Positions 1 through 64,000 of a stretch of 64,000 bases of DNA are shown here, piece after piece. The stretch comes from Escherichia phage p000y. Positions within the stretch are counted from its first letter, which is position 1. Each line of letters begins with the position of its first letter. The stretch lies in the sequence record MK047718.1; one strand, written 5' to 3'. Under the pieces are notes generated by a model. The model made no database searches. It was not told where the DNA came from and worked only from the letters and a program-made list of their open reading frames with translations. A program made the position numbers and the translations under genes.

Positions 1-514
1 CATATGTTGGCAACACATGACGTTGGTTATCTAAATATGTCACCTGAAGTTTATTACCTTCGGATGGATGGTCTTTATAAGAAGAAATAGCGATTTGATT
101 AGCAATGGCTTCTTGTAAAGCTATACGAACTTGTGCAGTTAATTCGTTATCAGTCATACCTATTGTTGCTTTAACAGCAAGTCCAAATACGTTAATAACG
201 ACCGGCGTTCCAGGGGCCAAAGTATCGTCGAGAACATCACCAGAAAAAGTCCAATAATCAACTTGTGCTGTACCTTCAGGCGATATGCCTGAAGTGTTTG
301 TGACAACAGTACCAATATCAGCTCGTGCCATATTATGGACATCATTTATTGCAGATTCTACGTTAGCATCATAAAAACCGCGAGCTAACTGAGAAATAGT
401 CACGGAACCTACAGCTTGGTTGTTTAAAACATCAATTTGAGCTGGATTTTTTCTGTAATTCAAAAAATCGGCATGACGGGAAATAACTCCCGCCTTTGTA
501 TTAAGTACAGTCAT
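1..514 (-). CDS. 11: baseplate wedge subunit / short-tail-fiber attachment protein gp11, partial (C-terminus runs off window start)
   Basis: Minus-strand frame open from ATG at 514-512 (ATGA overlap with gene 10 stop) to position 1; translation [13 protein letters not shown]... resembles T4 gp11; synteny next to gene 10. Confidence 0.85.
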
Positions 515-2319
515 TATGCAATCCTTACCCAACGGTATACAGTTATAGATGGCTGAATATTAGTTATAGAACGCGCTGGAACATGAGATCCATTAGTCTT
601 TGCATGGTCTTCACGATATTTAGTGTAAATAGGACCTTCTTCATCCGGGTCATATTGGCAACCGCCTATAATTACTGTACCATTATCATCAGAAATAAGA
701 ACCTTTTCATCGGTTTGTGTAGCCGGTAAATCAGCATTTTCTAATGTGATGGTTGTTACACCAACGGTACCACCTGCGGTATGAGTAGGGTTACCATTGA
801 CGTCAAGGTCATTATTATTTAATGCAAAATTAGGATCGGATGCGTCGTCATTCCAACCTGCTAATACTTTGCCTTGCCCCCAAATTTTCCATGAACCAAA
901 ACCTAAATAAGTGGCCGGATTATTAGGGTTAACAGCATTTTCGTAAATAGTCCCAACAGGATAAATTGTGTCAAATATTGCTGAGATAGTCGAGAATTCA
1001 CGTTCATACTTAGGAACAGGTTCTACATTAGGCCATCCAATTTTATCGAAATCTGTTAATGCAACGTCACCAGTAATTTCAATGTTAGACCCTTGAGAAA
1101 CATATTTCTCATCAGCGACATCAAGAATTTCTTCCATTTCAAGAAGAGTTCCTAAATCGTTATTAAACCATGTTATGGTAATAATGTCTTGGTCTTCAAA
1201 TTGACGGTCAAACAGAATTGCGCTAGGGATATTATCAGTATATTCAATCGCATAATCTGTATACGATTGAGTCCATGTCCCACCGAGATTAGCGCATGAC
1301 TCTTCAGAATCAGCATCCACACCTTCACAACGGAAAATAGGAGTTCCAACAGTACCCGCTAATTCTTGGAGAATACCATTGAAGCGAACTTCTAATGAAT
1401 TCGGGTTAGGTGGTTCTGTAGGATTAATACCAAATGCTGTAAATGGAATAGACCGGAACGTACTCAAATCAGTGACGTAAATACTTCCGTCAATAGACTT
1501 TTTAGCAGTCAATTTACTATCTAAAATGCGAACTTGGCGACGAGTATATGAACTACGCCACTGAGAAACACCATCTAGGAATGTCTCAATTTGTACAGTG
1601 TCCCCAACATTACATGGTTGGCGTAATCTAATATTAAATCCATCAAGTGCAACCAGTTCACCAGGATTAGCGCCTGGGGAACCAAAATCACTATTATCAC
1701 TGAATACATCACCATAATACAATTCGTTGCCACGATGTTTTACGCGAATGTTGTTAACGTTATAAGAGGTACCGTTAAAAACATCCATGAAATCGGTCTG
1801 ACCTTGGGTTTCAACCAGATATTCTCTACGAGCAACATTACTAATGTCAGAGCTAACTATTTTATCAATTTGTTTGTTCTTGATGTATTCCCAACGTCCA
1901 GGAGCACAATAAACTAATTCTAAATCAGAGAACTGAACGTTAATTTCTACCGGAGATGAAGAACCTTTAATCGTGTCCCCGTTTGCCGGAATTAAAGTAA
2001 CAGGGTTAATGTTCCAAGTTGCAAATACGTCACGAGCACGAATAACTTTATTATAGTCTGCAATTGTCCCTTTAGGAAGATTTACCGAAACCCGTCCAGA
2101 AGTAGTATTAATTGCATAAGATTTACCCCAAGCGGCCTTAAGATTAAGACCATCAGCCGCATCATAGGTCTTCCATGCACCAGCGGCATAAGGAACTTCA
2201 CCGTCACCTAATTCATAATAGATTTCGTCAAAGTTCTCATTTATCTTTTCACCACCTCGACGAAGGTAATCGCCTTGTCCGTCATCAACGACGTTACCAA
2301 TTTTAATATTTTGTTTCAT
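514..2319 (-). CDS. 10: baseplate wedge subunit and tail pin gp10
   Basis: 601-aa ORF; size and position as T4 gp10 (602 aa); start overlaps gene 9 stop. Confidence 0.9.
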
Positions 2320-3191
2320 TATTGAGCGACCCCAATTTTCTGAGTTGAGATAATTTTAACTGCTGAACGTAATCCAATAATATCGGATGTAATCGTCATA
2401 GTAGCAAAGTTGTTAATAATACTAAAGCTAATATTAGCAATCTCGTCGGTTTCATCTACATTACCAACTCGCATTACTGCAAATTCGGTAGAAAGAACTT
2501 CTGAGTTAATTGTATCTATTAGAATATTTATTTCGCATGTTTTTATTTTTCTACCATCAGCGGATTGACATGTAACAAGCAATTTAGCCATGTTATAATC
2601 CGTGCGATAAAACAGAGGAATAGAAACTGTGTTTCCTGTAAGACTCCAAGTCCCATCAACAGGAGATTCTTTCTGTCCAAACATGCTATCAGTAGAATAA
2701 TTCCATACTGAAGTTGGCCCGTTAAGTTCAACACAACGAAGAACAACATGAGTATAAGGGGTGGAAATAACAAGATTATTAAGAACACCTTTAATTGAAC
2801 CGTCAGTTACTTGGATACTTAAAGGATTGTTAACAGAAATAGACCCATTAGAGTTTATGAATTCTACAGAGTCACCTAATTCAGGACGGTCAATAATAAC
2901 AATCACACCACCATCAGAAGCATCAATATCATGCATAGTGCCTGGTTTAATAGGAGTTTGATAATCGGCCGCCTTTCCTTTTTGATAATAACCTGTGGCA
3001 TGAATAGTTTGACCTGTAGGTCCGGTTCCATCTGCTACGGCCATTTTACGTTGATCGCCAAATGCATTGTAAATAGCGTTGATATCGTCATTTATTTTAT
3101 TACCACCGTCGAATAAGATATCACCTGTTGAGGCATTACCAATTTCGCCGGTATCGATTAATTGTTTAGGAGTTTGCTTAAAAAATGCCAT
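2319..3191 (-). CDS. 9: baseplate wedge / long tail fiber connector gp9
   Basis: 290-aa ORF; T4 gp9 is 288 aa; synteny between genes 8 and 10; own late promoter upstream. Confidence 0.88.
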   Translation of the reverse strand: MAFFKQTPKQLIDTGEIGNASTGDILFDGGNKINDDINAIYNAFGDQRKMAVADGTGPTGQTIHATGYYQKGKAADYQTPIKPGTMHDIDASDGGVIVIIDRPELGDSVEFINSNGSISVNNPLSIQVTDGSIKGVLNNLVISTPYTHVVLRCVELNGPTSVWNYSTDSMFGQKESPVDGTWSLTGNTVSIPLFYRTDYNMAKLLVTCQSADGRKIKTCEINILIDTINSEVLSTEFAVMRVGNVDETDEIANISFSIINNFATMTITSDIIGLRSAVKIISTQKIGVAQ

Positions 3192-3223
3192 AATTCTGCC
3201 TTTTGTTGTCCGATATTATATTC

Positions 3224-3231
3224 TATTTATA
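3224..3231 (-). promoter_or_regulatory. T4-type late promoter TATAAATA (minus strand) for gene 9
   Basis: Plus-strand TATTTATA at 3224-3231 = TATAAATA on minus strand, about 33 nt upstream of gene 9 ATG. Confidence 0.65.
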
Positions 3232-3235
3232 GATA

Positions 3236-3260
3236 CAAAAATGGGAGCCCGAAGGCTCCC
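3236..3260 (-). terminator. rho-independent terminator after gene 8
   Basis: GC-rich hairpin GGGAGCC-ttcg-GGCTCCC followed by T-run on minus strand, between gene 8 stop and gene 9 promoter. Confidence 0.6.
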
Positions 3261-3263
3261 TAA

Positions 3264-4268
3264 TTAAAACATAAACAAAATGTTAATTTCTTCTGTTTGG
3301 TCCATTGCCATAATAACAGGTGGTCGGTTTTCCATATAAATCATTTCACCTGAATGACGTTGCAGGTCTCTAGGGTCGTAATAATCCTTTTCTGCTTTAA
3401 CATTAGGGTCATTTGGATTTTTCTTAGCTTCTAATGGGTTTGCGATAATTGATATCTGTCTAAAACCCTTGTTACCAGGCAAAGCTGCCTCAGGGAAATA
3501 AACAGAATCAAAATATGCTTTAAACCGCATCGTATTGGCTTTAACACGGTAAATCAAACCGTAGTCATCTTGTTGCCAAGTTAAGTTATTTTCATATCCC
3601 CAACGGGTGGGGTCTTCTTTAATTTCTTCCGGCCATGGAACTACAAGATATTCATTAGTGCAACGGTTAATTGACACATCGGCAGGAATCTCATAAAGAT
3701 ATTCCCAAATGTATCCATCACCGGTTTCGATAACCCCATTAGCATCGCCTCTACCTTCAGGAGGAGACATAGAACGAACAGACGGGGTCCATTTACCACC
3801 CAATTTAAGACATTCATCTTTATTATCTAAAGATTCTATTGAACAGAGCCCTACGTCAGGGACATCTAAACAACGGTAAATTAACCAACCGGCTCCAACT
3901 TCTGTCGCGTTGTACGGAGCAGTATTACATGCGACTATATCGTTAATTCTAAACGTGTAAGGGTCTGGATATCGCACATCTCCCCAATCACGTCTAGGAA
4001 TAACAGAATCTAACATTGAAGGTAAAACTTTAACGGTACCCATCATATGGGTCCACATATCAGTAACACCAAGAACAGAATCTGTAGGATAAGGTGGGGC
4101 GAAGCCCACCTCATTTTCATTTGACGCCCAAGGCTCTGAACGTCCAAACGTAATATAAATGGAGTTCTTATCATCTCCATCCCCAACTGAATTATAAAAA
4201 TTCAGCATTTTCTCTGTTCTAAATTTTGATGTAACTATTGCACGATAGATAACACTTGAATCATTCAT
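3264..4268 (-). CDS. 8: baseplate wedge subunit gp8
   Basis: 334-aa ORF, identical length to T4 gp8; synteny. Confidence 0.9.
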   Translation of the reverse strand: MNDSSVIYRAIVTSKFRTEKMLNFYNSVGDGDDKNSIYITFGRSEPWASNENEVGFAPPYPTDSVLGVTDMWTHMMGTVKVLPSMLDSVIPRRDWGDVRYPDPYTFRINDIVACNTAPYNATEVGAGWLIYRCLDVPDVGLCSIESLDNKDECLKLGGKWTPSVRSMSPPEGRGDANGVIETGDGYIWEYLYEIPADVSINRCTNEYLVVPWPEEIKEDPTRWGYENNLTWQQDDYGLIYRVKANTMRFKAYFDSVYFPEAALPGNKGFRQISIIANPLEAKKNPNDPNVKAEKDYYDPRDLQRHSGEMIYMENRPPVIMAMDQTEEINILFMF

Positions 4269-7200
4269 CTAATTTAACCTGTGGTGGATTCACGGGGTCT
4301 CTTGGATTTCCTACATTATCGATTAACCGTTGTTCAACCAAATCTCTAAATCTAGAGAATGTTGTTCCGGACGCATCAAATAATGGGCTCATCAGTTTAC
4401 GTCGTTCCGATGGAAGTTGACCTTGAAATATGGAGTTATTGTTTTCAGCGTTATAATCTTCAGGCAATGGATAATCTTGTCCAGCCATAGGGCCTATTTC
4501 ATATATCGCTTTACCTGTAATAGGGTCAAACTCAACATTTCCTTGTGGGTCTAATTTAGCCACTCGGTCTGCATATTTAGTCGGTAATCCAGAATCCCAC
4601 TTATAGTTTTTGTATTTATTAATAATAGTTTCAACATGTTTAAGTGTTAATCCGGTGTTAATAAACATTGTGAGAAGGGTAATTGCGATAAATCCAAATC
4701 CAACCGGATGAACAAAACGTAATACGTCTGATTTCCAACGAGATGATGGAAGTTTAGATTTAATCTTCATTACGTAGTATGCTCTACCACGATTTATGTA
4801 ATCGATGTTGTTCTGAGAAAGCTCTTTACCTTTAATACCACGAACAATTTCACCTTCAAAACCCGGGAGTCTTTCAGCTTTAACTTCCTGTCCTTGGATT
4901 AAACGACCTAAGAGGTTGTGAATTGTTACAGTCCATTGTAATTTACCTTTAGAGTAACTTCTCTCGATATACGTCACATTACAACGTCCTGTCGCGGTGT
5001 ATATGGTTTGTCCGACCAAATCTTCTGTCAACGAATCAGATTCAATGATGATATCATATTCGGTCCCGGAACTAGATTCAATTTCAATTTCAACATCTTC
5101 GTTATAAAGCACTTTAAACAAGAATTTATATGATGCTTCAGTTCCTTTAGTTGAATAGAAGTCATAACTTCTTGATTCAAAGAAACGAGACACTAAGTCG
5201 CGTTTTTCGGCGTTTAAGTAAATGTTTCGTTTATAAATCTCAGACCATAAATATTCCCACGCATGTTCTTCTCGCGGATATTGATTTTTAATAAGATTTA
5301 AAAGGTTGTTATAATGGGTCCCATAACCGTCAGAAAGATACTGAATATAAGCCTCGCAGAATGCTTCGAAGTTTGTATTATCTAAAAGATAAGACTCCGG
5401 CATCATTGTAGTGAGCAATGGTCGTAAATCTGGGTCTGCAATACCGTCCTCTTCTACAGGAGTCCATGTGGTATCTTTTTCTTGGTTTTGTAATGATGCT
5501 GTTAAGAATATATTAGTAGGCTTCCAAATTATAGAAACATTATCTCTAACACGATAACTAAAATCATAATAAGAAATAATCTCACCCGATGCTTTATAGA
5601 AAATCATGCCGGACGCATATTTTTTAAATCCGGTGAAATCTACGTTAGGCATCACTATTGTACAGTCACCGTCCTTCCAATATTCATGAACTTCACGGTC
5701 TAAAGAACTAAGTGGACGATTCTCAATAACTTTAGTGTAAAGTAAATCAGAATAAATTACAACGGCCTTGTCTGAGTTATTAATCCAACATCGAGTACCA
5801 GACTTTCTAGAATAACTAAAGAATGGCTCAGCATAGTATTCCATCGGTTGAGGAGTGAACGATTCCCATTGAGAGTCTTCAGTTGAAATAAATGCCATCA
5901 TATGATAATGTTTATCAGCCAACCATTCGCGAGGATACTCATATTTAACAGCACCGATTAAACCGTACTTGATTTGTGTTTTTGGGTCATCAACAATATC
6001 CGATTCTAGAAATTTAAAATTACTAGATGAAATAGATAACTCAACACCATCAGTAGACATACTGGTGTACCCAGGTTCAATACGACGGCGTTCTTCTTCA
6101 GTATTACCAAACACACGTTTAAATGTGCCAGCATCATGGTCTAGAACGTAAACGCCCTTATCAGCAGAATCAACAATAGGAGTGGTCCTCGGGTCGTCAT
6201 TAAGATTAACAACTTCGCCGATAATCAGTGCAAATATTTTACCGCCAACAGAATCCATTTTATAGCAAACTGCCTTAGGGTTACCTGTGATGTTAAATGT
6301 TTCTTGTTCAAACAAACGTTCGGAATATGTCGGAGATAACGGGTCTGAATCAATAGGGGCATTACTAGTTTTAATAAAACGAACTTTATCTCGAGCAGCA
6401 ACGTATACATAATCGTCGTTGCAAACGATAGCTTCTGCAATACGTGATACGTTAGCAGGTAATGATGCGTAGTTACCAAATATTTCTACATCAAATCCTA
6501 AATTTAACTGGTCACCAATTTTAGCAAATGTTATATCTTGAGAACTAAATCTCACATCATCAGCAGACCAACGAACGTCAGTTGATTTACGGCCGTAAAA
6601 TAATTTATCATACCCAAGAACATACGTGGTATAACCTGTCTGGTAATACACTGTTCTTGATACAGGGTACCCTACACGGTCATTAAACAATTTAACCGAT
6701 TTCCAGGTTTGTCCCTTATCATTAGAGACTTTAACCACAGGCTGATACCGTTCAAACAAATAAAGAATTCCTTCAGATTCCATCAAATAAACACGGTTTA
6801 TATCATGACACACCTGTTGAATCGAACCTTGAATTTCATGATACTCATTTTCGCCAATAATGAAATTTTTAATAGATGAAATATCCGCATAAGCAGGGCT
6901 AAATTGGAACGATTCATTCATTAGAGCTGCCATTATAGTGTCGTTATTAAAATCGACATAAGCCGTGTTGTTATTTGTAAATTTTTCTCTAATAAAAGTG
7001 TTAGCCAATTGCATTTCAATCATATGTTGAAATGTATACGCGTTAGTCTGAAATGATTCAAATATTTCGGTGTATACCCAATCGGATCTCTCGAAGCCTT
7101 CAGCGGCAGTTGATACACGAATAATATAAGAAGTTAATGGGTCTAAGCTACTTTCGAACCAGTTGCTATTAGGAGTATATCCTAAATTTATCCATCTGTA

Positions 7201-7359
7201 GCTGGCAGGAGGAATTATTTCCCCGTCTGCCGTTTTAGTCTCAGCGATTTCTACGAAATAGTAGAAATTAGCACCAACGTCATCCCAGCGTATTTGAACT
7301 TGGTTAGCGGACAACTTGGATATTCTGAGACTTGTGACTGCTGGCGCTTTTACTGTCAT
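4261..7359 (-). CDS. 7: baseplate wedge initiator gp7
   Basis: 1032-aa ORF, identical length to T4 gp7; synteny. Confidence 0.92.
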   Translation of the reverse strand: MTVKAPAVTSLRISKLSANQVQIRWDDVGANFYYFVEIAETKTADGEIIPPASYRWINLGYTPNSNWFESSLDPLTSYIIRVSTAAEGFERSDWVYTEIFESFQTNAYTFQHMIEMQLANTFIREKFTNNNTAYVDFNNDTIMAALMNESFQFSPAYADISSIKNFIIGENEYHEIQGSIQQVCHDINRVYLMESEGILYLFERYQPVVKVSNDKGQTWKSVKLFNDRVGYPVSRTVYYQTGYTTYVLGYDKLFYGRKSTDVRWSADDVRFSSQDITFAKIGDQLNLGFDVEIFGNYASLPANVSRIAEAIVCNDDYVYVAARDKVRFIKTSNAPIDSDPLSPTYSERLFEQETFNITGNPKAVCYKMDSVGGKIFALIIGEVVNLNDDPRTTPIVDSADKGVYVLDHDAGTFKRVFGNTEEERRRIEPGYTSMSTDGVELSISSSNFKFLESDIVDDPKTQIKYGLIGAVKYEYPREWLADKHYHMMAFISTEDSQWESFTPQPMEYYAEPFFSYSRKSGTRCWINNSDKAVVIYSDLLYTKVIENRPLSSLDREVHEYWKDGDCTIVMPNVDFTGFKKYASGMIFYKASGEIISYYDFSYRVRDNVSIIWKPTNIFLTASLQNQEKDTTWTPVEEDGIADPDLRPLLTTMMPESYLLDNTNFEAFCEAYIQYLSDGYGTHYNNLLNLIKNQYPREEHAWEYLWSEIYKRNIYLNAEKRDLVSRFFESRSYDFYSTKGTEASYKFLFKVLYNEDVEIEIESSSGTEYDIIIESDSLTEDLVGQTIYTATGRCNVTYIERSYSKGKLQWTVTIHNLLGRLIQGQEVKAERLPGFEGEIVRGIKGKELSQNNIDYINRGRAYYVMKIKSKLPSSRWKSDVLRFVHPVGFGFIAITLLTMFINTGLTLKHVETIINKYKNYKWDSGLPTKYADRVAKLDPQGNVEFDPITGKAIYEIGPMAGQDYPLPEDYNAENNNSIFQGQLPSERRKLMSPLFDASGTTFSRFRDLVEQRLIDNVGNPRDPVNPPQVKLDE

Positions 7360-9329
7360 TGTGAAATAGGCTCCAAATCTATAGTTAAGTACTGAGGACG
7401 TAAGTCATTTTCGAATACGATTAACGAACCATCCTTTGTAAAAATAATATCATCTGCAGGGTCGGAATAAAGTTCAATTGTTTGAACTTCAAAACGGTCT
7501 GAAGTGAGGTCAATTTTAGCAATGTTCCAATAAATCGAATCGGCAGGATAATTCACTTCACCAATTGAATAGTATTTGTTTCGTCCGTCAGTAACAGTAA
7601 GTTTATTAAAATCATTACCTGTATAAGGTTGTATATTTTCGTTTTCAACAACATCACCGTCTGCAAATGGACCAATAATAACTTGACCTATGCCACGGTC
7701 ATTACGGTCAGAAGATACTATGCGAACACCGTATTTAATAGTTTCGTTTGCATTTTCTGGATTAGGTCTGTGCGAATCAAACGAGAATATATTAGATTCC
7801 ATCGATCTATCTTTAATCTGATTATTGTATTTAATACCGGCCTCAGGCGTTTTATAGAAGTTTTGTACTTCGCGAACCATTTGAATAGTAGCTGAAGAAC
7901 CAATAATAGAAATATCTGCATCATCGACATAAGTTAGCATTTTAGATTTTGCAAACGATGAGTTAAAAATTTCTACATCTTCAATATAATATCGGTCAAT
8001 TTTATTAATAATTTGCCCTTCAAGATATTGTTCTGATTCTTGGAGTTTATTCAACGCGTATGTAACTTTGATATTCATTTTGATAAACAAATAATCAGGC
8101 GAAATAACAACAGGTGTAATAGTCCCTAAGTTATAATCATTCAAATAGTTTTTGATATCATCGCGTTGGACAGAAGTCAAATACAATCCAGATTTAGGCT
8201 TAGCAGCAATATATGCGTACCCTGGTTTAGATGAATCTGTGAATGTTTGAACCGCTTGAATAATAGAACCAAACCGCTCAGAGACGAATGTGTCATAGTC
8301 GGAAGCGGTTACACAACGTTGTTGAGTTTCGCGTTTAATTGTGCCTAATTCTCTAATACGTTCAATATCTTCAGGGTCACCACCACCGTCGGCCCCAACA
8401 AAGTCTGGGTTATTGCTAGGGTTCTCGTTAATATCGATTACCGTGATATTAGCTAATGTATCAGCATAAGAAAATCCTACAGCACCGTTAGCATCTGCGC
8501 CATTAGTAGAAATATACTCAATTACGATTTTAGAACCCTGAACAGGTTTAAGGCCACCAATATAGTTAGATGTTAACGCACCTTCTGATGTGTTAATAGA
8601 GATTTCGCCTTCACCAAAATAAAATTCAGTGTTCCCATCAACTGTTTCACGCATATAATAGATTGTTGACGTAGAACCAGCGTGAACCATCGACTTACGA
8701 GTCCAGTTAATCCATTCTGCTCCGTCAACATACAACTTAACCAAATTACGGTCAATATTCTTATCACGAATAATGATAGGTTTTAATCTATCAAATGTTA
8801 ATTCAGTGCGAACAATACGTCCTTGAGCTAATCGAAGACGTGGAAAATATTGGTTATTTTTGTCTTTAACTACAATGACATCTTCAGTAGAAACAAAGTT
8901 ATACGGGTTAACAGAAGTATCTTTAGCGTATGCTAAGAAACGAGTGCCACGTGGAATGGTGATATAGTTTCTATTTAGTGCATCCGTACATGTGAGCATA
9001 ATTTCTGTTTGTGCTGCTGATTTAGATGAAGGCAGATATCCGTTATCTTGAGCCGCTTGTACAACAGAACTACGCAAGTTTGCAGTACGCATAAAACTTT
9101 CATACACTGCACTATTACTGAACTGTTGGATGTAAAGAGTGTTATATGCTAAAAGGTCGCACAATACGTTTAAGCGTGAACCTTCAAAATCATAATCAAG
9201 AAATTCATTCTGTCCATTGAGCCATTCAATAATGTTCTGTTTGATTTCGGCAAATGTGCCCCCGATAAAAATCTCGGGAATAGCATTCGCTGTTCGGGTT
9301 AATTGATAATTTACAGGAGTGTTTGCCAT
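7356..9329 (-). CDS. 6: baseplate wedge subunit gp6
   Basis: Track ORF 7356..9386; start moved to ATG at 9329 (MANTPVNY..., GGA Shine-Dalgarno, 657 aa; T4 gp6 is 660 aa). Confidence 0.88.
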   Translation of the reverse strand: MANTPVNYQLTRTANAIPEIFIGGTFAEIKQNIIEWLNGQNEFLDYDFEGSRLNVLCDLLAYNTLYIQQFSNSAVYESFMRTANLRSSVVQAAQDNGYLPSSKSAAQTEIMLTCTDALNRNYITIPRGTRFLAYAKDTSVNPYNFVSTEDVIVVKDKNNQYFPRLRLAQGRIVRTELTFDRLKPIIIRDKNIDRNLVKLYVDGAEWINWTRKSMVHAGSTSTIYYMRETVDGNTEFYFGEGEISINTSEGALTSNYIGGLKPVQGSKIVIEYISTNGADANGAVGFSYADTLANITVIDINENPSNNPDFVGADGGGDPEDIERIRELGTIKRETQQRCVTASDYDTFVSERFGSIIQAVQTFTDSSKPGYAYIAAKPKSGLYLTSVQRDDIKNYLNDYNLGTITPVVISPDYLFIKMNIKVTYALNKLQESEQYLEGQIINKIDRYYIEDVEIFNSSFAKSKMLTYVDDADISIIGSSATIQMVREVQNFYKTPEAGIKYNNQIKDRSMESNIFSFDSHRPNPENANETIKYGVRIVSSDRNDRGIGQVIIGPFADGDVVENENIQPYTGNDFNKLTVTDGRNKYYSIGEVNYPADSIYWNIAKIDLTSDRFEVQTIELYSDPADDIIFTKDGSLIVFENDLRPQYLTIDLEPISQ

Positions 9330-9337
9330 TTTAATTC

Positions 9338-9631
9338 CTATTTTATAAAGACTTTTGACGAGGCCTGAGAAACAGTATCCCCGCATGAAATTGGGTCAGC
9401 CATTTGAACGGCCTTTTTACCGGTGACGTATACTTTAGATGTACGAGGTTCAGTAACACCTCCATGAGTCTCGTATGGTTTTTTAATTTCTGTATGAGGT
9501 GTTATTTGGTCTCCTGCCACAAGAACAGGAATACCGCCGGTGAACACTTTAGATTGGGAAGCATTTATTACAGTAGGAGGCCATGCTTCATGACCTGCTG
9601 TAACGCACTTGTCGTAACTTAAGCCAGACAT
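9338..9631 (-). CDS. 5.4: PAAR-repeat spike-tip protein gp5.4
   Basis: Track ORF 9338..9685; start at internal [17 protein letters not shown] gives 97 aa as in T4 gp5.4. Confidence 0.85.
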
Positions 9632-9633
9632 TT

Positions 9634-10149
9634 TCACGGCCTCATATAAACATAGTTTCGTAATTGTTGTGCCCATTTGCTCCAATTTCCTACTATAGTT
9701 TTTGTATAAACCTTAGTAAGAGTTTTTTGTACTGGAGCCGGTGGAGGTTCTGCACCAGAGTCACTTCTAGAACCGCCTGATGAACTTTCTTCTTGGTAGT
9801 TATAAATCATTTCAACCGTATAACTAAACACTTTACGAAGATTCTGAGGAGCTCTCCACAAATATAACTGTGTGGATTCATCTTTTGGTAAATCATCCCA
9901 TGAAGATGCGGTTTCAAAATCATCATTTAATCGGTATTTCAATGCATCCGAAGAAAAGCTAAACACACTTTCATATGTCCCATATAAACGATTACCATCT
10001 ACCGTAATGCCTTGTGTCGGTTCATAATCTGTTATATTTATTGACACTAAAGTTTCGGTTGTTTCTAACTGTGGAGTAAAAAGGACGTCAATAGACGCCC
10101 CTTCCATGTCTTCTCCTAAGTCGGTATTTAAAGGAAGTATTTGTGCCAT
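9634..10149 (-). CDS. 5.1: gp5.1-like protein
   Basis: 171-aa ORF between gene 5 and 5.4; synteny with T4 5.1. Confidence 0.75.
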
Positions 10150-10152
10150 ATA

Positions 10153-11886
10153 TTACCCAATATCAATACGAGATCCATCAACAGTGTATTGTCCTGAAGC
10201 TACTGAGCTCATTGTAGACATTGTTTCTGCCCAATCACCGGCAACAGTCATATCAACATTACCATTAACAGTCCATTTAACGTTCCCGTTTACGGTGTAA
10301 TCATGATTCCCTTCGACCTGAGTTTTAGCATCACCTTTAACAAGAATATCTGCATTTCCGTCAACAACTATTTTGATATTACCCTTAACGTAAAGAGTTC
10401 CATCGCCTTCAACAGTTTTAGATTGGTTACCACGAATAAAGATTGTGTCATTGCCGTCTATTTGATGGAGGCGGTCTGCCATGTTATAATATATTTCATT
10501 AGCACCAACGTTAACAAGCTTATCGCCAGAAATCAAGAAGTTCCCATCGCCATTAGTGATGTCAAAAAGGTCTTCTACAGTTTTACGAGTACGACGCCCA
10601 GACGGAGAAACTTCCTCATATGACCCTGTTGGATGAACTAAGCGATAACGTTCATTACCTGGAGTGTCGTCAAATTCTTGGATATGACCACTTTCTGTTT
10701 CCATAGCATGAACGTATGGATACTCACCACGATAACTTGATTCAGGTTCTTTAAAAAGGATGCGTGAATCTAATGGAACAGGAGGACCAGCCGGGTCTTC
10801 TGGATCGGCATTTCTAGTAACTAAATCGGCACCAACTCCTGGTGAAGGCGGTGTTTTAACAGGAACGCCATATGATTCCATGTTACCGGTTAAAATAATT
10901 GTTGTTACACGTGAAGCACGCCCTTTAGTCTGTTGGAACCATAATGAATCGCGTCCAGATTTGTATGCGGTTTTCCAATCACCATCGGCCATTGCTTTAA
11001 GCATAGTATTGAATTTTGCTACACCACCAACGCCCATCTGGAAGCACATGTTTTCTAATGCCATTTGGCGAGATCTGTTCATTTTAGCGTAAACAGGACC
11101 TACTTTAGAATTAGAACGAATGTCTTTCTGCATCTTAGCAAGGTCTTTCTCAAATAACGCTGTTGCTTCTTCTAATGTAATAGTTCCGGGATTTCCTGTT
11201 ACTTCACGCCCTACTTGATCGGATAACAATTTATTAATTCGAGACATATCTCGGGTCTTTTCCATTACGATAAGGTGTCCAATACCTACTGTAGGATACC
11301 CGAGATGGTCCCAATACACTTTATCACGAAGTCCTTCGTCACGACGTAACATTTCTGTTATTGTAAAATTAGGGTCATCATCTTCTGGAATATTTGCTAA
11401 ATCTGTATCATCCGGGTTTATACCATAATCCAAGTTGTTATCTTGAATTACGTTAGAGTTCGAATAATAGCCAGCTTCACCACCTTGGTTTAATACGTTC
11501 GTATCATTACCTAAACGTCGTGGATACTGGCCAGTCGGGTCTGAAAAACCTTCAAGTCTATTAGGCTTTTCACGTACAATCCCGCCGTATGTACCAAGTA
11601 CAATCCCGTTTGTTTTCCATTTGTCTAAGAAATGACCATATACTCGAGTTCCTTCAACAGGACCTGTAACAGAACCACCAATACCTGACATTGATGCGGA
11701 CGTAATAGGTTGAATAACAGTCATCCATGGAAGTTTTTCTGTAGGAATACCTTGTACATCACCTTGTGCTCTCTGTGCTGGATGAAGACCAACGACTCGA
11801 ACTCGAACTCGCCCTTGTTTTAATGGGTCCATTCTGTCCTCGACAACACCCACGAACCAATTAAGGCTACTGCTAATCATTTCCAT
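10153..11886 (-). CDS. 5: baseplate hub subunit and tail lysozyme gp5 (cell-puncturing device)
   Basis: 577 aa; N-term MEMISSSLNWFVGVVEDRMDP..., central T4-lysozyme-like segment (DEGLRDKVYWDHLGYPTVGIGHLI), C-terminal VxGxxxxxV beta-helix repeats. Confidence 0.95.
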   Translation of the reverse strand: MEMISSSLNWFVGVVEDRMDPLKQGRVRVRVVGLHPAQRAQGDVQGIPTEKLPWMTVIQPITSASMSGIGGSVTGPVEGTRVYGHFLDKWKTNGIVLGTYGGIVREKPNRLEGFSDPTGQYPRRLGNDTNVLNQGGEAGYYSNSNVIQDNNLDYGINPDDTDLANIPEDDDPNFTITEMLRRDEGLRDKVYWDHLGYPTVGIGHLIVMEKTRDMSRINKLLSDQVGREVTGNPGTITLEEATALFEKDLAKMQKDIRSNSKVGPVYAKMNRSRQMALENMCFQMGVGGVAKFNTMLKAMADGDWKTAYKSGRDSLWFQQTKGRASRVTTIILTGNMESYGVPVKTPPSPGVGADLVTRNADPEDPAGPPVPLDSRILFKEPESSYRGEYPYVHAMETESGHIQEFDDTPGNERYRLVHPTGSYEEVSPSGRRTRKTVEDLFDITNGDGNFLISGDKLVNVGANEIYYNMADRLHQIDGNDTIFIRGNQSKTVEGDGTLYVKGNIKIVVDGNADILVKGDAKTQVEGNHDYTVNGNVKWTVNGNVDMTVAGDWAETMSTMSSVASGQYTVDGSRIDIG

Positions 11887-12461
11887 TATGCAATCTCCAT
11901 CTCACGAATCAAATCAGTAATAAACGAGTTTATATCTTCTTTTGCAACAATTTTTATTTTACGAAGTTTTTCGTTATCTAATACAGCCGCTTCATAAATA
12001 TCTACTGCAGCTAAAGGTCCTTTATATTGCGGATACTTACGAGCTTCATCACCTTTATCGTACCAAACTAAAGGCTCGTCTGGATATGAAACTAAATTGT
12101 AAAATTTCTCACGGTTCTCATTAATATGGTAAAGAATTTGGTCTCCACCAGCATTAGCATATTTCTGAATAGAAGCTTGATACGCGGCTTCCTGAGATGT
12201 AATCCAACCATAATACGGGTCGTAGTTATCGTTGCACATCAAAAGAACCCAGTATAATTGCGGGTTGCCATAAATGATATTCGCTAGTTCTTCAGGACGT
12301 GGAGAGCCTTTAATATAATAAGAACGTAATCTATAATTGGCAGCAACACGTTTAAAGTACTCTTTATAGTTACGAAATATGTCTGTCATAGGAATAGTAG
12401 GTGCATTCTTATCAACTGTTTTAGCACTATATCCTATTGGGTCGAAGAATGTAAATAACAA
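11886..12461 (-). CDS. 53: baseplate wedge subunit gp53
   Basis: 191-aa ORF, divergent from gene 4, T4 gp53 is 196 aa; synteny. Confidence 0.85.
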   Translation of the reverse strand: MLFTFFDPIGYSAKTVDKNAPTIPMTDIFRNYKEYFKRVAANYRLRSYYIKGSPRPEELANIIYGNPQLYWVLLMCNDNYDPYYGWITSQEAAYQASIQKYANAGGDQILYHINENREKFYNLVSYPDEPLVWYDKGDEARKYPQYKGPLAAVDIYEAAVLDNEKLRKIKIVAKEDINSFITDLIREMEIA

Positions 12462-12488
12462 AATAGTCTCCTTCCAATATGAAATTGG

Positions 12489-12496
12489 TATAAATA
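12489..12496 (+). promoter_or_regulatory. late promoter TATAAATA for gene 4
   Basis: Exact TATAAATA 27 nt upstream of gene 4 ATG in the 53/4 divergent intergenic region. Confidence 0.7.
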
Positions 12497-12503
12497 ATAA
12501 TAC

Positions 12504-12511
12504 TATTTATA
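12504..12511 (-). promoter_or_regulatory. late promoter TATAAATA (minus strand) for gene 53
   Basis: Plus-strand TATTTATA = TATAAATA on minus strand, about 43 nt upstream of gene 53 ATG. Confidence 0.6.
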
Positions 12512-12522
12512 AGGAGGACAAC

Positions 12523-12972
12523 ATGGCCTACTCTGGTAAATGGGTCCCGAAAAATTTAAAAAAATACCGTGGAGACCATACCAAAATAACGTATCGTTCA
12601 AACTGGGAAAAATTCTTTTTCGAATGGTTAGATAAAAATCCAGAAATTATTGCATGGGGCAGCGAAACGGCAGTAATTCCATATTTTTGTAATGCTGAAG
12701 GTAAGAAACGTCGATACTATATGGACATATGGATGAAAGATGCATCAGGTCAAGAGTTCTTTGTAGAAATAAAACCAAAGAAAGAAACTCAACCACCTAT
12801 TAAACCGGTGAATCTTACAACTGCGGCTAAGAAACGTTATATGAACGAGATCTACGTGTGGTCTGTGAACTGCGACAAATGGAAAGCTGCCTCAGCTGTT
12901 GCTGAAAAGAGAAATATAAAATTTCGAGTTCTAACCGAAGACGGACTTAGGAAACTCGGATACAAGGGGTAA
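12523..12972 (+). CDS. 4: head completion protein gp4
   Basis: Start at ATG 12523 (AAGGAGG SD) inside track ORF 12379..12972; [11 protein letters not shown]... near-identical to T4 gp4 by recall. Confidence 0.93.
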
Positions 12973-12974
12973 TT

Positions 12975-13796
12975 ATGAGCATATTCCAAATTATATCTGA
13001 AGGCGTACAAGCCCCTAAGATTGCTCAGTCTATGAATGAAAGAAAATGGATTGAGATAGGATTAGAATACAAGAAAGCTAAAGAGAAAGGAATCACTGCA
13101 AAAGCATTTGCAGAATCAAAAGGAATAAAATACTCGTCGTTTACATCTGCAATGTCTAGATATGCATCATCTATTAAGACTGCACAGAAAATTGAAACGC
13201 TTGAATCTAAACCTAAAAATAAACTCAATAAGCAAGAACGTCAACTTCTGATGATAAACTCGTTTCGCAGTTCAATACGAGAAAAGATTAGAAATGAAGG
13301 CGCAGCAGTAAACAACAAATCATCTAAGTGGTTTGTTGAAACAATTAAGAAAAGTGTAAAAGGTCATAAAGTAGTCAAGCCTACGCCAGGCAAAATTTAC
13401 ACTTACGTGTATGATGCTAAACATAAAGATACTCTGCCATACTGGGACAGATATCCTTTGATTATTTATTTAGGATTAGGTAAACATAATTTGATGTATG
13501 GGTTAAACTTGCACTATATCCCACCTAAAGCACGACAACAGTTTCTTGAAGAATTGCTGAAGCAATATGCTAGCACAACTACTATTACTAATAACACAAA
13601 GTTGAAGATAGACTGGAGCAAGGTGAAAGGATTTCAAGGTGCAGACAAAATGATTAAAGCATACCTGCCAGGCCACATTAGAGGAACGATAACAGAAATA
13701 GCTCCTAAAGACTGGGCTAACATAATCATGTTACCTACTCAGCAGTTTATGTCAAAAGGAAAACGTTTCTCTGCGAATACTGTTTGGAAATCTTAA
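12975..13796 (+). CDS. 2: DNA end protector protein gp2
   Basis: 273-aa ORF; T4 gp2 is 274 aa; synteny 4-2-3. Confidence 0.88.
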
Positions 13797-13898
13797 TTCT
13801 ATTCTCTTCCGTTCTTCCGATATTCTGTTGAACCAGATTAATGGAAGAGACCTAAAACCATTATACTGCATTTTTATTAAAGCGTTTTTGAGGTGCTT

Positions 13899-14483
13899 AT
13901 GACTCGTCCAGCGAGACAGATTTTTAACCAAACAAATATAACAAACTTTGTTGTGGATATCCCGGATAGTACACGAACTTCAGGTTTTGTGCTCAATGCC
14001 CAAACGGCTCCACTGCCAGGTGTGAGAATTCCTGTTGTTGAAACTGTGACAGGCACAATGGGGCTAGGTCGTGCAATGCGTGCAGGCACCACATTTGAAT
14101 ATGACCCTTTTATTGTACGATTTATAGTTGATGAAGACATGACGTCCTGGATGAACATGTATAAATGGATGCTCAGCACTAATAACTATATAACCGGACA
14201 TAATACGGCCCACTCTGATGGTCCTGAGTTTGTTACTTTGCACATTTTAAACAACAATAAGACTGAAGTAGTTTTGACGGCAAATTTCTATAAACCATGG
14301 ATTTCTGATTTGAGCGAAATTGAATTTAGTTACACTGAAGATTCTGATCCTGCCGTTACGTGCGTAGCAACTATTCACTACGCGTATATGACGATAGAAA
14401 AAGACGGTGAAGTCATTGTATCTCAACAGCCTCGTCAAGCAGCCGAATCTAAATCCATTTCTAGACACCCTTCCTTGCGTTAA
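13899..14483 (+). CDS. 3: tail completion / sheath stabilizer protein gp3
   Basis: ATG at 13899 with GAGG SD (track ORF begins at GTG 13893); assigned by synteny between 2 and 1. Confidence 0.75.
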   Translation: MTRPARQIFNQTNITNFVVDIPDSTRTSGFVLNAQTAPLPGVRIPVVETVTGTMGLGRAMRAGTTFEYDPFIVRFIVDEDMTSWMNMYKWMLSTNNYITGHNTAHSDGPEFVTLHILNNNKTEVVLTANFYKPWISDLSEIEFSYTEDSDPAVTCVATIHYAYMTIEKDGEVIVSQQPRQAAESKSISRHPSLR

Positions 14484-14537
14484 TCGCTTCTAGCTCCGTA
14501 TGTTATAATCACTCATAAATTATATGAGGAAAAACCT

Positions 14538-15272
14538 ATGGAGCTAATCTTTTTAAGTGGCATCAAACGTAGTGGTAAAGACACTACTGCTGATTACATC
14601 AATTCAAACTTTAAATCCGTAAAATACCAATTGGCATATCCGATTAAAGACGCTCTAGCAATAGCCTGGGGACGTAGGCATGCTGAAAACCCTGATGTAT
14701 TCACAGAGTTGAAATACGAATACTTTGAAGGCATTGGATACGACCGTGAAACACCATTAAATCTCAATAAGTTGGATGTTATTGAATTATTGGAAGAAGC
14801 GCTAATTTATTTGCAAAGTCAATATTTACCAATTAATAATGTTAAAGTATTATCATCGTTAGAAGGTGGATATTCATATCTAGATATTAAACCATATGAA
14901 GCCCTGCGTGAAGCTATAAATAATATCAACGACACATGGTCAATCCGCCGTCTTATGCAAGCCCTCGGTACGGATGTTGTCGTTAATTTATTTGACCGTA
15001 TGTATTGGGTTAAGCTTTTTGCATTAAACTATATGGATTATATTGGAAGTGATTTCGATTACTATGTTGTAACCGATACACGCCAAGTCCATGAAATGGA
15101 AACCGCTAGAGCGATGGGTGCTACAGTTATTCATGTGGTTCGCTCTGGTACGGAATCCACCGATAAACATATTACAGAAGCTGGGTTGCCTATTGAAGAA
15201 GGCGATTTAGTTATTACAAACGACGGCTCTTTAGAAGAGCTTTATTCTAAAATTGAAACAATCTTAAGGTAA
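14538..15272 (+). CDS. 1: deoxynucleoside monophosphate kinase gp1
   Basis: 244 aa; P-loop GIKRSGKDT; size and position as T4 gp1. Confidence 0.88.
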   Translation: MELIFLSGIKRSGKDTTADYINSNFKSVKYQLAYPIKDALAIAWGRRHAENPDVFTELKYEYFEGIGYDRETPLNLNKLDVIELLEEALIYLQSQYLPINNVKVLSSLEGGYSYLDIKPYEALREAINNINDTWSIRRLMQALGTDVVVNLFDRMYWVKLFALNYMDYIGSDFDYYVVTDTRQVHEMETARAMGATVIHVVRSGTESTDKHITEAGLPIEEGDLVITNDGSLEELYSKIETILR

Positions 15273-15276
15273 TAAA

Positions 15277-15962
<686 letters not shown>

Positions 15963-15975
15963 TTTTCACAAAACA

Positions 15976-16005
15976 GTTTACATAAGGATGGTGGTGTGTT
16001 ACTAT
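15976..16005 (+). promoter_or_regulatory. T4-type early promoter (GTTTACA -35, 17-nt spacer, TACTAT -10) upstream of ipI
   Basis: Hexamers read directly from sequence with sigma70 spacing. Confidence 0.55.
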
Positions 16006-16039
16006 CATCCTATCAAATAAACAACCTCAAGGAAATAAA

Positions 16040-16327
16040 ATGAAAACTTATAAAGAATTTATATCACCTGCTGCTAACGTTTCTACTCTGACCGAAGCAA
16101 CCCTTACTTCCGAAGTTATTAAAGCAAACAAAGGCCGTGAGGGTAAACCAATGATTAGTCTGGTTGACGGCGAAGAAGTAAAAGGTACTGTTTACTTAGG
16201 GGATGGATGGTCTGCTAAGAAAGATGGCGCTACTATTGTTATCTCTCCGGCTGAAGAGACTGCACTGTTTAAAGCTAAGCATATTTCTGTAGCTCAGCTT
16301 AAAATTATTGCAAAAACTCTTCTGTAA
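16040..16327 (+). CDS. ipI: internal protein I (IPI-type injected anti-restriction protein precursor)
   Basis: 95 aa; N-terminal capsid-targeting sequence MKTYKEFI followed by prohead-protease-type L-x-E sites; T4 IPI is 95 aa. Confidence 0.85.
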   Translation: MKTYKEFISPAANVSTLTEATLTSEVIKANKGREGKPMISLVDGEEVKGTVYLGDGWSAKKDGATIVISPAEETALFKAKHISVAQLKIIAKTLL

Positions 16328-16330
16328 GTA

Positions 16331-16360
16331 GTTTACACGCTGATAGGACTATGTTATAGT
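16331..16360 (+). promoter_or_regulatory. early promoter cassette (GTTTACA ... TGtTATAGT) with flanking inverted repeat ATAGGACT/AGTCCTAT
   Basis: -35/-10 with 17-nt spacer; 8-bp inverted repeat brackets the -10. Confidence 0.6.
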
Positions 16361-16397
16361 AGTCCTATCAAAACAAATGAGTAAATGGAGAAATAAA

Positions 16398-16583
16398 ATG
16401 AAACGCGCTGAACTGATTCGTAATGTTGCTGTAGTAATTGCTTCAATGGCTTTTAGTTTTTCGATGTTTGTAGGATTCATTTGCGGACTACTGACAACAA
16501 CCGAAAATTCTATCTCATTGGTAGTAGCATTTCTAATCGGCTTAATCGCTATCGTTATGGATAAAATTGCAAAAGGTGAATAG
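16398..16583 (+). CDS. small membrane protein, hypothetical
   Basis: Internal ATG with GGAG SD inside track ORF 16377..16583; hydrophobic core. Confidence 0.6.
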   Translation: MKRAELIRNVAVVIASMAFSFSMFVGFICGLLTTTENSISLVVAFLIGLIAIVMDKIAKGE

Positions 16584-16584
16584 A

Positions 16585-16965
16585 ATGTATAAAGTGTACG
16601 CGGATTATCAGGCTAATCCATCTGAAAAGCCAGGTTGTCAAATTGGATGGGCTCATGATACTTTGCTTGAAGCAGTAGATGCTGCTCAAAAATTAGGATA
16701 TAAATATGTAGAGATTGTTCAACCGACAGGAAAAGTTATTACTCTTGAAGAGTTCAATAATATTAAACCGAACTTTTTACTTTTTGCAGGTGATAATTAT
16801 TATCCTCGCGGTGGATATGCTGATTTAATCGCGAAAGCCGCTACTGAAGATGAACTCCGTGACATTATCAAAGAAAATGAGAACAACCTGATGTATGGTT
16901 CTAATCGCTTTGATTGGTGGCAAATTGTAAATGCCCATACTCATACTATTGTTGATGAAGGTTGA
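16585..16965 (+). CDS. hypothetical protein
   Basis: ATG 16585 with AAGGTG SD inside track ORF 16567..16965. Confidence 0.6.
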   Translation: MYKVYADYQANPSEKPGCQIGWAHDTLLEAVDAAQKLGYKYVEIVQPTGKVITLEEFNNIKPNFLLFAGDNYYPRGGYADLIAKAATEDELRDIIKENENNLMYGSNRFDWWQIVNAHTHTIVDEG

Positions 16966-16967
16966 TA

Positions 16968-17255
16968 ATGATTCTTTATGCTAAAGTATCGTCTATTGAA
17001 AATGGATATAAATATGATCAAGACGCGGCTAAAGCCTTGATTGATGATTATGGCATTTTAACATGTTTTGAAGTTGAAAAGGTTTACATTGACCGTTCAT
17101 CTTCTCAAATTAAATTAGTGAAGGAAGACCGTAAATTTAATACAGTAAATTTTGATTTCTTTATTGAAACGGAAAAAGGTCCTCTTGAATATGATATTTT
17201 CAAGAATCCTTTGGGTCTTGACTGCATCGTAAATATGTATTATCATAAATGGTAA
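16968..17255 (+). CDS. hypothetical protein
   Basis: ATG at 16968 inside track ORF 16962..17255. Confidence 0.6.
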   Translation: MILYAKVSSIENGYKYDQDAAKALIDDYGILTCFEVEKVYIDRSSSQIKLVKEDRKFNTVNFDFFIETEKGPLEYDIFKNPLGLDCIVNMYYHKW

Positions 17256-17352
17256 ATATGCTTTAAGAATTATTTGTTATTATTAACTCATATCGCACTG
17301 ATTAATACCCTCTATCATCAAGGGTTCTTGTTAGAGAGCCTTTGTTAATAAT

Positions 17353-17425
17353 TGGGAATTAGCCAAGTTGGTAAGGCACTGGATTTTGATTCCAGGATGC
17401 AAAGGTTCGAGTCCTTTATTCCCAG
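17353..17425 (+). tRNA. tRNA-Gln (anticodon UUG)
   Basis: Manual cloverleaf: acceptor TGGGAAT/ATTCCCA, anticodon loop TTTTGAT, T-arm AAAGG-TTCGAGT-CCTTT. Confidence 0.8.
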
Positions 17426-17426
17426 C

Positions 17427-17513
17427 GCGAGAATGGCCAAATTGGTAAAGGCACAGCACTTAAAATGCTGCGGAATGATTTCCTTGTGGGTTCGAGTCCC
17501 ACTTCTCGCACCA
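17427..17513 (+). tRNA. tRNA-Leu (anticodon UAA), long variable arm, CCA encoded
   Basis: Acceptor GCGAGAA/TTCTCGC, anticodon loop CTTAAAA, T-loop TTCGAGT. Confidence 0.8.
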
Positions 17514-17518
17514 AATTT

Positions 17519-17592
<74 letters not shown>

Positions 17593-17602
17593 ATTTAATT
17601 TA

Positions 17603-17676
17603 CTCCGTGTAGCTCAGTTTGGTAGAGCGCCTGATTTGGGATCAGGAGGTCCAAGGTTCAAATCCTTGTATGGAGA
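17603..17676 (+). tRNA. tRNA-Pro (anticodon UGG)
   Basis: Acceptor CTCCGTG/TATGGAG with G-U pairs, anticodon loop TTTGGGA, T-loop TTCAAAT. Confidence 0.75.
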
Positions 17677-17678
17677 CT

Positions 17679-17768
17679 GGAGGCGTGGCAGAGTGGTTTA
17701 ATGCACCGGTCTTGAAAACCGGCAGTCGCTCCGGCGACTCATAGGTTCAAATCCTATCGCCTCCGCCA
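17679..17768 (+). tRNA. tRNA-Ser (anticodon UGA), long variable arm, CCA encoded
   Basis: Acceptor GGAGGCG/CGCCTCC, anticodon loop CTTGAAA, T-loop TTCAAAT. Confidence 0.8.
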
Positions 17769-17773
17769 ATTTT

Positions 17774-17849
17774 GCTGATTTAGCTCAGTAGGTAGAGCAA
17801 CTCACTTGTAATGAGAAGGTCGGCGGTTCGATTCCGTCAATCAGCACCA
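17774..17849 (+). tRNA. tRNA-Thr (anticodon UGU), CCA encoded
   Basis: Acceptor GCTGATT/AATCAGC, anticodon loop CTTGTAA, T-loop TTCGATT. Confidence 0.8.
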
Positions 17850-17850
17850 A

Positions 17851-17925
17851 GGCCCTGTAGCTGGAAGGTTCAAGCAAGCGACTCATAATCGCCAGATGGT
17901 GGTTCAATTCCACCCAGGGCCACCA
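17851..17925 (+). tRNA. tRNA with anticodon CAU (Ile lysidine-type as in T4, or Met), CCA encoded
   Basis: Acceptor GGCCCTG/CAGGGCC, anticodon loop CTCATAA, T-loop TTCAATT. Confidence 0.7.
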
Positions 17926-17937
17926 AATTATGAATTA

Positions 17938-18024
17938 GGGGAGTTATCCCGTAGAGGTAGCGGTGTGGACTGTAAATCCATTGTCATTGCGACTCGGGTG
18001 GTTCGACTCCATCACTCCCAACCA
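17938..18024 (+). tRNA. tRNA-Tyr (anticodon GUA), long variable arm, CCA encoded
   Basis: Anticodon stem GTGGA/TCCAT with loop CTGTAAA, T-loop TTCGACT; acceptor has G-A at pair 1-72, so ends are approximate. Confidence 0.65.
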
Positions 18025-18028
18025 ATTT

Positions 18029-18103
18029 GGATGTGTAGCTCAATGGCAGAGCGATCGCCTGTTAAGCGATTGGTTATAGGTTCGAATCCTATCACGTCCG
18101 CCA
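18029..18103 (+). tRNA. tRNA-Asn (anticodon GUU), CCA encoded
   Basis: Acceptor GGATGTG/CACGTCC, anticodon stem ATCGC/GCGAT with loop CTGTTAA, T-loop TTCGAAT. Confidence 0.75.
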
Positions 18104-18107
18104 AATA

Positions 18108-18184
<77 letters not shown>

Positions 18185-18202
18185 ACTTTAAGTGAGGAAA
18201 AT

Positions 18203-18547
18203 ATGAAAGGCAATGTTTATCTGGTAGTTCATGATTTAACGTTTTATTTTAATGAATATGATACAGTTATTTCTCATCGATTGATTAATTCACTTTATCA
18301 GCATGCCGATTACATCTATGTTCAAAATGAATTCGGTCATTGGAAGTTCATTAAAAACCGTTCTGGGTTAACTAGTTTTGAATACTTTGACCGTAAAGAC
18401 CTTTTAAACGAAATTCCATTGCAACATCGGTTCCAGAAACGCGAATCATTATATTATTGCCGTCATATACCAAACGCAGAATGTGCCAATGAAGCGATTA
18501 ATCTATGGCGTAGACGTAGAGAACAAATTGATGATATGCCAAAATAA
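18203..18547 (+). CDS. hypothetical protein
   Basis: ATG 18203 with GAGGAA SD, immediately after tRNA-Arg; track ORF 18155 start overlaps the tRNA. Confidence 0.6.
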   Translation: MKGNVYLVVHDLTFYFNEYDTVISHRLINSLYQHADYIYVQNEFGHWKFIKNRSGLTSFEYFDRKDLLNEIPLQHRFQKRESLYYCRHIPNAECANEAINLWRRRREQIDDMPK

Positions 18548-18858
18548 GAAGCCGGGTCGCTACCGGTAAGTCGTCGGACTGATGTTCCCTGAGTAAGGAC
18601 TGGTCTTAATAAATCTTTATGATTCGTTAATATCCCCTTACATCACAGCAGAAACGGCGCACAGAATTATCGATTCGAGGAAATATCTTTGCCGTAAGCC
18701 GAGTAGCGTTTTTGACGGAACGTTCGGATATGGTCGAGATATGGCCTTTTAAAAATATTGAGTAGCGTCAACTGCTTAATAACCGGGTTCGAATCCCGGC
18801 GTTTCGTACAAACATTTGCCTTAGCAGGTGGGACCCCAACAAGGTTGCCGCAAGGCAT
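18548..18858 (+). ncRNA. putative stable small RNA region (position equivalent to T4 species 1/2 RNAs); contains a tRNA-like T-arm
   Basis: About 310 nt without a convincing plus-strand ORF between a CDS and a strong terminator; contains CCGGG-TTCGAAT-CCCGG T-arm-like hairpin. Confidence 0.3.
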
Positions 18859-18887
18859 AGCCCCTTCCGAAAGGTTGGGGCTTTTTT
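18859..18887 (+). terminator. rho-independent terminator (AGCCCC...GGGGCT + T6), copy 1 of a repeated stem-loop
   Basis: GC-rich hairpin followed by TTTTTT. Confidence 0.7.
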
Positions 18888-18931
18888 GCATAATAATAAA
18901 TAGATAAGTTAATTAACTTAGGAAAAGTAAC

Positions 18932-19396
18932 ATGAAGTCATATGCAGAATTTTTGACTGAACAATCTAGTTCAGATGTAAAAGCCGCAGCAATTGCAGCA
19001 ATTCAAGCAGGTAAATATTCTTATAAAGACGCCTCTGATGAAGAACGTTTCCGTTTTATTAGAGATTTTAAAGCTGAAGGTTTTACTAATGCTAATACTG
19101 TTAGCCGAGTTTTTAAAAGCCTAGCTGCATCAGGTGAATTGTTCCAGAAAGCTACAGGTAAAGCACCAGCACCAAAAGCGGACCCTAAAGCAGCTCAAGA
19201 AAAAAATATCGCCAAAGGAATTATTTCTAAGTATGAAGCAATTCTTAAAGAACTTTTGGTAATCAAAACTGAAGGTCAGAAACTAGCTCGAGCATATAGC
19301 TTCAAAGATAATCCTCACGCTCATAGCCTTGAGTATGTTGAAGATATCCAAAAACTTATTAAAGACCGTATCTGGTCTGCTAAGCAAATTAAATAG
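18932..19396 (+). CDS. internal-protein-like protein with capsid-targeting sequence
   Basis: 154 aa; N-term MKSYAEFLTEQ matches the IP capsid-targeting consensus MK(T/S)Y(Q/A)EF(I/L)xE. Confidence 0.65.
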   Translation: MKSYAEFLTEQSSSDVKAAAIAAIQAGKYSYKDASDEERFRFIRDFKAEGFTNANTVSRVFKSLAASGELFQKATGKAPAPKADPKAAQEKNIAKGIISKYEAILKELLVIKTEGQKLARAYSFKDNPHAHSLEYVEDIQKLIKDRIWSAKQIK

Positions 19397-19401
19397 TAGA
19401 A

Positions 19402-19429
19402 AGCCCCTTCCTTACGGTTGGGGCTTTTT
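19402..19429 (+). terminator. rho-independent terminator, copy 2 of the repeated stem-loop
   Basis: AAGCCCCTTCCTTACGGTTGGGGCTTTTT. Confidence 0.7.
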
Positions 19430-19462
19430 GGCATCTAGGGCATAAAAATATTTCATAAAGAT

Positions 19463-19491
19463 GTTTACTTCTTCCCTAGATGTGTTACTAT
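19463..19491 (+). promoter_or_regulatory. early promoter (GTTTACT -35, TACTAT -10)
   Basis: Follows terminator copy 2; 16-nt spacer. Confidence 0.55.
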
Positions 19492-19519
19492 AGACCTATC
19501 AAAACATGAGGAGAATATT

Positions 19520-20023
19520 ATGAGTCTTTACACTGAACTGAATAAAAAATCTGAAGAATCTGCTGAAACTATTTTTAAAAACGTGCAAAAGCGTATTTTA
19601 GAAAAGATGTATAACACTGCAGCTAAAGGTGAAAAATCTTGCCGGTTTCCGATGAGGTGTTCTTCCGATTTATGCGCAAATACTATTGAATGGCTGGAAA
19701 GTGAAGGTCTTACGGTAGAGAAAAACCCGGCGACTTCTATTGATAACGAATCATATATTAGTATTTCTTGGGATAAATCAAGGGTAGAAGAGAAAGATGG
19801 TGATTGGGTTGTAGATGTTAAAACTTCTGATGGTGGACGTTCTGTTGAAGTTTCAGCTGTAGTTAAAGGTACCCACGAACAAAGGACTTGGGGTTGGGGT
19901 GGTGAAGAAAAAGAAATTGTTCTTAGTGTGATTGCCAGGTCAACTAGTAATAAAATTGCACAAAGCATCATTGACGCTGCAATTGCTGAAGCAGAAAAAA
20001 TTTGCAAAATTAAAAATAAATGA
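19520..20023 (+). CDS. hypothetical protein
   Basis: 167-aa ORF with GAGGAG SD after early promoter. Confidence 0.65.
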   Translation: MSLYTELNKKSEESAETIFKNVQKRILEKMYNTAAKGEKSCRFPMRCSSDLCANTIEWLESEGLTVEKNPATSIDNESYISISWDKSRVEEKDGDWVVDVKTSDGGRSVEVSAVVKGTHEQRTWGWGGEEKEIVLSVIARSTSNKIAQSIIDAAIAEAEKICKIKNK

Positions 20024-20052
20024 TGTACAAGCACCAAGGATGGTGATACTAT
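20024..20052 (+). promoter_or_regulatory. early promoter (TGTACA -35, TACTAT -10)
   Basis: 17-nt spacer; spacer contains the shared AAGGATGG motif. Confidence 0.5.
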
Positions 20053-20082
20053 AGACTTATCAACTACAGAGGAGTAAACAAA

Positions 20083-20247
20083 ATGACTACTTTAATTATT
20101 TGGTTCGATGAAAATGAAGAAACATACTGTGTGAATATTGGTGAAAGTCCAATGCCTGAATTTGAATCCTCAGATAAAAACTCTGTTGTATCTTGGGCTG
20201 AAGGTTATAAAGCAGCTAAAGGTGACGTTGAAATAATTTACATCTAA
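20083..20247 (+). CDS. small hypothetical protein (54 aa)
   Basis: Below track cutoff; ATG with AGAGGAG SD directly after promoter. Confidence 0.45.
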   Translation: MTTLIIWFDENEETYCVNIGESPMPEFESSDKNSVVSWAEGYKAAKGDVEIIYI

Positions 20248-20265
20248 GTAAGTTTATGTTATAGT
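20237..20265 (+). promoter_or_regulatory. early promoter (TTTACA -35, TATAGT -10)
   Basis: 17-nt spacer. Confidence 0.5.
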
Positions 20266-20293
20266 AATCACATCAAATCAAGAGGAAAATAAA

Positions 20294-20521
20294 ATGGCTA
20301 AAGTTAGTATTGATGTCGTTGATTATGAATACACCGAAGAAGTTATTCGCAACCGACACCCTGAAGTTCATATCGATTCAGTCCAAGATTCCAAGTTCTG
20401 GACAACTGAGCTTAATCTGAGTGGTCCTTATGAAGCTGTTAAGAAGTTCATGGTTGAAGAATACTGCGAAGGCATGCACCCCGAAGACGCAGAGTTTTAT
20501 GTCAATTTGATTAAAAAATAA
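20294..20521 (+). CDS. hypothetical protein
   Basis: 75-aa ORF with SD. Confidence 0.6.
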   Translation: MAKVSIDVVDYEYTEEVIRNRHPEVHIDSVQDSKFWTTELNLSGPYEAVKKFMVEEYCEGMHPEDAEFYVNLIKK

Positions 20522-20556
20522 TTTACAAACTCTTGAGAGCAGAGTATAATGCTCTC
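20522..20556 (+). promoter_or_regulatory. early promoter (TTTACA, 17 nt, TATAAT) with 6-bp inverted repeat GAGAGC/GCTCTC bracketing the -10 (operator-like)
   Basis: Read from sequence; near-duplicate cassette at 50995-51029. Confidence 0.6.
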
Positions 20557-20590
20557 ATGGATAATAAACCACCAATTGAAAGGTAATAGT

Positions 20591-21184
20591 ATGAACACAC
20601 TGAAGAAACTTGTTGAATTCATCCGCACTAAACTGGGTACTGCTATGGCTAAAAATCTGACTGTCGAAGAACAGTATAACGCAGCTGCAGATAAGTTGAT
20701 TACCCAGATCAAAGAACTAAAAACGGCTTCTGTTAAATCTATTAATGAAGAAAAACGTATTCGCGAACTTGTTAATGAAAAGAACAAACAAGCCGCTTCT
20801 AAGGAACGTGAAATTCGTAAGCTCCTGGCTGAAGGACAAGATGTTACCATGCATGCTAAGCTTGGTCTTCTGTATCGTCGAACTGCCGAACAACTTAATA
20901 CAAAAGCTGACGGGTACGCCGCTATGCGAATTGAAATTGCTCGTAAGGTGGTTGAACTTGACGATGCTCGTCAGAACCTGGCAATCAAACTCGAATACAT
21001 TCGTGAAACTCGAGCAGCCAATGCCCTTGGTATCTCTACGGCTGATGATGTAATTGAAATCGCTGCACTGACTAAGGTTGATATCGAAGACACTCTGACT
21101 CGTGTTGAAACGTTCAATGGCACTCCAGCTGGCGTCGAAACCACTTCTGCTGATGTACAAGAATATATTAACTCTTTGAAATAA
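20591..21184 (+). CDS. coiled-coil protein, hypothetical
   Basis: ATG 20591 inside track ORF 20549..21184; heptad-rich. Confidence 0.65.
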
Positions 21185-21193
21185 AATAATACG

Positions 21194-21214
21194 GAGGACT
21201 CCGGTCCTCCTTTT
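21194..21214 (+). terminator. rho-independent terminator
   Basis: GGAGGACT-CCGG-TCCTCC hairpin followed by TTTT. Confidence 0.65.
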
Positions 21215-21233
21215 GGATAATAAAGGAGTTAAC

Positions 21234-21836
21234 ATGCGAAACCAAAATAATGATATTGACTCAATGTTCGAAGAGTTCCGAGATAAGGTAAATCCACCTA
21301 CGTCTTTAGTTGATTCATTACGATATGTTGCAACTGGACGTAAATGGTACTGGTCGTCTTCTTATGAGACTACTGAGAAAACGGCTAGCCATAGCAGAAA
21401 ATCTTTATTAGCCCCAGGTATTATGATTCATGATATCGGAGCTATTGCTAAACTAGTTGCAGACCATGATATTAGATTCACTGATTTCGTTGCTCCTACG
21501 TGGTCTGTTTGTTGTTTAAACACTGAATGGGAATATATCAGCGAACGCTCTGAAGATTATTATGGTTTTAGAGATAAGCTTTTAAGGTCTAACATGTTTT
21601 ATATCGATACTGAAGTTCTAGTCGATAATAAAAAATATTACTTTACGTTAATCATCGATTCCGAAACTATGTATGAAGGCAAGCCTTTGCTTAAAAGAGT
21701 TGATGCTTTAAGTGCTATTGATGCGCTTTATGAAACTATGGTTGTTAGTCCTAATTTCACTAACAATTTAATCCTTGAGCAATTTATTATGGAATGTAGA
21801 GAATATGTCAAAGCCAACCCTATACATGCCAAGTAA
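21234..21836 (+). CDS. hypothetical protein ending in FIMECR motif
   Basis: ATG 21234 with AAGGAG SD (track ORF begins at TTG 21213). Confidence 0.65.
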   Translation: MRNQNNDIDSMFEEFRDKVNPPTSLVDSLRYVATGRKWYWSSSYETTEKTASHSRKSLLAPGIMIHDIGAIAKLVADHDIRFTDFVAPTWSVCCLNTEWEYISERSEDYYGFRDKLLRSNMFYIDTEVLVDNKKYYFTLIIDSETMYEGKPLLKRVDALSAIDALYETMVVSPNFTNNLILEQFIMECREYVKANPIHAK

Positions 21837-22200
21837 GCCCTGGGCGTATGAATACAAGCGTAAATTAATCCCAAATGAAGTACTATTTGGCCCTATTTTA
21901 GCTTTAGCATTTTTAATCTTTATGATTATAGGAGCTGTTTTAGATTCTAGTGAAGTTATATCGTCTGATGCAGCATTTTCATTAATGTTCGTCGCACCAC
22001 TTATTGTACCGTTTTTATTAATGCCTATTAATTGGGTAGGATATTGGCACCAAGGCCGTCATCACAGAGCCCGATTAAGAGAATGGAAAGTTCAGTGCGC
22101 AAAAGCCCAAGCTCGGTATGATGAAGCTGTTAAAAAGTATGAATATGAAGAAGCTATGGAATTCGTTAAGGAAATAAGATGCAAAAGCCTCAACTCTTAA
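21805..22200 (+). CDS. membrane protein, hypothetical
   Basis: Hydrophobic segments; start uncertain (21805 or 21826), overlaps upstream gene. Confidence 0.5.
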   Translation: MSKPTLYMPSKPWAYEYKRKLIPNEVLFGPILALAFLIFMIIGAVLDSSEVISSDAAFSLMFVAPLIVPFLLMPINWVGYWHQGRHHRARLREWKVQCAKAQARYDEAVKKYEYEEAMEFVKEIRCKSLNS

Positions 22201-22538
22201 CCGTATGGCCTTCTCTTGGTGAGAACATTCTAATTTTTATTATGAGTATTGGCATGGGATTTGCCTTTGGATTAGTTGGATTTCTTATTGACGGCGTTGT
22301 GTTAGGATTTATAGGGAACACTGGTGGATTCACAGACCAATGGCAGGACTTACGGTATACCCAAGCCTTTGCATCCATCGCATCATTTTGTACTGTAGTC
22401 TATTTTTACTACGATTTTATAAACCACAACAAGAAAAATAAAAAGGTTTACGCTTCTCAAATGATTAGTTATAATGAACTCCTAGCTAGACGTGAAAATG
22501 AAACAATAGAAAACTTTATTAAGGAATGTAGAAAATGA
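22179..22538 (+). CDS. membrane protein with C-terminal FIKECR motif
   Basis: 119-aa ORF, two hydrophobic helices. Confidence 0.6.
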   Translation: MQKPQLLTVWPSLGENILIFIMSIGMGFAFGLVGFLIDGVVLGFIGNTGGFTDQWQDLRYTQAFASIASFCTVVYFYYDFINHNKKNKKVYASQMISYNELLARRENETIENFIKECRK

Positions 22539-22840
22539 GTAAGATTATTGAAATTAAAGTACCAGAGTTTAATGATGCCAAATCCGCTTCAGATGCAATT
22601 TATAAACTTCTGAATCAAGCTGAACGTATCGAAGAAGAAGCAACAAAGATCGCAGACCAATATGCAGTATCGTTTTCTGTAGGTGATTATGGTAGCGGTC
22701 GTACTTATTATCCTAAGGGTGAAATCGTATCCCAGTGGATGAAAGATGAAATTGAAAATAATGGCGGCGATGTTAAGCGTGAAGGTAATGGATACGTTAT
22801 TACTGAAGGTGCTTGGGTTTCGTCTTCTGCGTTGTGCTAA
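22535..22840 (+). CDS. tandem paralog 1 of 3, C-terminal WVSSSALC
   Basis: 101-aa ORF; shares C-terminal motif and junction sequence with the next two genes. Confidence 0.65.
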   Translation: MSKIIEIKVPEFNDAKSASDAIYKLLNQAERIEEEATKIADQYAVSFSVGDYGSGRTYYPKGEIVSQWMKDEIENNGGDVKREGNGYVITEGAWVSSSALC

Positions 22841-22849
22841 GGAATCATT

Positions 22850-23122
22850 ATGTCTAAAGAACAAACCGAACTGGCTGAAGCTGTAGCAAAAATCTATGCA
22901 GCTATTGAGGCTGCCAAAGAAATTGCTGATAAACAAAACACAACATTCAACTTGTACCCAGCTTATGGTATGGGTGGAACCTATCATTCACCCGGACATC
23001 TTAAAGCCGATCTTGAACGTTGTACAAAAAACGGCTATGCTGAATGGGCTGACGTTTACCAATACGACTACAACCTGAGCCTCGAAACCGGTGGTTGGGT
23101 CGCATCTTCTCACACTTGCTAA
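22850..23122 (+). CDS. tandem paralog 2 of 3, C-terminal WVASSHTC
   Basis: 90-aa ORF. Confidence 0.65.
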   Translation: MSKEQTELAEAVAKIYAAIEAAKEIADKQNTTFNLYPAYGMGGTYHSPGHLKADLERCTKNGYAEWADVYQYDYNLSLETGGWVASSHTC

Positions 23123-23131
23123 GGAAACAAT

Positions 23132-23329
23132 ATGTCTCGTGAATTAGATTGTGCTGTACGTACGGCAGTAGCTGCTCTGGAAAACCTGTTCCAAATTGCA
23201 ACAGAAGAACGCGAAGAAGTTACATTATGGATTGAAGATAACGCAGGTCTGAATCTCCAGGACGCGATCTCATTATCCCACAATAGTATTACTGTTCAAG
23301 GCTGGGTATCATCTAGTTATTCTTGCTAA
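23132..23329 (+). CDS. tandem paralog 3 of 3, C-terminal WVSSSYSC
   Basis: 65-aa ORF. Confidence 0.6.
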   Translation: MSRELDCAVRTAVAALENLFQIATEEREEVTLWIEDNAGLNLQDAISLSHNSITVQGWVSSSYSC

Positions 23330-23334
23330 AACAG

Positions 23335-23363
23335 TTTACAACAAGATAGGGCTATGTTATAGT
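23335..23363 (+). promoter_or_regulatory. early promoter cassette (TTTACA, 17 nt, TATAGT)
   Basis: Same cassette type as 16331. Confidence 0.55.
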
Positions 23364-23391
23364 AGTCCTATCAAATTAAATGGAGTCCACA

Positions 23392-23631
23392 ATGATTTAT
23401 TACGAAAGTATCGGAACTGAAGTAGTTGCTAAAACTATTAGTCGTGAAAAGTTTGCAAAGATATTCGATATGCGTTATAAAAAATCTGAACATAAAGGCA
23501 TCCGATTCGAAGATGCGCACTGTACAATTTGCCCTTATAATGAAGACATAAACGGTACAATCGTTCCATTGGTAGAGGCTTCACATGTTGACCTCTGGGA
23601 TGAATATAATATCGCATGTCGTGAAATTTAA
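23392..23631 (+). CDS. hypothetical protein
   Basis: ATG 23392 after GGAG SD (track ORF 23380). Confidence 0.55.
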   Translation: MIYYESIGTEVVAKTISREKFAKIFDMRYKKSEHKGIRFEDAHCTICPYNEDINGTIVPLVEASHVDLWDEYNIACREI

Positions 23632-23659
23632 GTTAATGAATTAATCCGAGGAAAATATT

Positions 23660-24616
23660 ATGATGTTAGTTATTGGTTCTCGTGCACTTCACTATCACGG
23701 TCTTATTGATTCTAGCGCTATTAAAAATAGTGATTGGGACTTTATTGCGGATCAATGTTCTTGGAATGCATTCAAAAATCAAATGATGGGTGTATATGTT
23801 CACCAAGATAACCCTGATGTCCAAGTTTTCAAATGCTTCCATAATGGACGCGAAACTCATTTTGAAGCATATATTGTTCCGGCAATCACTAATGTCCGTG
23901 AATTAGTCGGTGAACTCACTCCTGAAGATTTCACGTCTTCTTATGACCTTTTAAAATACGCCAAGAAAAATTTGACTAAAGACCGTTTGAACGGGTTTTA
24001 CTGGGCAACTCCCGAGATATGTCTTGCAATTAAGATGTCTCATCGTTTCAAGAAAAATAATCCATTCTTTTTAAAGACTATGAATCATATTCAGTATCTT
24101 CGTGGTAAAGGTGTTACACTGAACGATGAACTTACTGAAATTATGCTGAAACGCCAGAAAGAAACCTTGAATTATGCTCACCCAGTTCTTGACACTTCTA
24201 AAAGTGCGTTCTTTAAAGATGACATCTATACATATGACCATGATACTATTCATGAAGCCATTGCACTAACTGACCAGCCTGCTTATAAGTTTTATATGAA
24301 AGAAGGCTCAGAAGTTATGACATCACGCGAGAAGTTCGAATCATTACCAGAAATGGTTAAATTAGCCGGTGTATATGAAGAAGCTTGTGTATTAGCTCTT
24401 GAACGTTCACAGATTCCTAACGACTTTAAAATCCATCCACGTGATAGTTTTATGATGGCCCTTGAAAAGGTCTGTACATCAATCACATCAGGATGGTTCC
24501 GTGAGTTCGCTTGGGAAAATTATAGCAAAGTAGTAAGTATGTACCAAAGCTTAGGACACGACGATTACGTCAAGCGTTTCAAACAAAACTTTCATATGGT
24601 AAAACCTTTCAAATAA
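23660..24616 (+). CDS. predicted nucleotidyltransferase-fold protein (Pol-beta superfamily motif GS...SDxD)
   Basis: 318 aa; N-terminal VIGSRALHYHG...SDWDF fits the minimal NTase motif hG[GS]x(9-13)Dh[DE]. Confidence 0.55.
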   Translation: MMLVIGSRALHYHGLIDSSAIKNSDWDFIADQCSWNAFKNQMMGVYVHQDNPDVQVFKCFHNGRETHFEAYIVPAITNVRELVGELTPEDFTSSYDLLKYAKKNLTKDRLNGFYWATPEICLAIKMSHRFKKNNPFFLKTMNHIQYLRGKGVTLNDELTEIMLKRQKETLNYAHPVLDTSKSAFFKDDIYTYDHDTIHEAIALTDQPAYKFYMKEGSEVMTSREKFESLPEMVKLAGVYEEACVLALERSQIPNDFKIHPRDSFMMALEKVCTSITSGWFREFAWENYSKVVSMYQSLGHDDYVKRFKQNFHMVKPFK

Positions 24617-24629
24617 TTTCACAAAACAG

Positions 24630-24658
24630 TTTACAAGGTCTGTAGTTGTTGATACTAT
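24630..24658 (+). promoter_or_regulatory. early promoter cassette (TTTACA, 17 nt, TACTAT)
   Basis: Read from sequence. Confidence 0.55.
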
Positions 24659-24696
24659 AGACCTATCAAAACAAATGAGTGAATGGAGATATAAAA

Positions 24697-24897
24697 ATGA
24701 CTACTTTGAATAAACGTTTCGGTAAAGCTAAACCTGGTTGTGCAGCAGAACGTCGTTATGTTTTCGCTCAGTTAGAAGATGTAGAGTATCAGATTAATCA
24801 AGTTCACATTACTGGTATCGAGCCTATGTGTGGCCTTGAAGCTCTTCGTGAAGTTCGTGATGGGTATCGTCGTGACATCGAAGAAATGTCAAAATAA
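24697..24897 (+). CDS. hypothetical protein
   Basis: ATG 24697 after GGAG SD (track ORF 24679). Confidence 0.55.
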   Translation: MTTLNKRFGKAKPGCAAERRYVFAQLEDVEYQINQVHITGIEPMCGLEALREVRDGYRRDIEEMSK

Positions 24898-24898
24898 G

Positions 24899-24927
24899 TG
24901 TACAAACTGATAGGGCTATATTATAGT
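24899..24927 (+). promoter_or_regulatory. early promoter cassette (TGTACA, 17 nt, TATAGT)
   Basis: Read from sequence. Confidence 0.5.
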
Positions 24928-24955
24928 AGTCCTATTAAAACATGAGGAGAATATT

Positions 24956-25261
24956 ATGAAATTAGGCGAAACCAACCGAATTGGTCTTTTAACAATATTT
25001 GCATCACCTTTTTACGCAGCTCTTTCTGTTGCAGTATTACAAAAGGCTTACGATATGGATGGTGTTCCTGGTTTTGTATTCTTATCGCCGTTTTTGCTAT
25101 TCGTTGGAGCATTGTTATTATATGCCACGACTAGTTTCGACCATAATGTCTGGGTTAATTATAAATGTAAATTGTCTGAAGAAGAACATGCAGAAGCTCG
25201 TAAAAAAGCTATTGAATCTACCAATCTAGAAAATTTCATTAAAGAATGTCGAGGAAAATAA
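24956..25261 (+). CDS. membrane protein with C-terminal FIKECR motif
   Basis: 101 aa, two hydrophobic helices, GAGGAG SD. Confidence 0.65.
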   Translation: MKLGETNRIGLLTIFASPFYAALSVAVLQKAYDMDGVPGFVFLSPFLLFVGALLLYATTSFDHNVWVNYKCKLSEEEHAEARKKAIESTNLENFIKECRGK

Positions 25262-25262
25262 T

Positions 25263-25949
25263 ATGAATAGTTCTAAAACTTTTAATAGTCAAGCTCGTGC
25301 AGTTGGTAGTTTTGCACATAACGTACAAAATGACCGAATCAAAAATGAACCAATGTTCTTTAATTGTGATTTGGGTTTTGCTTGGGATAATGGTGGCTCA
25401 ATCACTCGTAGCTTTATTGCCAATCTCCCAATTGATTGGACTAATCAACATGTTGTATTTGATTCTCGGGTTCATATGCTGATGCCTGGTTGGTATCCTG
25501 CTATTCCTGGATACCACCATGACGATGTTCCTCGCCCTGATATTCCAGTTGGTCAACACTTTATTACTGCAGGACAACCTGACTATGACAACCCTCGTTA
25601 CCATTCTGAACATATTCTTGGTCTTGTTAACGCTGACGTGTGTCCTACTCATTTTGCAACAGGAACTGCAGAGTTCAGTCAGATTCCTGATGGCGAACTT
25701 ATCTATCGCCAGTGGCACAAAGAAGTCCTCGAAAAAATTGAAAAAGGTGAACTAGAGAAATGGGAAGCTCCAGATCGTACTCTTCTTCAGTTTGATTGGC
25801 AAACATGGCACACTGGTTCTCGTGCAATTAGTAATGGATGGCGTTGGTTCGGACGTGTATCTCGTAATACAGACCGAGTTAAAAAGATTACCAATGAAAT
25901 TCGTGTCAATGCTCAAGTTTATCTGGAATTCCCTATGGAAGGCTGGTAA
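25263..25949 (+). CDS. hypothetical protein
   Basis: 228-aa ORF. Confidence 0.65.
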   Translation: MNSSKTFNSQARAVGSFAHNVQNDRIKNEPMFFNCDLGFAWDNGGSITRSFIANLPIDWTNQHVVFDSRVHMLMPGWYPAIPGYHHDDVPRPDIPVGQHFITAGQPDYDNPRYHSEHILGLVNADVCPTHFATGTAEFSQIPDGELIYRQWHKEVLEKIEKGELEKWEAPDRTLLQFDWQTWHTGSRAISNGWRWFGRVSRNTDRVKKITNEIRVNAQVYLEFPMEGW

Positions 25950-26440
25950 TGATTAACAAAACATATTGGTCTAATATAGACGATGGCAATGAAGGTATTT
26001 CATACTATTCAGTAGATTGGACAGGATGTCCATCCTACTTAGTGAAACATATTTGCCAAGAATTTAAAATCGACCAGCCAGCAGGTATTATCGTGAACAG
26101 ATACATTAATGGATATCAACCTATCGATGAAGTAATACGAACAACTCAAGCTGAGCTTGAAAAGTTTTTCAATAAGTGCCAATGGATAACAGGATGGATT
26201 ATATTTGTACCGTCGGTATGGTTTTTTAGTACTAAGGTGAGTTCTTTCGGTTTTGTTGATATTATTGCTATCTTATTAGCATCTACTATCGTAAGTATTA
26301 TTGGTGGTATTATTGGTGGAGGTACTGTAGGCATCATTATTAATCTTGTTAAAAGTAGTTTACAGGAACGTAAAGACAAGATAAAGGCCAAGAATAATGA
26401 AGTTGAACGTTTTATTACCGAATGCAGGAATTTGAGATGA
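25949..26440 (+). CDS. membrane protein with C-terminal FITECR motif
   Basis: 163 aa, hydrophobic core with G-rich helix. Confidence 0.65.
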   Translation: MINKTYWSNIDDGNEGISYYSVDWTGCPSYLVKHICQEFKIDQPAGIIVNRYINGYQPIDEVIRTTQAELEKFFNKCQWITGWIIFVPSVWFFSTKVSSFGFVDIIAILLASTIVSIIGGIIGGGTVGIIINLVKSSLQERKDKIKAKNNEVERFITECRNLR

Positions 26441-26673
26441 GTATAGCAATTTACATTAAATCAGAATCATGTGATAGTTATCTGTACACATACGATAAAG
26501 ATGTGTCAGAAGAAAAAATCAAAGACGACCTTAATATGGACCTTGATATGTTCTGTCCTATTGCAGATTACAAACTTGCGGTCTCTAATAGTGAAAGTCC
26601 ATCTAAAGAAACGCGCATTGAAGAATTTATGTCCGAATTAATGGCCAAATCATGGGACCGAGATGATGAGTAA
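26437..26673 (+). CDS. hypothetical protein
   Basis: ATGA start/stop overlap with upstream gene (track ORF 26422). Confidence 0.55.
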   Translation: MSIAIYIKSESCDSYLYTYDKDVSEEKIKDDLNMDLDMFCPIADYKLAVSNSESPSKETRIEEFMSELMAKSWDRDDE

Positions 26674-27121
26674 GAAAAATAAAGTGAAAGAACTATCAGC
26701 CGGTATTATTTTCCTTACCGAAGATAAAGAATTATTCATGGGGCGTGTAACTGGTTCTCGTCCTAAAGGTGCATTAGCTCATCGGTGGGATATTCCTAAA
26801 GGACGTGTCGAGCCCGGTGAATCTCCTATTGAAGCCGCTATTCGCGAATGCGAAGAAGAAACTGGGTTTACACAATATGACCCTGCCTTCCTGAAAGACC
26901 TAGGTGAACATAATTACTCAGACAATAAGAATATTCATCTGTTCCTATATACCATCCCTGTAGAGCACGAGCAATTCAGAAACAGTGTTTGTAATTCATA
27001 TCATACATTCCCAGACGGACGACAGATTCCTGAATTTGATGCATTCGCTTTAATTAAACCTTCTCAATGGGAATATGTAATGGGCAAATCATTATATAAG
27101 GTGCTCACTACCCTCCTATAA
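26663..27121 (+). CDS. nudE: Nudix hydrolase NudE (e.1)
   Basis: 152 aa; Nudix box GRVEPGESPIEAAIRECEEETGF; position upstream of e as in T4. Confidence 0.85.
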   Translation: MMSKKNKVKELSAGIIFLTEDKELFMGRVTGSRPKGALAHRWDIPKGRVEPGESPIEAAIRECEEETGFTQYDPAFLKDLGEHNYSDNKNIHLFLYTIPVEHEQFRNSVCNSYHTFPDGRQIPEFDAFALIKPSQWEYVMGKSLYKVLTTLL

Positions 27122-27129
27122 GTAATAAA

Positions 27130-27153
27130 TACCTCCTATAAACGTGGGAGGTA
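27130..27153 (+). promoter_or_regulatory. hairpin sequestering the lysozyme SD, with late-promoter-like TATAAA in the loop
   Basis: Inverted repeat TACCTCC/GGAGGTA; 3' arm contains the e Shine-Dalgarno; same architecture as described for T4 e. Confidence 0.5.
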
Positions 27154-27155
27154 TT

Positions 27156-27644
27156 ATGAATATATTTGAAATGCTTCGTAATGACGAAGGTCTTAGACTG
27201 ACTTTATACAAAGACACCGAAGGCTTTTGGACGATTGGCATAGGCCATTTAGTAACAAAGAACCCGTCTTTAGCCGTAGCTAAAGCTGAACTTGACAGAA
27301 TGATCGGTCGTAAATGCAACGGTACAATTACCCTTGATGAGGCTGAAAAGCTATTTAATGAAGACGTTGATAAAGCCGTTCGCGGAATCTTGGGTAATGC
27401 TAAACTTAAACCGGTGTATGATTCTTTAGATGCGGTTCGTCGATGTGCATTGGTCAATATGGTCTTCCAAATGGGTGTAGCAGGCGTCGCCGGTTTTACT
27501 AATTCTCTTCGTATGCTTCAACAGAAACGTTGGGACGAAGCGGCAGTAAATCTAGCCCAATCTAAATGGTATCGTCAGACACCTAATCGCGCGAAACGCG
27601 TAATCTCAACATTTAAAACAGGAACTTGGAAAGCGTATATATGA
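27156..27644 (+). CDS. e: endolysin (T4-type lysozyme)
   Basis: [32 protein letters not shown]... near-identical to T4 lysozyme by recall; ATG 27156 inside track ORF 27144. Confidence 0.95.
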
Positions 27645-27922
27645 AAACATATAGTGAATTTTTATCAGAATCTATTCTTAACGAAGCTACCGACACATTT
27701 GCAACTAAGCTAGGTGCAGCTTTGGTTGAAGCTGAAAGTCTATTAGCACGTATTTCTGAACTTGCTAGTAAGATAGATACTCGCAAATTTGAACGTACCA
27801 GCGATATCGCTAAGCTTGAAGCCTTGTTGCGTATGTGCGATAAACCAGAAGAAATCGCTAAGAACGGCTCGCTGATGAAACAACGTCTTGAAAAATATAT
27901 TTCAGGCGCTTCAGAAAAATAG
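27641..27922 (+). CDS. internal-protein-like protein with capsid-targeting sequence
   Basis: [11 protein letters not shown]-terminus; ATGA overlap with e stop. Confidence 0.65.
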
Positions 27923-27924
27923 TG

Positions 27925-27953
27925 TTTACTTCCTCCAAGGATTTTGATACTAT
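27925..27953 (+). promoter_or_regulatory. early promoter (TTTACT, 17 nt, TACTAT) upstream of denV
   Basis: Read from sequence. Confidence 0.55.
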
Positions 27954-27980
27954 ACATTCATCAACTACTTGGAGGAAATT

Positions 27981-28394
27981 ATGACTCGTATCAATTTAAC
28001 ACTTGTTTCTGAACTGTCCGACCAACATCTTATGGCTGAGTATCGTGAATTACCACGCGTATTTGGTGCAGTCCGTAAACATGTTCAAAACGGTAAACGT
28101 GTAAAGGATTTTAAAATCTCTCCAACATTTATCTTAGGCACAGGTCACGTAACATTCTTTTACGACAAACTCGAATTTTTACGTTTACGTCAAATCGAGC
28201 TAATCGCTGAATGCTTGAAACGTGGTTTCAAAATCAAGGACACGACTGTCCAGGATATTTCCGACATTCCTGTAGAATTTCGTAATAATTACGTCCCGTC
28301 CGAAGCGTCCATTGCGATAAGTCAAGCACGCTTAGATGAAAAAATTGCTCAACGGCCGTCTTGGTACAAATACTATGGTAAATCAATTTACTAA
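27981..28394 (+). CDS. denV: endonuclease V (pyrimidine dimer DNA glycosylase)
   Basis: [12 protein letters not shown]...[16 protein letters not shown] near-identical to T4 DenV by recall; 137 aa. Confidence 0.93.
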
Positions 28395-28401
28395 GGAAAA
28401 A

Positions 28402-28662
28402 ATGAAAATGTATCAAGAATTTATCATTGAAGCAGATGCCAAAGACCCCAAATTTAAAGTTAAAGCTTTCATTGGTGATGCGGAAGACTTTGGCTCATTA
28501 AAACGTAATGGGTATTCTTTCTTAGGTGGCGATGGTAAAGAAATCAACACCTATGCAAAACGTAGTGAAATTGCTTATGTTGTAGTAAGTCCTAAAGTAG
28601 ATGTTGACGATATTGGATACGATTTTAACAACTTCGGAATTATTTCTGGCGGTAAAGCTTAA
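28402..28662 (+). CDS. internal-protein-like protein with capsid-targeting sequence
   Basis: MKMYQEFIIE N-terminus. Confidence 0.6.
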   Translation: MKMYQEFIIEADAKDPKFKVKAFIGDAEDFGSLKRNGYSFLGGDGKEINTYAKRSEIAYVVVSPKVDVDDIGYDFNNFGIISGGKA

Positions 28663-28666
28663 ATTG

Positions 28667-28695
28667 TTTACGCTTAAGTATTAATATGGTATAAT
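28667..28695 (+). promoter_or_regulatory. early promoter (TTTACG, 17 nt, TATAAT)
   Basis: Read from sequence. Confidence 0.55.
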
Positions 28696-28726
28696 TACTC
28701 TATCAAAACAAACAAGGAAACAAAAA

Positions 28727-29041
28727 ATGAAAACGTATAAAGAATTTATTGCAGAATCCGCCAACCAACGCGTTGAAGGTGGTTATATTTGGATTGAACA
28801 AGTTGAGCCACCGAGCCGCACTTCTACAGGTAAATGGAAAATTACTGTTGACGGTCCTGGTGGTAAACGTAGGACTCTTAAAGAAATTAATGGGTACTAT
28901 GAAGAAGCTCTTTCGGATGCAGGAACTTACATGATGCAAATCATGATTAAAAACCCTGAAAACCGTTTTGCAGCTAAAGTCTTCCGTCGTATTGGTAATA
29001 AACTTTATGATGCATACTCTAAAAACTTCCCTAAAGAATAA
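28727..29041 (+). CDS. internal-protein-like protein with capsid-targeting sequence
   Basis: MKTYKEFIAE N-terminus. Confidence 0.65.
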   Translation: MKTYKEFIAESANQRVEGGYIWIEQVEPPSRTSTGKWKITVDGPGGKRRTLKEINGYYEEALSDAGTYMMQIMIKNPENRFAAKVFRRIGNKLYDAYSKNFPKE

Positions 29042-29066
29042 CATAAATTAAAACAATAGGAACAAA

Positions 29067-29396
29067 ATGAAAACATATCAGGAGTTTATCACTGAAGTTA
29101 CATTATCTGCGGAACAGAAAGCTGCTATCGAAGAAGGTAAGAATCCCAAAGTAACATATAAAGTAAATAGTAAAGGCGTTTTTGATGGCTTGGTTCAAGA
29201 CCCTGAATTGAAAAAAGCTCTTTCTAAAACTAATGCGTACTTTGCTCCTAAATTTAACGCAGCCGGTGTACTTATTGGATTGGATGTATTCAACTCTAAA
29301 GGTGTTCTATCTAATGCCTTTGGTTATGCCGCTAACAAAATTACCAAAGCCGCATGGGAATCCAATACCAAACAAGCTCAAAAGCCTAGAGTATAA
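29067..29396 (+). CDS. internal-protein-like protein with capsid-targeting sequence
   Basis: MKTYQEFITE N-terminus. Confidence 0.65.
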   Translation: MKTYQEFITEVTLSAEQKAAIEEGKNPKVTYKVNSKGVFDGLVQDPELKKALSKTNAYFAPKFNAAGVLIGLDVFNSKGVLSNAFGYAANKITKAAWESNTKQAQKPRV

Positions 29397-29568
29397 TTCT
29401 TGCCTAATAAAGGGAAACGCAACCTCTCCTCATGAACGTCGAGTCCTCTGAGTGATGTACCTTTTCCAACCTGTAATAAGGTCGAGCGCAATGCGGTAAT
29501 GGGTTTACATAGCGAGTCGAAGGACCTAACATGTGCCACGGAATGGCCCAAACCTTAAGAGAAATAAT

Positions 29569-30108
29569 ATGAGAACATTTTTAACTGGACCTTATCTATC
29601 CCTGATGAATGCTTTTACACACCATTCTGATGCTAGAGTAGAAGAAATTTGTAAGAACGGTTATGTCCCACCATTTGAAGACGTACTCAAGCAGTACTGT
29701 ACACTTCGTTTAGACGGCGGCCGACAATCAGGTAAATCAATTGCTGTGACTAACTTTGCTGCTAATTGGCTGTATGATGGCGGAACAGTTATTGTTCTTT
29801 CTAATACTTCAGCTTATGCTAAAATTTCTGCTGGCAACATTGAAAAAGAATTTTCTCGTTATTCTAGCGACGATATTCGATTCCGTTTATTTACTGATTC
29901 TGTTCGTAGTTTTATTGGCAATGAAGGTTCTAAATTCCGTGGATTAACGCTTTCTCGTATTCTGTATATAATTGACGAGCCTATTAAAGCTCCTGATATG
30001 GATAAGATTTACAATGTACATATTAAAACAGTCCAACACTGTTGCAAAAGCAAATATTGCATCGGCGGTAATGCTCGTCCTCAATTTTTTGTGATTGGAA
30101 TGCAATGA
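29569..30108 (+). CDS. P-loop NTPase-like hypothetical protein
   Basis: Walker A GGRQSGKS and Walker B-like LYIIDEP; ATG 29569 inside track ORF 29533. Confidence 0.6.
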   Translation: MRTFLTGPYLSLMNAFTHHSDARVEEICKNGYVPPFEDVLKQYCTLRLDGGRQSGKSIAVTNFAANWLYDGGTVIVLSNTSAYAKISAGNIEKEFSRYSSDDIRFRLFTDSVRSFIGNEGSKFRGLTLSRILYIIDEPIKAPDMDKIYNVHIKTVQHCCKSKYCIGGNARPQFFVIGMQ

Positions 30109-30413
30109 TGACCACCATTGAAGTTTTTGAATATTGTTATAACAGCCCAGTATGCAATAAAAGGGCCCTTGTAGAAAATTACGAGATTTACCATTTTAAA
30201 CCTAAACGATATCGTTTGACTAAAGGTCCGTTCGCAGGGCAGCAGGTTCTTTGTACTGCTCCTAATGCACGACTGATGACTAGTATTCCACATTTCAAAA
30301 TGGAATTTATTGACGGGCCATTTAAGGGATTAATCACTCAAAGTTTAATGGCGTTTAATTCCGACCCATTTTTGATTAAAGAAAAAATTTGGATAAATTT
30401 ATTTTCTAATTGA
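30105..30413 (+). CDS. hypothetical protein
   Basis: 102-aa ORF. Confidence 0.6.
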   Translation: MMTTIEVFEYCYNSPVCNKRALVENYEIYHFKPKRYRLTKGPFAGQQVLCTAPNARLMTSIPHFKMEFIDGPFKGLITQSLMAFNSDPFLIKEKIWINLFSN

Positions 30414-30419
30414 GGTTAT

Positions 30420-30782
30420 ATGAAAGCATATCAAATTCTTGAAGGCACACACAAAGGCACTATTTATTTTGAAGACGGTACTCAAGCCCGGATTATTGTC
30501 TCTAAGACTTTTAAAGAAGACGCTATTGTAGACCCAGAAATTTTCTACGGTTTGAATGCCCGTGAAATTGAAATTGAACATCAACCTAAAGTTAAAATTG
30601 AAGGTGGTCAACACCTGAACGTTAATGTTCTGCGTCGTGAAACTCTGGAAGATGCAGTTAAGCATCCAGAAAAATATCCGCAGTTGACCATCCGTGTATC
30701 CGGTTATGCAGTTCGCTTTAACTCTCTGACTCCGGAACAGCAGCGTGACGTTATCGCTCGTACCTTTACTGAGAGTCTATAA
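30420..30782 (+). CDS. autonomous glycyl radical cofactor (GrcA/YfiD-like)
   Basis: 120 aa; C-terminal glycyl-radical motif RVSGYAV; C-terminal ~60 aa match my recollection of E. coli GrcA. Confidence 0.8.
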
Positions 30783-31006
30783 TGGCTAAATTGATTATAG
30801 AAGGGTCTGAAGATGTTTTAAAATGTTTTGCCGCCTGGTTTAGTTGCTCAGGCGAGCAATCATTCATTGAAGCATTTAGAATGGGTGATATTATTGGAAA
30901 CTATCCGGCAACTGATATCACTGTACGTGGATATGGTATTAATGAGCCTATCCAATTGGTCGAATATGACCTTGCCACCGATGAGGAAATTCCTTATGTC
31001 GATTGA
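30782..31006 (+). CDS. hypothetical protein
   Basis: 74-aa ORF. Confidence 0.55.
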   Translation: MAKLIIEGSEDVLKCFAAWFSCSGEQSFIEAFRMGDIIGNYPATDITVRGYGINEPIQLVEYDLATDEEIPYVD

Positions 31007-31262
31007 AGATATTAAAGGCTACAAGCCACATACCGACGATAAAATCGGTAAAGTGAACGCTATTAAAGATGCAGAAGTCCGTCTTGGATTGTTGTTTGAT
31101 GCTCTGATTGAAGAAGCATATATCTTGAAAGAAAATGAAACAGAGCAACAAACCAAAGAAGATATGGATGCAGTACAGGCTCTTAAGTATGCTAAGCAAC
31201 ATCTAAAAGAAGCCAGCATGTGGGCCTGTCGTGCAGTATTTCGACCTGAGGAAAAATACTAA
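30996..31262 (+). CDS. hypothetical small helical protein
   Basis: ATG 30996 inside track ORF 30828; overlaps upstream stop. Confidence 0.5.
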
Positions 31263-31561
31263 TGGCTCAAATCCTATCAGGCTTTGGAACTCATTATGAA
31301 GCATCTAGACGCATAACTGAAAGCAATCCTTTTGGCCTTGTTCCGAAGCACAAGAAAATTCAAAGCCTTGATGACTTTGAGAACCGCCTATGGGCCCTCT
31401 TTAATGAGTACAAGGCGTATCTGAAAGAAGACGCTGACGATTGTCTTGAAGAAGATGAGATTGCGTATTACGAACAACGCCTTGAACAGCTCAAGAACTT
31501 CCATCAGGTTCGTGACGAAGTATCTAAAGCAGTTAAAAAGTTAATTCCTTTCAAAGAGTAG
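31262..31561 (+). CDS. hypothetical small helical protein
   Basis: 99-aa ORF. Confidence 0.6.
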
Positions 31562-31611
31562 TTTACTTCTCCTCTAGTTGTGTTACTATAGACTTGTCAA
31601 CTAGAGGAGAA
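31562..31611 (+). promoter_or_regulatory. early promoter (TTTACT, 16 nt, TACTAT) embedded in a perfect 14-bp inverted repeat that contains the regB Shine-Dalgarno
   Basis: Arms TTCTCCTCTAGTTG (31567-31580) and CAACTAGAGGAGAA (31598-31611) flank the -10. Confidence 0.6.
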
Positions 31612-31617
31612 ATCAAA

Positions 31618-32076
31618 ATGACTATCAATTCGGAAGTTTTTATCCGCCGTAATAAACTCCGTCGAATCTTTGAAACGGAGTTCCGCAAAATAAATGCCAG
31701 TATAAAAGATGCTGCAAAGTCTCTTGGACTACCAGGCTTTCATATCAAGTATTCTCAACATCTCTTAGATCGTGCCATCCAGAGAGAAATAGATGAGAAT
31801 TACGTTTTTGAATTATTTCATAAAGTAAAAAATCACGTTAAAGAAGTTGCAGAATTTTTATCAATGCCGGCACGTCCAGATGTTGATGAAGATTTTGTCG
31901 AAGGTGTCGAGTATCGTCCAGGCCGTTTAGAAATAACTGACGGAAATCTTTGGTTAGGACTTACAGTTTGTCGCGAAAATCCGGCATTCAAAATGAAGAC
32001 TCTTCAATGTAGAATGGCTATTATTAACAGTAAACGACTACCAGGAAAAGCTTCTAAAGCAGTGATTAAAATCTAG
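31618..32076 (+). CDS. regB: endoribonuclease RegB
   Basis: MTINSEVFIRRNKLRR...KYSQHLLDRAIQREIDE closely matches T4 RegB by recall; 152 aa. Confidence 0.9.
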   Translation: MTINSEVFIRRNKLRRIFETEFRKINASIKDAAKSLGLPGFHIKYSQHLLDRAIQREIDENYVFELFHKVKNHVKEVAEFLSMPARPDVDEDFVEGVEYRPGRLEITDGNLWLGLTVCRENPAFKMKTLQCRMAIINSKRLPGKASKAVIKI

Positions 32077-32084
32077 AGGTAAAC

Positions 32085-32627
32085 ATGAGAAAAGCACTAC
32101 TCGCTGGTCTATTTGCTCTTTCGTTATCAGCACATAGCTCCGAGCATACTTTTAGTAATGTCCAACTCGATAACTTGAATTATGCTTATCAGTTTGGGGA
32201 ACAGTTTTCTAAGGATGGAAAATTTAAAACGCATGAAAATATGCATAAGAAAGGACTTGGATACATAATGGCCGCAATACTATGGCAGGAATCATCTGCC
32301 GGTATTAATCTTAAAGATAAGAAAGGTCACCATGCGTATGGAATGTTCCAAAATTATCTACCAACAATGAGGGCAAGAATTAACCAACTTGGTTATAATA
32401 TGACTGATGCCCAAATTAAGAAAATGCTATCTAAGCGGTCTAATTCAGCCAGATGGGCTTATATCGAATTTTCTTATTGGTTAAATATACATAACGGGGA
32501 TATAAGAAAAGCTATATCCTCATATAATGCGGGATGGAAGACAAGTGCCGGAAGTAAATATGCTTCTGAAGTCCTAGAAAAGGCTAATTACCTTAAATCA
32601 AATAAACTACTGGAAATAAAAGAATGA
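32085..32627 (+). CDS. secreted lytic transglycosylase-like protein (SLT motifs)
   Basis: Signal peptide MRKALLAGLFALSLSA; SLT motifs WQESS, YGMFQ, SYNAG. Confidence 0.65.
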   Translation: MRKALLAGLFALSLSAHSSEHTFSNVQLDNLNYAYQFGEQFSKDGKFKTHENMHKKGLGYIMAAILWQESSAGINLKDKKGHHAYGMFQNYLPTMRARINQLGYNMTDAQIKKMLSKRSNSARWAYIEFSYWLNIHNGDIRKAISSYNAGWKTSAGSKYASEVLEKANYLKSNKLLEIKE

Positions 32628-32971
32628 CCAAAATGTTGGCTTTAATAGTTAGCTTGGTTTCATTTAACGCTCTTGCTAATACTACATATACTGATGTAAC
32701 GGAGTATACAAACAGAACGGCGTCTGATTATTGTGGTAAAAGTCAAGAGTGTAAAGTAGATTTTTCACAAAAATTGTTATATGCGTATAAAGACGGAGAA
32801 AAAGACGGGGCGTCTAGTAGGTTCAAGGCGTCTACCTTAATTAAAAGATACTATAAAAAATGGCAAATATTAGAATGCTCGGTGGCGGAACCTAAAGATA
32901 AGGCAGCATGCAATTCTATGGTGGACCGTCTAGTTGACTCTTATAATAGAGGACTTGCAGCAAGTGATTAA
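32624..32971 (+). CDS. secreted hypothetical protein
   Basis: Signal peptide MTKMLALIVSLVSFNALA. Confidence 0.6.
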   Translation: MTKMLALIVSLVSFNALANTTYTDVTEYTNRTASDYCGKSQECKVDFSQKLLYAYKDGEKDGASSRFKASTLIKRYYKKWQILECSVAEPKDKAACNSMVDRLVDSYNRGLAASD

Positions 32972-33431
32972 AAACTATATCAAGGGCGATATTGTCGCCC
33001 TGTTTTCTAAAGGTAATAATATTGCTCATGGGTGTAATTGTTTTCATACAATGGGCGCCGGTGTAGCAGGCCAATTAGCAAAGGCTTATCCAAAAATTTT
33101 AGAAGCCGATAAACTTCAAACCGAATTCGGAGACAAGTCTAAACTCGGGACTTATTCGGTTTATGAAAAATATTTTAAGACCCATAAAGCTTATTGCTTT
33201 AATCTTTATACACAGTTTGAGCCGGGACCTAATTTTGAGTACTCTGCTTTAATGAATTGTATAATAGAATTAAATGAATTCGGAAAGAATAAGATAATAA
33301 AGCCTGTAATTTATATGCCAAGAATTGGTGCAGGTATTGGTGGTGGAAACTGGGATGTCATCGAAGAGATTTTAGATACGTATTCTACTAAACTAGAAAT
33401 TGTGATTGTTGATTGGGAACCGTTATTATGA
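32934..33431 (+). CDS. macro-domain-like protein (possible ADP-ribose binding/hydrolase); start uncertain
   Basis: Motifs NNIAHGCNCFHTMGAGVAGQL and PRIGAGIGGGNW resemble macro-domain glycine-rich loops; only non-ATG starts available (TTG 32934, GTG 32964). Confidence 0.45.
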   Translation: MTLIIEDLQQVIKNYIKGDIVALFSKGNNIAHGCNCFHTMGAGVAGQLAKAYPKILEADKLQTEFGDKSKLGTYSVYEKYFKTHKAYCFNLYTQFEPGPNFEYSALMNCIIELNEFGKNKIIKPVIYMPRIGAGIGGGNWDVIEEILDTYSTKLEIVIVDWEPLL

Positions 33432-33640
33432 ATATACATTATCCACATCCATATGACCCAAAGAATAAGGCAGTAATTATTCGTCAATGGGAACGCATTT
33501 GTCGTACCAAATGTCCAATTAATAGTCAACATGATGTAGATAAAGACTACATCGGAACATTCGTTGAATATACCTTTATTGATAAGAAAGGCCATAAACA
33601 ACATGTAGAAGAATATTGCTTAAAGGTGACATGGCTATGA
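33428..33640 (+). CDS. hypothetical protein
   Basis: ATGA overlap start inside track ORF 33413. Confidence 0.5.
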   Translation: MNIHYPHPYDPKNKAVIIRQWERICRTKCPINSQHDVDKDYIGTFVEYTFIDKKGHKQHVEEYCLKVTWL

Positions 33641-33843
33641 GTCAAACAAAAATTCTTACAGGTGCTAAATGCGAAAAATGCGAATGGCCTGTAGTTTTTG
33701 CTTTATGCAATGACGAAATGGCTTGTGATTTTGATTATTGGTGTTACTGTTCGAACAAAGGTTGTAGCAATCATAAAGGTGAAGGGTTTTACTCAGGGTT
33801 TTACCCTTACCCAGATTTCGTTAAAGAAGGTGAACCTAAATGA
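33631..33843 (+). CDS. Cys-rich small protein (putative zinc-binding)
   Basis: CEKCEW...CNDEMACDFDYWCYCSNKGC; AAGGTG SD. Confidence 0.55.
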   Translation: MAMSQTKILTGAKCEKCEWPVVFALCNDEMACDFDYWCYCSNKGCSNHKGEGFYSGFYPYPDFVKEGEPK

Positions 33844-34022
33844 AATTGACTAAAGAAGAGAAAACTAAACTGTTTGAACTTATCCATGACCTATTGGATG
33901 AGCAAGCAGCCACCAATGCGTATGATGAATATGCTCCTTTGACGGACGAAGAATATCAAGCATTGTTGGAATCATTTGACAGGAAAGAACAAGAACTCAT
34001 TGACTACGTGAATTCACTATAA
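33840..34022 (+). CDS. hypothetical protein
   Basis: 60-aa ORF. Confidence 0.5.
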   Translation: MKLTKEEKTKLFELIHDLLDEQAATNAYDEYAPLTDEEYQALLESFDRKEQELIDYVNSL

Positions 34023-34031
34023 GGGACTCTT

Positions 34032-34613
34032 ATGGCTAGTTTAATTTTTACCTATGCCGCTATGAACGCTGGTAAGTCTGCTTCATTACTTACTGCCGCA
34101 CATAACTATAAAGAACGTGGCATGGGTGTATTAGTTCTTAAACCGGCTATTGATACTCGCGATTCAAAAGGTGAAATAGTCTCTCGTATTGGTATTCGTC
34201 AGGACGCCAATATAATTACAAAAGACATGGATATCTTTGAATTTTATAAATGGGCTGCAGCACAAAAGGATATTCACTGCGTATTTGTTGACGAAGCTCA
34301 GTTCTTAACTACTGAAAAGGTGTATCAACTTAGTCGTATTGTTGACGTGTACAATGTGCCGGTAATGGCATATGGACTACGAACAGATTTTAAAGGTAAT
34401 CTATTTGAAGGTTCTCAAGCATTAATGGCTATTGCCGATAAGCTTGTTGAACTTAAAGGTGTCTGTCATTGTGGTAAAAAGGCCACAATGGTAGCTAGAG
34501 TCACGGAAGACGGACTTCCAATTACAGATGGCAGTCAAATTGAAATTGGTGATACCGATAGATATGTGTCATTATGCCGGAAGCATTGGAATGATTTGAC
34601 AGGGTTGTTATAA
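34032..34613 (+). CDS. tk: thymidine kinase
   Basis: 193 aa; MASLIFTYAAMNAGKSASLL P-loop; near-identical to T4 Tk by recall. Confidence 0.93.
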   Translation: MASLIFTYAAMNAGKSASLLTAAHNYKERGMGVLVLKPAIDTRDSKGEIVSRIGIRQDANIITKDMDIFEFYKWAAAQKDIHCVFVDEAQFLTTEKVYQLSRIVDVYNVPVMAYGLRTDFKGNLFEGSQALMAIADKLVELKGVCHCGKKATMVARVTEDGLPITDGSQIEIGDTDRYVSLCRKHWNDLTGLL

Positions 34614-34640
34614 ATACTAATATCTAACCAAGAGGTATAT

Positions 34641-34853
34641 ATGCAGCAATTAAACGAAAGACAACTTCGTAATCTTACTGTAACCCAATTAGATGAAATC
34701 CGAAGAGAATTAGGACATTCTATTTCTCATTTAAACGAGGATATCCGTCAAACTGGTTCTAAAGCTGATTATACACGCAAGCGCAAGCTGGAAAAATACC
34801 TCACAGATGTTAAGGCCGTCCAAAGGCGAAAAATAAATACTGGCCAAAATTAA
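34641..34853 (+). CDS. hypothetical protein
   Basis: 70-aa ORF between tk and rI. Confidence 0.6.
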
Positions 34854-34865
34854 CAGGAGGCCTAT

Positions 34866-35168
34866 ATGGCCTTAAGAGCGATAGCTGTCATAGCGATGCT
34901 GGGGTTTTTTGCAGCAACAACTCCTATCGTTGGTACTGCACATATCGACCCATATTTTGATAACTTTATGGAATCAGGGATTAAAAACGTATATACTTTG
35001 TTTGAAATTCAAAATGTCGAGAATTCTGAAAAATTCTATAAGTATATGGCAAAGCATTACAAAAATAGCCCCTGTGATGATGCATTTGAATGTCATGAAC
35101 AAGGCATAAAAACTGCCAGACAATTTGCCGAGTTCATGAAAATAAAATTAGAGCCTACATCTATCTAA
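34866..35168 (+). CDS. rI: lysis inhibition regulator rI (antiholin)
   Basis: 100 aa with signal-anchor; resembles T4 RI by recall (FMESGI...KNSPCDD...FEC). Confidence 0.85.
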   Translation: MALRAIAVIAMLGFFAATTPIVGTAHIDPYFDNFMESGIKNVYTLFEIQNVENSEKFYKYMAKHYKNSPCDDAFECHEQGIKTARQFAEFMKIKLEPTSI

Positions 35169-35174
35169 TTTACT

Positions 35175-35202
35175 AGCCCCTTCCGAAAGGTCGGGGCTTT
35201 TT
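35175..35202 (+). terminator. rho-independent terminator, copy 3 of the repeated stem-loop
   Basis: TAGCCCCTTCCGAAAGGTCGGGGCTTTTT. Confidence 0.7.
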
Positions 35203-35214
35203 GGCATCTATCAG

Positions 35215-35242
35215 TTTACTTCTCCTCAGGTTGTGTTATAGT
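35215..35242 (+). promoter_or_regulatory. early promoter (TTTACT, 16 nt, TATAGT)
   Basis: Immediately after terminator copy 3 (stem-loop + promoter cassette). Confidence 0.55.
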
Positions 35243-35269
35243 AAACCTTACTTACTAGAGGAGAACGTT

Positions 35270-35449
35270 ATGTCACGTAAAGAAAAAATTTCTAAGTTAA
35301 TGTTTTTGATTGAAGAGTACGCTAATGCGGTATCTGATTGGGAAAATGCTCATGGTTGCGAAGATGGAGACATCGACATTAACAGAGCTATGAAAAAGAT
35401 GGCCGAAGCCCACACCGAATTGCAAATGTATGTTAACGAGATTATGTGA
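35270..35449 (+). CDS. hypothetical protein (59 aa)
   Basis: ATG with GAGGAG SD inside track ORF 35201. Confidence 0.5.
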   Translation: MSRKEKISKLMFLIEEYANAVSDWENAHGCEDGDIDINRAMKKMAEAHTELQMYVNEIM

Positions 35450-35456
35450 GGATATT

Positions 35457-35663
35457 ATGCTTTACGATTATACTGGAAAATCTGAAGACGGTGTACTTGA
35501 ACTTTTACCTGAAAGCGCTGAAGATGATGATATGGTGGTGATGTTTTGTAAAAATGGCCCTGGGGATAAGGGATGGATTTATCTTCGTCAAGAAAATGAC
35601 TTAATTGTTTTGGACCCTAAACAAGTTGAAGAACTTTATCAACATTTAAAACACAATCGGTAG
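35457..35663 (+). CDS. hypothetical protein
   Basis: ATG with GAGGAT SD inside track ORF 35430. Confidence 0.5.
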   Translation: MLYDYTGKSEDGVLELLPESAEDDDMVVMFCKNGPGDKGWIYLRQENDLIVLDPKQVEELYQHLKHNR

Positions 35664-35692
35664 TTTACATCTTGGTAGGACTATGTTATAGT
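35664..35692 (+). promoter_or_regulatory. early promoter cassette (TTTACA, 17 nt, TATAGT) with inverted repeat ATAGGACT/AGTCCTAT
   Basis: Near-identical to cassette at 16331. Confidence 0.55.
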
Positions 35693-35720
35693 AGTCCTAT
35701 CAAAACAAACGGAGAACAAA

Positions 35721-35831
35721 ATGAAACTTTTGCTTATCGCTTATGTTGTAGTACAATACAATTATCCGATGTTTACTTATAACATGGTAAACGGCATAGT
35801 GAATCTTATTGAAACGAGTATGGTAAAATGA
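35721..35831 (+). CDS. small hydrophobic peptide (36 aa), hypothetical
   Basis: ATG after ACGGAG SD; ATGA-coupled to next ORF. Confidence 0.3.
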   Translation: MKLLLIAYVVVQYNYPMFTYNMVNGIVNLIETSMVK

Positions 35832-36007
35832 CCCGTGAACAAGCTAATAAATTGATGGAACTTATCCGTAACTTACGTGAAGCCGATTCAGATTTGAATG
35901 ATGTAGCTTATCATGCAGTAAATGATAACGAAGACTTTTATGAAAATCAGGTTGATGCTTGTCTGAATGATTTGGTGAATTTTGTTGAAACTTTAATTGG
36001 TGAATAA
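35828..36007 (+). CDS. hypothetical protein (59 aa)
   Basis: Below track cutoff; acidic helical. Confidence 0.4.
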   Translation: MTREQANKLMELIRNLREADSDLNDVAYHAVNDNEDFYENQVDACLNDLVNFVETLIGE

Positions 36008-36008
36008 T

Positions 36009-36539
36009 ATGAAAACTGTAATTGAAACAACCGAGTTGTTTGGCGATTTATGTATCGAAAAACGTGGTTATGCTTACGTTCTGACACAAGAAGATGATGC
36101 TGTTACTATTCTTCCTATGGAACTGGACAAGATTTTGAAACTCAATCCGCCCGGCCATGCATCTGTAATTAACATTGATGAAGACCTTCAAGTTCGTTTT
36201 TATCACGGTCTTTATAGTGGGGTTAATATCGAAACAGAAGATGAATGCCTTTCTATCAATAATTGGAAAACATTCGTCACTAAGGTGAAAGAATTAATGG
36301 AATCTGAAACAGCCAAAAAGGCCAAACTTCAATGGGCTAAATGCCGTAATGCTTTTATTACAAATCAGGACCGCCCTGACTATACAACAGTCCTAGGCGT
36401 TAATCCTTCTTATGAAGACGGTGATGTCGTAGTTATTCGCCAAATTGATGACCTTCGTCAACATATCATTACATTAGACAAAGATGAAGCAGTTGCTCTT
36501 AAAGCTTATCTTGATTCTATTATCCCAACCTTGAAATAA
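36009..36539 (+). CDS. hypothetical protein
   Basis: ATG 36009 inside track ORF 35997. Confidence 0.65.
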   Translation: MKTVIETTELFGDLCIEKRGYAYVLTQEDDAVTILPMELDKILKLNPPGHASVINIDEDLQVRFYHGLYSGVNIETEDECLSINNWKTFVTKVKELMESETAKKAKLQWAKCRNAFITNQDRPDYTTVLGVNPSYEDGDVVVIRQIDDLRQHIITLDKDEAVALKAYLDSIIPTLK

Positions 36540-36549
36540 GGAAATTATT

Positions 36550-37023
36550 ATGATTATCAATGAAAACTCTTGGCACTTTAAAATTTATGCCACGTTTAAT
36601 AGTACATGGAATCGTCCGAAAACGTTGTGTGCTTATTTTTGGAAAACGCTAATCCCGGTATTGGCTGCTTCAATTATTGGATTTGCGATTTTAGCAGCAG
36701 TCACAATCATTGGTCAGGAAATTTTAACTAAATTCTTTGTTTTTAGCAGTCTATGGACATTAGTTCCAGCTTCAATTGGTATAGGCATTTTAACAATATC
36801 AGTAATGGTTCTTATTGCTGTCGGGGCGGTAATTGGTCCATCTTGGTTATTAGACAAATATAACGACAGAAAATATTATAAAGAAATTGAGCTCATTGCA
36901 CAAAACCAAGAACGAATTAAAAATGGACTTGAGCCTATTGAACGTAAGAAATCATTAATAGGTGAATACATTAAAGCTCGTAAAGAAAAAGTCTGTCCTA
37001 CTCTTGAATATAAGGCTAAATGA
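36550..37023 (+). CDS. membrane protein, hypothetical
   Basis: 157 aa with multiple hydrophobic helices. Confidence 0.65.
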   Translation: MIINENSWHFKIYATFNSTWNRPKTLCAYFWKTLIPVLAASIIGFAILAAVTIIGQEILTKFFVFSSLWTLVPASIGIGILTISVMVLIAVGAVIGPSWLLDKYNDRKYYKEIELIAQNQERIKNGLEPIERKKSLIGEYIKARKEKVCPTLEYKAK

Positions 37024-38009
37024 TGAAAACAATTATGAAAGGCTACTTTGGTAGCCACCTTTATGGAACGTCTACTCCTGAATCTGACGTCGATTTTAAA
37101 GAAATTTATGTCCCTCATGCTCGTGATATCTTGACCGGTAACGTTAAAGAACACATGAGCAAGAACACTAACAACACTGCTTCTAAGAACACAAAAGACG
37201 ACGTGGACCATGAGTTGTATAGTCTCAAATATTTCTTTAAACTAGCTGCAGATGGTGAAACCGTCGCATTAGATATGCTTCACACCCCACAAAGTCTAGT
37301 AGTTAAATCTGATTTGCCTGATGTATGGAAGTATATTCAAGATAACAGGTCTCGTTTCTATACCACTAACATGAAATCTTATTTAGGGTATGTCCGTAAG
37401 CAAGCTTCTAAATATGGTGTCAAGGGTTCTCGACTGGCTGTTCTTCGTCAAGCCCTTAAACGTTCTAATGAATGGGGACAATACTTTGATAATGGTGCAG
37501 TAATTCGTTTATCACATATGAAGAACGTTCTGCCTGTAGGTGAATTTGCTTCATGGGTTGAAACCGAAAACGAGAAAACAGGTAAGCAAACATTCTATAA
37601 TCTGTTGGACCGTAAATTCCAAGACACGTTAACCAATAAAGAGTTCAATGCCATCCTGGTTAAACTGGAAGAGAACTATGGTGAACGTGCTCGTAAGGCG
37701 GAAGCCAACGAAGGTATTGACTGGAAAGCATTGAGTCATGCATGTCGTGGTGGACTTCAACTATTGGAAATTTATAAAACCGGTGACTTGGTTTACCCAC
37801 TTCAGGATGCTCCATTTATTCTCGATGTTAAGCTTGGTAAACATACGTTTAAAACTGTACAAGAATTCCTAGAAGATATTGTTGACCAAGTTGAACATGC
37901 GTCAGAACAAGCTGCCAAGAATGGTATGCAACAAAAAGTAGATATGAGTTTCTGGGATGATTTCCTTGAGCAAGTCTATCTCGAAAATCATAATTCTTAC
38001 TATAAATAA
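37020..38009 (+). CDS. predicted nucleotidyltransferase-fold protein (GS...SDVDF motif)
   Basis: 329 aa; N-terminal YFGSHLYGTSTPESDVDF fits the Pol-beta-type NTase motif. Confidence 0.6.
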   Translation: MMKTIMKGYFGSHLYGTSTPESDVDFKEIYVPHARDILTGNVKEHMSKNTNNTASKNTKDDVDHELYSLKYFFKLAADGETVALDMLHTPQSLVVKSDLPDVWKYIQDNRSRFYTTNMKSYLGYVRKQASKYGVKGSRLAVLRQALKRSNEWGQYFDNGAVIRLSHMKNVLPVGEFASWVETENEKTGKQTFYNLLDRKFQDTLTNKEFNAILVKLEENYGERARKAEANEGIDWKALSHACRGGLQLLEIYKTGDLVYPLQDAPFILDVKLGKHTFKTVQEFLEDIVDQVEHASEQAAKNGMQQKVDMSFWDDFLEQVYLENHNSYYK

Positions 38010-38040
38010 ATAGATAAATAACCATTCACTTGAGGTAAAT

Positions 38041-38307
38041 ATGAAAAAATTAGTAATTGGTTTATTCGCAGTAATGATGGCGTTCTCTGTTGGTGCTACC
38101 ACGGGTGCAGGAGCTGGTGGTAACCAGTCTTCTGGGCCTTCCAATGGTTCGGTAAATGCATCACATTCTCAGGGTATTGAGAATATCAAATCAAGCTATA
38201 TTAATAGCACGGCTGGACAAGCAACTGAAGCATGGTCAAAGGGCCGAGTAGTTACTCACTCTGTATTCTGTGATATGCCTAATTATGTTGCTAAGTGCGA
38301 TAAGTAA
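38041..38307 (+). CDS. small secreted protein, hypothetical
   Basis: Signal peptide MKKLVIGLFAVMMAFSVGA; Gly/Ser-rich. Confidence 0.6.
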   Translation: MKKLVIGLFAVMMAFSVGATTGAGAGGNQSSGPSNGSVNASHSQGIENIKSSYINSTAGQATEAWSKGRVVTHSVFCDMPNYVAKCDK

Positions 38308-38312
38308 ATGTG

Positions 38313-38331
38313 GGGACCTTCGGGTCCCTTT
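38313..38331 (+). terminator. rho-independent terminator
   Basis: GGGACC-TTCG-GGTCCC followed by TTT. Confidence 0.6.
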
Positions 38332-38359
38332 AGGGGGTTAAAATATTTTAAAAAAGTAG

Positions 38360-38387
38360 TGTACATGCTTTTAGGATATGTTATTAT
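38360..38387 (+). promoter_or_regulatory. early promoter (TGTACA, 16 nt, TATTAT)
   Basis: Read from sequence. Confidence 0.5.
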
Positions 38388-38425
38388 AGACCTATCGAAA
38401 CGAAATGAGTAAATTGGAGAATAAA

Positions 38426-39406
38426 ATGTTCAACGTTCAAATCAAAAAAGGTATCTATCGTAATAACGAAATCTCTGGATCTTATGTCGCCACAAAGACA
38501 TGGTTCCCAGCAAAGCTTAATCCTGAATGTTCCCACTTAGGTGATGGTAAAATTTTCGTTATGATTGATGGTTCTGAACGTGGAGTATGGGTCTTCAAAT
38601 CAGACATCGTAATGGAAGGAGTTGAGACATCACCAGTTGCAGTTGTTGAAAGCACTGAAGATATGAAAACTCGTATCAACAAACGCTTTAAAGTAATGAA
38701 CATGATGACGAATGGCATTATCGATGGCAAAATTCGTTCACTCATCATTTCAGGTGCAGCCGGTATTGGTAAGACGTATTCTCTGGATAAAGCACTTAAT
38801 AATGCTAATGATAATGGTTTCATCAAATACAAAAGCATTAATGGTAAAATCTCTGGTATCGGCCTTTACGAACAACTTTGGCTCAACCGTGATGCAGACA
38901 GCGTTCTCTTAATCGACGATGTTGATGTATTCTCTGATATGGATATCTTGAACCTTCTTAAAGCAGCATTAGATACCGGAGATAAACGCAAAGTTTGTTG
39001 GAGCACTGCGTCATCTTATCTTGATGATAAGGGTATTGATAAAGAATTTGAGTTTGAAGGTACTATCGTTTTCATTACAAACGTTGATATCGATAAAGAG
39101 TTAGAACGTGGTTCGAAACTTGCCCCACACCTTCAAGCTTTAGTATCTCGTTCAGTGTATCTCGACCTTGGAGTACACTCTAATGAAGAGATTATGGTTC
39201 GAGTTGAAGACGTAATATTATCTACTGACATGATGCAGAAACGTGGTCTGACTGATGCTGAAACGTACAAAGCATTGTCCTGGATGAAGGCTAACGTATC
39301 TCGTCTTCGCAATGTATCATTACGTACGGCTCTTTATGTAGCAGATTTTATTTCAACTGATAAAGATGGTTGGGAGGAAATCTCCGAAGTAACTTTACTG
39401 AAATAA
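38426..39406 (+). CDS. P-loop ATPase (AAA-like), hypothetical
   Basis: Walker A SGAAGIGKTYS and Walker B LLIDDVD; ATG 38426 inside track ORF 38405. Confidence 0.65.
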   Translation: MFNVQIKKGIYRNNEISGSYVATKTWFPAKLNPECSHLGDGKIFVMIDGSERGVWVFKSDIVMEGVETSPVAVVESTEDMKTRINKRFKVMNMMTNGIIDGKIRSLIISGAAGIGKTYSLDKALNNANDNGFIKYKSINGKISGIGLYEQLWLNRDADSVLLIDDVDVFSDMDILNLLKAALDTGDKRKVCWSTASSYLDDKGIDKEFEFEGTIVFITNVDIDKELERGSKLAPHLQALVSRSVYLDLGVHSNEEIMVRVEDVILSTDMMQKRGLTDAETYKALSWMKANVSRLRNVSLRTALYVADFISTDKDGWEEISEVTLLK

Positions 39407-39543
39407 GCTTATAGGAAGTTCTGAGGTAACAAAAGCCATAAAGATGAATAATCATATGGCTTACCTCAAAGAAGGACACCAGGAACCTACTGAGGGCATA
39501 GAAATATTTAAAATAATGATGTACAAATCAAAGAGGATATGTT

Positions 39544-39831
39544 ATGGATTTTATGCAAAAAATTAAAGCCGCAGTCGAACTCTATGCTCATCGTATAGTT
39601 AGTTCTACGATGCAATATAGCGAGGAGGTTCGCCAGGACTCTTCCTTGAAAGGAAAAACTAAAGCCTTAATTACCTTAGATCGTTTGCAAAAGAATGCCA
39701 TAGAGATGCTCCAGTACGACAAGGGTGTATATAAGAAAGAACAGGAAGAGAAACTTAAATCTGAAAAATTACAAAAAATCCCGAAGTCTGTTTGGTTCAG
39801 TGGAAAAAATACCGAAAAAAGTTTCTTTTAG
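39544..39831 (+). CDS. hypothetical protein
   Basis: 95-aa ORF. Confidence 0.55.
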   Translation: MDFMQKIKAAVELYAHRIVSSTMQYSEEVRQDSSLKGKTKALITLDRLQKNAIEMLQYDKGVYKKEQEEKLKSEKLQKIPKSVWFSGKNTEKSFF

Positions 39832-39834
39832 TTG

Positions 39835-39862
39835 TTTACAAGGTCTATGGTTATGTTATTAT
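39835..39862 (+). promoter_or_regulatory. early promoter (TTTACA, 16 nt, TATTAT)
   Basis: Read from sequence. Confidence 0.5.
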
Positions 39863-39889
39863 AGACCTATCAACTACTGGAGGTAAAAC

Positions 39890-40417
39890 ATGAACGCTAA
39901 AGATATTTTCAACCTGGTAAATTATAACGACGGTAAATTTAAATCTGAAGCACAAAGCAAGTTCTTTAACGATGTTGCTTATGGTAACGAGATTACCGTG
40001 GATGGAGGTCAGATTTTCAAATCTCGCTGGAATTGGATTGTTATCATCGATTCAGTTGGAATTGTGGAAGTCTACAAAAACACTAACAAAAAACGTACAT
40101 TATTCTGGTCTCGTGAAACTAACGAGCAGTACAAAAAGGATAAAGCATCTCGTTTATCCAAAGTAACCCAGGAAGATATCGACTTCATCAAGAAAGATAT
40201 CGAGATGTACGAAAATTTAATTGCTGAAGACCAGGCAGTACTCGATAAGTTTGATGAAATTAAAGCTTCTCGTGAAATCCCTGACTTCATGAAAGAAACA
40301 GTAAACGAACGATACGCTCTCACTTCAGAACGTATTGCAAACTACACAAAACAGAAAGCAGAACGTATTAGTACTCTTCGGAAATTTGAAGAACGTTTAA
40401 AGACGGTTCACGCATAA
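39890..40417 (+). CDS. hypothetical protein
   Basis: 175-aa ORF with GGAGG SD. Confidence 0.65.
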   Translation: MNAKDIFNLVNYNDGKFKSEAQSKFFNDVAYGNEITVDGGQIFKSRWNWIVIIDSVGIVEVYKNTNKKRTLFWSRETNEQYKKDKASRLSKVTQEDIDFIKKDIEMYENLIAEDQAVLDKFDEIKASREIPDFMKETVNERYALTSERIANYTKQKAERISTLRKFEERLKTVHA

Positions 40418-40479
40418 ACGCTTTACCCAAGGACGGGTTATAATGGTTTTGAGTTCCAATTCAATCTGAGGAAATAGTT

Positions 40480-41475
40480 ATGAGCATTACATCTGATGCG
40501 ATAAAACATGAAATTAACGGTTTATGTGCTTCACAGATTAAAGTGTGGTTTAAAGACCATAATGATCGCAGAGCGCTTAATTATGAACGAATTGCTATCC
40601 AAGTTCATCAATTACTGGTTAGTAAATTTGATTTTCATATGCCGTCTGAAATCTATACTAATCTACCGCAAGCGCTTATTAAAGCGTGTAAAGGCTACGG
40701 AAAATCAATGGCTGATGGAATCTTCAGCGCGCTGAATAAACTTAACGTTCTGTCGATGATTAACTCTAACAATATCCTGCGTAATCTAGGACGTACTGAT
40801 TTGTTCGGTCGTGAACAGTGTAAAATGCCTTTGAAATGGATTGTTGCTCATCTTAACGAGAACCAAACACGTTTTATGGCCGTAACAGCACGTTTACAAA
40901 TGGGCCTAGATCGTCAGATGAACTTTAAAACTCATCCACGTTATTCAGGTTCAACTGACTTTTATAAATGTGAGCTTCAAAAGATTGCAGGCAAAACTGT
41001 CTTAGTAGTTCGTGTAACGTTTGAAGGACGTCGTCAAGGATATTTTGACCTAATCGGCTCTGGTCTCAAACATTGTGGATTTATCGACGAAGTTGATATC
41101 AAGCGAGACGGCACTGGATACCGTATTGGGTATGTTTGTACTCTTAAAGAAGAGATTTCAGGACCAGCACCAGGACTAAAAGACGTTAGATATAAAGACG
41201 AGCTAGTTGAAGAAATAAAAGAAGTTGAATACGATATCAACCAAGAAGATGCTCTTAAAGACCTTATTGACGAACTAAACCAAGACGTTATTCCGGTTCA
41301 GAAATTTGAATCAAAACATGCTGAGCAAATCAAATACTTTGAAGCTTTGATTAACGAACTTAATGTAACTATTCAACAGACTGACGATGAAATCTCACGA
41401 TTAGCAGGCTTAAATGGTAAAAATAAAACAGAACGAGCTAATCTTATTCAAGTAGTAAAACTTCTTAAGGAATGA
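40480..41475 (+). CDS. hypothetical protein with C-terminal coiled coil
   Basis: 331-aa ORF. Confidence 0.65.
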   Translation: MSITSDAIKHEINGLCASQIKVWFKDHNDRRALNYERIAIQVHQLLVSKFDFHMPSEIYTNLPQALIKACKGYGKSMADGIFSALNKLNVLSMINSNNILRNLGRTDLFGREQCKMPLKWIVAHLNENQTRFMAVTARLQMGLDRQMNFKTHPRYSGSTDFYKCELQKIAGKTVLVVRVTFEGRRQGYFDLIGSGLKHCGFIDEVDIKRDGTGYRIGYVCTLKEEISGPAPGLKDVRYKDELVEEIKEVEYDINQEDALKDLIDELNQDVIPVQKFESKHAEQIKYFEALINELNVTIQQTDDEISRLAGLNGKNKTERANLIQVVKLLKE

Positions 41476-41504
41476 TGTACAACCAAGGATGGTTGGAGTA
41501 TAAT
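41476..41504 (+). promoter_or_regulatory. early promoter (TGTACA, 17 nt, TATAAT), copy A of duplicated promoter
   Basis: Spacer CCAAGGATGGTTGGAG identical to copy at 42496. Confidence 0.55.
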
Positions 41505-41530
41505 AAATTTTTCAACATGAGGAATATAAA

Positions 41531-42490
41531 ATGGCTTTTATTACACGTAGAGAACTTATCAAAGAATTTACCTCGAACGCATATACCCCAGGACCTAATC
41601 CTATCCGTATGCCTGTAAAGACTCCTGAAGAGATTGAGGAAATCTGTTCATATTATGGGATTACTTCTCGTAAGTTTACTCAATTTGAATGCGTTACTAA
41701 CACACCCGTTAAAGAGTTCATTAAAAATGGTGAGTTCAGCCGTTTATTAGCCAAACAGAAACTTCGTAATTTTTGTATCGGCGGTGAAGGACAATATTTC
41801 GCTAAACAGTTCCGAAATAACCTTAACAATCTGATGGCCATTGCTTCTCGTATTCGTCCTCAAGCAATTAACATGAAACATTTGAAATATACTTATGATA
41901 AGTTAGAAATCATGGTTATCAGTGAGAATGAGTTCACTCTTACATATAAACCTAAGAATGATAACGTTGCTCGTGTATTCCACCAAGCGTTGGAAGTTTT
42001 AGGTGATAATATCCACCAGATTAAAGCGATTTATTCTCGTGAGCTTAATATTATCAACCCTATCAAGAATAAGGGCCATATCGCTATCCAGGCTCGTGTA
42101 TCTATTGGTAAAAAGGTTCCTGCGCCGTGGTGGCACAAAGACTCTGAATACTATCAAAATCTTAAAAAGGAAAATGCAACGTTTGAAGCATCGCTTACTG
42201 GGACCCCAATTGAACAGGCCGAAGTCCTAAGTGCTTATTCTACTTCGGGTAAATCAATGTTTAAAGGTTTGCCAAATGTGTGCAAACTGTCTGCAGTAAA
42301 ACTAAATGTTTCTAATGACCTTCTTCCGGCCGAAGATTACCATTACAATCAAATCAAGGCCACTATGGACCAACTGTCTGTTGAACTTGACAAAGCACAA
42401 GCTAAGCTTCGTGATGCTCAACAAGTAGTTACCAATCTCCAGTTGCAGTACTCTAAACTTTTTAACGCAATGAATGCATTAAAATCATAA
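41531..42490 (+). CDS. hypothetical protein with C-terminal coiled coil
   Basis: 319-aa ORF. Confidence 0.65.
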   Translation: MAFITRRELIKEFTSNAYTPGPNPIRMPVKTPEEIEEICSYYGITSRKFTQFECVTNTPVKEFIKNGEFSRLLAKQKLRNFCIGGEGQYFAKQFRNNLNNLMAIASRIRPQAINMKHLKYTYDKLEIMVISENEFTLTYKPKNDNVARVFHQALEVLGDNIHQIKAIYSRELNIINPIKNKGHIAIQARVSIGKKVPAPWWHKDSEYYQNLKKENATFEASLTGTPIEQAEVLSAYSTSGKSMFKGLPNVCKLSAVKLNVSNDLLPAEDYHYNQIKATMDQLSVELDKAQAKLRDAQQVVTNLQLQYSKLFNAMNALKS

Positions 42491-42495
42491 ATCAG

Positions 42496-42524
42496 TTTAC
42501 AACCAAGGATGGTTGGAGTATAAT
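42496..42524 (+). promoter_or_regulatory. early promoter (TTTACA, 17 nt, TATAAT), copy B
   Basis: Near-identical to 41476-41504. Confidence 0.55.
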
Positions 42525-42552
42525 GAATCTATCTTAACGAGAGGAAAATATT

Positions 42553-43497
42553 ATGACACGTTCACATTACATTGATTATTTTGCAGGTCTTATCGCTAAT
42601 GTTCATGCCCAACGTGCTTCTGGTTCATTAGGATTTGATGTTCCACACCGAGATGTAGTAAGTGGTATTCTTCGCGATTTTGGTACATATACCGGCCAAG
42701 AAAATCATATCTGTAAAGATACTCAAAATGCGTATTCTCATTCATTAGGGACACTGCTTCAATGGTTCAAACGTTCTCGTTTATTATCTTCTACTGTAGC
42801 TCGCGATAACATTAAAAACTTTATGAAACCGAGCTTTATTAAATCTGTGACATCTAAAACCGATTTGGTTGAATTCACTATTGTTAATGATGTTAAAAAG
42901 ACTCATTTAGCTGATTGGTTATCTACCATTCCTGAAACTAAATTTGCTGATAAATTTGCTTGTGAATTCAATAACCAAGTGAATATGCTTTTTAAACATT
43001 CTCGTAAATTATTCACTGGCGGTGATGGTCGTACAAATAAAGTTCATGTTAAAGATTGGGTTACTGCAGTATTCAAACCAACCGGTAATGGTAACGCATC
43101 ATTATCAATTGATATCCAGGTTCCTTATTACTACTCACGTAATCTCGGTACCATGAAAGCCGAAGAAATTAAGAAGCACAATAAAACCGTTCGTTCGCTG
43201 TCTTATAAACTTCGTATGATGTTACAGACTATGGATGTTGTTGAAATGTTCGACGAAACCGAAGATAACGGTTCAATGTTATTCAGTTCTCGAATTAAAA
43301 TTAAACTGAAGAACCCTAATGTGTTTAAGCCTATTAAAGAACCTAAAGCAGAAAAGGTTGATATCATGGCTGAAGAACGTGAGTACCTCAAATCTCGTCT
43401 GAAAGAAGTCGAAGCCCAGATTGCAGAACAAACTAAATCGTTAAAAGCTCTGAATGCGAAAGCGGATGGTTTACGAAATGCCATTGAGGTGTTATAA
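42553..43497 (+). CDS. hypothetical protein with C-terminal coiled coil
   Basis: 314-aa ORF. Confidence 0.65.
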   Translation: MTRSHYIDYFAGLIANVHAQRASGSLGFDVPHRDVVSGILRDFGTYTGQENHICKDTQNAYSHSLGTLLQWFKRSRLLSSTVARDNIKNFMKPSFIKSVTSKTDLVEFTIVNDVKKTHLADWLSTIPETKFADKFACEFNNQVNMLFKHSRKLFTGGDGRTNKVHVKDWVTAVFKPTGNGNASLSIDIQVPYYYSRNLGTMKAEEIKKHNKTVRSLSYKLRMMLQTMDVVEMFDETEDNGSMLFSSRIKIKLKNPNVFKPIKEPKAEKVDIMAEEREYLKSRLKEVEAQIAEQTKSLKALNAKADGLRNAIEVL

Positions 43498-43802
43498 TGA
43501 AACTACGTCTTCTAGAGGATATTGATATGAGCACTAATCATGGCTTGGTTAAGTTTATTGACGATAGTTCAAAGATTGAATTTGTTCAGCGAGATAAAAT
43601 CCACGGTGAAGAAGAGTTCGTTCCTCCGGCATGGAACGAAATAATGAAAATGGTTGAACGACGTGAAAATGCTGCCAAATCGGCAGCAAAACATCCATGC
43701 CCGGAATGTGGAACTATCCAAGTCCAACTGGTTAACTGGACCACTGATAACTTGAAATTGAAATGCCGTAAATGCTTCCACAAATTTGAGAGAACATTAT
43801 AA
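43497..43802 (+). CDS. zinc-ribbon protein, hypothetical
   Basis: CPEC...CRKC motif pair; start may be internal ATG. Confidence 0.55.
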   Translation: MKLRLLEDIDMSTNHGLVKFIDDSSKIEFVQRDKIHGEEEFVPPAWNEIMKMVERRENAAKSAAKHPCPECGTIQVQLVNWTTDNLKLKCRKCFHKFERTL

Positions 43803-44215
43803 TGAGATATAGCCTTCGTTGTTTTATCGCAGCTTTAGTTTTTGCTATTATTCCATTCATTTGGAACAGCCAGAATACTTACATGGAAACTAAAGTAATT
43901 CCTGTGGAGGTAGTGGAATTAATCTCAGGTCAATCTACAGGAAAATATTCTAAATTAGAATTTATTGCAGTCTATAAAGATGAGCAAGGACGAGTTTTTG
44001 ACAGGCATGTATCACCATCGTTTTATACGCTTCTGAATAAAGGTGATACGATAGCTATAGAAATTCGTGAGATGGATATCAAACAAACTACTAAAGATAA
44101 CTTGATTTGGTTCTTTGGTACGGTGTTGTTGGTTTCTATCTGTATCACAGGTTTTATTACATGTATTGTATTTGGCATTGCATATTTAATCGATGAAAGG
44201 AAAAATAATGTTTAA
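43802..44215 (+). CDS. membrane protein, hypothetical
   Basis: 137 aa, N- and C-terminal hydrophobic helices. Confidence 0.6.
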   Translation: MRYSLRCFIAALVFAIIPFIWNSQNTYMETKVIPVEVVELISGQSTGKYSKLEFIAVYKDEQGRVFDRHVSPSFYTLLNKGDTIAIEIREMDIKQTTKDNLIWFFGTVLLVSICITGFITCIVFGIAYLIDERKNNV

Positions 44216-44471
44216 AGTGTACGGGTACGACTCTACTATTCATAAATGCATTTATTGTGATAATGCGAAACGATTGCTGACTGTTAAGAAACAGCCATTT
44301 GAATTCATTAATGTTATGCCAGAAAAAGGTGTTTTTGATGATGAGAAAATTGCTGAGCTTCTGGTTAAGCTTGGACGTGAATCACAAGTCGGATTGACTA
44401 TGCCCCAAGTGTTTGCTCCTGATGGAACTTCGATTGGTGGCTTTGACCAACTACGAGAATATTTTAAATGA
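44208..44471 (+). CDS. nrdC: glutaredoxin NrdC
   Basis: MFKVYGYDSTIHKCIYCDNAKRLL... near-identical to T4 NrdC by recall; 87 aa. Confidence 0.92.
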   Translation: MFKVYGYDSTIHKCIYCDNAKRLLTVKKQPFEFINVMPEKGVFDDEKIAELLVKLGRESQVGLTMPQVFAPDGTSIGGFDQLREYFK

Positions 44472-44824
44472 CATATTCATTAAATCTTAAAGATTTCCAA
44501 GATGTATACGAAGTTTGTGCCAATGAACTTGGTCCTGATGCTCCAACTATTATTGAAGTTTTAAATGTGCTCCCTTCGTCATTAGCTTACGAAGCCAAAT
44601 CATGGGGTTGGAACGACACTGTCGTTCGTGATGACCTTTACGTCCTGATGAACGATATGATGGTTAAAAAGGCAGAACCGGTTGCACCAATGGTTACCAT
44701 TACCGTTGAAGAATATAATCGCCTGCAAGCCATTGAAGAGCTTCTGTGGAACATTGAATGTGACCTGCCATCAGGGCTAGAATCCTGGATTGATTATGAA
44801 GAGCTCAATAAACTCCGGGGTTAA
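44468..44824 (+). CDS. hypothetical protein
   Basis: 118-aa ORF. Confidence 0.6.
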   Translation: MTYSLNLKDFQDVYEVCANELGPDAPTIIEVLNVLPSSLAYEAKSWGWNDTVVRDDLYVLMNDMMVKKAEPVAPMVTITVEEYNRLQAIEELLWNIECDLPSGLESWIDYEELNKLRG

Positions 44825-44874
44825 ACCGTGGTATTCTGCTCGATGGGAGACTGTCGAGCCAGACGTCGAAACAG

Positions 44875-44903
44875 TTTACAACGACGAAGAAACATGTTAT
44901 GAT
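44875..44903 (+). promoter_or_regulatory. early promoter (TTTACA, 17 nt, TATGAT)
   Basis: Preceded by a short hairpin. Confidence 0.5.
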
Positions 44904-44952
44904 GAACCTTCAATAAATGAATTAATTGATATGGAGATGGGAAGAGATTATT

Positions 44953-45123
44953 ATGCAAGTTAAATTATTGTACCGTTTATTAAAAAATGGCAAGCACGAT
45001 TGGTATTTGCTTATTAAAACCGATCCGAATTTTTTCTCTGGGCAACCATTTACAGTTCGTCCTACTAAACGTCAGCTTCGCAAAGCTAAACGTTCTCATC
45101 GTAACTTTTATAGAGAATATTGA
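44953..45123 (+). CDS. small basic protein, paralog of 45548..45727
   Basis: C-terminal RPTKRQLRKAKRSHRNFYREY. Confidence 0.5.
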   Translation: MQVKLLYRLLKNGKHDWYLLIKTDPNFFSGQPFTVRPTKRQLRKAKRSHRNFYREY

Positions 45124-45124
45124 T

Positions 45125-45538
45125 ATGAATATTTCTGAAACTCGCGGTAAATGGTTCAAGATTGTTAAAGAAGATGAAGAACTACAAGTCAAGTTTCCTG
45201 AATTAAAGAAAGGAACAATCATCAAGGTAATTGGTACTACTACCGAAGATGGTTATGGCGACCATGGCATTATCGAAGTGATGTTGAACACAGGTGAGAA
45301 ACTTTGCATCTATGACCGTGATACTTGTCTTTGGTGCTTCTGGGAATCCCATTCAATAGATGAACTCGAAGAAATTGACCAAGTAGTTTGTGACAGTGAA
45401 CTTGGCAAATTTGAAGGTGAACGTATTTCTTATGCTTTAGCTAAATTAGCCGCCCAAGAAAATAATGACGGTTATGAAGGTAATCTGATGCAAGCCGCAG
45501 CGGAATACATTGAATATTTAGAAAGACGTTTAAGTTAA
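45125..45538 (+). CDS. hypothetical protein
   Basis: 137 aa; ATG 45125 inside track ORF 44987. Confidence 0.6.
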   Translation: MNISETRGKWFKIVKEDEELQVKFPELKKGTIIKVIGTTTEDGYGDHGIIEVMLNTGEKLCIYDRDTCLWCFWESHSIDELEEIDQVVCDSELGKFEGERISYALAKLAAQENNDGYEGNLMQAAAEYIEYLERRLS

Positions 45539-45547
45539 AGGTTTATT

Positions 45548-45727
45548 ATGAAAACTGAATTATTTTATGGTGAAAGAAAAAATGGGCAAAAATCCTGGAA
45601 ATTTATTATGATTGGGGCCCCAAACAATCCAAATATGAGGACTTCAATTATTTCAGTAACACGTCCTACTAAGAAAATGATTCGTCAATATAAACGTTTT
45701 CATCGAGACTTTTATAACGTTTACTAA
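45548..45727 (+). CDS. small basic protein (59 aa), paralog of 44953..45123
   Basis: Below track cutoff; C-terminal RPTKKMIRQYKRFHRDFYNVY. Confidence 0.45.
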   Translation: MKTELFYGERKNGQKSWKFIMIGAPNNPNMRTSIISVTRPTKKMIRQYKRFHRDFYNVY

Positions 45728-45729
45728 AT

Positions 45730-45737
45730 TATAAATA
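45730..45737 (+). promoter_or_regulatory. late promoter TATAAATA upstream of gene 49
   Basis: Exact TATAAATA 30 nt upstream of the ATG. Confidence 0.6.
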
Positions 45738-45766
45738 CCCTTATCTATTTAAGGTAAGGGTTTATC

Positions 45767-46240
45767 ATGTTATTATCAGGCGCAAAATATAAAGAAGAAA
45801 AACAAAAATTTTATGATGCACAGAACGGTAAGTGTCCTATTTGCCACCGTGAATTAGACCCTGATGTTCAAGGTAACCATCTTGACCATGACCACGAATT
45901 AAATGGGCCAAAAGCCGGTAGAGTTCGTGGATTACTCTGTAATCTGTGCAACGCAGCAGAAGGTCAAATGAAGCATAAGTTCAACCGTTCCGGTTTGAAA
46001 GGTCAAAACGTTGACTACTTAGAATGGCTTGAAGCTCTTCTTGCTTATTTGAAACAAGATTATTCTGATAATAATATCCATCCTAATTTTGTTCCAGACA
46101 AAACTAAAGAGTTCTCAAGACTAGGTAAAGAGGAAATGATGGCCGAGATGCTTCAAAGAGGATTTGAATATAATGAATCTGATACTAAAACACAATTAAT
46201 AGCTTCATTCAAAAAGCAACTTAGAAAGAGTTTAAAATGA
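45767..46240 (+). CDS. 49: endonuclease VII (Holliday junction resolvase) gp49
   Basis: 157 aa; near-identical to T4 EndoVII by recall (CPICHRELDP...HLDHDHELNGPKAG). Confidence 0.93.
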   Translation: MLLSGAKYKEEKQKFYDAQNGKCPICHRELDPDVQGNHLDHDHELNGPKAGRVRGLLCNLCNAAEGQMKHKFNRSGLKGQNVDYLEWLEALLAYLKQDYSDNNIHPNFVPDKTKEFSRLGKEEMMAEMLQRGFEYNESDTKTQLIASFKKQLRKSLK

Positions 46241-48054
46241 AAATTGAAAAAGAAATTGAAGGATTAATTCGTAAAACTAATAAAGATCTTTTGAACGAGA
46301 ATGCTAATAAAGATTCTCGTGTTTTTCCAACTCAACGGGACCTTATGGCTGGTATTGTGTCTAAGCACATTGCCAAAAATATGGTCCCGTCTTTTATTAT
46401 GAAAGCGCATGAAAGTGGAATTATCCATTTTCATGATATTGATTATTCCCCTGCTCTTCCATTTACTAATTGCTGTTTAGTAGATTTAAAAGGAATGCTT
46501 GAGAACGGGTTTAAGCTTGGTAATGCGCAGATTGAAACACCTAAATCAATCGGTGTTGCTACTGCAATTATGGCACAAATTACTGCGCAAGTTGCTTCTC
46601 ATCAATATGGCGGAACGACTTTTGCGAATGTAGATAAAGTACTTTCTCCTTATGTTAAACGCACCTATGCAAAACATATCGAGGACGCGGAAAAATGGCA
46701 AATCGCTGATGCACTGAATTATGCTCAATCTAAAACAGAAAAAGATGTATATGATGCATTCCAAGCTTATGAATATGAAGTAAATACTCTCTTTAGTTCA
46801 AACGGGCAAACGCCTTTTGTAACGATTACATTTGGTACAGGAACTGACTGGGCTGAGCGAATGATTCAGAAGGCAATTCTTAAAAACCGCATTAAAGGTC
46901 TCGGCCGTGATGGAATAACTCCTATTTTCCCTAAGCTTGTTATGTTCGTTGAAGAAGGCGTTAATCTTTACAAAGACGATCCGAACTATGATATTAAACA
47001 GCTTGCTCTAGAGTGCGCAAGCAAAAGGATGTATCCTGATATTATTTCAGCTAAGAATAATAAAGCTATCACCGGTTCATCTATTCCTGTTTCTCCGATG
47101 GGTTGCCGTAGTTTCTTGAGCGTATGGAAAGATTCGACTGGTAATGAAATTCTTGATGGACGTAATAATCTTGGTGTTGTAACGCTGAATCTTCCTCGCA
47201 TTGCGTTAGATTCTTATATTGGAACACAATTTAACGAACAGAAATTTGTTGAATTATTCAATGAACGAATGGATTTGTGTTTTGAAGCTTTGATGTGTAG
47301 AATTAGTTCTTTAAAAGGAGTTAAAGCAACTGTTGCTCCTATTCTTTACCAAGAAGGTGCATTCGGGGTTCGTCTTAAACCGGATGATGATATAATTGAG
47401 TTATTTAAAAACGGTAGAAGTTCAGTGTCCCTAGGATACATTGGTATTCACGAATTGAATATTCTTGTTGGTCGTGATATTGGACAAGAAATTTTATCTA
47501 AAATGAATGCTCGTCTTAAGCAGTGGACTGAAAGAACCGGATTTGCTTTTAGCTTGTATTCTACTCCTGCTGAAAACTTGTGTTATCGCTTCTGTAAACT
47601 TGATACCGAAAAATATGGAAGTGTAAAGGATGTTACTGATAAAGGCTGGTACACTAACAGTTTCCATGTTTCAGTAGAAGAAAATATTACTCCGTTTGAA
47701 AAGATTTCCCGCGAAGCCCCATATCATTTCATTGCGACAGGTGGTCACATTTCTTATGTTGAACTTCCTGATATGAAAAATAACCTAAAAGGTCTTGAGG
47801 CTGTATGGGATTATGCTGCACAACATTTAGATTATTTTGGTGTTAATATGCCAGTAGATAAATGTTTTACATGTGGAAGTACCCATGAAATGACTCCGAC
47901 TGAAAACGGATTTGTTTGTTCAGTTTGTGGAGAAACTGATCCTAAAAAGATGAACACAATAAGAAGAACATGCGGCTACCTGGGAAATCCGAACGAACGC
48001 GGATTTAATCTCGGTAAAAATAAAGAAATAATGCATAGGGTTAAACACCAATGA
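46237..48054 (+). CDS. nrdD: anaerobic ribonucleoside-triphosphate reductase NrdD
   Basis: 605 aa as T4 NrdD; C-terminal glycyl-radical and Cys-cluster region; uninterrupted. Confidence 0.93.
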   Translation: MKIEKEIEGLIRKTNKDLLNENANKDSRVFPTQRDLMAGIVSKHIAKNMVPSFIMKAHESGIIHFHDIDYSPALPFTNCCLVDLKGMLENGFKLGNAQIETPKSIGVATAIMAQITAQVASHQYGGTTFANVDKVLSPYVKRTYAKHIEDAEKWQIADALNYAQSKTEKDVYDAFQAYEYEVNTLFSSNGQTPFVTITFGTGTDWAERMIQKAILKNRIKGLGRDGITPIFPKLVMFVEEGVNLYKDDPNYDIKQLALECASKRMYPDIISAKNNKAITGSSIPVSPMGCRSFLSVWKDSTGNEILDGRNNLGVVTLNLPRIALDSYIGTQFNEQKFVELFNERMDLCFEALMCRISSLKGVKATVAPILYQEGAFGVRLKPDDDIIELFKNGRSSVSLGYIGIHELNILVGRDIGQEILSKMNARLKQWTERTGFAFSLYSTPAENLCYRFCKLDTEKYGSVKDVTDKGWYTNSFHVSVEENITPFEKISREAPYHFIATGGHISYVELPDMKNNLKGLEAVWDYAAQHLDYFGVNMPVDKCFTCGSTHEMTPTENGFVCSVCGETDPKKMNTIRRTCGYLGNPNERGFNLGKNKEIMHRVKHQ

Positions 48055-48521
48055 ATTATGATAGATTTTATCCTTGCGATTTTGTGAATGGCCCTGGTTG
48101 CAGGGTCGTTCTTTTCGTTACAGGTTGTTTGCATAAATGCGAAGGGTGTTATAATAAATCAACATGGAATGCTAGAAATGGTATTCAATTCACTGGTGAA
48201 ACACTAGAACAATTAATTGAATGTTTGAATAATGATTATATAGAAGGATTAACTATAACTGGAGGTGACCCTCTTTATCCTGATAACAGAGACGTGATTC
48301 ACTCTGTGGTACAAACTATTAAAAATCTTTATCCCAATAAAAGCATTTGGTTGTGGACAGGATATAAGTTTGAAGATATTAAACAACTAGAAATGCTTAA
48401 ATATGTTGATGTTATTATTGATGGTAAGTATGAGAAAAATCTTCCGACCAAAAAGTTGTGGCGAGGATCAGATAATCAGCGACTTTGGTCAAATACCAAC
48501 GGGGTGTGGAAACATGATTAA
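48051..48521 (+). CDS. nrdG: anaerobic RNR activating enzyme NrdG (radical SAM)
   Basis: 156 aa; Cys cluster GCLHKCEGC. Confidence 0.9.
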   Translation: MNYDRFYPCDFVNGPGCRVVLFVTGCLHKCEGCYNKSTWNARNGIQFTGETLEQLIECLNNDYIEGLTITGGDPLYPDNRDVIHSVVQTIKNLYPNKSIWLWTGYKFEDIKQLEMLKYVDVIIDGKYEKNLPTKKLWRGSDNQRLWSNTNGVWKHD

Positions 48522-48635
48522 ATTGAATTATATTATGGATACTATAAATGATATGATTTTTCATTTTGGTCCAGAATTTTATTCACAGTGTAGTTTAGTG
48601 CTTATCAATGCTTGGTTAACCAATTAAGGGTAAAT

Positions 48636-48851
48636 ATGTATAAATTTCGTAAAGGTTTAGCTGATTTTCTTACAACTGTAACGTTCTTTTTGTTTATGGC
48701 AGTTGGAGCTATTTTTCTTATTCCTTTTACTGTTGTATTTTTCTTGATTAGTTTAATTTCTCCGGAAAAGGGTTTATCCTCCAGCGAATTCAATGAACGT
48801 TTGGACAAAATTACTAATAAACTGAATTCTGTTCTTGATAAAAAGGCTTAA
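48636..48851 (+). CDS. small membrane protein, hypothetical
   Basis: ATG 48636 inside track ORF 48612. Confidence 0.55.
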   Translation: MYKFRKGLADFLTTVTFFLFMAVGAIFLIPFTVVFFLISLISPEKGLSSSEFNERLDKITNKLNSVLDKKA

Positions 48852-48853
48852 TT

Positions 48854-49171
48854 ATGATTAGTTTTGAGCGGTATGTGGTAGAGAGTTGGAAGGGGTTTGA
48901 TATGTTCGGTAATGACTATTATTTTTACGAATGTAGTCTAAATCCTAGTTTTTGGGCTGGACGTGAACGAGATCTCGAAGAAATTAATGCTCGTGCCGAA
49001 TTGTTAGGTGAACTGCCTACGGTTTATTTTACCTTTGATGCATCTGGATTTGTTATCCAGGTTTATTTTCCTGAAGAAAACTCTGGTGAGGATTCTGTTA
49101 ATCCTCCTTATTGGGCTTATCAAGGAATTATTTCTCGTGGAACAAAACTCGAACTTAAAGAACAAGATTGA
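48854..49171 (+). CDS. hypothetical protein
   Basis: 105-aa ORF. Confidence 0.6.
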   Translation: MISFERYVVESWKGFDMFGNDYYFYECSLNPSFWAGRERDLEEINARAELLGELPTVYFTFDASGFVIQVYFPEENSGEDSVNPPYWAYQGIISRGTKLELKEQD

Positions 49172-49460
49172 AATCTATGGCATCCCTGAAGAAGTTGGAC
49201 GTTGTCCAGGATGTTATACTGTTACAAAACTTTTAAAGGAGCTCAATGCTCCTTATACATTTTATAAAGTCCTCACTAATAATGGTAAGATTGAATATGA
49301 CCGTCCTTTAATCGTATCTCTTGCTAAACGTGCAGGATTCACTTCACTTAATATTCGTTATCCTGTCATATTTTTAAATGGTAAGAAACAAAAGAATATT
49401 GCAGAGTTTAAAAAGTCCTTGATTTCATTAGGATACGACTCTGATATCATAGAAGATTGA
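49137..49460 (+). CDS. glutaredoxin/NrdH-like redoxin (CPGC motif); GTG start inferred
   Basis: Redoxin-like IEIYGIPEEVGRCPGCY; no in-frame ATG upstream of the motif; overlaps previous ORF. Confidence 0.5.
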   Translation: MEQNSNLKNKIEIYGIPEEVGRCPGCYTVTKLLKELNAPYTFYKVLTNNGKIEYDRPLIVSLAKRAGFTSLNIRYPVIFLNGKKQKNIAEFKKSLISLGYDSDIIED

Positions 49461-49483
49461 CCAGGTGCCGCCTGGTCTTCTTT
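49461..49483 (+). terminator. rho-independent terminator
   Basis: CCAGG-TGCCG-CCTGG followed by T-rich run. Confidence 0.55.
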
Positions 49484-49803
49484 ATCCCATTTCTAATATA
49501 ATCTATTGGAACCCTCACTTCACTATCTCCTTGTGCCCCTCTCAAATCAAAAATATTTTCATAAAACAGTTTACATCCTCAATAGATGTGTTAAGATTAA
49601 ACCATCTACTATAGAGGAAAATAAAATGACAATTGAAGATAAAGAATTAAGGTCGACCAGTACTATTCTGTCAACGGTAATGCAGTACAGATAACCAGAG
49701 TTTCAAGCCTGGATGTTTGGTACCGTTCAATCAAATATCCAGAAATTGGTGAAATGCTTTGTGACCGTGGTATCTTCTGTTCAATTGCGAAGGAAATTAA
49801 GCC

Positions 49804-50052
49804 ATGATTAGTTTAGACTCAAAGAAAGTTGTTCTAACCCTTAAAGTTAATGACGAGCGACTGGTATTCATTACCATTTCCGATTTACATGTTGAAATTG
49901 CTAATGGCGTCCGTACTTATCAAACGACTAAAACACAATGGGATTATATCCCGATGTTGACGCTTACTCAGCGTTTAGAATCAATCGGTCTTAAAGACCT
50001 TTCAGTAAGTGAAGTGAATTTTATCAAACGTGTCGTATCAATCAACCTCTGA
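49804..50052 (+). CDS. hypothetical protein
   Basis: 82-aa ORF. Confidence 0.6.
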   Translation: MISLDSKKVVLTLKVNDERLVFITISDLHVEIANGVRTYQTTKTQWDYIPMLTLTQRLESIGLKDLSVSEVNFIKRVVSINL

Positions 50053-50059
50053 GGTACTT

Positions 50060-50353
50060 ATGGGTAAAACATATCGTCGTAAAGATTTGAAAGTTCGCGA
50101 TTACGACTATTTTGGTAAGCGTAAAGCTCCTGACGGTGTTAGCCACAAAGACATGGTTGAAAACATTTTCCGCTCAGATAAATGGAAACGTATGAAAGGC
50201 GTTGATTCTGAAGTCAAGAATGAAATGAATCGACAACTCCGCAAAGAAGTTCGTAAGTTGAAAAAAGATGTTTACAGTAAAGAAGAGTATGATTATAATA
50301 CTTCTCATACTGAAGCCAAACGTAAAGCTAACGAATGTTATCGTTACAGTTGA
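50060..50353 (+). CDS. basic hypothetical protein
   Basis: ATG 50060 with GAGGT SD inside track ORF 50030. Confidence 0.6.
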   Translation: MGKTYRRKDLKVRDYDYFGKRKAPDGVSHKDMVENIFRSDKWKRMKGVDSEVKNEMNRQLRKEVRKLKKDVYSKEEYDYNTSHTEAKRKANECYRYS

Positions 50354-50360
50354 GGAAATT

Positions 50361-50495
50361 ATGAATATCAAACGAATGCTTTTTAAGCAGGGATTATATA
50401 CTTTAAATGTTAATCCAAAGGGTGATACAACTAAATGGTCTGTAAATGACTGGATTAAGTTCATCGATGAAAATGGGGCGTGGAACACAAAATGA
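50361..50495 (+). CDS. small hypothetical protein (44 aa)
   Basis: ATG with GAGGAA SD; ATGA-coupled to next gene. Confidence 0.4.
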   Translation: MNIKRMLFKQGLYTLNVNPKGDTTKWSVNDWIKFIDENGAWNTK

Positions 50496-50692
50496 ATCCT
50501 GAAAATATTGTGTCATGGCAACTTCGTGAAGAACGTGCCGAATTCTTTGCCAATATGAAACTCAACGGTGTTGAGGATGAAGACTTTTTACGCTGGTTCT
50601 GGATTTACAAATACAAAGAATGTCAACATGCTGTGCTATTGACTTGTGCAGCTATGTACGAAGGCTGGAAAGGCGCTAAAAAGTTCGGTTAA
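50492..50692 (+). CDS. hypothetical protein
   Basis: ATG 50492 inside track ORF 50480. Confidence 0.55.
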   Translation: MNPENIVSWQLREERAEFFANMKLNGVEDEDFLRWFWIYKYKECQHAVLLTCAAMYEGWKGAKKFG

Positions 50693-50755
50693 TAGTTTAC
50701 AATGGTAGGAAGATAATAACATGTCTTCCTATCGTCTTAAAATGAGGAAAATATC

Positions 50756-50995
50756 GTGGCCCAAGAATTAGATTTTATCAAATTCAAAAAACACCTCGAC
50801 GTTAAAATTGGGGATTCAATTGTTAGGATTGAGTATGACATTTTAACAGATGCTATTACTGTTAGATGTGATGGAAATAGTTTCAGCTTCGATACAACCG
50901 AAAACAAATACCCAATCTATAAAGGCATCTTTGATATGGGTGTTGATATTACTCCGCGTGATACAAATTACTTACTTTTCATGCTTAAAAAATAG
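50756..50995 (+). CDS. hypothetical protein (GTG start)
   Basis: GAGGAA SD then GTG. Confidence 0.5.
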   Translation: MAQELDFIKFKKHLDVKIGDSIVRIEYDILTDAITVRCDGNSFSFDTTENKYPIYKGIFDMGVDITPRDTNYLLFMLKK

Positions 50996-51029
50996 TATAC
51001 AAACTCTTGAGAGATGAGTATAATTCTCT
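50995..51029 (+). promoter_or_regulatory. early promoter (TATACA, 17 nt, TATAAT) with inverted repeat GAGAGA/TCTCTC bracketing the -10; duplicate of cassette at 20522
   Basis: Shares ACAAACTCTTGAGAG...GAGTATAAT...CTCTC...GGATAATAAA with 20522-20565. Confidence 0.6.
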
Positions 51030-51061
51030 CGTTGGATAATAAAATAACCGAGGAAAATAAT

Positions 51062-51394
51062 ATGTCTACTAAAATCAAAAACGTAGTTAATTCTTTCGCT
51101 TTCGATAAAGTTGTTACTCTTCTGGAATCCGGCAATATTGTTACTCCTCAAGTTCTTGACGCGTGGGAATTCCGTCTTTATGAAATCATGCAAAAACACG
51201 ACCAGAAAATTGGACGTAATTCTATTCGTGAAATTCTAGTACAATATATTCTTTCCGAATTTGACGTTGCTGCATTTGGTGTTGAATCTAAAGCTTATCA
51301 GAAACATGAAATCTCTGAAAAAACTATCCGTCGTATGAAAAATCAACGTAAGAAAAAATTCGCTGACTTGAAAATTGTTAAGGCGGTAAAATGA
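51062..51394 (+). CDS. hypothetical protein
   Basis: ATG 51062 with GAGGAA SD inside track ORF 51014. Confidence 0.6.
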   Translation: MSTKIKNVVNSFAFDKVVTLLESGNIVTPQVLDAWEFRLYEIMQKHDQKIGRNSIREILVQYILSEFDVAAFGVESKAYQKHEISEKTIRRMKNQRKKKFADLKIVKAVK

Positions 51395-51618
51395 GCGTAT
51401 TAACAGAAACTTTGATTAATGACCTGCGTCTAGCTGGTTACGAAGTTGGTACAAATAGTCTAGGTCTTCCTCAGATTGAAGGTCCTGGATTTATTCTAGA
51501 ATACGAATTCAAACAATGGTGGTTATATGCTACGGTTGACGATGCGTTGAATATTGATTTCGTTGACCAATTTGATTCGCTGGATGCTGCTCTTGAAGCG
51601 GCAAAGGAACTAGAATGA
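51391..51618 (+). CDS. hypothetical protein
   Basis: 75-aa ORF. Confidence 0.55.
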   Translation: MSVLTETLINDLRLAGYEVGTNSLGLPQIEGPGFILEYEFKQWWLYATVDDALNIDFVDQFDSLDAALEAAKELE

Positions 51619-51884
51619 AATTAACTCGAATCAGTATAACTGAAGAAAAGCTGGGCGAATTTTATGTTGACGAATACATGAAAGTCACGTATTTTCCATT
51701 CGTTAAAGGTGTTGGTTTTTGGGAAACTCATGTATCTCAATTAAACGAAGGCGACTATAACGAAACGCATGAGAACTTTTTAGATTTTCTTTATAATGCC
51801 GGTCTTACTGAGCTTTATATCGATATCCATGAGTTCAAACGTTTAATGGAAAAAGTATTCCAGGCTTATTGTTTGCTCCGATAG
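51615..51884 (+). CDS. hypothetical protein
   Basis: 89-aa ORF. Confidence 0.55.
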   Translation: MKLTRISITEEKLGEFYVDEYMKVTYFPFVKGVGFWETHVSQLNEGDYNETHENFLDFLYNAGLTELYIDIHEFKRLMEKVFQAYCLLR

Positions 51885-51956
51885 TATCTCGTGCTTTAAG
51901 ATAGGTCTCTAAATATTATGATATAATAGACCTATGAATTGAGCCAAGAGGTACTT

Positions 51957-52514
51957 ATGACTGAACAAAAACCTAAAAATAACTATGTGAATAATAAAGA
52001 GCTTCTCGCCGCTATAATCGAGTGGAAAAAGGAGCTCTTAAATAATAAAGACCCAAACAAAATTATTCGTCAGAATGATACCATCGGTTTAGCAATTATG
52101 CTTATCGCCGAAGGCCTGTCCAAACGTTTCAACTTTTCAGGATATACCCAGTCTTGGAAGCAGGAGATGATTGCAGATGGGATTGAAGCCTCTATTAAGG
52201 GACTTCATAATTTCGACGAAACTAAGTACAATAACCCACATGCATACATAACTCGAGCTTGTTTTAATGCTTTTGTCCAACGTATCAAAAAAGAACGTAA
52301 GGAAGTTGCAAAGAAATATAGTTACTTCGTTCATAATGTCTACGACAGTCATGACGATGATATGGTAGCGTTGGTAGATGAAACGTTTATTCAAGACATC
52401 TACGATAAAATGACGCATTATGAAGAATCCGCTTATAAAGCTCCTGGGGCTGAAAAGAAGGAAGTTGTTAGCGATTCGCCTAGTTTGGATTTTTTATATG
52501 AGGATGACAATTGA
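51957..52514 (+). CDS. 55: late-transcription sigma factor gp55
   Basis: 185 aa; [20 protein letters not shown]...[24 protein letters not shown] near-identical to T4 gp55 by recall. Confidence 0.93.
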
Positions 52515-52713
52515 CATCTCTAACTACTTAGAAGAACCTTTTGACGAAGCAATCCCTTATTTGGTAAAACTGTTGGGTCGAGAATTTAAAATTAATTTTG
52601 ACATCGACCCTTTGAACCCGCATGACGTGTCATTTTCGATAAATGGGACTCCAGTTGAGTACGAGTTCTGTATTGAAGAGGACGGACGTTTTTATTTTAA
52701 TTTAATGAGATAA
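52498..52713 (+). CDS. hypothetical protein
   Basis: Start uncertain (52498 or 52504); overlaps 3' end of gene 55. Confidence 0.4.
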
Positions 52714-52714
52714 T

Positions 52715-53038
52715 ATGACTACCGAGATTATTGAAAATAAAGAAGCAGAAGATGCAGTAGCTAAAATGCTACAAGAAATCCAAAAGAAAAATGAAGCTGA
52801 AGCACGTAAAAAATCCGAAAAGATTCTTAAAAAGAATCGTTTTGAACTAAACCGTCTTTATGCACATGCTCAAGAAGCAGCAATTCAAAACAACTTCGAA
52901 GCTTACGAATATGCTATTAAGAAATCTCGGGATATTCTACGACAACCGTATAATGACAAGTTAATTAAAATACAGTGGGTTACTACTCGTCAGGCTATTG
53001 AGGACATCATTAATGGCGCTAGTTCAAACAAAGTTTAA
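52715..53038 (+). CDS. hypothetical coiled-coil protein
   Basis: 107-aa ORF. Confidence 0.6.
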   Translation: MTTEIIENKEAEDAVAKMLQEIQKKNEAEARKKSEKILKKNRFELNRLYAHAQEAAIQNNFEAYEYAIKKSRDILRQPYNDKLIKIQWVTTRQAIEDIINGASSNKV

Positions 53039-53219
53039 ACGTCTGAAGCTGAACGCAGGGTTCACCGTTAAATTGGGTGGTCCTCTTTGTGTTAAAATTT
53101 CTGAAAAGGAATATCACGACGGTTCTATTACAGAAATTTGTCCGCCTATTGTAAAGGCAGACCCAAAACAACTCGTGTGGGTTGATTCATTTCAAGTTAA
53201 GAAATGGTGGAAACGATGA
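53013..53219 (+). CDS. hypothetical protein
   Basis: ATG 53013 inside track ORF 52998. Confidence 0.5.
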   Translation: MALVQTKFKRLKLNAGFTVKLGGPLCVKISEKEYHDGSITEICPPIVKADPKQLVWVDSFQVKKWWKR

Positions 53220-53258
53220 GAGAAATCGATTTAGGCATTTTCTGAGAGGTGCTTATGC

Positions 53259-53432
53259 ATGACGAACATCCCGACTTCTGAAAATTTCGATAAAATCCGT
53301 AAAGGCAAAGCAGAAAGAATGAGACGTTTTAAAGAGTCTTATGATAAAGCTAAAGCCGAAGGAACTATTACGTACAAGCCCATTCGATTTAAAAGTTCAA
53401 ATGAGCCTCTGTACGGTGTACTATGTGGATAG
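53259..53432 (+). CDS. small hypothetical protein (57 aa)
   Basis: Below track cutoff; GAGAGGTG SD; followed by terminator. Confidence 0.45.
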   Translation: MTNIPTSENFDKIRKGKAERMRRFKESYDKAKAEGTITYKPIRFKSSNEPLYGVLCG

Positions 53433-53456
53433 GAACTCTTCGGAGTTCCTTTTTTG
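53431..53456 (+). terminator. rho-independent terminator
   Basis: AGGAACTC-TTCG-GAGTTCCT followed by TTTTTT. Confidence 0.7.
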
Positions 53457-53478
53457 CTTTATAAACGGATGATAGAAT
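53455..53478 (+). promoter_or_regulatory. MotA-dependent middle promoter candidate for gene 47 (MotA box TGCTTTA, 11-nt gap, -10 TAGAAT)
   Basis: T4 middle promoter consensus (a/t)(a/t)TGCTT(t/c)A about 12 bp upstream of TAnnnT. Confidence 0.5.
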
Positions 53479-53501
53479 GAATTAACTAATGAGGAAATAA
53501 T

Positions 53502-54521
53502 ATGAAAATTTTGCACTTAGGCGACTTCCATATCGGAGTCAAACAAGACGACCCATGGGTTCAAGATATTCAACGTGATGGTATTCGACAAGCAATTGAA
53601 TACTCTAAGAAACACGGGATTAAAACTTGGATTCAGTACGGTGATTGGTTTGACGTTCGTAAAGCAATAACACATCGTACAATGGAATTCAATCGTGAAA
53701 TCGTTGATATGATTTCTAAAGCAGGCATTCACGTTCATGTCACGATAGGAAACCATGACATGGCGTTTAAGAATACAATAACACCTAACACTGTTTCTGA
53801 ATTGTTAACTCAATTTGAAAACTTTACTATTTACGAGCATCCAACTACTGTAGATTTTGACGGATGTCTGATTGATATCGTTCCATGGATGTGTGAAGAA
53901 AATACAGGTGAAATCTTAGAGCACATCAAGACTTCTTCTGCTGCGTATTGTGTTGGTCACTGGGAACTGAACGGCTTTTATTTCTATAAAGGAATGAAGT
54001 CCCATGGGCTTGAACCTGATTTCTTAAAGACCTATAAACAAGTCTGGTCCGGCCACTTCCACACAATCTCTGAAGCTGCTAACGTCAAATATATTGGGAC
54101 ACCATGGACCCTTACTGCAGGTGACGAGAACGACCCACGTGGATTCTGGGTATTTGACACTGATGTTGAACGTATGGAATTTATTCCTAATGAAACAACA
54201 TGGCATCGACGAATCACTTATCCATTTAAAGGCAAAATCAATTATTCTGATTATACTAATCTAGCCGTACGTGTTATAGTATCAGAAATTGATTCAGAGT
54301 TGACTAAGTTTGAATCTGAACTTGAAAAAGTAGTTCACTCTCTTCGTATGGTTTCTAAAGTTGATAACAGTGTTGAATCTGATGACGACCAGGAAATCGA
54401 GATTAAATCACTTCAAGATATCATTAAAGAATATATTGACGCGATTCCAGATATCTCAGACGAAGACAGAGAAGCGCTGGTCAAATATTCCAACGAACTT
54501 TATATTGAGGCAACACAATGA
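53502..54521 (+). CDS. 47: recombination endonuclease subunit gp47 (Mre11-like)
   Basis: 339 aa as T4 gp47; phosphoesterase motifs GDFH, GNHD, GHWE, GHFH. Confidence 0.93.
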   Translation: MKILHLGDFHIGVKQDDPWVQDIQRDGIRQAIEYSKKHGIKTWIQYGDWFDVRKAITHRTMEFNREIVDMISKAGIHVHVTIGNHDMAFKNTITPNTVSELLTQFENFTIYEHPTTVDFDGCLIDIVPWMCEENTGEILEHIKTSSAAYCVGHWELNGFYFYKGMKSHGLEPDFLKTYKQVWSGHFHTISEAANVKYIGTPWTLTAGDENDPRGFWVFDTDVERMEFIPNETTWHRRITYPFKGKINYSDYTNLAVRVIVSEIDSELTKFESELEKVVHSLRMVSKVDNSVESDDDQEIEIKSLQDIIKEYIDAIPDISDEDREALVKYSNELYIEATQ

Positions 54522-54775
54522 CTTTAGATGAATTTAATAATGCTGGGCTCGGGCTTGAAGTTGAAATAGACGTTAAAGATGATGATGGATTCGAGAACAC
54601 TATCAAGTATTGGATTGAGCCATTACGCGTTGAAGGCAATGAAGTTAAAGCCGTTCATGTCTGTACCGACTGGGCTATTGAATTTAGCTTTAATATAATG
54701 GACAACGATACTCCTAGCTCTATTCTTAAAATGGCTGAAGCGTGTATTGAGGATGCGTATAATGACGAAGACTGA
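54518..54775 (+). CDS. hypothetical protein
   Basis: 85-aa ORF between 47 and 46. Confidence 0.6.
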   Translation: MTLDEFNNAGLGLEVEIDVKDDDGFENTIKYWIEPLRVEGNEVKAVHVCTDWAIEFSFNIMDNDTPSSILKMAEACIEDAYNDED

Positions 54776-55001
54776 CTATGAAATCCATCGTCACGAATTT
54801 AGTATTGGCGACGGTTATATTGGTATCGTTGAATGGACTGAGAATTACGAGGAATCAACTCCTCGTTTCTTTGGAACAATGTATGTTACCTGTGAGTACG
54901 CACCAGGTGTTGTTATGTATGCAGAACTAGATGAATATTTTGCTGATAGAGATGACATGTTAAAATATGTAGAGGACTTCATTCGAAGAGAATACATATG
55001 A
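54762..55001 (+). CDS. hypothetical protein
   Basis: ATG 54762 inside track ORF 54747. Confidence 0.5.
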   Translation: MTKTDYEIHRHEFSIGDGYIGIVEWTENYEESTPRFFGTMYVTCEYAPGVVMYAELDEYFADRDDMLKYVEDFIRREYI

Positions 55002-56686
55002 AATCATTTAAATTAAATCGTGTTCGTTATCAAAACATCATGTCGGTAGGTGGGAATCCTATTGATATCCAATTAGATAAAGTCCAAAAGACATTAATCA
55101 CTGGTAAAAATGGCGGTGGTAAATCTACGATGTTAGAAGCCATTACTTTCGGACTTTTCGGTAAACCATTTCGTGATGTTAAGAAAGGACAAATCATTAA
55201 TAGCACGAACAAGAAAGAGCTCTTAGTTGAGCTTTGGATGGAATTCGATGATAAAAAATACTTCATTAAACGTGGCCAAAAGCCCAATATTTTCGAAATC
55301 TCCGTTGACGGTGTTCGTCTTGATGAATCTGCCAGCAGTCGCGACTTCCAAGAAGAATTTGAACGTAGCATCGGAATGTCATACGCGTCTTTTAAACAGA
55401 TCGTTGTGCTTGGGACGGCAGGGTATACCCCTTTCATGGCTCTTAGCACCCCTGCTCGCAGAAAGCTTGTTGAAGACTTATTAGAAGTTGGAACACTCGC
55501 TGAAATGGATAAAATCAATAAGTCTCAAGTTCGAGAACTTAATTCCCAGGGGCAAGTTCTCGATGCCAAGAAAGATGGTATTATCCAACAAATTAAGATT
55601 TATAACGAGAATATCGAACGTCAAAAGAAATTATCTGGCGATAATGTAGCGCGTCTACAGAATATGTATGACGACCTAGCCAAAGAAGCTCGTTCATTAA
55701 AAGCAGAAATCGAAGAAGCTAATGAGCGACTACTTAATATCGTTCTTGATGAAGACCCTACTGAGGCATTCAATAAGATAGGACAAGAAGCATTCTTGAT
55801 TAAATCTAAAATTGACTCATATAACAAAGTTATTAAGATGTATCATGATGGCGGTACATGTCCTACTTGCGCATCACAGTTGCACCAGGGTGATCCTATT
55901 GTCTCTAAGATTACCGATAAGCTTCATGAATGTAATCACTCATTCGAGCAACTTACCTGCCACAGAGATAATCTGAGTGTCCTAGTGGACGAATATAGAG
56001 CTAATGTTAAGACTAAGCAGGACCTTGCATCTGATATTCGTACCAAGAAACAAGCAATGATTGCCACTATTGATAAAGCTAAGAAAGTTAAAGCTGCAAT
56101 AGAGCAAGCCTCGGCAGAATTTATCGACCATGCCGATGAGATAGCTTTGCTTCAAAAAGAACTTGATAAAATCATTAAAACAAAATCAGATATCGTTCTT
56201 GAAAAATACCATCGTGGTATTATCACAGATATGTTAAAAGATTCTGGTATTAAAGGTGCTATCATTAAAAAATATGTGCCTCTGTTCAACAAGCAGATTA
56301 ACCATTACCTTAAAATCATGGAAGCTGATTACGTGTTTTCTATTGATGAAGAATTCAATGAATCTATAAAATCACGTGGCCGTGAAGAGTTCAGTTATGC
56401 TTCATTTAGTCAAGGTGAAAAGGCACGTATCGATATCGCATTGTTGTTTACATGGCGAGATATTGCTGAAAAAGTTTCCGGTGTTAAAATCAACACGTTG
56501 ATTCTTGATGAGGTTTTTGATGGGGCAGTTGATTCTGAAGCTGTTAAGGCTATAGATACCATTCTTGGAAGTTTACAAAATACTAACGTGTTCATTATCT
56601 CTCATCGAGACCATGACCCTCAACGTTATGGACAACATCTTCAGATGAGTAAAGTTGGACGATTTACTGTGATGACTGTTTCATAA
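54998..56686 (+). CDS. 46: recombination endonuclease subunit gp46 (Rad50-like ATPase)
   Basis: 562 aa; Walker A GKNGGGKST, central coiled coil with CPTC hook, C-terminal signature/Walker B. Confidence 0.93.
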   Translation: MKSFKLNRVRYQNIMSVGGNPIDIQLDKVQKTLITGKNGGGKSTMLEAITFGLFGKPFRDVKKGQIINSTNKKELLVELWMEFDDKKYFIKRGQKPNIFEISVDGVRLDESASSRDFQEEFERSIGMSYASFKQIVVLGTAGYTPFMALSTPARRKLVEDLLEVGTLAEMDKINKSQVRELNSQGQVLDAKKDGIIQQIKIYNENIERQKKLSGDNVARLQNMYDDLAKEARSLKAEIEEANERLLNIVLDEDPTEAFNKIGQEAFLIKSKIDSYNKVIKMYHDGGTCPTCASQLHQGDPIVSKITDKLHECNHSFEQLTCHRDNLSVLVDEYRANVKTKQDLASDIRTKKQAMIATIDKAKKVKAAIEQASAEFIDHADEIALLQKELDKIIKTKSDIVLEKYHRGIITDMLKDSGIKGAIIKKYVPLFNKQINHYLKIMEADYVFSIDEEFNESIKSRGREEFSYASFSQGEKARIDIALLFTWRDIAEKVSGVKINTLILDEVFDGAVDSEAVKAIDTILGSLQNTNVFIISHRDHDPQRYGQHLQMSKVGRFTVMTVS

Positions 56687-56740
56687 ACGCTTTAACACGA
56701 TGTGGTTATAATGACCACATCAAATTAAATGGAGAACAAC

Positions 56741-56929
56741 ATGGAGTATTCAACCGGACAACATCTTCTTGTTGTCCCTGAAATTAAAAAATATGTTTTG
56801 ACCAATACGTTTTCAGGTGAAGAACATATTGTTACTGAACAAATGCTCAAATCTGCTTTTAAAGATGAGTATAATAAAATAATGTCTAATCGCAATTCCG
56901 CATGGACAGTTACTGACTTCTACGAATAA
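56741..56929 (+). CDS. hypothetical protein
   Basis: ATG 56741 after GGAG SD inside track ORF 56729. Confidence 0.55.
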   Translation: MEYSTGQHLLVVPEIKKYVLTNTFSGEEHIVTEQMLKSAFKDEYNKIMSNRNSAWTVTDFYE

Positions 56930-56941
56930 GAGAGAAATAAT

Positions 56942-57358
56942 ATGTTTACTACTGCTAAAGGTTTCACTGCTGCTGATCTGAAAGTTACTTCTATCCGTAC
57001 TGACGCTAACCCGCATAACCATAATCGTGTTCGTAAAGCATGGGTCCTGCATTGTGATGACGCAAGTGCTAAAAAGCTTCAATCTTTGCCACAAGAAACT
57101 CGTTTTATGATTTATGGTTTTATTGATAACGATGTATCTGATATGTGGATTCATCTGATGCGTAAGCACTATAAAGATTCTATTGAAGCCGGTGGAAAAA
57201 TCGTTCTTGATAAAGATGGTTCTGAGCGTCTGGAAGATTTCTACTGTGTTGATGCCGACGAACAATTAATTGCAGCTGGCGAAATTGTTGCTTCTAAAAT
57301 TCCAGAATATATTGAATCACTGCCTGAAGCTATTAAAAAGCAGATGGTTGCTGCATAA
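56942..57358 (+). CDS. rpbA: RNA polymerase binding protein RpbA-like
   Basis: 138 aa immediately upstream of gene 45 as in T4; assigned by synteny and size. Confidence 0.65.
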   Translation: MFTTAKGFTAADLKVTSIRTDANPHNHNRVRKAWVLHCDDASAKKLQSLPQETRFMIYGFIDNDVSDMWIHLMRKHYKDSIEAGGKIVLDKDGSERLEDFYCVDADEQLIAAGEIVASKIPEYIESLPEAIKKQMVAA

Positions 57359-57400
57359 TAAATTTGTTATAAACTTTGAATTGTCTTGAAAGGAAATAAA

Positions 57401-58087
57401 ATGAAACTGTCTAAAGATACTATCGCTATTCTGAAAAACTTTGCCTCTATTAACTCCGGTATTCTGCTGAGTCAAGGTAAATTTATTATGACCCGTGCAG
57501 TTAATGGCACCACTTATGCGGAAGCAAATATCTCTGATGAAATTGATTTTGACGTAGCACTTTATGATTTGAATAGCTTCTTAAGCATTTTGAGTCTAGT
57601 GTCTGACGATGCTGAAATTTCAATGCACACTGATGGCAATATTAAAATTGCAGATACACGTTCCACAGTTTATTGGCCTGCTGCCGACAAGAGCACTATT
57701 GTTTTTCCTAATAAGCCAATTCAATTCCCGGTGGCTTCTGTGATTACTGAAATTAAAGCTGAAGACCTTCAACAATTGCTTCGAGTTTCACGTGGTCTCC
57801 AAATTGATACAATTGCTATTACAAATAAAGATGGTAAAATTGTTATCAATGGTTACAATAAAGTTGAAGATTCTGGCTTGACTCGTCCTAAGTATTCTTT
57901 GACTCTTACCGATTATGATGGTTCTAACAACTTTAACTTCGTAATCAATATGGCTAATATGAAAATCCAGCCAGGTAACTATAAAGTAATGCTGTGGGGA
58001 GCTGGTGATAAAGTTGCAGCCAAGTTTGAAAGCTCTCAAGTAAGTTATGTTATTGCAATGGAAGCCGATTCTACTCACGACTTCTAA
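57401..58087 (+). CDS. 45: sliding clamp gp45
   Basis: 228 aa; MKLSKDTIAILKNFASINSGI... near-identical to T4 gp45 by recall. Confidence 0.95.
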   Translation: MKLSKDTIAILKNFASINSGILLSQGKFIMTRAVNGTTYAEANISDEIDFDVALYDLNSFLSILSLVSDDAEISMHTDGNIKIADTRSTVYWPAADKSTIVFPNKPIQFPVASVITEIKAEDLQQLLRVSRGLQIDTIAITNKDGKIVINGYNKVEDSGLTRPKYSLTLTDYDGSNNFNFVINMANMKIQPGNYKVMLWGAGDKVAAKFESSQVSYVIAMEADSTHDF

Positions 58088-58162
58088 GTCAAAGCTTTAA
58101 GTTTATTGTGATACGATTACGGAGGAGAAATCCTCCAGTTTAATGATAATGAGGAAAATTAC

Positions 58163-59125
58163 ATGATTACTATCAATTCCAAAGAACACATTCTAGAACA
58201 GAAATATCGTCCTTCTTCCATTGACGAATGTATTCTGCCTGCGTATGACCATGAAACATTCAAGTCTTTAGTATCTAAAGGAAAACTTCCTCATATTATT
58301 TTACACTCTCCTTCTCCTGGTACAGGTAAAACAACCGTAGCAAAAGCATTATGTAATGATATCAATGCCGAAATGATGTTCGTCAACGGTTCTGATTGTA
58401 AGATTGATTTTGTGCGTGGTCCGTTAACTGCATTCGCTCGTTCAGTCTCAATGGAAGGCAAGCCGAAAGTTATTGTTATTGATGAATTTGACCGTAGTGG
58501 CCTTGCTGAATCACAACGGCACCTTCGTACATTCATGGAAGAATTCTCTAGTAACTGTTCTATTATTATTACTGCTAACAACATCGATGGAATTATTGAA
58601 CCATTACGTAGTCGTTGTCGAGTTATCGAATTCGGACGTCCAACCGAAGAAGATAAAATCTCGATGATGAAGAAAATGATTCATCGTATGGTTGAAATCT
58701 GTAAGAATGAAAATATCGAAATCGCTGATATGAAAGTTGTTGCAGCTCTGGTTAAAAAGAATTTCCCGGACTTTCGACGTACAATTGGCCAATTAGACCA
58801 GTACTCGTCTAAAGGTGTTCTTGATGCAGGTATTCTGTCTATCGTAACTAATGACCGTGGCACAGTCTCTGATGTTATCGAAGCAATGAAGAACAAAGAT
58901 ATCAAACAACTTCGTGCATTAGCTCCAAAATATGCTGCAGATTATTCATGGTTCATCGATAAATTAGTTTCAGAATGTTATGACCAAGTTGCACCTGGTA
59001 AAAGTATTATTTCGCTTTACGAAATTGCAGGCGAAAATAATAAGTTTCATGGACTAGCAAGTAATATTGAATTACATGTTATGTATATGCTTCTTCAACT
59101 GACCTGCGAACTGACTTGGAAATAA
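58163..59125 (+). CDS. 44: clamp loader large subunit gp44
   Basis: 320 aa; Walker [15 protein letters not shown] Walker B; matches T4 gp44. Confidence 0.95.
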
Positions 59126-59126
59126 T

Positions 59127-59690
59127 ATGAACTTATTCGATGATGACGTCCAGCTTAACGAGCACCAAATTGCATGGAAGTCTAATGACGCTGATGCGAT
59201 TCAAAAATGTGCTGATATGTTTAAAGAAAAACCTGAGAATGAATTCTTTAAAATCATTAATGCTATTAATGAAAAGAAATCTATGTCAATTGCTCAGGTC
59301 GACTACTCAAAATTTATGGTTGAGAACTCATTATCCCAGTTCCCGGAATGTATGCCAGCCGTTTACATGATGAACTTAGTCGGTTCTGAATTAAGCGATG
59401 AAGCGCACTTCAACTATATGATGGCGGCAATTCCACGTGGCCGACGATTCTCTAAATGGGCTAAACTAGTCGAAGACACTTCAGAGTTACTAGTTATCAA
59501 ACTGTTGATGAAACATTACACAATCAACATGAATGATGCTACCGAGTATAAGCGGCTCCTTGAAAAAAATAACAAGTTGCCAATAGTCCTTAAAGAACTG
59601 AAGGCCATGGTCACTGATGAGTTTCTCAAAGAAGTTACAAAAAATGTGAAAGAACAAAAACAATTTAAAAAATTAGCATTGGAATGGTAA
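59127..59690 (+). CDS. 62: clamp loader small subunit gp62
   Basis: 187 aa; synteny between 44 and regA. Confidence 0.9.
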
Positions 59691-59692
59691 AA

Positions 59693-60061
59693 ATGATTGA
59701 AATTAAATTGAAGAACCCTGAAGATTTTCTGAAAGTCAAAGAGACTTTGACCCGTATGGGCATCGCTAATAACAAGGATAAAGTCCTTTACCAGTCTTGT
59801 CATATCCTCCAAAAGCAGGGTAAATATTACATCGTCCACTTTAAAGAAATGTTGCGTATGGACGGACGTCAGGTTGATATTGACGGTGAAGACTATCAGC
59901 GACGTGATTCGATTGCCCAGTTGCTTGAAGACTGGGGATTGATTGTTATTGAAGACTCTGCTCGTGAAGATCTGTTTGGCCTGACTAATAACTTCCGTGT
60001 TATCTCTTTTAAACAGAAAGATGACTGGACTTTGAAAGCAAAATACACAATTGGTAATTAA
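59693..60061 (+). CDS. regA: translational repressor RegA
   Basis: 122 aa; MIEIKLKNPEDFLKVKETLTRMGIANNKDKVLYQSCHILQK near-identical to T4 RegA by recall. Confidence 0.93.
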   Translation: MIEIKLKNPEDFLKVKETLTRMGIANNKDKVLYQSCHILQKQGKYYIVHFKEMLRMDGRQVDIDGEDYQRRDSIAQLLEDWGLIVIEDSAREDLFGLTNNFRVISFKQKDDWTLKAKYTIGN

Positions 60062-60065
60062 AGCA

Positions 60066-60085
60066 ATGGGACTTCGGTCCCATTT
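60066..60085 (+). terminator. stable hairpin between regA and gene 43 (terminator or part of gene 43 translational operator)
   Basis: ATGGGAC-TTCG-GTCCCAT with UUCG tetraloop, followed by TT. Confidence 0.5.
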
Positions 60086-60142
60086 GGAGTATAATAAGTT
60101 CATCAACAAACAAAAGACAATAACTCGTCTAAAGGAAATTAA

Positions 60143-62854
60143 ATGAAAGAATTTTACTTAACGGTTGAACAGATTGGTGATTCAATTTTTGAACGTTACA
60201 TCGATTCTAATGGCCGTGAACGTACTCGTGAAGTAGAATATAAACCATCACTGTTTGCTCATTGTCCAGAAAGTCAGGCTACGAAATATTTCGATATCTA
60301 CGGTAAGCCGTGTACTCGTAAGTTGTTCGCTAATATGCGTGATGCCTCCCAATGGATTAAACGCATGGAAGATATCGGACTTGAAGCACTTGGCATGGAC
60401 GATTTCAAATTGGCGTATTTGTCTGACACTTATAACTATGAAATCAAATACGACCATACAAAAATTCGTGTGGCTAACTTCGACATCGAAGTAACATCTC
60501 CGGACGGGTTCCCTGAGCCGGCACAAGCAAAGCATCCGATTGATGCTATCACCCATTATGACTCAATTGACGACAGGTTCTATGTATTTGATCTATTGAA
60601 TTCTCCATACGGCAATGTGGAAGAATGGTCTATCGAAATTGCGGCTAAGCTTCAAGAACAAGGTGGTGATGAAGTTCCATCCGAAATTATCGACAAAATT
60701 GTTTATATGCCGTTTGATAATGAAAAAGAATTATTGATGGAATATCTCAACTTCTGGCAACAGAAAACTCCTGTCATTTTGACTGGATGGAACGTTGAGT
60801 CATTTGATATTCCATATGTGTATAACCGAATCAAGAATATTTTTGGCGAATCTACTGCGAAACGTTTATCACCACATCGTAAAACTCGTGTTAAAGTTAT
60901 CGAAAACATGTATGGTTCTCGTGAAATCATTACATTGTTCGGTATCTCTGTTCTTGATTACATTGACCTTTACAAAAAGTTCTCTTTCACGAACCAACCG
61001 TCGTATTCTCTGGATTACATTTCAGAATTTGAATTGAACGTTGGTAAACTGAAATATGACGGCCCTATTTCTAAACTTCGTGAAAGCAATCACCAACGAT
61101 ATATTTCTTATAACATTATCGATGTGTATCGTGTATTGCAAATTGATGCTAAGCGTCAGTTCATCAACTTGAGTTTGGACATGGGTTATTATGCTAAAAT
61201 TCAGATTCAATCTGTGTTCAGTCCAATTAAAACATGGGATGCTATTATTTTTAATAGCCTTAAAGAGCAGAACAAGGTGATTCCACAAGGTCGTTCTCAC
61301 CCGGTTCAACCTTATCCTGGCGCTTTTGTTAAGGAACCTATTCCAAATCGATACAAATATGTAATGAGTTTCGACCTTACATCTCTGTATCCAAGTATTA
61401 TTCGCCAAGTGAATATTAGCCCTGAAACAATAGCAGGAACGTTTAAAGTAGCTCCACTGCATGATTATATTAACGCAATCGCTGAACGTCCTTCAGATGT
61501 GTACAGTTGCTCTCCTAACGGCATGATGTATTATAAAGACCGTGATGGTGTAGTTCCAACTGAAATCACTAAGGTCTTTAATCAACGTAAAGAACATAAA
61601 GGTTACATGCTTGCAGCTCAACGTAATGGTGAAATAATTAAAGAGGCATTGCATAATCCTAATCTTTCTGTTGACGAACCATTAGATGTTGATTATCGTT
61701 TTGACTTCACTGACGAGATTAAAGAAAAGATTAAAAAGTTGTCTGCTAAATCTCTTAATGAAATGTTGTTTAGAGCTCAACGTACTGAAGTTGCAGGTAT
61801 GACTGCACAAATTAACCGTAAATTGCTTATCAACTCACTTTATGGTGCACTTGGCAACGTTTGGTTCCGTTATTATGATTTGCGTAATGCTACTGCAATC
61901 ACAACATTTGGTCAAATGGCTTTACAGTGGATTGAACGTAAAGTTAATGAATATCTGAATGAAGTTTGTGGTACAGAAGGTGAAGCTTTCGTTCTTTATG
62001 GTGATACAGACTCTATTTACGTATCTGCTGATAAAATTATCGATAAGGTTGGTGAATCTAAATTCCGTGATACCAACCATTGGGTAGACTTCTTAGATAA
62101 GTTTGCTCGTGAACGTATGGAACCTGCTATTGATAGAGGTTTCCGTGAAATGTGTGAATACATGAACAATAAACAACACTTAATGTTCATGGACCGAGAA
62201 GCTATCGCTGGGCCTCCGCTTGGTTCTAAAGGTATTGGCGGATTTTGGACTGGTAAGAAACGTTATGCATTAAACGTGTGGGATATGGAAGGTACTCGTT
62301 ACGCTGAGCCTAAACTCAAAATCATGGGTCTCGAAACACAGAAATCTTCGACTCCTAAAGCAGTACAGAAAGCTCTTAAAGAATGTATTCGTCGTATGCT
62401 TCAAGAAGGTGAAGAATCATTACAAGAATATTTTAAAGAGTTTGAAAAAGAATTCCGTCAATTGAATTATATTAGCATCGCGTCGGTATCTTCTGCGAAT
62501 AACATTGCTAAATATGATGTAGGTGGATTCCCGGGTCCTAAATGCCCGTTCCATATTCGTGGAATTCTGACATATAACCGAGCTATCAAAGGTAATATTG
62601 ATGCACCACAAGTTGTAGAAGGTGAAAAAGTATATGTTCTGCCTTTACGTGAAGGAAACCCATTCGGTGATAAATGTATCGCATGGCCTTCTGGTACTGA
62701 AATCACAGATTTAATTAAAGACGATGTACTTCATTGGATGGACTACACTGTTCTCCTTGAGAAGACATTTATTAAACCACTTGAAGGATTCACATCAGCA
62801 GCTAAACTCGATTACGAGAAGAAAGCATCTCTGTTCGATATGTTTGATTTTTGA
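60143..62854 (+). CDS. 43: DNA polymerase gp43 (family B, RB69-type)
   Basis: 903 aa; exo motifs FDIEV and YNIIDVYRV; pol motifs DxxSLYPS, KxxxNSxYG, YGDTDS; matches recalled RB69 gp43 sequence. Confidence 0.97.
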   Translation: MKEFYLTVEQIGDSIFERYIDSNGRERTREVEYKPSLFAHCPESQATKYFDIYGKPCTRKLFANMRDASQWIKRMEDIGLEALGMDDFKLAYLSDTYNYEIKYDHTKIRVANFDIEVTSPDGFPEPAQAKHPIDAITHYDSIDDRFYVFDLLNSPYGNVEEWSIEIAAKLQEQGGDEVPSEIIDKIVYMPFDNEKELLMEYLNFWQQKTPVILTGWNVESFDIPYVYNRIKNIFGESTAKRLSPHRKTRVKVIENMYGSREIITLFGISVLDYIDLYKKFSFTNQPSYSLDYISEFELNVGKLKYDGPISKLRESNHQRYISYNIIDVYRVLQIDAKRQFINLSLDMGYYAKIQIQSVFSPIKTWDAIIFNSLKEQNKVIPQGRSHPVQPYPGAFVKEPIPNRYKYVMSFDLTSLYPSIIRQVNISPETIAGTFKVAPLHDYINAIAERPSDVYSCSPNGMMYYKDRDGVVPTEITKVFNQRKEHKGYMLAAQRNGEIIKEALHNPNLSVDEPLDVDYRFDFTDEIKEKIKKLSAKSLNEMLFRAQRTEVAGMTAQINRKLLINSLYGALGNVWFRYYDLRNATAITTFGQMALQWIERKVNEYLNEVCGTEGEAFVLYGDTDSIYVSADKIIDKVGESKFRDTNHWVDFLDKFARERMEPAIDRGFREMCEYMNNKQHLMFMDREAIAGPPLGSKGIGGFWTGKKRYALNVWDMEGTRYAEPKLKIMGLETQKSSTPKAVQKALKECIRRMLQEGEESLQEYFKEFEKEFRQLNYISIASVSSANNIAKYDVGGFPGPKCPFHIRGILTYNRAIKGNIDAPQVVEGEKVYVLPLREGNPFGDKCIAWPSGTEITDLIKDDVLHWMDYTVLLEKTFIKPLEGFTSAAKLDYEKKASLFDMFDF

Positions 62855-62894
62855 TATAATGCCAAGGACGGCCAACTAATTAAATGAGAGAAAT

Positions 62895-63530
62895 ATGAAA
62901 ACTACACCAATCACTATCGCTATTGACGCAATCGTAAAACAAGCTTCATCTCTTGCCACTATGGCTAAAGTAATTAGTCAAAACCCTGCTCGTTATAATG
63001 CTATTCTAGAAACTCTTCGACGCCCGGGACTTAGTAATTATGAAAGCCGAGTAATTATTACAGGTGTTGGTAAGAACGCTAATATCGCAACTAAAGCTTC
63101 CGAGACTTTTGCTTCACTCGGTATCCCAAGTATGTACTTGAACACTGGGCATTATTCTCATGGTGACGCAGGATTTATTGCACCTAATGATGTATTAGTT
63201 CACATCAGTCGTTCTGGTAAGACTGAAGAAATGATAGGTGTTGCTAAACATCTTCGTATGATTCGTCCTCAGGTTAAACAGATTCTGTTACATTGTAACC
63301 CTGACATTCCACAAGAATACGAAGCTCTTTTTGATTATACGTTCTGTACCGGTATCGCGGTAGAAGTTGACGAGAACTCTTTAGCTCCGACAATGTCTAC
63401 TACATTGTTGTTAGCGCTTATCGATACGTTCGCTATCAACCTTTCGTCTGAACGTGGATTTACCTCTAATGACTTCCTTAAGTTCCATCCAGGCGGTGCA
63501 CTAGGTGCCATGTTACGAGGCGAACAATGA
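62895..63530 (+). CDS. SIS-domain sugar-phosphate isomerase-like protein (KdsD/GutQ-type arabinose-5-phosphate isomerase fold)
   Basis: 211 aa; SIS hallmarks GVGKNANIATKASETF...HGDAGFI...VLVHISRSGKTEE. Confidence 0.75.
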   Translation: MKTTPITIAIDAIVKQASSLATMAKVISQNPARYNAILETLRRPGLSNYESRVIITGVGKNANIATKASETFASLGIPSMYLNTGHYSHGDAGFIAPNDVLVHISRSGKTEEMIGVAKHLRMIRPQVKQILLHCNPDIPQEYEALFDYTFCTGIAVEVDENSLAPTMSTTLLLALIDTFAINLSSERGFTSNDFLKFHPGGALGAMLRGEQ

Positions 63531-63670
63531 AAGCAATAACAATAGGACTTTTACTATTGATGCTTGTCATGACTATCTACTGGAGCTTAACGGCTCCAGT
63601 AATGATTCCAACACTTGTAATTGGATGGATTATGATTGGACTACAAGCAAAGTATGAATGCTTTAACTAG
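63527..63670 (+). CDS. small membrane peptide (47 aa), hypothetical
   Basis: ATGA overlap with SIS gene stop; single hydrophobic helix. Confidence 0.4.
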   Translation: MKAITIGLLLLMLVMTIYWSLTAPVMIPTLVIGWIMIGLQAKYECFN

Positions 63671-63711
63671 AATAGTGTACAATACTCCTACTTACCAATG
63701 AGGACTTCAAC

Positions 63712-64000
63712 ATGAAAAAAGCTGTTATTCTTGGTGCTGGATTGGCAACTCGTTTATATCCAATAACGCATCATATTCCTAAGGTGCTTGTTAACTATAA
63801 ACAAGACACTATTCTGAGCAATTTGTATACAATTTATTCTGACCTTGGCGCAGATGAAATTATTGTAGTAGTTCATTCAAAATTTGCTGAAACTGTTCGA
63901 GCTTATTGTGAGCAAGAAGGGTTCAATGTGACTATTCGTACAGTTGATGAAGCATACGGTTCTGCTTATGCTCTTGCTAAATTACACAAAGATTTAGACG
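63712..64000 (+). CDS. sugar-phosphate nucleotidyltransferase-like protein, partial (3' end beyond window)
   Basis: N-terminal MKKAVILGAGLATRLYPIT matches the G-x-G-T-R-L-x-P-x-T signature of NDP-sugar pyrophosphorylases; open to window end. Confidence 0.7.
   Translation, partial: MKKAVILGAGLATRLYPITHHIPKVLVNYKQDTILSNLYTIYSDLGADEIIVVVHSKFAETVRAYCEQEGFNVTIRTVDEAYGSAYALAKLHKDLD

Follow-up and report, generated by a model that had tools for sequence, protein, structure and literature searches.

What are the short modules that recur between genes in Escherichia phage p000y (MK047718.1), what do the inverted repeats within them do, and do they account for the variable gene content around them? 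Our window is a 64,000-nt stretch of this phage, a member of the genus Mosigvirus, RB69-like and T-even with T4-like gene order; Shigella phage JK36 is 98% identical to it. A first-pass annotation had counted at least 18 intergenic copies in positions 15976-44903 and likened them to the mobile promoter/stem-loop cassettes of T4-type phages.

A repeated early promoter cassette

Scanning both strands of the window with a regular expression and a two-block weight matrix (PWM) gave 22 strong modules of the form GTTTACA-N16/17-(TGn)TAnnnT on the + strand: 19 in 15976-44903, which bears out the count, then 49569, 50270 and 50995. Weaker modules appeared in the same scans at 22446, 26449, 43469, 48127 and 50695. 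The strand bias is strong: the + strand has 19 strong and two weak modules in 15976-44903 and four more downstream, and the - strand a single weak match. Shuffled sequence produced about two matches at a low threshold and none at a high one. A generic sigma-70 scan of the window does not discriminate (74 found, 62 expected), so the promoter signal resides in the extended consensus.

Each cassette is a compact expression unit that begins at the stop codon of the preceding gene and proceeds through an A-rich UP-like stretch, GTTTACA, a 16-17 nt spacer, TGn and TAnnnT, the conserved start region AGaCCTATCAA, a Shine-Dalgarno sequence (SD) and ATG; the consensus reads A-rich, GTTTACA, 16-17 nt ending in TGT, TAYWRT, AGaCCTATCAAAAC, SD, ATG. 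Most modules are intergenic, as had been described, but those at 22446, 43469 and 44874 are within coding sequence. The leader CAAAACAAATGAGTAAATGGAG, thought to be shared, occurs at only two sites (16369 and 24667), with an 81% variant at 38398, and is not general; the only widely common part is ATCAA(A/C). The sites, all on the + strand, are as follows (fold energies in kcal/mol, for RNA; Pe, predicted RB69 early promoter).

15976-16039, +, early promoter cassette of an ipI-like gene (ATG 16040; PWM 45.1; Pe:77187; ortholog of T4 73939); hairpin 15985-16011, fold -14.8, z -3.1
16331-16397, +, early promoter cassette (ATG 16398; Pe:76459); hairpin 16341-16370, TGATAGGACTAT/GTAGTCCTATCA, fold -17.7, z -4.6; LF82-8 has a 385-nt insertion in the leader, at 16373/16387
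19463-19519, +, early promoter cassette (ATG 19520; PWM 44.5); weak spacer-SD pairing only, fold z 0.0; breakpoints at 19457 and 19506
20023-20082, +, early promoter cassette (ATG 20083; Pe:72567); small hairpin within the spacer (CACCAAGGATGGTG); nearby breakpoint 20006 in four relatives
20236-20293, +, early promoter cassette (ATG 20294; Pe:72354); no hairpin by RNA folding (z +1.45)
20521-20590, +, early promoter cassette (ATG 20591; Pe:72069), near-duplicate of 50995; hairpin 20534-20557, TGAGAGC/GCTCTCA, z -2.8
22446-22475, +, weak promoter-like site in a coding region (PWM 14.4; Pe:70143, score 4.9), at the right edge of a 250-nt LF82-8 deletion
23334-23391, +, early promoter cassette (ATG 23392; Pe:69254); hairpin 23345-23372 including G.U pairs, z -4.0
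24629-24696, +, early promoter cassette (ATG 24697) forming the left side of an indel between two cassettes, with the crossover within the -35 box; hairpin 24636-24664, AGGTCT.../...AGACCT, z -3.0
24898-24955, +, early promoter cassette (ATG 24956), right partner of that indel; hairpin 24908-24937, z -4.7
27924-27980, +, early promoter cassette of denV (ATG 27981; Pe:64934); long hairpin 27930-27977 pairing spacer with SD (TTCCTCCAAG/CTTGGAGGAA), fold -17.8, z -5.5; pairing preserved in T4 ortholog 65413 despite a different sequence
28666-28726, +, early promoter cassette of an internal-protein-like gene (ATG 28727; Pe:64193); no hairpin by RNA folding (z 0.1); breakpoints 28651 and 28750 around it
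31561-31617, +, early promoter cassette of regB (ATG 31618; Pe:61376); 14-bp hairpin 31567-31611 pairing spacer with SD, fold -21.6, z -4.9
35214-35269, +, early promoter cassette (ATG 35270; Pe:58138); spacer-SD pairing TTCTCCTC/GAGGAGAA, z -1.8
35663-35720, +, early promoter cassette (ATG 35721; Pe:57689); hairpin 35672-35703, fold -18.0, z -4.4; the 13-bp repeat of T4 ortholog 57990 is unrelated in sequence
38359-38425, +, early promoter cassette (ATG 38426; Pe:55018) that overlaps a MotA-box-like ATGCTTTTA and is a hybrid between two RB69 cassettes
39834-39889, +, early promoter cassette (ATG 39890; Pe:53683); hairpin 39841-39868, AGGTCTAT/ATAGACCT, z -2.2; in T4 ortholog 53943 the pairing involves the SD instead
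41475-41530, +, early promoter cassette (ATG 41531; Pe:52042); spacer-internal hairpin
42495-42552, +, early promoter cassette (ATG 42553; Pe:51019); core duplicates that of 41475
43469-43498, +, weak promoter-like site at the end of a coding region (PWM 11.1); no match in the RB69 early promoter list
44874-44903, +, early promoter within a 49.1-like coding sequence, serving pin (PWM 27.3; Pe:48639; T4 47452)
49569-49625, +, early promoter cassette (Pe:43945); hairpin 49576-49618 pairing with the SD, z -3.2
50270-50299, +, early promoter (Pe:43242)
50695-50733, +, early promoter-like site with a 15-nt spacer (Pe:42816); 8-bp repeat TAGGAAGA/TCTTCCTA, z -5.1
50995-51013, +, early promoter cassette (ATG 51014; Pe:42515), with a compensated stem relative to 20521 (GAGAGA/TCTCTC)

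In RB69, 58 early promoters have been predicted (Nolan et al. 2006, PMC1524935), and 24 of the 25 mappable cassettes coincide with these coordinates at a constant 14-nt offset. T4 early promoters consist of UP, -35, TGn and -10 elements with extra consensus (Hinton 2010); those of RB69 and T4 likewise have a GTTTAC -35, a 17±1 nt spacer, TGn, a TAnnnT -10 and an A-rich upstream region, with the orientation and downstream genes seen in the window. The T4 orthologs lie upstream of ipI, trna.4, denV, regB, a mobD.2-like gene and nrdC.8. Cassette gains and losses relative to RB69 are few: the region of 19463 is missing there, one hybrid promoter (Pe:67959) corresponds to both 24629 and 24898, and two correspond to 38359.

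Promoter-early stem-loop (PeSL) cassettes of T4 and PST have the consensus TTTACW-N17-TAYWAT with an AGNA-loop-TCNT stem (Comeau 2014, PMC4122927), the stems lying between or overlapping the promoter boxes (Arbiol 2010, PMC2839356). The layout (stop codon, AT-rich stretch, promoter, stem-loop, SD, ATG) is the one found here, as are the placement of stems in the spacer or over the -10, the clustering in the variable early region and the presence at indel edges. In all probability, then, the modules are sigma-70-dependent strong early promoters of a T-even Mosigvirus phage that fit the PeSL description, and the likeness to T4-type cassettes that had been proposed holds. Modules of this kind were known before, from the RB69 predictions and from the account of PeSLs as prone to recombination; the finding is real but ordinary. 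Less familiar is that most of the cassettes lie within hairpins that would be possible only in RNA read through from upstream.

Pairing of the inverted repeats

The inverted repeat reported around the -10, ATAGGACT...AGTCCTAT, is real as a feature, but that exact string occurs once; close variants are at 23334, 24898 and 35663, and the arms have quite different sequences at other sites. One arm/spacer version, ATAGGRCT/AGTCCTAT, recurs at four sites. Two thirds of the cassettes carry an inverted repeat, with the 5' arm in the spacer and the 3' arm just past the -10 or on the SD. RNA folding of 19 cassettes gave z <= -2.2 in 12, z about -1.9 in two more and no hairpin in five; for window and T4 cassettes together, z is <= -2 in 26/40. 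In four or five cassettes the predicted hairpin buries the SD.

Arms pair better with their own partners than with those of other sites, both in mean longest run (6.0 vs 4.7 bp in the window) and in energy (-10.2 vs -7.5 kcal/mol; 0/20000 permutations), and T4 replicates the excess (-10.5 vs -7.0). Orthologous T4 and window promoters have kept the pairing with different sequences: for six such pairs, own arms give -17.9 and cross-combined arms -10.6 kcal/mol, all 12 comparisons going in the same direction (p=0.0002), and the regB promoter, paired in five lineages despite sequence differences, gives -18.1 for own and -10.7 for cross-lineage arms. The inverted repeats are real and their pairing is under selection. 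Sense strands fold better than antisense (z -2.89 vs -1.77, Wilcoxon p=5e-5); a test on the duplex alone showed no significant difference between the two strands.

The compensatory differences between sites could partly reflect replacement of whole cassettes and not paired point changes.

Exchange at cassettes

Both near-exact duplicate pairs that had been reported are present: 41478-41504 and 42498-42524 are identical at 27/27 positions (51 nt aligned), and 20508-20568 matches 50982-51043 at about 87% identity across 61 nt. Proteins flanking the two pairs have no mutual similarity by blastp. Comparison of the window with four relatives defined 48 breakpoint clusters, of which 13 fall in cassettes that cover 7.8% of the region (p=5e-5). 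In two indels, 24635/24898 and 38359 (vs RB69), the crossover is within a cassette and a hybrid promoter results. Genes inserted in relatives have a cassette at the edge. Several swaps of internal-protein (IP) genes also make use of the cassette leader; their breakpoints map to the promoter leader and the opening codons (16008-16062, 28750 and 29058-29090). Polymorphism of the T-even IP locus was reported by Repoila et al. 1994; as far as PMC2839356 and PMC4122927 describe it, the locus resembles the one here, where relatives have exchanged IP-like genes whose leader and opening codons (MKTY.EF) are conserved.

With about 20 same-orientation copies of a 50-60 nt motif, the phage would offer its recombination system patches of homology, and crossovers within cassettes could add, remove or swap single genes with expression intact, as in the PeSL model. 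The broader suggestion that the cassettes explain the variable gene content stands for the two in-cassette indels and the IP swaps, but not overall. Breakpoint clusters occur at gene junctions of whatever type in 35/48 cases; cassette junctions are broken in 10/18 cases vs 18/46 for cassette-free ones (Fisher p=0.18), so that, unlike for PeSLs, this sample shows no significant excess of breaks at cassettes; and many whole-gene deletions join at 5-15 nt of microhomology without a cassette. These three observations would suit a set of strong promoters that are independent of one another and resemble each other because selection preserves RNA polymerase contacts. Such promoters would be neither mobile nor special in recombination, and genes would come and go at any boundary. 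The conserved positions are indeed known polymerase contact elements. Polymerase does not read spacers base-wise, however, and the spacers at 41478 and 42498 are identical throughout; the 20508/50982 pair, with its compensated stem, precedes genes without protein similarity, one spacer version is used at four sites, and the in-cassette crossovers have left hybrid promoters. We consider independent promoters unlikely as the explanation, and slightly favor the reading that cassettes serve as a recombination substrate responsible for part of the variation in gene content, not all of it.

A proposed role for hairpins on read-through RNA

From sigma-70 geometry, each cassette's own transcript would start about 7 nt past the -10. 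As the 5' arm lies upstream of that point, this transcript would lack it, and the hairpin could therefore form only in RNA begun at an upstream promoter; in T4, early transcripts are known to run on into downstream genes. In a long class (denV, regB, 35214 and 49569) the hairpin would hide the ribosome-binding site on read-through RNA, so that translation of the gene, and its exposure to RegB cleavage, would be limited to its own early transcript. In a short class it may act as an intercistronic hairpin on such RNA, an attenuator or 3'-end stabilizer. The principle is established for T4 e, soc, 49 and I-TevI (PMC3014915), where an SD-masking hairpin sequesters the SD on long transcripts and the promoter sits between the arms, so that a transcript begun there has no 5' arm and is translatable. 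The four long-class sites have the same geometry. The internal promoter in those T4 genes is late (TATAAATA) and the control delays expression, whereas the early sigma-70 promoter here would confine translation to the early burst. We put forward this read-through function tentatively.

Terminators of the usual kind, and one terminator-like hairpin, are also present in the region:

18858-18891, +, intrinsic terminator copy 1, GCCCC..GAAA..GGGGC and a T-run
19401-19434, +, intrinsic terminator copy 2, 85% in the repeat family, 29 nt upstream of cassette 19463
35174-35207, +, intrinsic terminator copy 3, 94% in the repeat family, 7 nt upstream of cassette 35214, flanking a 594-nt LF82-8 insertion
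38313-38330, +, terminator-like hairpin GGGACC-TTCG-GGTCCC, upstream of cassette 38359

The first three form a real family of near-identical repeats and had been taken to precede cassettes, which 19401 and 35174 directly do; 18858 instead follows an rnaC/rnaD-like RNA region (T4 match 18542-18886) and is followed by an internal-protein-like gene without an early cassette.

In the original PeSL reading the stem-loops themselves are terminators or attenuators that insulate a cassette from upstream transcription, with no translational control. Consistent with this, the stems start no more than about 10 nt from the stop codon upstream of them, and one RB49 stem-loop lowered downstream lacZ, such stems being termed effective terminators (Arbiol 2010). 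The stem tested was, however, of a G4/C4 type that Arbiol sets apart from T-even stems, which are AT-rich and weaker. In the window, the 12 bracketing hairpins all lack a T-run after them, which rules them out as usual terminators; ATCAAAAC, AAAC or the start codon comes next instead, whereas the three true terminators of the region do have GC stems and T-runs. Termination also leaves unexplained that four or five hairpins end exactly on the SD, and PeSL descriptions differ from the present stems in the SD masking by several of them, the sense-strand bias and the structural conservation of pairing. Insulation by termination thus appears doubtful. Still less probable is that the repeats act on DNA, as cruciform or single-strand hairpin sites for a nuclease or recombinase or as operators of an early-promoter repressor. 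A stem-binding recombination protein was speculated on in Arbiol 2010, breakpoints do lie within cassettes, and the shut-off of early promoters is stated to be incompletely understood. Arm sequences vary from site to site, though, so there is no common operator; loops of 6-30 nt on AT-rich stems make poor cruciforms; the observed crossovers fall within the -35 box or around the -10 and the start, not at stem bases specifically; cassette junctions show no significant excess of breakage over other junctions; and G.U/G.T pairs let the sense strand fold better than the antisense, where a function symmetric in the duplex predicts otherwise.

G.T pairs would favor the sense strand of DNA too, and the sense bias fits either RNA or single-stranded DNA.

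Early promoter modules in the variable region

Over positions 1-44484 the window is collinear with Shigella phage JK36, a Mosigvirus of the RB69 group (98.1% identity); over 15900-25900 the identity to JK36 is 97.7%, and this segment also matches hundreds of T-even phages. The early-gene strand is the + strand of the window, which carries 57B, an ipI-like gene, the tRNA cluster, nudE, e, denV, regB, vs and tk, and further rI, nrdC.x genes, pin, 49 and nrdD/G. The cassettes, named here by the start coordinate of the early-promoter module on this strand, occupy the early part of the genome that is classically variable among T4-type phages.

Sites were collected with the regular expression NT[TGA]TAC-N-15..17-TAnnnT and then aligned on both boxes. 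The 22 aligned sites share one order of parts: an A-rich stretch, GTTTACA, 16 or 17 nt ending in TGT, TAYWRT, and AGaCCTATCAA(A/C). After the -10 comes a Shine-Dalgarno sequence (SD), with the ATG 25-35 nt downstream, and the sites lie just upstream of early genes. A two-block weight matrix at high threshold returned 22 strong sites, all on the + strand, with none on the - strand and none in shuffles; 19 of these fall between 15976 and 44903, where the first-pass annotation had claimed at least 18 repeated modules, and the others are at 49569, 50270 and 50995. A lower threshold brought in weak sites (22446, 43469, 48127 and 26449) and, on the - strand, a single hit, where shuffles gave about 2. 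Generic scans did not separate the cassettes from background, either for sigma-70 promoters (74 found vs 62 expected) or for terminators (77 vs 72). The observation holds, well above what chance would give, and a chance origin of the modules is rejected.

RB69 has 58 predicted early promoters with published coordinates (Nolan et al. 2006, PMC1524935). When the window was mapped onto RB69, 24 of 25 mappable sites coincided with a listed promoter at a constant 14-nt offset; site 19463 lies in a segment missing from RB69. The same matrix applied to T4 40-80 kb gave 18 sites, all on the early strand, upstream of ipI, trna.4, denV, regB, a mobD.2-like gene, nrdC.8 and others, and six T4 positional orthologs of window promoters were identified. 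T4 early promoters are of the UP/-35/TGn/-10 type with further consensus regions (Hinton review, 2010). By their boxes, spacer, orientation and positional orthology the modules are T4-type early promoters, as the first-pass annotation had it, with initiation itself predicted from sequence. The kind of element is already described, and the copies here are orthologs of the RB69 promoters predicted in 2006. For annotation, the sites mark the phage's early transcription units.

The composite of promoter, stem-loop and SD has been named PeSL, for promoter-early stem-loop (Arbiol et al. 2010, PMC2839356; Comeau et al. 2014, PMC4122927), and the proposed match to the cassettes of T4-type phages holds in both layout and consensus. 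Here a stop codon or AT-rich region, early promoter, stem-loop, SD and start codon follow one another within one intergenic gap. The T4/PST consensus is TTTACW-N17-TAYWAT with AGNA-loop-TCNT stems, which the commonest stem core of the window, AGGA...TCCT, fits exactly; in phi1/RB49 the usual place of the stems is between the two boxes or overlapping with the -10 (PMC2839356, PMC4122927). Stems are present in 12-14 of the 19 cassettes. With JK36 genes mapped onto the window, gaps holding a cassette measure 55-80 nt, mostly from the stop codon of the upstream gene on; the cassettes account for the very regular gaps of this size between small early genes. The placement described as intergenic applies to most sites, but three lie within coding sequence. 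Finer details of the earlier description were too broad: the literal ATAGGACT...AGTCCTAT repeat has one exact copy, with variants at three more sites, but is not general, and of the 22-nt 'shared leader' there are copies at two sites and an 81% variant at a third. Both duplicate pairs are confirmed; their similarity ends at the cassette edges, and the flanking proteins are not similar by blastp.

Some spacers carry further motifs. (C)CAAGGAYGG occurs in those of five promoters (motif at 15983, 20033, 27935, 41484 and 42504) and also within a sixth, MotA-box-like promoter (ACGCTTTACCCAAGGACGGGTTATAAT) in the gap 40418-40479, before the gene at 40480; this suggests shared ancestry of these spacers though the downstream proteins lack similarity. 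Cassette 38359 has GTGTACATGCTTTTA, and its early -35 is overlapped by a MotA-box-like TGCTTtTA (38359-38387), so it may be a dual early/middle promoter.

Inverted repeats within the promoters

Each spacer was paired with the 40 nt after its own -10 and with the downstream segments of other sites, a control in which position-specific composition is preserved. On average the longest Watson-Crick run was 6.0 bp for own segments vs 4.7±0.23 bp for others, and duplex energy was -10.2 vs -7.5±0.5 kcal/mol (0/20000 permutations for each); T4 promoters repeat the excess (-10.5 vs -7.0±0.6, 0/20000). RNA folds from -35 to ATG, compared with dinucleotide shuffles, reached z <= -2.2 in 12/19 cassettes and about -1.9 in 2, with no hairpin signal in the remaining 5/19. 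Three layouts were seen.

Predicted stems at early-promoter cassettes (start coordinates, + strand)
15976, 16331, 20521, 23334, 24629, 24898, 35663, 39834: stems bracketing the -10, ending at about +4
27924 (denV), 31561 (regB), 35214, 49569: long stems, spacer paired with the SD of the next gene
20023, 41475, 42495: small stems within the spacer

The predicted hairpin sequesters the SD at all four sites of the long class, and weakly at 19463. Across the six window/T4 ortholog pairs, own arms paired at -17.9 kcal/mol vs -10.6 for swapped arms, own arms being favoured in 12/12 comparisons (p=0.0002). The regB promoter was compared in 16 viral contigs and T4, which form five lineages. MAFFT alignment of the upstream regions left the SD arms out of register, so own and cross-lineage duplex energies were compared instead: -18.1 for own arms vs -10.7 across lineages. 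All five lineages have a spacer::SD stem of 11-15 bp whose outer part differs.

Outer stems at the regB promoter, one lineage per line (5' arm/3' arm)
CTAGTTG/CAACTAG
CTTGACTG/CAGTTAAG
CTTTATG/CATAAAG
TGTAAG/CTTACA
GGGCCA/TGGCCC plus TTTCCTT/AAGGAGA

It is the structure of the pairing that is conserved and not its sequence. Compensatory change could be mimicked by replacement of whole cassettes, given that four sites share one spacer version. In the most distant relative the stem is absent, and a terminator stands upstream in its place.

In 40 window and T4 promoters, whole elements fold better on the sense than on the antisense strand (-12.1 vs -10.0 kcal/mol, Wilcoxon p=0.007; z-scores -2.89 vs -1.77, p=5e-5), and therefore the stems use G.U pairs on the sense strand; the difference shows only in folds of the complete element with its -10, and is not significant for arms-only duplexes. 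This asymmetry makes the transcript, or else the non-template DNA strand, a likelier seat of the structure than duplex DNA. It weakens the idea that the repeats act on DNA, as a cruciform, operator or recombinase site, as do the large loops and the site-specific arm sequences; a common protein operator is rejected, the arms differing from site to site. The reading of the bracketing hairpins as pure transcription terminators is weakened as well, there being no T-run after any of them and some stems ending on the SD. True terminators with a T-run are found at 18858, 19401 and 35174. All three had been placed before cassettes, and two do adjoin one, but that at 18858 closes the rnaD/rnaC-like region, with an internal-protein-like gene next. 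A further perfect GC-rich hairpin, GGAGGACTCCGGTCCTCC at 21193-21210, is followed by TTTTGG in a 49-nt gap after the gene ending at 21184; it is likely a bidirectional terminator, and no cassette adjoins it.

The bracketing design is not limited to early promoters, because a middle-type promoter at ~56688-56745 (AAACGCTTTA-N12-TATAAT) has its -10 bracketed by ATGTGGT/ACCACAT, followed by ATCAAATTAAATGGAG and ATG. It is to be compared with the 'PmSL' of Comeau 2014 (PMC4122927).

A possible role of the hairpins in read-through RNA

By sigma-70 geometry and Nolan's numbering (PMC1524935), +1 would be the seventh base after the -10, the A of ATCAA, and therefore a promoter's own transcript would never contain the 5' arm; the hairpin would form only in RNA begun further upstream. 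T4 prereplicative genes are known to be expressed in part by such read-through (Hinton review, 2010). In the long class the ribosome-binding site would be buried in read-through RNA, and hidden from ribosome and RegB alike, since RNA secondary structure also shields GGAG from RegB; the local early transcript would be accessible to both. The short class may serve as an intercistronic hairpin on read-through RNA, acting as a pause, attenuator or 3'-end stabiliser. RegB synthesis is reported to need tight limitation, and SD-hiding on read-through RNA fits this.

A known arrangement with this logic is that of T4 e, soc, 49 and I-TevI, in which a late promoter lies inside an SD-masking hairpin (review PMC3014915). 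Here too a predicted hairpin covers the SD of the next gene, at regB in five lineages; with the 5' arm in the spacer, the predicted +1 would fall between the arms. The internal promoter of those genes is late (TATAAATA), whereas here it is an early sigma-70 promoter and the late motifs lie elsewhere: exact copies of TATAAATA on the + strand are at 34609, 38001 and 45730, at gene ends just upstream of the next SD, and at 16699 and 17007, inside genes.

About two thirds of early promoters in T4 and in p000y, a Mosigvirus, carry a predicted promoter-embedded hairpin. The folding comparisons are evidence for structural selection on these hairpins in two T-even genera, and their formation would be specific to read-through RNA; this selection is the part of the subject that keeps some interest. 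Promoter-embedded read-through hairpins and spacer/SD pairing are not mentioned in the two 2010 T4 reviews consulted, and a text search did not turn up the pairing either. If the hairpin reading is true, position of a promoter within a hairpin would sort local from read-through mRNA at dozens of T-even early genes, giving a simple, testable rule of which gene is translated when, useful for engineered T4-type phages. A tentative proposal, which we consider rather unlikely, is that selection at the RNA level has made such hairpins a general feature of T-even early promoters, and of some middle ones, instead of a handful of special cases. Were it true, each small early gene could be translated, and cleaved by RegB, from no transcripts but those of its own promoter's burst; the e/soc/49/I-TevI principle would reach beyond four late promoters to cover most of the early class; and part of the sharp shut-off of early protein synthesis would be owed to this design.

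Recombination at cassettes and other gene junctions

We compared the window by megablast with SSE1, LF82-8, RB69 and vB_VIPECOMC06, leaving out the ST0, mobillu, APCEc01 and FL31 loci. Within 15900-44480 these four relatives gave 84 alignment ends, in 48 clusters, of which 13 fall within -30..+80 of a cassette -35; such windows make up 7.8% of the region (binomial p=5e-5). Most clusters (35/48) are <=25 nt from some gene junction, junction windows making up 20% of the region.

Two events are textbook cassette-to-cassette exchanges, at 24629/24898 and at 38359. The segment 24636-24897 is missing in LF82-8, RB69 and VIPECOMC06, which have one hybrid promoter there; its upstream half is that of 24629 and its spacer, -10 and leader are those of 24898, and because the halves match different cassettes, the crossover lies in the -35 box. 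Where the window has the single hybrid 38359, an additional ORF stands between two cassettes in RB69; here the crossover is in the -10/start region. These are clean cases of one gene gained or lost via crossover inside two promoters. That the cassettes are just independent promoters is weakened by such hybrid junctions and by identical spacers between unrelated genes, yet it fairly describes much of the breakpoint data: breaks were at 10/18 cassette junctions vs 18/46 cassette-free ones (odds ratio 1.9, Fisher p=0.18, four relatives).

Many other whole-gene deletions are joined at 5-15 nt overlaps without a cassette.

Cassette-free whole-gene deletions in relatives (window positions)
25272/25976
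26440/26660
33421/33832
38007/38305
45538/45725
49629/49791

Block overlaps of 5-15 nt in the relative are consistent with short direct repeats at gene boundaries. In LF82-8 a 594-nt insertion is flanked by the terminator repeat (35175-35203). The earlier proposal that cassettes explain the variable gene content finds only partial support. Recombination does use the cassettes, but these four genomes do not show them to be hotter than gene boundaries of other kinds; most gene-content changes here are at gene boundaries, cassette or no cassette.

Internal-protein genes are swapped via the leader and first codons (16008-16062, 28750 and 29058-29090), with crossover points in this shared stretch at breakpoints 16059/16062, 28750 and 29058-29090. 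A start of ~25-30 nt encoding MKTY(K/Q/S)EF... is common to six small genes, at 16040, 18932, 27641, 28402/28408, 28727 and 29067 (repeat families D8, D9 and D11), and resembles the leader that targets T-even internal proteins to the capsid.

An Rfam search over 15-52 kb found ten tRNAs only, with no family on the cassettes or the rnaC/rnaD-like region. The latter (18542-18886), which runs up to the 18858 terminator, shares 91% identity with the small stable RNAs rnaD/rnaC of T4. The ten tRNA genes lie at 17213-18184 (tRNAs 17353-18181), and JK36 is alike. At the same locus SSE1, LF82-8, RB69 and VIPECOMC06 have tRNA-Met/Arg only, with an ORF or homing endonuclease gene, and because these four relatives carry other content at the same place, the tRNA block is a replaceable module. 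Just upstream of it, at 17259, is a MotA-box middle-type promoter (ATATGCTTTA-N12-TATTAT).

Follow-up and report, generated by a model that had tools for sequence, protein, structure and literature searches.

Probable paralogous early-promoter cassettes of the PeSL type, with the −10 element inside an inverted repeat, in the RB69-like Escherichia phage p000y

Two closely similar blocks of some 60 bp that precede unrelated genes of Escherichia phage p000y are, with a probability that we put at about 0.7, paralogous immediate-early promoters of the PeSL type, read by the host sigma-70 RNA polymerase. Both (cassettes A and B) lie in the window, i.e. the whole 64 000-nt stretch of sequence record MK047718.1 that was analysed. 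The inverted repeat that embraces their −10 elements points to a hairpin of the sense strand with the −10 in its loop, rather than to a sequence-specific operator.

RESULTS

Two copies of one cassette precede unrelated genes

The window was assigned to Mosigvirus, the RB69/JS09-like group of T-even phages; around both cassettes it is 97–99% identical to the Mosigvirus genomes APCEc01, JS09, NBG1 and Shf125875. Its early-transcribed strand is the + strand, and gp55, the late sigma factor, is encoded at ~51.9–52.5 kb. The initial annotation had reported near-identical sequences at 20521–20565 and 50995–51040. These were present at those places on the + strand, within a longer stretch of homology: pairwise alignment of 20511–20568 (A) with 50985–51043 (B) gave 52 identical columns out of 59, with a single 1-nt indel, and beyond these blocks identity dropped to background on both flanks. 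A 32-nt pattern, ACAAACTCTTGAGAGNNGAGTATAATNCTCTC, matched exactly at 20525–20556 and 50999–51030 (+ strand); no further match was found in the window with up to three mismatches allowed, and 100 shuffles yielded none. A third, partial copy at 29364–29400 (68–70% identity) was considered and rejected, having neither a −35, nor the arms, nor a downstream start.

The A/B pair is not unique in its similarity within the window. Among 22 early-promoter-like cassettes found there its identity outside the hexamers (0.75, against a median of 0.40) is the joint highest, the pair 16332/35664 being an example of another promoter subfamily whose members are as alike as A and B. The proteins encoded downstream of A (197 aa) and B (110 aa) had no detectable similarity to each other, in agreement with the earlier description of the two genes as unrelated, nor had those encoded upstream (75 and 79 aa, respectively). 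The features of both cassettes are collected in Table 1.

Table 1. Features of cassettes A and B and of the genes around them, in coordinates of the window
Feature	Position	Strand	Basis or remark
Cassette A, whole block	20511–20568	+	alignment with B; covariance model 69.2 bits
A-rich UP-like tract of A, TTAAAAAATAA	20511–20521	+	last codons and stop of upstream gene
frd.3-like gene upstream of A, 75 aa	20294–20521; TAA 20519–20521	+	Pfam Phage_FRD3, 2.3e-38
Putative −35 of A, TTTACA	20522–20527	+	sigma-70 consensus; orthologous site annotated 'promoter' in NBG1
5′ arm of A, TGAGAGC, in the 17-bp spacer (~−24 to −18)	20534–20540	+	
Putative −10 of A, TATAAT, in hairpin loop	20545–20550	+	
3′ arm of A, GCTCTCA, discriminator region (−6 to +1)	20551–20557	+	
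Conserved leader of A, GGATAATAAA	20559–20568	+	holds −10-like GATAAT
SD (AAGG) and ATG of gene A	20580–20583; 20591	+	
Downstream gene A, 197 aa	20591–21184	+	phrog_1203
Terminator-like hairpin at end of gene A unit	21193–21210		
Cassette B, whole block	50985–51043	+	alignment with A; covariance model 64.7 bits
RB69ORF075c-like gene upstream of B, 79 aa	50756–50995; TAG 50993–50995	+	
Putative −35 of B, TATACA	50996–51001	+	directly after TAG stop
5′ arm of B, TGAGAGA	51008–51014	+	
Putative −10 of B, TATAAT, in loop	51019–51024	+	
3′ arm of B, TCTCTCG	51025–51031	+	outer pair U·G
SD (GAGG) and ATG of gene B	51050–51053; 51062	+	
Downstream gene B, 110 aa, gp55.2 homolog (DUF7570)	51062–51394	+	Pfam 6.9e-40; RB69 ortholog annotated gp55.2

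Both copies have the anatomy of a sigma-70 early promoter

In both copies the AT-rich tract upstream (TTAAAAAATAA in A, TTAAAAAATAG in B) ends at the stop codon of the preceding gene, and the first base of the −35 hexamer is the one that follows this codon. Cassette A (TTTACA-17-TATAAT) agrees with the sigma-70 consensus at 11 of 12 positions, which makes it the best match within 15500–25500, and cassette B (TATACA-17-TATAAT) at 10 of 12. The Pe consensus, GTTTAC...N17...TAnnnT with an A-rich UP, on the early strand and before an early-type ORF, was likewise found at A and at B. Orthologs of the cassettes had already been labelled early promoters: the corresponding site of NBG1 is annotated 'promoter' and that of fPS-90 'predicted early promoter', while the RB69 ortholog of B is the predicted early promoter Pe:42515 (Nolan et al. 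2006, supplement). The sigma-70 anatomy and these labels uphold the initial annotation in calling the repeat a duplicated promoter cassette; to judge from consensus, orthology and the annotation made by others, both copies are probably active as promoters.

Transcription is predicted to start at ~A20557 in A and at ~G51031 in B, the usual 7 nt downstream of the −10. Since the 3′ arm of the inverted repeat reaches only to ~+1, the cassette's own transcript would not carry the hairpin, which would be present in read-through RNA coming from upstream. Promoter-like sites lie on the + strand upstream of the cassettes (at 20237, 49570 and 50271) and a terminator scan found no terminator-like site between them and A or B, so read-through into both cassettes is to be expected. 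A −10-like GATAAT or TATAAA is also present at about +4 to +12, and the explanation proposed here does not account for it. The leader GGATAATAAA (in T4, GAGTATAAAAT) was inspected as a possible T4 late promoter (TATAAATA) and rejected, as it agrees at only 6 of 8 positions.

The cassette belongs to a family present in five genera

A blastn search with a 65-nt cassette query hit 737 phage records, in up to four places per Mosigvirus and in one per Tequatrovirus. The complete relative OQ031495 has four copies, located before ndd, a 99-aa ORF, the 197-aa ORF and gp55.2, whereas T4, T2, fPS-90 and LF73P3 have a single one, before motB. Thus, the two genera differ both in copy number and in the genes that the cassette precedes. 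The cassette was also found before ndd in the Kanagawavirus IME523, downstream of pseT.3 in Bp7, directly after ndd.1 in SP18, and before a homolog of the 197-aa ORF in the Tequatrovirus SHBML-50-1. A search for further copies, which the initial annotation had proposed as a check, gave none elsewhere in the window but up to four per Mosigvirus and one per Tequatrovirus.

The T4/T2 homolog (GTTTACAAACTCTTGGGACCAGAGTATAATGGTCCCGTGGAGTATAAAA) lies upstream of motB, an early gene (PMC6070864), at ~7.15–7.21 kb of T4. This motB early promoter shares with the Mosigvirus cassettes the −35, the start of the spacer, the loop and the leader, and differs in its stem, GGGACC/GGTCCC, which in T4 is more stable than the stems of A and B.

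A covariance model built on 15 distinct copies from five genera scored 64–70 bits at two sites in the window, four in a complete Mosigvirus, one in a Tequatrovirus and one in RB69 1–50 kb, while every other site in the 450 kb scanned remained at ≤22 bits. On sequence grounds, the family is therefore a discrete subfamily of putative promoters. Rfam covariance models gave no hit at E ≤ 1 in 20400–20700, and in the whole window tRNAs alone reached the gathering score. Scans of IMG/VR with the pattern TACAAACTCTTG-N8-GAGTATAAT, and of JGI metagenomes and GTDB genomes with TACAAACTCT-N10-GAGTATAAT, returned unrelated chance matches only; all comparative data on the family consequently come from the GenBank phage collection.

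The arms vary in sequence and keep their complementarity

The inverted repeat around the −10, previously given as 6 bp, is real and slightly longer. In A, TGAGAGC pairs with GCTCTCA (7 bp plus a closing A-T pair), and in B, TGAGAGA pairs with TCTCTCG (7 bp including one U·G). The innermost difference between the arms of the two copies (C..G vs A..T) is compensatory, and the RB69 ortholog of B (CGAGAGA/TCTCTCG) has C-G in place of the U·G. In A, moreover, GGA of the leader pairs with TCT at 20531–20533, lengthening the stem by 3 bp.

None of the 15 copies departed from the loop sequence (A/T)GAGTATAAT or from the segment TACAAACTC. The spacer segment ACAAACTCT was also invariant in the 15 copies, for which the hairpin and the standard contacts of sigma-70 offer no explanation. 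The arms, in contrast, occurred as GAGAGC/GCTCTC, GAGAGA/TCTCTC, GGGACC with GGTCCC or GGTCCT, GGGAGT/ACTCCC, GGGAGC with GCTCCT or GTTCCC, and GAGGAC/GTCCTC. At least eight different arm pairs were present, with complementarity alone being kept. Over the 7-bp helix of the 15 copies 97.1% of cells could pair, with changes on both sides in four of the seven pairs (16 cells); sliding the partner by 1–3 columns reduced pairing to 37–54%. The covariation score was 0.574 against 0.285 for shuffled alignments, with 0/500 shuffles reaching the observed value, a statistic that assumes independence and overstates it here because the 15 sequences share a phylogeny. Among the non-Watson-Crick cells of the family there were 12 G·U and one A·C (P = 0.003). 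Since a G·U pair on one strand is a mismatch on the other, this bias is for the sense strand.

Folded as RNA, the hairpin of A (including the outer TCT/GGA) gave −13.9 kcal/mol (z = −3.4) and that of the T4 motB homolog −19.7 kcal/mol (z = −3.5). The hairpin of B gave −8.5 kcal/mol (z = −1.2) and was absent from the minimum-energy fold of its 111-nt context. Arms that vary while complementarity is kept, with G·U in the sense orientation only, suggest that it is a base-paired strand that is conserved, and not a recognition sequence for a protein.

The same geometry occurs at other early promoters

Early promoters were predicted in a complete Mosigvirus (n = 32) and a Tequatrovirus (n = 35), and for each the best-scoring stem that holds the −10 in its loop was determined. 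Mean scores were 6.34 and 6.10, respectively, against 4.3–4.4 when the spacer was shuffled and 4.5–4.9 when downstream halves were swapped (0/200 control sets reached the observed value). Stems scoring ≥8 were found at 25–26% of the predicted early promoters, compared to 1–5% of the controls. The arms are unrelated between promoters, e.g. GATAGGACTA/TAGTCCTATC, GGTAGAGTT/AACTCTACC and AGCCGACAAGACTA/TAGTCTTGTTGGTT, and G·T exceeded A·C by 43:14 over the predicted early promoters of both genomes (P = 1.5 × 10–4). Given this enrichment, the focal pair is one instance of a common design. Hairpins of another layout, extending from the spacer to the SD, were also seen elsewhere in the window, for example 31567–31580 paired with 31598–31611.

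A neighbouring promoter carries a flipped loop

A hairpin is also present at the promoter that precedes the ORF at 50756, with arms at 50704–50713 and 50724–50733. Its 10-nt loop (50714–50723), TAATAACATG, is the exact reverse complement of CATGTTATTA, the loop present in OQ031495 and RB69, so that the −10 TATTAT lies on the minus strand in p000y, O157tp3, NBG1 and F2 (in F2 with changes). The flipped state creates a promoter-like site on the minus strand, TTAAGA-16-TATTAT. About 23 of 126 records were ≥90% identical to the version found in the window and were taken to have the window-like orientation; sequence inspection in six phages showed three to be exactly window-like, one to be a variant and two to have the opposite orientation. 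A flipped-loop version of cassette A was not found in the phage collection, where the best match (91.9% identity) had the normal orientation; in the phages sampled, the focal cassette is thus not invertible.

Cassettes lie at the boundaries of inserted or replaced modules

Compared with T4, Mosigvirus has ORF075c and its flanking promoter cassettes inserted between 55.3 and 55.2, and its gp55.3 lacks 13 C-terminal residues present in that of T4. Where Mosigvirus has hairpin B, a UUCG terminator hairpin is found in T4, and the leader directly after it, TTGGATAATAAAAT, is the one that also follows hairpin B. The 3′ end of T4 55.3 was considered as a promoter with a GATAAT −10 and rejected in view of this UUCG hairpin and of the lack of a properly spaced −35. 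After frd.3, T4 differs from Mosigvirus in the gene that follows, in the intergenic region and in the hairpin. In a Tequatrovirus, the 197-aa ORF and the cassette occur together, preceded by another gene than in Mosigvirus. A chimeric cassette occurs in WFL6982, with an A-type 5′ half, a B-type 3′ half and a C/T mismatch in the stem.

DISCUSSION

Relation to PeSLs and to other hairpin-embedded promoters

PeSLs were defined in RB49/phi1 by Arbiol et al. 2010 as intergenic elements in which a stop codon and an AT-rich tract are followed by a sigma-70 promoter with a stem-loop, and these by an SD and an ATG; the stem-loops may contain G-T pairs, and their subclasses include some placed between the two hexamers and some that overlap the −10 (PMC2839356). 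In cassettes A and B, a sigma-70-like promoter with 17-bp spacing is preceded by an AT-rich tract, the stop codon of the preceding gene falls within the cassette, a stem-loop of 7–8 bp surrounds the −10 within the promoter, and the SD and start codon of the downstream ORF are found at the 3′ end. Like PeSLs, which favour variable regions, the cassette is repeated in the genome, with several copies before small unrelated ORFs and at boundaries of insertions or replacements between related phages. The stems differ: those of the RB49/phi1 PeSLs consist of G-runs and C-runs, those of A and B are short, purine-rich and without a U-tract. Comeau et al. 2014 extended PeSLs to PST/T4 and nt-1/KVP40, and the text available describes the stem-loops of PST/T4 as 'just upstream' of the promoter (PMC4122927). 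In those two sources, as far as they were accessible, the subclass that embraces the −10 is thus documented for RB49/phi1 only, the RB69 group is not among the phages described, and neither covariation across genera nor a sense-strand G·U bias, both found in the present analysis, is reported. Cassettes A and B are therefore, as judged from their sequence, an RB69-group addition to the known PeSLs and T-even early-promoter cassettes.

Promoters embedded in hairpins are found in T4 at soc, 49 and I-TevI. Likewise, T4 late promoters lie inside the stem that sequesters the gene e ribosome binding site (PMC3014915). As in A and B, the complete hairpin of these late promoters is present in read-through RNA only, the transcript of the promoter itself beginning within the hairpin or beyond it. 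Their 3′ arm, however, is the Shine-Dalgarno region, so that translation is blocked, whereas the 3′ arm of A and B coincides with the discriminator region, leaving the SDs free (20580–20583 and 51050–51053).

A promoter cassette with an RNA-level hairpin

The proposed explanation is that the host sigma-70 RNA polymerase would recognise the A-rich tract, the −35, the 17-bp spacer and the TATAAT −10 of both cassettes, and would start transcription ~7 nt after the −10, giving immediate-early expression of any ORF placed downstream. Such a reading of both promoters would by itself account for the co-expression of unrelated genes; the dedicated DNA-binding factor that the initial annotation had deduced from their shared upstream region would not be needed. 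The hairpin of 7–8 bp, with the −10 in its loop and a 3′ arm ending at ~+1, would be carried by read-through RNAs alone, and an RNA-level role on these transcripts is its most likely function: it may act as an intercistronic attenuator, an insulator or a 3′-end protector. The homology patch of ~60 bp formed by promoter and hairpin would allow modules of cassette plus ORF to recombine, which would explain why the same cassette stands before unrelated genes in one genome and before different genes in different genera.

Alternative explanations

An unlikely alternative is that the repeat is a functionless by-product of DNA processes, its complementarity being kept by quasi-palindrome template switching and gene conversion during T-even replication, and its copies existing only through cassette recombination. 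Mutations templated by quasi-palindromes are a classical finding in T4 rII, the inverted loop of the neighbouring hairpin (50704–50733) indicates that DNA-level events do take place at such repeats, and the WFL6982 chimera is of the kind expected. In addition, recombination between PeSL copies of RB49/phi1, giving mini-circles, was demonstrated experimentally (PMC2839356). Symmetric DNA processes, however, do not predict a strand bias in which G·T outnumbers A·C (43:14 over the early promoters, 12:1 in the family), and this alternative is further opposed by the 3′ arm consistently ending near +1 and by the enrichment of the geometry, with different arms, in two genera.

The initial annotation had taken the palindrome around the −10 for an operator; a dimeric repressor of phage or host origin would bind it and switch both genes off together, possibly as part of the shut-off of early promoters. 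The palindrome does bracket the −10, as at lac O1, lambda OR/PR and LexA boxes, where a palindrome also lies over the core promoter; the arms are alike within one Mosigvirus genome (GRGAGM); and early-promoter shut-off is a process whose mechanism is not understood, neither AsiA nor ModA explaining it (PMC2988021, PMC3014915). Yet those classical operators have half-sites that are conserved in sequence and face the same side of the helix, and their cognate repressors are known, whereas in A and B complementarity alone is conserved: arm sequences diverge, G·U is tolerated and A·C avoided, and many other early promoters have the same geometry with unrelated arms. The half-site centres of the cassettes, at ~−20 and ~−4, are 16 bp apart, and a dimer binding on one face would have them ~10–11 or 21 bp apart; 16 bp amounts to ~1.5 helical turns and would place the half-sites on opposite faces, an unusual arrangement for the site of a dimeric repressor. 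We know of no candidate repressor in T-even phages. The operator reading is thus very unlikely. A factor that recognises structure, or a degenerate palindrome, may nevertheless bind the cassette repeat.

Equally little weight is given to the idea that one-quarter to one-half of the T-even early promoters share, in the form of a hairpin that displays the −10 in its loop, a strand-specific regulatory device that is kept by compensatory change from T4 to the RB69 group and could serve as a handle for shut-off or toggling. If this were true, it could operate through a structure-specific factor, through read-through RNA, or through loop flipping as seen at 50714–50723.

That the hairpin is purely an intrinsic terminator laid over a promoter, ending upstream early transcripts in a rho-independent manner, is less likely still. 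A phi1 PeSL stem-loop did cut lacZ read-through as strongly as rrnB T1 in the experiments of Arbiol et al., who report promoter activity for the RB49/phi1 PeSLs and terminator-like activity for this one stem-loop (PMC2839356), and the UUCG hairpin of T4, found at the corresponding position before 55.2, does have a U-run. The hairpins of A and B, though, are followed by no U-tract (AUGGAUAAUAAA and GUUGGAUAAUAAA; tails ATGGATAA and GTTGGATA), which makes a classical terminator role unlikely; neither was reported as terminator-like by the terminator scan, and their stems are short (7–8 bp) and AU/GA-rich.

Finally, a chance likeness, with nothing but the early-promoter consensus in common between the two promoters, can be dismissed; the initial annotation had named chance similarity as one outcome that would overturn it: a −35, a −10 and A-rich flanks are common to all early promoters of the phage, but the 52/59 identity extends over spacer and leader, shuffles gave no match, more than 40 bits separate family members from other promoters in the covariance model, and the cassette is conserved in five genera.

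Implications for T4-type phages

The paralogous-promoter reading implies that the promoter-plus-stem-loop cassettes known from other T4-type phages are in use in the RB69 group as well. It also sets right the operator interpretation, under which experimental effort would go into the search for a repressor that is probably not there. Compensatory and G·U-type changes, seen across five genera and at unrelated early promoters, suggest that the hairpin is under sense-strand selection, a point that the PeSL literature, centred on recombination in the parts available, does not establish. Natural loop inversion, in turn, can flip a −10 element. Stem selection and loop inversion may both offer entry points to the insulation, attenuation and silencing of the very strong early promoters of T-even phages.

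Conserved segments outside the stem of the cassettes

In alignment A1 (15 distinct copies of the early-promoter cassette from five genera), the segment TACAAACTC, which comprises the end of the -35 element and the first bases of the spacer, is invariant in 15/15 copies; the adjoining stem varies freely across the same copies. This invariance is not accounted for by known sigma-70 contacts, and only partly by the outer helix, the TCT/GGA extension of the hairpin A stem.

A second shared segment, the leader motif TGGATAATAAA(AT), lies 3′ of hairpins A and B and includes a -10-like GATAAT at approximately +4 to +12. The same leader is found in T4 (NC_000866, ∼40.81 kb; positions 1311-1322 of the T4 segment L003, minus strand), where it follows a UUCG terminator hairpin located within the 3′-end of gene 55.3. 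The T4 motB copy has GAGTATAAA at this place, almost repeating the loop sequence. One possibility is that the leader is left over from another cassette; another is that it serves as a sigma-70-dependent promoter-proximal pause element.

In phage WFL6982, gp55.2 is preceded by a chimeric cassette: an A-type 5′ arm and loop (GAGAGCAGAG) are followed by a B-type 3′ arm (TCTCTCG), the A/B join resulting in a C/T mismatch in the stem. This looks like the product of a crossover between two cassette copies, within the loop or the -10.

Coordinates of the promoter features (in the window unless another record is given)
Feature	Coordinates	Remarks
Invariant segment TACAAACTC	20524-20532 (A); 50998-51006 (B)	alignment A1 columns 3-11
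Leader TGGATAATAAA(AT)	20559-20568 (A); 51034-51043 (B)	
Chimeric cassette	within MK373774 42124-42485	L023 (WFL6982 record)
Hairpin upstream of ORF 50756	50696-50745	arms 50704-50713/50724-50733; loop 50714-50723
Terminator hairpins AGCCCCTTCCGAAAGGTTGGGGCTTTTT	18858-18891; 19401-19434; 35174-35207	near-identical
In-spacer hairpin promoters	41476-41510; 42496-42530	also OQ031495 162371, 162928
Related spacers CACCAAGGATGGTG	20024; 27925	
Spacer/Shine-Dalgarno pair	31567-31580/31598-31611	14 bp, TTCTCCTCTAGTTG/CAACTAGAGGAGAA
Spacer/Shine-Dalgarno pair	27929-27938/∼27970-27979	estimated by eye
Spacer/Shine-Dalgarno pair	35219-35226/∼35261-35268	estimated by eye

An inverted loop upstream of the ORF at 50756

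The loop of the early-promoter hairpin preceding this ORF, TAATAACATG, is the exact reverse complement of CATGTTATTA, the loop present in the Mosigvirus relative OQ031495 and in RB69. The -10 TATTAT therefore now lies on the minus strand, which is predicted to inactivate the plus-strand promoter; the flip also yields a minus-strand promoter-like site, TTAAGA-16-TATTAT. Natural isolates show both orientations, the window-like one being seen in O157tp3, NBG1 and F2. Of 126 records, ∼23 share 90% identity or more with this hairpin region as it stands in the window.

Other promoter families in the window

Three near-identical terminator hairpins were found, two of which (19401 and 35174) are followed ∼10–30 nt further on by an early promoter, and so represent classical terminator-plus-promoter PeSLs (promoter-early stem-loops). 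Another early-promoter subfamily carries the hairpin CAACCA AGGA TGGTTG entirely within the spacer, with TATAAT as its -10; related spacers occur at two further sites. The window also contains ten clustered plus-strand tRNA genes (17353-18181; Rfam RF00005, 30–74 bits) and small paralogous ORFs (16040, 27641, 28402, 28727 and 29067; several in tandem at 28.4–29.1 kb) that share the start ATGAAAAC(N)TAT(N)A(N)GAATTTAT, encoding MKTYKEFI...

A separate class of early promoters has, immediately 3′ of the -35, spacer bases that complement the downstream Shine-Dalgarno region without a mismatch. A like arrangement is known for T4 gene e, although the versions in the window differ in being built on early promoters. 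In T4 soc and 49, as in gene e, the ribosome binding site is masked in read-through RNA. The spacer/Shine-Dalgarno pairing would likewise mask the ribosome binding site in read-through RNAs, leaving it free in the promoter's own transcript.

Follow-up and report, generated by a model that had tools for sequence, protein, structure and literature searches.

In T4-type phages, many early proteins that are otherwise unrelated, membrane-bound and soluble alike, share a short C-terminal tag with the core x-F-I-x-E-C-R. We found no description of this shared tag. In the window (the whole 64-kb stretch of DNA that was analysed) the regular expression F[ILVM].EC[RK], run over six frames, matches four times within genes, always on the + strand. 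In 200 mononucleotide shuffles, also read in six frames, the mean was 0.055 per 64 kb and the maximum 1. The four-fold occurrence that a sequence-only reading had picked out is therefore real, with 4 observed against 0.055 expected, although the positions given there (21234, 22179, 24956 and 25949) are starts of open reading frames and not of motifs. All four matches lie at most 17 residues from a real stop codon and less than 5 kb apart, towards the C-terminal ends of the products of the T4-type genes e.5, e.3, RB69-ORF133c and e.2. That reading missed a fifth, variant copy in e.4.

21234..21836, + strand: e.5 homologue, 200 aa, soluble (phrog_2607, E 1.5e-95; named e.5 in the JS09/RB69 annotation); tag L-E-Q-F-I-M-E-C-R at 21774..21800, + strand, 11 residues before the stop, with QFIMECR at 21783-21800
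21805..22200, + strand: e.4 homologue, 131 aa, TM segments 26-44 and 57-75 (phrog_2604); variant tag A-M-E-F-V-K-E-I-R-C at 22153-22182, + strand
22179..22538, + strand: e.3 homologue, 119 aa, membrane hairpin (phrog_2330, E 4.5e-50; annotated e.3 in JS09/RB69); tag I-E-N-F-I-K-E-C-R at 22506..22532, + strand, with NFIKECR at 22515-22532
24956..25261, + strand: RB69-ORF133c homologue, 101 aa, TM segments 9-27 and 37-55 (phrog_9798, E 4e-68); tag L-E-N-F-I-K-E-C-R at 25226..25252, + strand, with NFIKECR at 25235-25252
25949..26440, + strand: e.2 homologue, 163 aa, an N-terminal soluble part, a membrane hairpin and a tail (phrog_2203, E 7e-56); tag V-E-R-F-I-T-E-C-R at 26402..26428, + strand, with RFITECR at 26411-26428

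The carrier genes

What are the genes that carry the tag? They are already known hypotheticals: e.5, e.4, e.3, e.2 and ORF133c match PHROGs 2607, 2604, 2330, 2203 and 9798 over their full length (E 1.5e-95 to 4.5e-50), and the gene order e.6-e.5-e.4-e.3 ... e.2-nudE-e is the same as in RB69, JS09 and T4. No function is attached to any of them in Pfam, NCBIfam or PHROG. The label 'holin' is put on one of the cluster's genes in a record (H18) that gives no evidence for it; in T4 the holin gene, t, maps to another locus.

Pairwise similarity between the five window proteins is limited to a tail of 9 to 27 residues. The ORF133c homologue also matches phrog_2203, the e.2 family, weakly. The e.2 homologue is 27% identical to a full-length Tequatrovirus e.2; the T4 reference e.2 is broken by two indels. 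We class the e.5 homologue as soluble because the segment scan found no hydrophobic segment in it. The start of e.4 was placed at the ATG at 21805, since the phrog_2604 alignment begins at residue 11 of the TTG open reading frame. Its C-terminal end reads ..EFVKEIRCKSLNS in the window and KFVKESRCKSQS in T4; other genera have FIKEVRRK or FIKNVRRK there. Across e.4-type tails, V, I or S stands in place of the Cys.

The sequence-only reading had all four proteins ending in the motif. The motif is indeed near each C-terminus, but in the e.5 homologue 11 more residues (EYVKANPIHAK) follow it. AF2 models of two carriers, e.5 and e.2, show the tag as alpha-helical in both at low confidence (pLDDT 43.9 and 58.6): in e.5 it falls within a predicted helix at 179-194, and in e.2, modelled with helices 60-97 and 102-161, the tail runs on from the second membrane helix.

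Conservation of the peptide rather than the DNA

Selection on the tag acts at the protein level. The four motifs are encoded by TTT ATT ATG GAA TGT AGA (e.5), TTT ATT AAG GAA TGT AGA (e.3), TTC ATT AAA GAA TGT CGA (ORF133c) and TTT ATT ACC GAA TGC AGG (e.2). Among 28 occurrences in 11 genomes, Phe is encoded by TTT (20) or TTC (7), Cys by TGT (12) or TGC (16) and Arg by CGA (4), CGC (4), CGT (5), AGA (7) or AGG (5), while 12 different codons serve the hydrophobic residue at −3. Since Arg is reached through five codons and Cys through both of its own, it is the peptide that is conserved, as the sequence-only reading had proposed from synonymous differences.

Its further remark, that the start of the next gene is only a few nucleotides away, is true of all four window carriers: e.4 starts 4 nt past the e.5 motif, e.3 and e.2 overlap the next gene by ATGA, and the start after ORF133c is 1 nt past the stop. 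This is ordinary T4 gene packing.

The tag across T4-like phages

How widely is the tag distributed? We examined 45 related phage loci from IMG/VR with the extended motif hydrophobic-[E/N/D]-x-[F/W]-[I/V]-x-x-C-[R/K], the −3 position not being forced by the search pattern, and obtained 122 distinct proteins in which a median of 4 residues separates the tag from the C-terminus. Position −3 is hydrophobic in 96% of these carriers and −2 is E, N or D in 76%; +3 is E in only 48 of the 122, the others having G, Y, D, S, Q and more. In leB, 25 residues separate the tag from the stop. Orthologues of the e.5 type are about 18% identical overall, and their only invariant columns are Met1, one Asn and, within the tag, F and C, with R nearly invariant.

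Carriers number 1 to 5 per locus, with one each in the Aeromonas and Pseudotevenvirus-type loci. The tag occurs in Tequatro-, Mosig-, Dhaka-, Gapriver-, Kanagawa-, Jiaoda-, Teguna-, Tulane- and Pseudotevenvirus, and an unclassified Enterobacter phage (MY742) has it as well. Proteins of a second family encoded in this cluster end W-V-S-S-S-x-x-C, so that conserved terminal cysteines are many here.

Compared without their tails, the carriers form 25 sequence clusters with no BLAST link between them. The segment scan finds no hydrophobic segment in 45 of the 122 and two in 54; soluble carriers number 45 to 55, according to the measure. Among the two-segment carriers, K+R residues flank the hairpin on both the N and C sides in 53 of 54, at 2.56 (N flank) and 4.39 (C flank) per 15 aa against 0.31 in the loop. 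They are thus predicted to be inner-membrane hairpins with both ends inside (N-in/C-in) and a cytoplasmic tail. Together, the 25 unlinked clusters, the 45 segment-free carriers and the 54 hairpins indicate a modular cytoplasmic tag and not a family of membrane proteins.

The sequence-only reading had described a membrane-protein family with a shared cytoplasmic C-terminal tag, and had named topology prediction and conservation in related phages as checks. The shared C-terminal tag stands, and its cytoplasmic location agrees with the predicted topology of the hairpins and the solubility of other carriers. The membrane-protein family does not, one of the four window carriers being soluble along with 45 to 55 of the 122.

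Confinement of the tag downstream of e.6

The carriers belong to a single gene cluster that directly follows a conserved coiled-coil gene.

20591..21184, + strand: e.6, 197 aa, conserved coiled-coil protein, candidate partner of the tag

Downstream of e.6, 126 of 1021 open reading frames have the tag; upstream, 2 of 917. Of 44 loci, 43 have a carrier as the first gene past e.6, starting less than 400 nt downstream. In about 127 kb of T4, covering all early regions, the ORF filter passes e.5 and e.3 in the e cluster and otherwise only an unrelated match at the zinc site of thymidine kinase; the tail fragment of e.2 was seen separately.

Between the window and T4, e.6 is 88% identical, and is conserved far better than the carriers e.5 (47%) and e.3 (36%), or than e.2 with its 27% to the Tequatrovirus protein. 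The interval from e.6 to e.5 contains a stem-loop with a T-run (21193-21210), so the proportion of the two products may vary.

To what might e.6 be related? When its profile is compared with the PDB, the top four matches are all Vipp1/sll0617 (best E 0.0062, colinear). Three e.6 orthologues match Pfam PspA_IM30 (PF04012) at E 1.5e-4 to 5e-3 and 17-22 bits, below the gathering score of 33.9; the alignment, residues 2-144 against profile positions 3-146, is colinear. The window e.6 itself has no match, and hhalign of e.6 against an E. coli PspA sequence gave no support. These profile matches weakly suggest that e.6 is PspA/IM30/Vipp1-like.

A proposed docking helix and the alternatives to it

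What might the tag do? We tentatively favour an amphipathic docking helix for one common partner, a reading to which we give slightly less than even odds. The motif x-F-I-x-E-C-R would be the core of a C-terminal amphipathic helix of about 10 residues, usually followed by basic residues, in which positions −3, 0, +1 and +4 (hydrophobic, F, I/V and C) would share one face. This face may dock in the single partner, and docking would then gather a changeable set of proteins at one place, the cytoplasmic face of the inner membrane. Against such a face, an invariant Cys is unusual where the surface is purely hydrophobic, and could point to a metal, a disulfide or a modification; against docking more generally, tails of the e.4 type have no Cys there.

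The best candidate for the partner is e.6, highly conserved and encoded just upstream of the carriers. It is possible, though we would not expect it, that this assignment is right, in which case the membrane hairpins might act as anchors or regulators of the PspB/PspC type for a phage PspA-like protein. Against this, synteny alone is no proof of interaction, and the PspA match of e.6 is sub-threshold. We regard as a shade more doubtful still the fuller scheme of a modular membrane system, in which a conserved PspA/ESCRT-III-like e.6 would be recruited or regulated by quickly exchanged small inner-membrane hairpins and soluble proteins, each through the same Cys-containing C-terminal helix (hydrophobic-E-x-F-I-x-x-C-R).

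Could the tails instead bind each other? Carriers would then assemble into homo- or hetero-oligomers by a C-terminal bundle of helices, linked between molecules by Cys disulfides or a shared metal ion; adjacent Arg/Lys would here favour the Cys thiolate. The co-encoding of several carriers (1 to 5) per locus, a −3/0/+1/+4 hydrophobic stripe suited to helix–helix packing, a nearly universal Cys and the terminal Cys of the W-V-S-S-S-x-x-C family all fit this proposal. However, some loci, those of the Aeromonas and Pseudotevenvirus type, have a single carrier, so hetero-oligomers are not the general rule; the cytoplasm is reducing; and V, I or S replaces the Cys in e.4-type tails. On balance mutual binding is unlikely, but it deserves consideration.

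We think it improbable that the tag is regulatory, whether as a degron for a host protease (FtsH, Lon or ClpXP) or as a switch that responds to redox state or modification and controls all proteins of the cluster together. Its exposed C-terminal position, its invariant Cys-Arg pair and the co-regulation of functionally heterogeneous carriers would suit such a role, but none of the known E. coli degrons (ssrA LAA, the MuA type, the SulA tail) is known to resemble the tag.

Equally little can be said for a relic of ancestry, whereby the carriers would be tandem paralogues whose tail, under a dual constraint through overlap with the next RBS region, evolves slowest and serves no common purpose. 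The carriers are neighbours on the genome, the hairpins of e.3, e.4 and ORF133c share their architecture with the C-terminal half of e.2, ORF133c weakly matches the e.2 PHROG, and in the window the next start codon is 0-13 nt past the tag. But the tail is the sole similarity between soluble and membrane carriers, Arg codons come from both families, the peptide is unchanged in IME08 and with the annotated e.4 start of SP18, where the next start is about 22 nt past the e.5-type tag, and the distance of the leB tag from its stop likewise speaks against a relic.

The sequence-only reading had suggested superinfection-exclusion or injection-interference factors, with the tag serving that role. The carriers are early-region genes for small inner-membrane proteins, as is T4 Imm. 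But the proposal is very improbable: so many carriers are soluble, none has a family annotation or a function in Pfam, NCBIfam or PHROG, two indels break e.2 of the T4 reference, and no similarity to T4 Imm or Sp was found (best blastp E 0.4 in a two-sequence database, alignments of at most 19 residues).

A nucleotide element (Shine-Dalgarno or translational coupling, a RegA/RegB site, an RNA hairpin or a recombination joint) is more improbable again. The tag DNA does lie just 5' of the next start codon, with GGA/AGGA-like purine runs, and 21-nt near-repeats occur at the ends of e.3 and ORF133c; yet every conserved codon varies synonymously, CGN against AGR included, the spacing from tag to next ATG runs from −7 to +37 nt, and RNA structure z-scores of 0.85, 0.63, 1.18 and −1.87 reveal no common fold, so that an RBS or RNA element is largely refuted. 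Finally, a gp21 prohead-protease site (L/I-x-E) or a copy of the capsid-targeting sequence, brought to mind by the likeness of F-I-x-E to the EFIAE of the latter and by an internal head protein encoded nearby (27626..27922), is hardly credible and is refuted by a C-terminal location where those sites are N-terminal, by a Glu that varies (E/G/Y/D/S/Q at +3, Asp in T4 e.3) and by invariant F, C and R that have no role in a gp21 site.

Comparison with known systems

The T4 internal proteins bear the capsid-targeting sequence MKTYQEFIAE, and gp21 cuts after the Glu of L/I-x-E. Like the tag, this is a short peptide, with a similar F-I-x-E, common to unrelated proteins of the same genome region; unlike the tag, it is N-terminal and is cleaved after an obligatory Glu, whereas in the tag the Glu is variable and the Cys-Arg invariant. 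Imm and Sp of T4 are small early envelope proteins, as are carriers, but belong to another T4 locus, lack the tag and share no sequence similarity. The membrane-targeting helices of MinD and FtsA are, like the tag, short, C-terminal, amphipathic and basic, and belong to soluble proteins working at the inner membrane. They tolerate wide sequence variation, whereas F, C and R of the tag are essentially invariant; the tag also keeps an acidic or amide residue at −2, and most of its carriers are already membrane-anchored.

A parallel in form is the gp45 sliding clamp of T4 and RB69, on which the gp43 polymerase, gp33, gp55 and others dock by C-terminal peptides: short peptides on unrelated proteins of one phage, with one partner. 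Clamp peptides are acidic-hydrophobic (e.g. ..SLFDMFDF) and have no Cys-Arg; tag carriers, unlike clamp binders, are mostly membrane-anchored and come from one locus.

In the Psp systems of enterobacteria, which fall within the PspA/IM30/Vipp1/ESCRT-III superfamily, membrane partners bind PspA via cytoplasmic regions. The e cluster differs in that it includes soluble carriers and that the PspA_IM30 match of e.6 is under the family threshold. Pfam has no match for e.5, e.4, e.3, ORF133c or e.2 even at E <= 10, and hence none to PspB or PspC, and Psp proteins are not known to have an F-I-x-x-C-R motif. The arrangement nevertheless resembles that of PspA with PspB/PspC: after a coiled-coil gene, here weakly PspA-like, come small inner-membrane proteins whose C-terminal helices are predicted to be cytoplasmic. 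If the modular membrane system built on e.6 were true, these phages would have built their own equivalent of the phage-shock system of the host.

A conserved C-terminal peptide in the e cluster

Is the F-I-x-E-C-R peptide of these genes a real feature? A six-frame scan of the window finds it within genes exactly four times, the number proposed in the sequence-only reading; the ORFs named there are correct, while the accompanying numbers are ORF starts and the peptide itself lies at the positions listed below. Shuffled sequence gives on average 0.055 six-frame matches per 64 kb, and the four copies observed all sit close to the stop codon of a real ORF, in one stretch of 5 kb. They are thus not due to chance. 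The peptide is a real, statistically solid feature, and the core of that reading, a peptide tag, was right.

Genes of the cluster in the window, with the positions of F-I-x-E-C-R
20591..21184, + strand, e.6
21234..21836, + strand, e.5; peptide at 21783-21800
21805..22200, + strand, e.4
22179..22538, + strand, e.3; peptide at 22515-22532
Between e.3 and ORF133c, + strand, Mosigvirus-specific insert, RB69 ORF139c to ORF134c
24956..25261, + strand, ORF133c; peptide at 25235-25252
25263..25949, + strand, ORF132c
25949..26440, + strand, e.2; peptide at 26411-26428
3' of e.2, + strand, ORF130c, then nudE, then the lysozyme gene e

Gene names were transferred from the annotations of JS09, MM02, RB69 and T4. 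Over 21200-26700 the sequence shares 98.7% identity with Escherichia phage vB_EcoM_MM02 and 94-97% with other Mosigvirus (RB69-like) phages. Inside the cluster, ORF134c (RB69 name; 23660..24616) encodes 318 aa matching Pfam DUF7277 (E 1e-27) and DUF7275 (E 9e-79). The sole listed record naming functions here, the nucleotide match H18, reads 'nucleotidyltransferase | phytanoyl-CoA dioxygenase | holin', labels that apparently correspond to ORF134c, ORF132c (25263..25949) and a membrane gene close by.

Some details require correction. The e.5 protein had been described as ending at the peptide; 11 more residues follow, and this homologue is soluble. A variant in e.4, EFVKEIRCKSLNS, had been missed. 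The next gene does start close by, yet this is ordinary T4 gene packing. Residues 70-78 of e.2 (26156..26182) form an internal tag-like stretch, L-E-K-F-F-N-K-C-Q, just N-terminal of the first membrane segment, that is not kept in the other e.2 orthologues seen.

The peptide is conserved rather than the nucleotide sequence

We compared the homologous regions of T4, a second Tequatrovirus, and Dhaka-, Gapriver-, Kanagawa-, Jiaoda-, Teguna-, Tulane- and Pseudotevenvirus phages, together with the unclassified Enterobacter phage MY742. The motif recurs in every one. The Glu of the original motif varies; what stays invariant is F/W, I/V, C, R/K. We write the tag as hydrophobic-[E/N/D]-x-[F/W]-[I/V]-x-x-C-[R/K], with F at position 0.

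Tag sequences in related phages (.., protein continues)
T4 e.5: KFVKECREY..
T4 e.3: EFVIDCRKIK-stop
IME08: RFIAECREY..; IFIKECKS-stop; SFIEECRK-stop
MY742: DFVDQCRAN..; KFIKQCRRNQNVS-stop; KFIKGCRNGRN-stop
Mineola: EFIKYCRKRVQK-stop; TWIRSCRK-stop; LFIAKCRAK-stop
Aeromonas phage AS-gz: MFVDYCRRTAPKRE-stop
Cronobacter phage leB: KFIHSCKKN..

Across 28 tag occurrences Phe is encoded by TTT (20) or TTC (7), Cys by TGT (12) or TGC (16), Arg by CGA (4), CGC (4), CGT (5), AGA (7) or AGG (5), and the hydrophobic residue at -3 by 12 different codons. The spacing from tag to next start runs from -7 to +37 nt; for e.5-type tags it is ~22 nt in IME08, and in SP18 to the annotated e.4 start, against 4 nt in T4 and RB69. 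Folding of the four window junctions (z-scores 0.85, 0.63, 1.18, -1.87) reveals no common RNA structure. From the codon variation, the variable spacing and the lack of a common fold we conclude that the peptide is the conserved object, as had been proposed from synonymous differences that the codons of the window copies bear out.

Distribution of the tag

Where else does the tag occur? With an e.6 profile we fetched 45 IMG/VR loci (e.6 identity 31% to 100%) and searched their + strand ORFs, those 45 aa or longer, for [FW][IV]xxC[RK] in the last 40 residues. Such ORFs number 126 of 1021 downstream of e.6 but 2 of 917 upstream, both of which look spurious; 122 carriers are distinct. A carrier gene starts no more than 400 nt after e.6 in 43 of the 44 loci with enough sequence. 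The exception (L045, IMGVR_UViG_2700989062_000001) has short ORFs directly 3' of e.6 instead, which suggests that its e.5-type gene is disrupted.

At positions that the pattern does not force, the 122 carriers are hydrophobic at -3 in 96% (L57, F22, I19, V14, M5), E, N or D at -2 in 76%, and basic at +6 in 41%; the median distance from tag to C-terminus is 4 residues (range 0-25). With the tail removed, they form 25 clusters, none of which blastp links to another at E < 1e-3. The five window proteins resemble one another only in their last 9-27 residues, and in the aligned e.5-type proteins (~18% identity) the invariant columns are Met1, one Asn, and the F and C of the tag. The tag is restricted to the cluster downstream of e.6, conserved in at least nine genera, and carried by many unrelated early proteins. 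When a tail profile of 33 positions was run against 1.84 billion representatives, all matches were orthologues of the query, apart from a single spurious ankyrin protein; a motif this short cannot reach significance across the whole library.

In T4 we ran a relaxed scan over ~127 kb that took in all early regions, outside the 77.5-119 kb late-gene block; within the e cluster it matched only e.5 and e.3, and it also gave an unrelated match in thymidine kinase. A separated e.2 tail was observed apart from that scan. Compared with the 162-aa full-length e.2 of Tequatrovirus Sso113, the reference e.2 of T4 (NC_000866, T4 67475-67960; ~2976-3461 of the fetched locus L003; annotated length 102 aa) carries a 1-nt deletion and, ~75 nt away, a 1-nt insertion, so that the tag end (..NNFITECRKLK-stop) falls between e.2 and nudE in a frame that has no annotation. 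Either the gene is really disrupted or the record contains an old sequencing error. In Shigella phage vB_SsoM_113 (locus L005) the 975-nt CDS annotated 'e.5' (3686..4660) runs through e.4; the frame of its tag (KFVKECREY..) has a stop 7 codons upstream, and e.5 therefore appears frameshifted or fused.

The same cluster holds a second family, small soluble proteins ending G-x-W-[V/I]-S-S-S-x-x-C-stop. Across the 45 loci there are 87 such ORFs on the downstream side of e.6, spread over 28 loci, and 4 on the upstream side. The window set ends ..GAWVSSSALC-stop, ..GGWVASSHTC-stop and ..QGWVSSSYSC-stop.

Second-motif proteins in the window
22535..22840, RB69 ORF139c
22850..23122, RB69 ORF137c
23132..23329, RB69 ORF136c

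Topology and structure of the carriers

The sequence-only reading took the carriers for one family of membrane proteins. The shared peptide stands; the single membrane family is not supported, since 45-55 of the 122 carriers are soluble and the 25 clusters are unlinked. By one measure 67 are membrane-like and 55 soluble-like; a segment scan gives 45 without a hydrophobic segment and 54 with two. In the two-segment carriers K+R averages 2.56 over the 15 residues preceding segment 1 and 4.39 over the 15 following segment 2, with 0.31 in the loop. This N-in/C-in hairpin pattern, found in 53 of the 54, places the tag side in the cytoplasm, as had been supposed, on a tail of median length 29 residues.

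Homologue searches gave few relatives (3, 14 and 22 matches) and hence shallow alignments for structure prediction. Confidence in the AF2 models is low (e.5 pLDDT 43.9, e.2 pLDDT 58.6), and secondary structure alone was used from them. In both the tag lies inside a helix, residues 179-194 of e.5 and 102-161 of e.2, the latter continuous with the second membrane segment. The conserved positions -3, 0, +1 and +4 lie on the same side of the helix. The tag is a protein-level C-terminal feature, predicted to be helical and cytoplasmic.

A possible docking helix and its partner

What might such a helix do? Our tentative reading, which we put just short of an even chance, is that the tag would be a helix through which all carriers dock on the same partner. 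It is unlikely, by comparison, that the tails oligomerise with each other, using the Cys; in the e.4 family that position holds V, I or S, which fits a role in hydrophobic contact. A degron or redox switch is a good deal less probable still. A mere relic of paralogy, which would account for a shared tail, is just as doubtful, given the unlinked clusters. Superinfection exclusion, suggested earlier, is unsupported and very improbable: the carriers have no similarity to Imm or Sp. A nucleotide element is, if anything, less credible, codon usage and spacing having led us to reject an RBS or operator by-product. A gp21 site or capsid-targeting mimic is ruled out by the variable Glu and can hardly be entertained. 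An internal head protein, whose start is of the capsid-targeting sequence type, is encoded directly 3' of the lysozyme gene (27641..27922).

For the docking reading, e.6 would be the leading candidate partner, in analogy to PspA, which has small membrane partners, though we think it improbable that e.6 is the one. This very conserved coiled-coil protein, labelled 'host specificity protein' in some records with no evidence attached, is 88% identical between the window phage and T4; the carriers are far more diverged (e.5 47%, e.3 36%, and e.2 27% against the full-length Tequatrovirus protein). The top four matches of its profile among PDB sequences are Vipp1/sll0617 (IM30/PspA family), the best colinear at E 0.0062 (residues 6-140 vs 5-141). 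Pfam PspA_IM30 is the best family for three Pseudotevenvirus-type orthologues (E 1.5e-4, 6.7e-4, 5e-3), the matches being colinear from the N-terminus at 17-22 bits, under the 33.9-bit cut-off. The window protein alone gives no match, and hhalign against an E. coli PspA sequence gave no support. We take the apparent resemblance to PspA as a lead rather than a finding. A strong early-type promoter match (20522-20550), also the best sigma-70-like match of the region (TTTACA-17-TATAAT), lies just upstream of e.6. Between e.6 and e.5 is a perfect 7-bp, GC-rich stem-loop (21193-21210, GGAGGACTCCGGTCCTCC) followed by TTTT, annotated as a terminator in MM02.

Relation to known genes and systems

The carrier genes are known hypothetical T4/RB69 genes with PHROG families, and no function for them was found in Pfam, NCBIfam or PHROG. 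The carrier groups apparently have recent Pfam entries: precomputed labels PF26876, PF26873 and PF26896 attach to the e.5, e.4-like and e.2 groups, respectively, entries absent from the Pfam copy searched. A literature search on e.2 to e.6 and phage PspA returned nothing relevant; no description of the shared tag was found, in coverage that largely excludes the older T4 papers.

Many T4 genes, e.2 to e.8 among them, are still without known function, and a tag on ~25 unrelated protein families in one conserved cluster offers a common handle on such orphans, as well as a simple signature for annotating them in new T4-like genomes. Naming its partner could tie a block of orphan early genes to one inner-membrane process. 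If that partner were the PspA/Vipp1-like e.6, the phages would carry their own membrane-maintenance or -remodelling module with swappable adaptors. The replication and transcription proteins of T4 have a common C-terminal clamp-binding peptide. This is the nearest known principle, a C-terminal peptide common to several proteins; however, its sequences, carriers and locus all differ from those of the tag.
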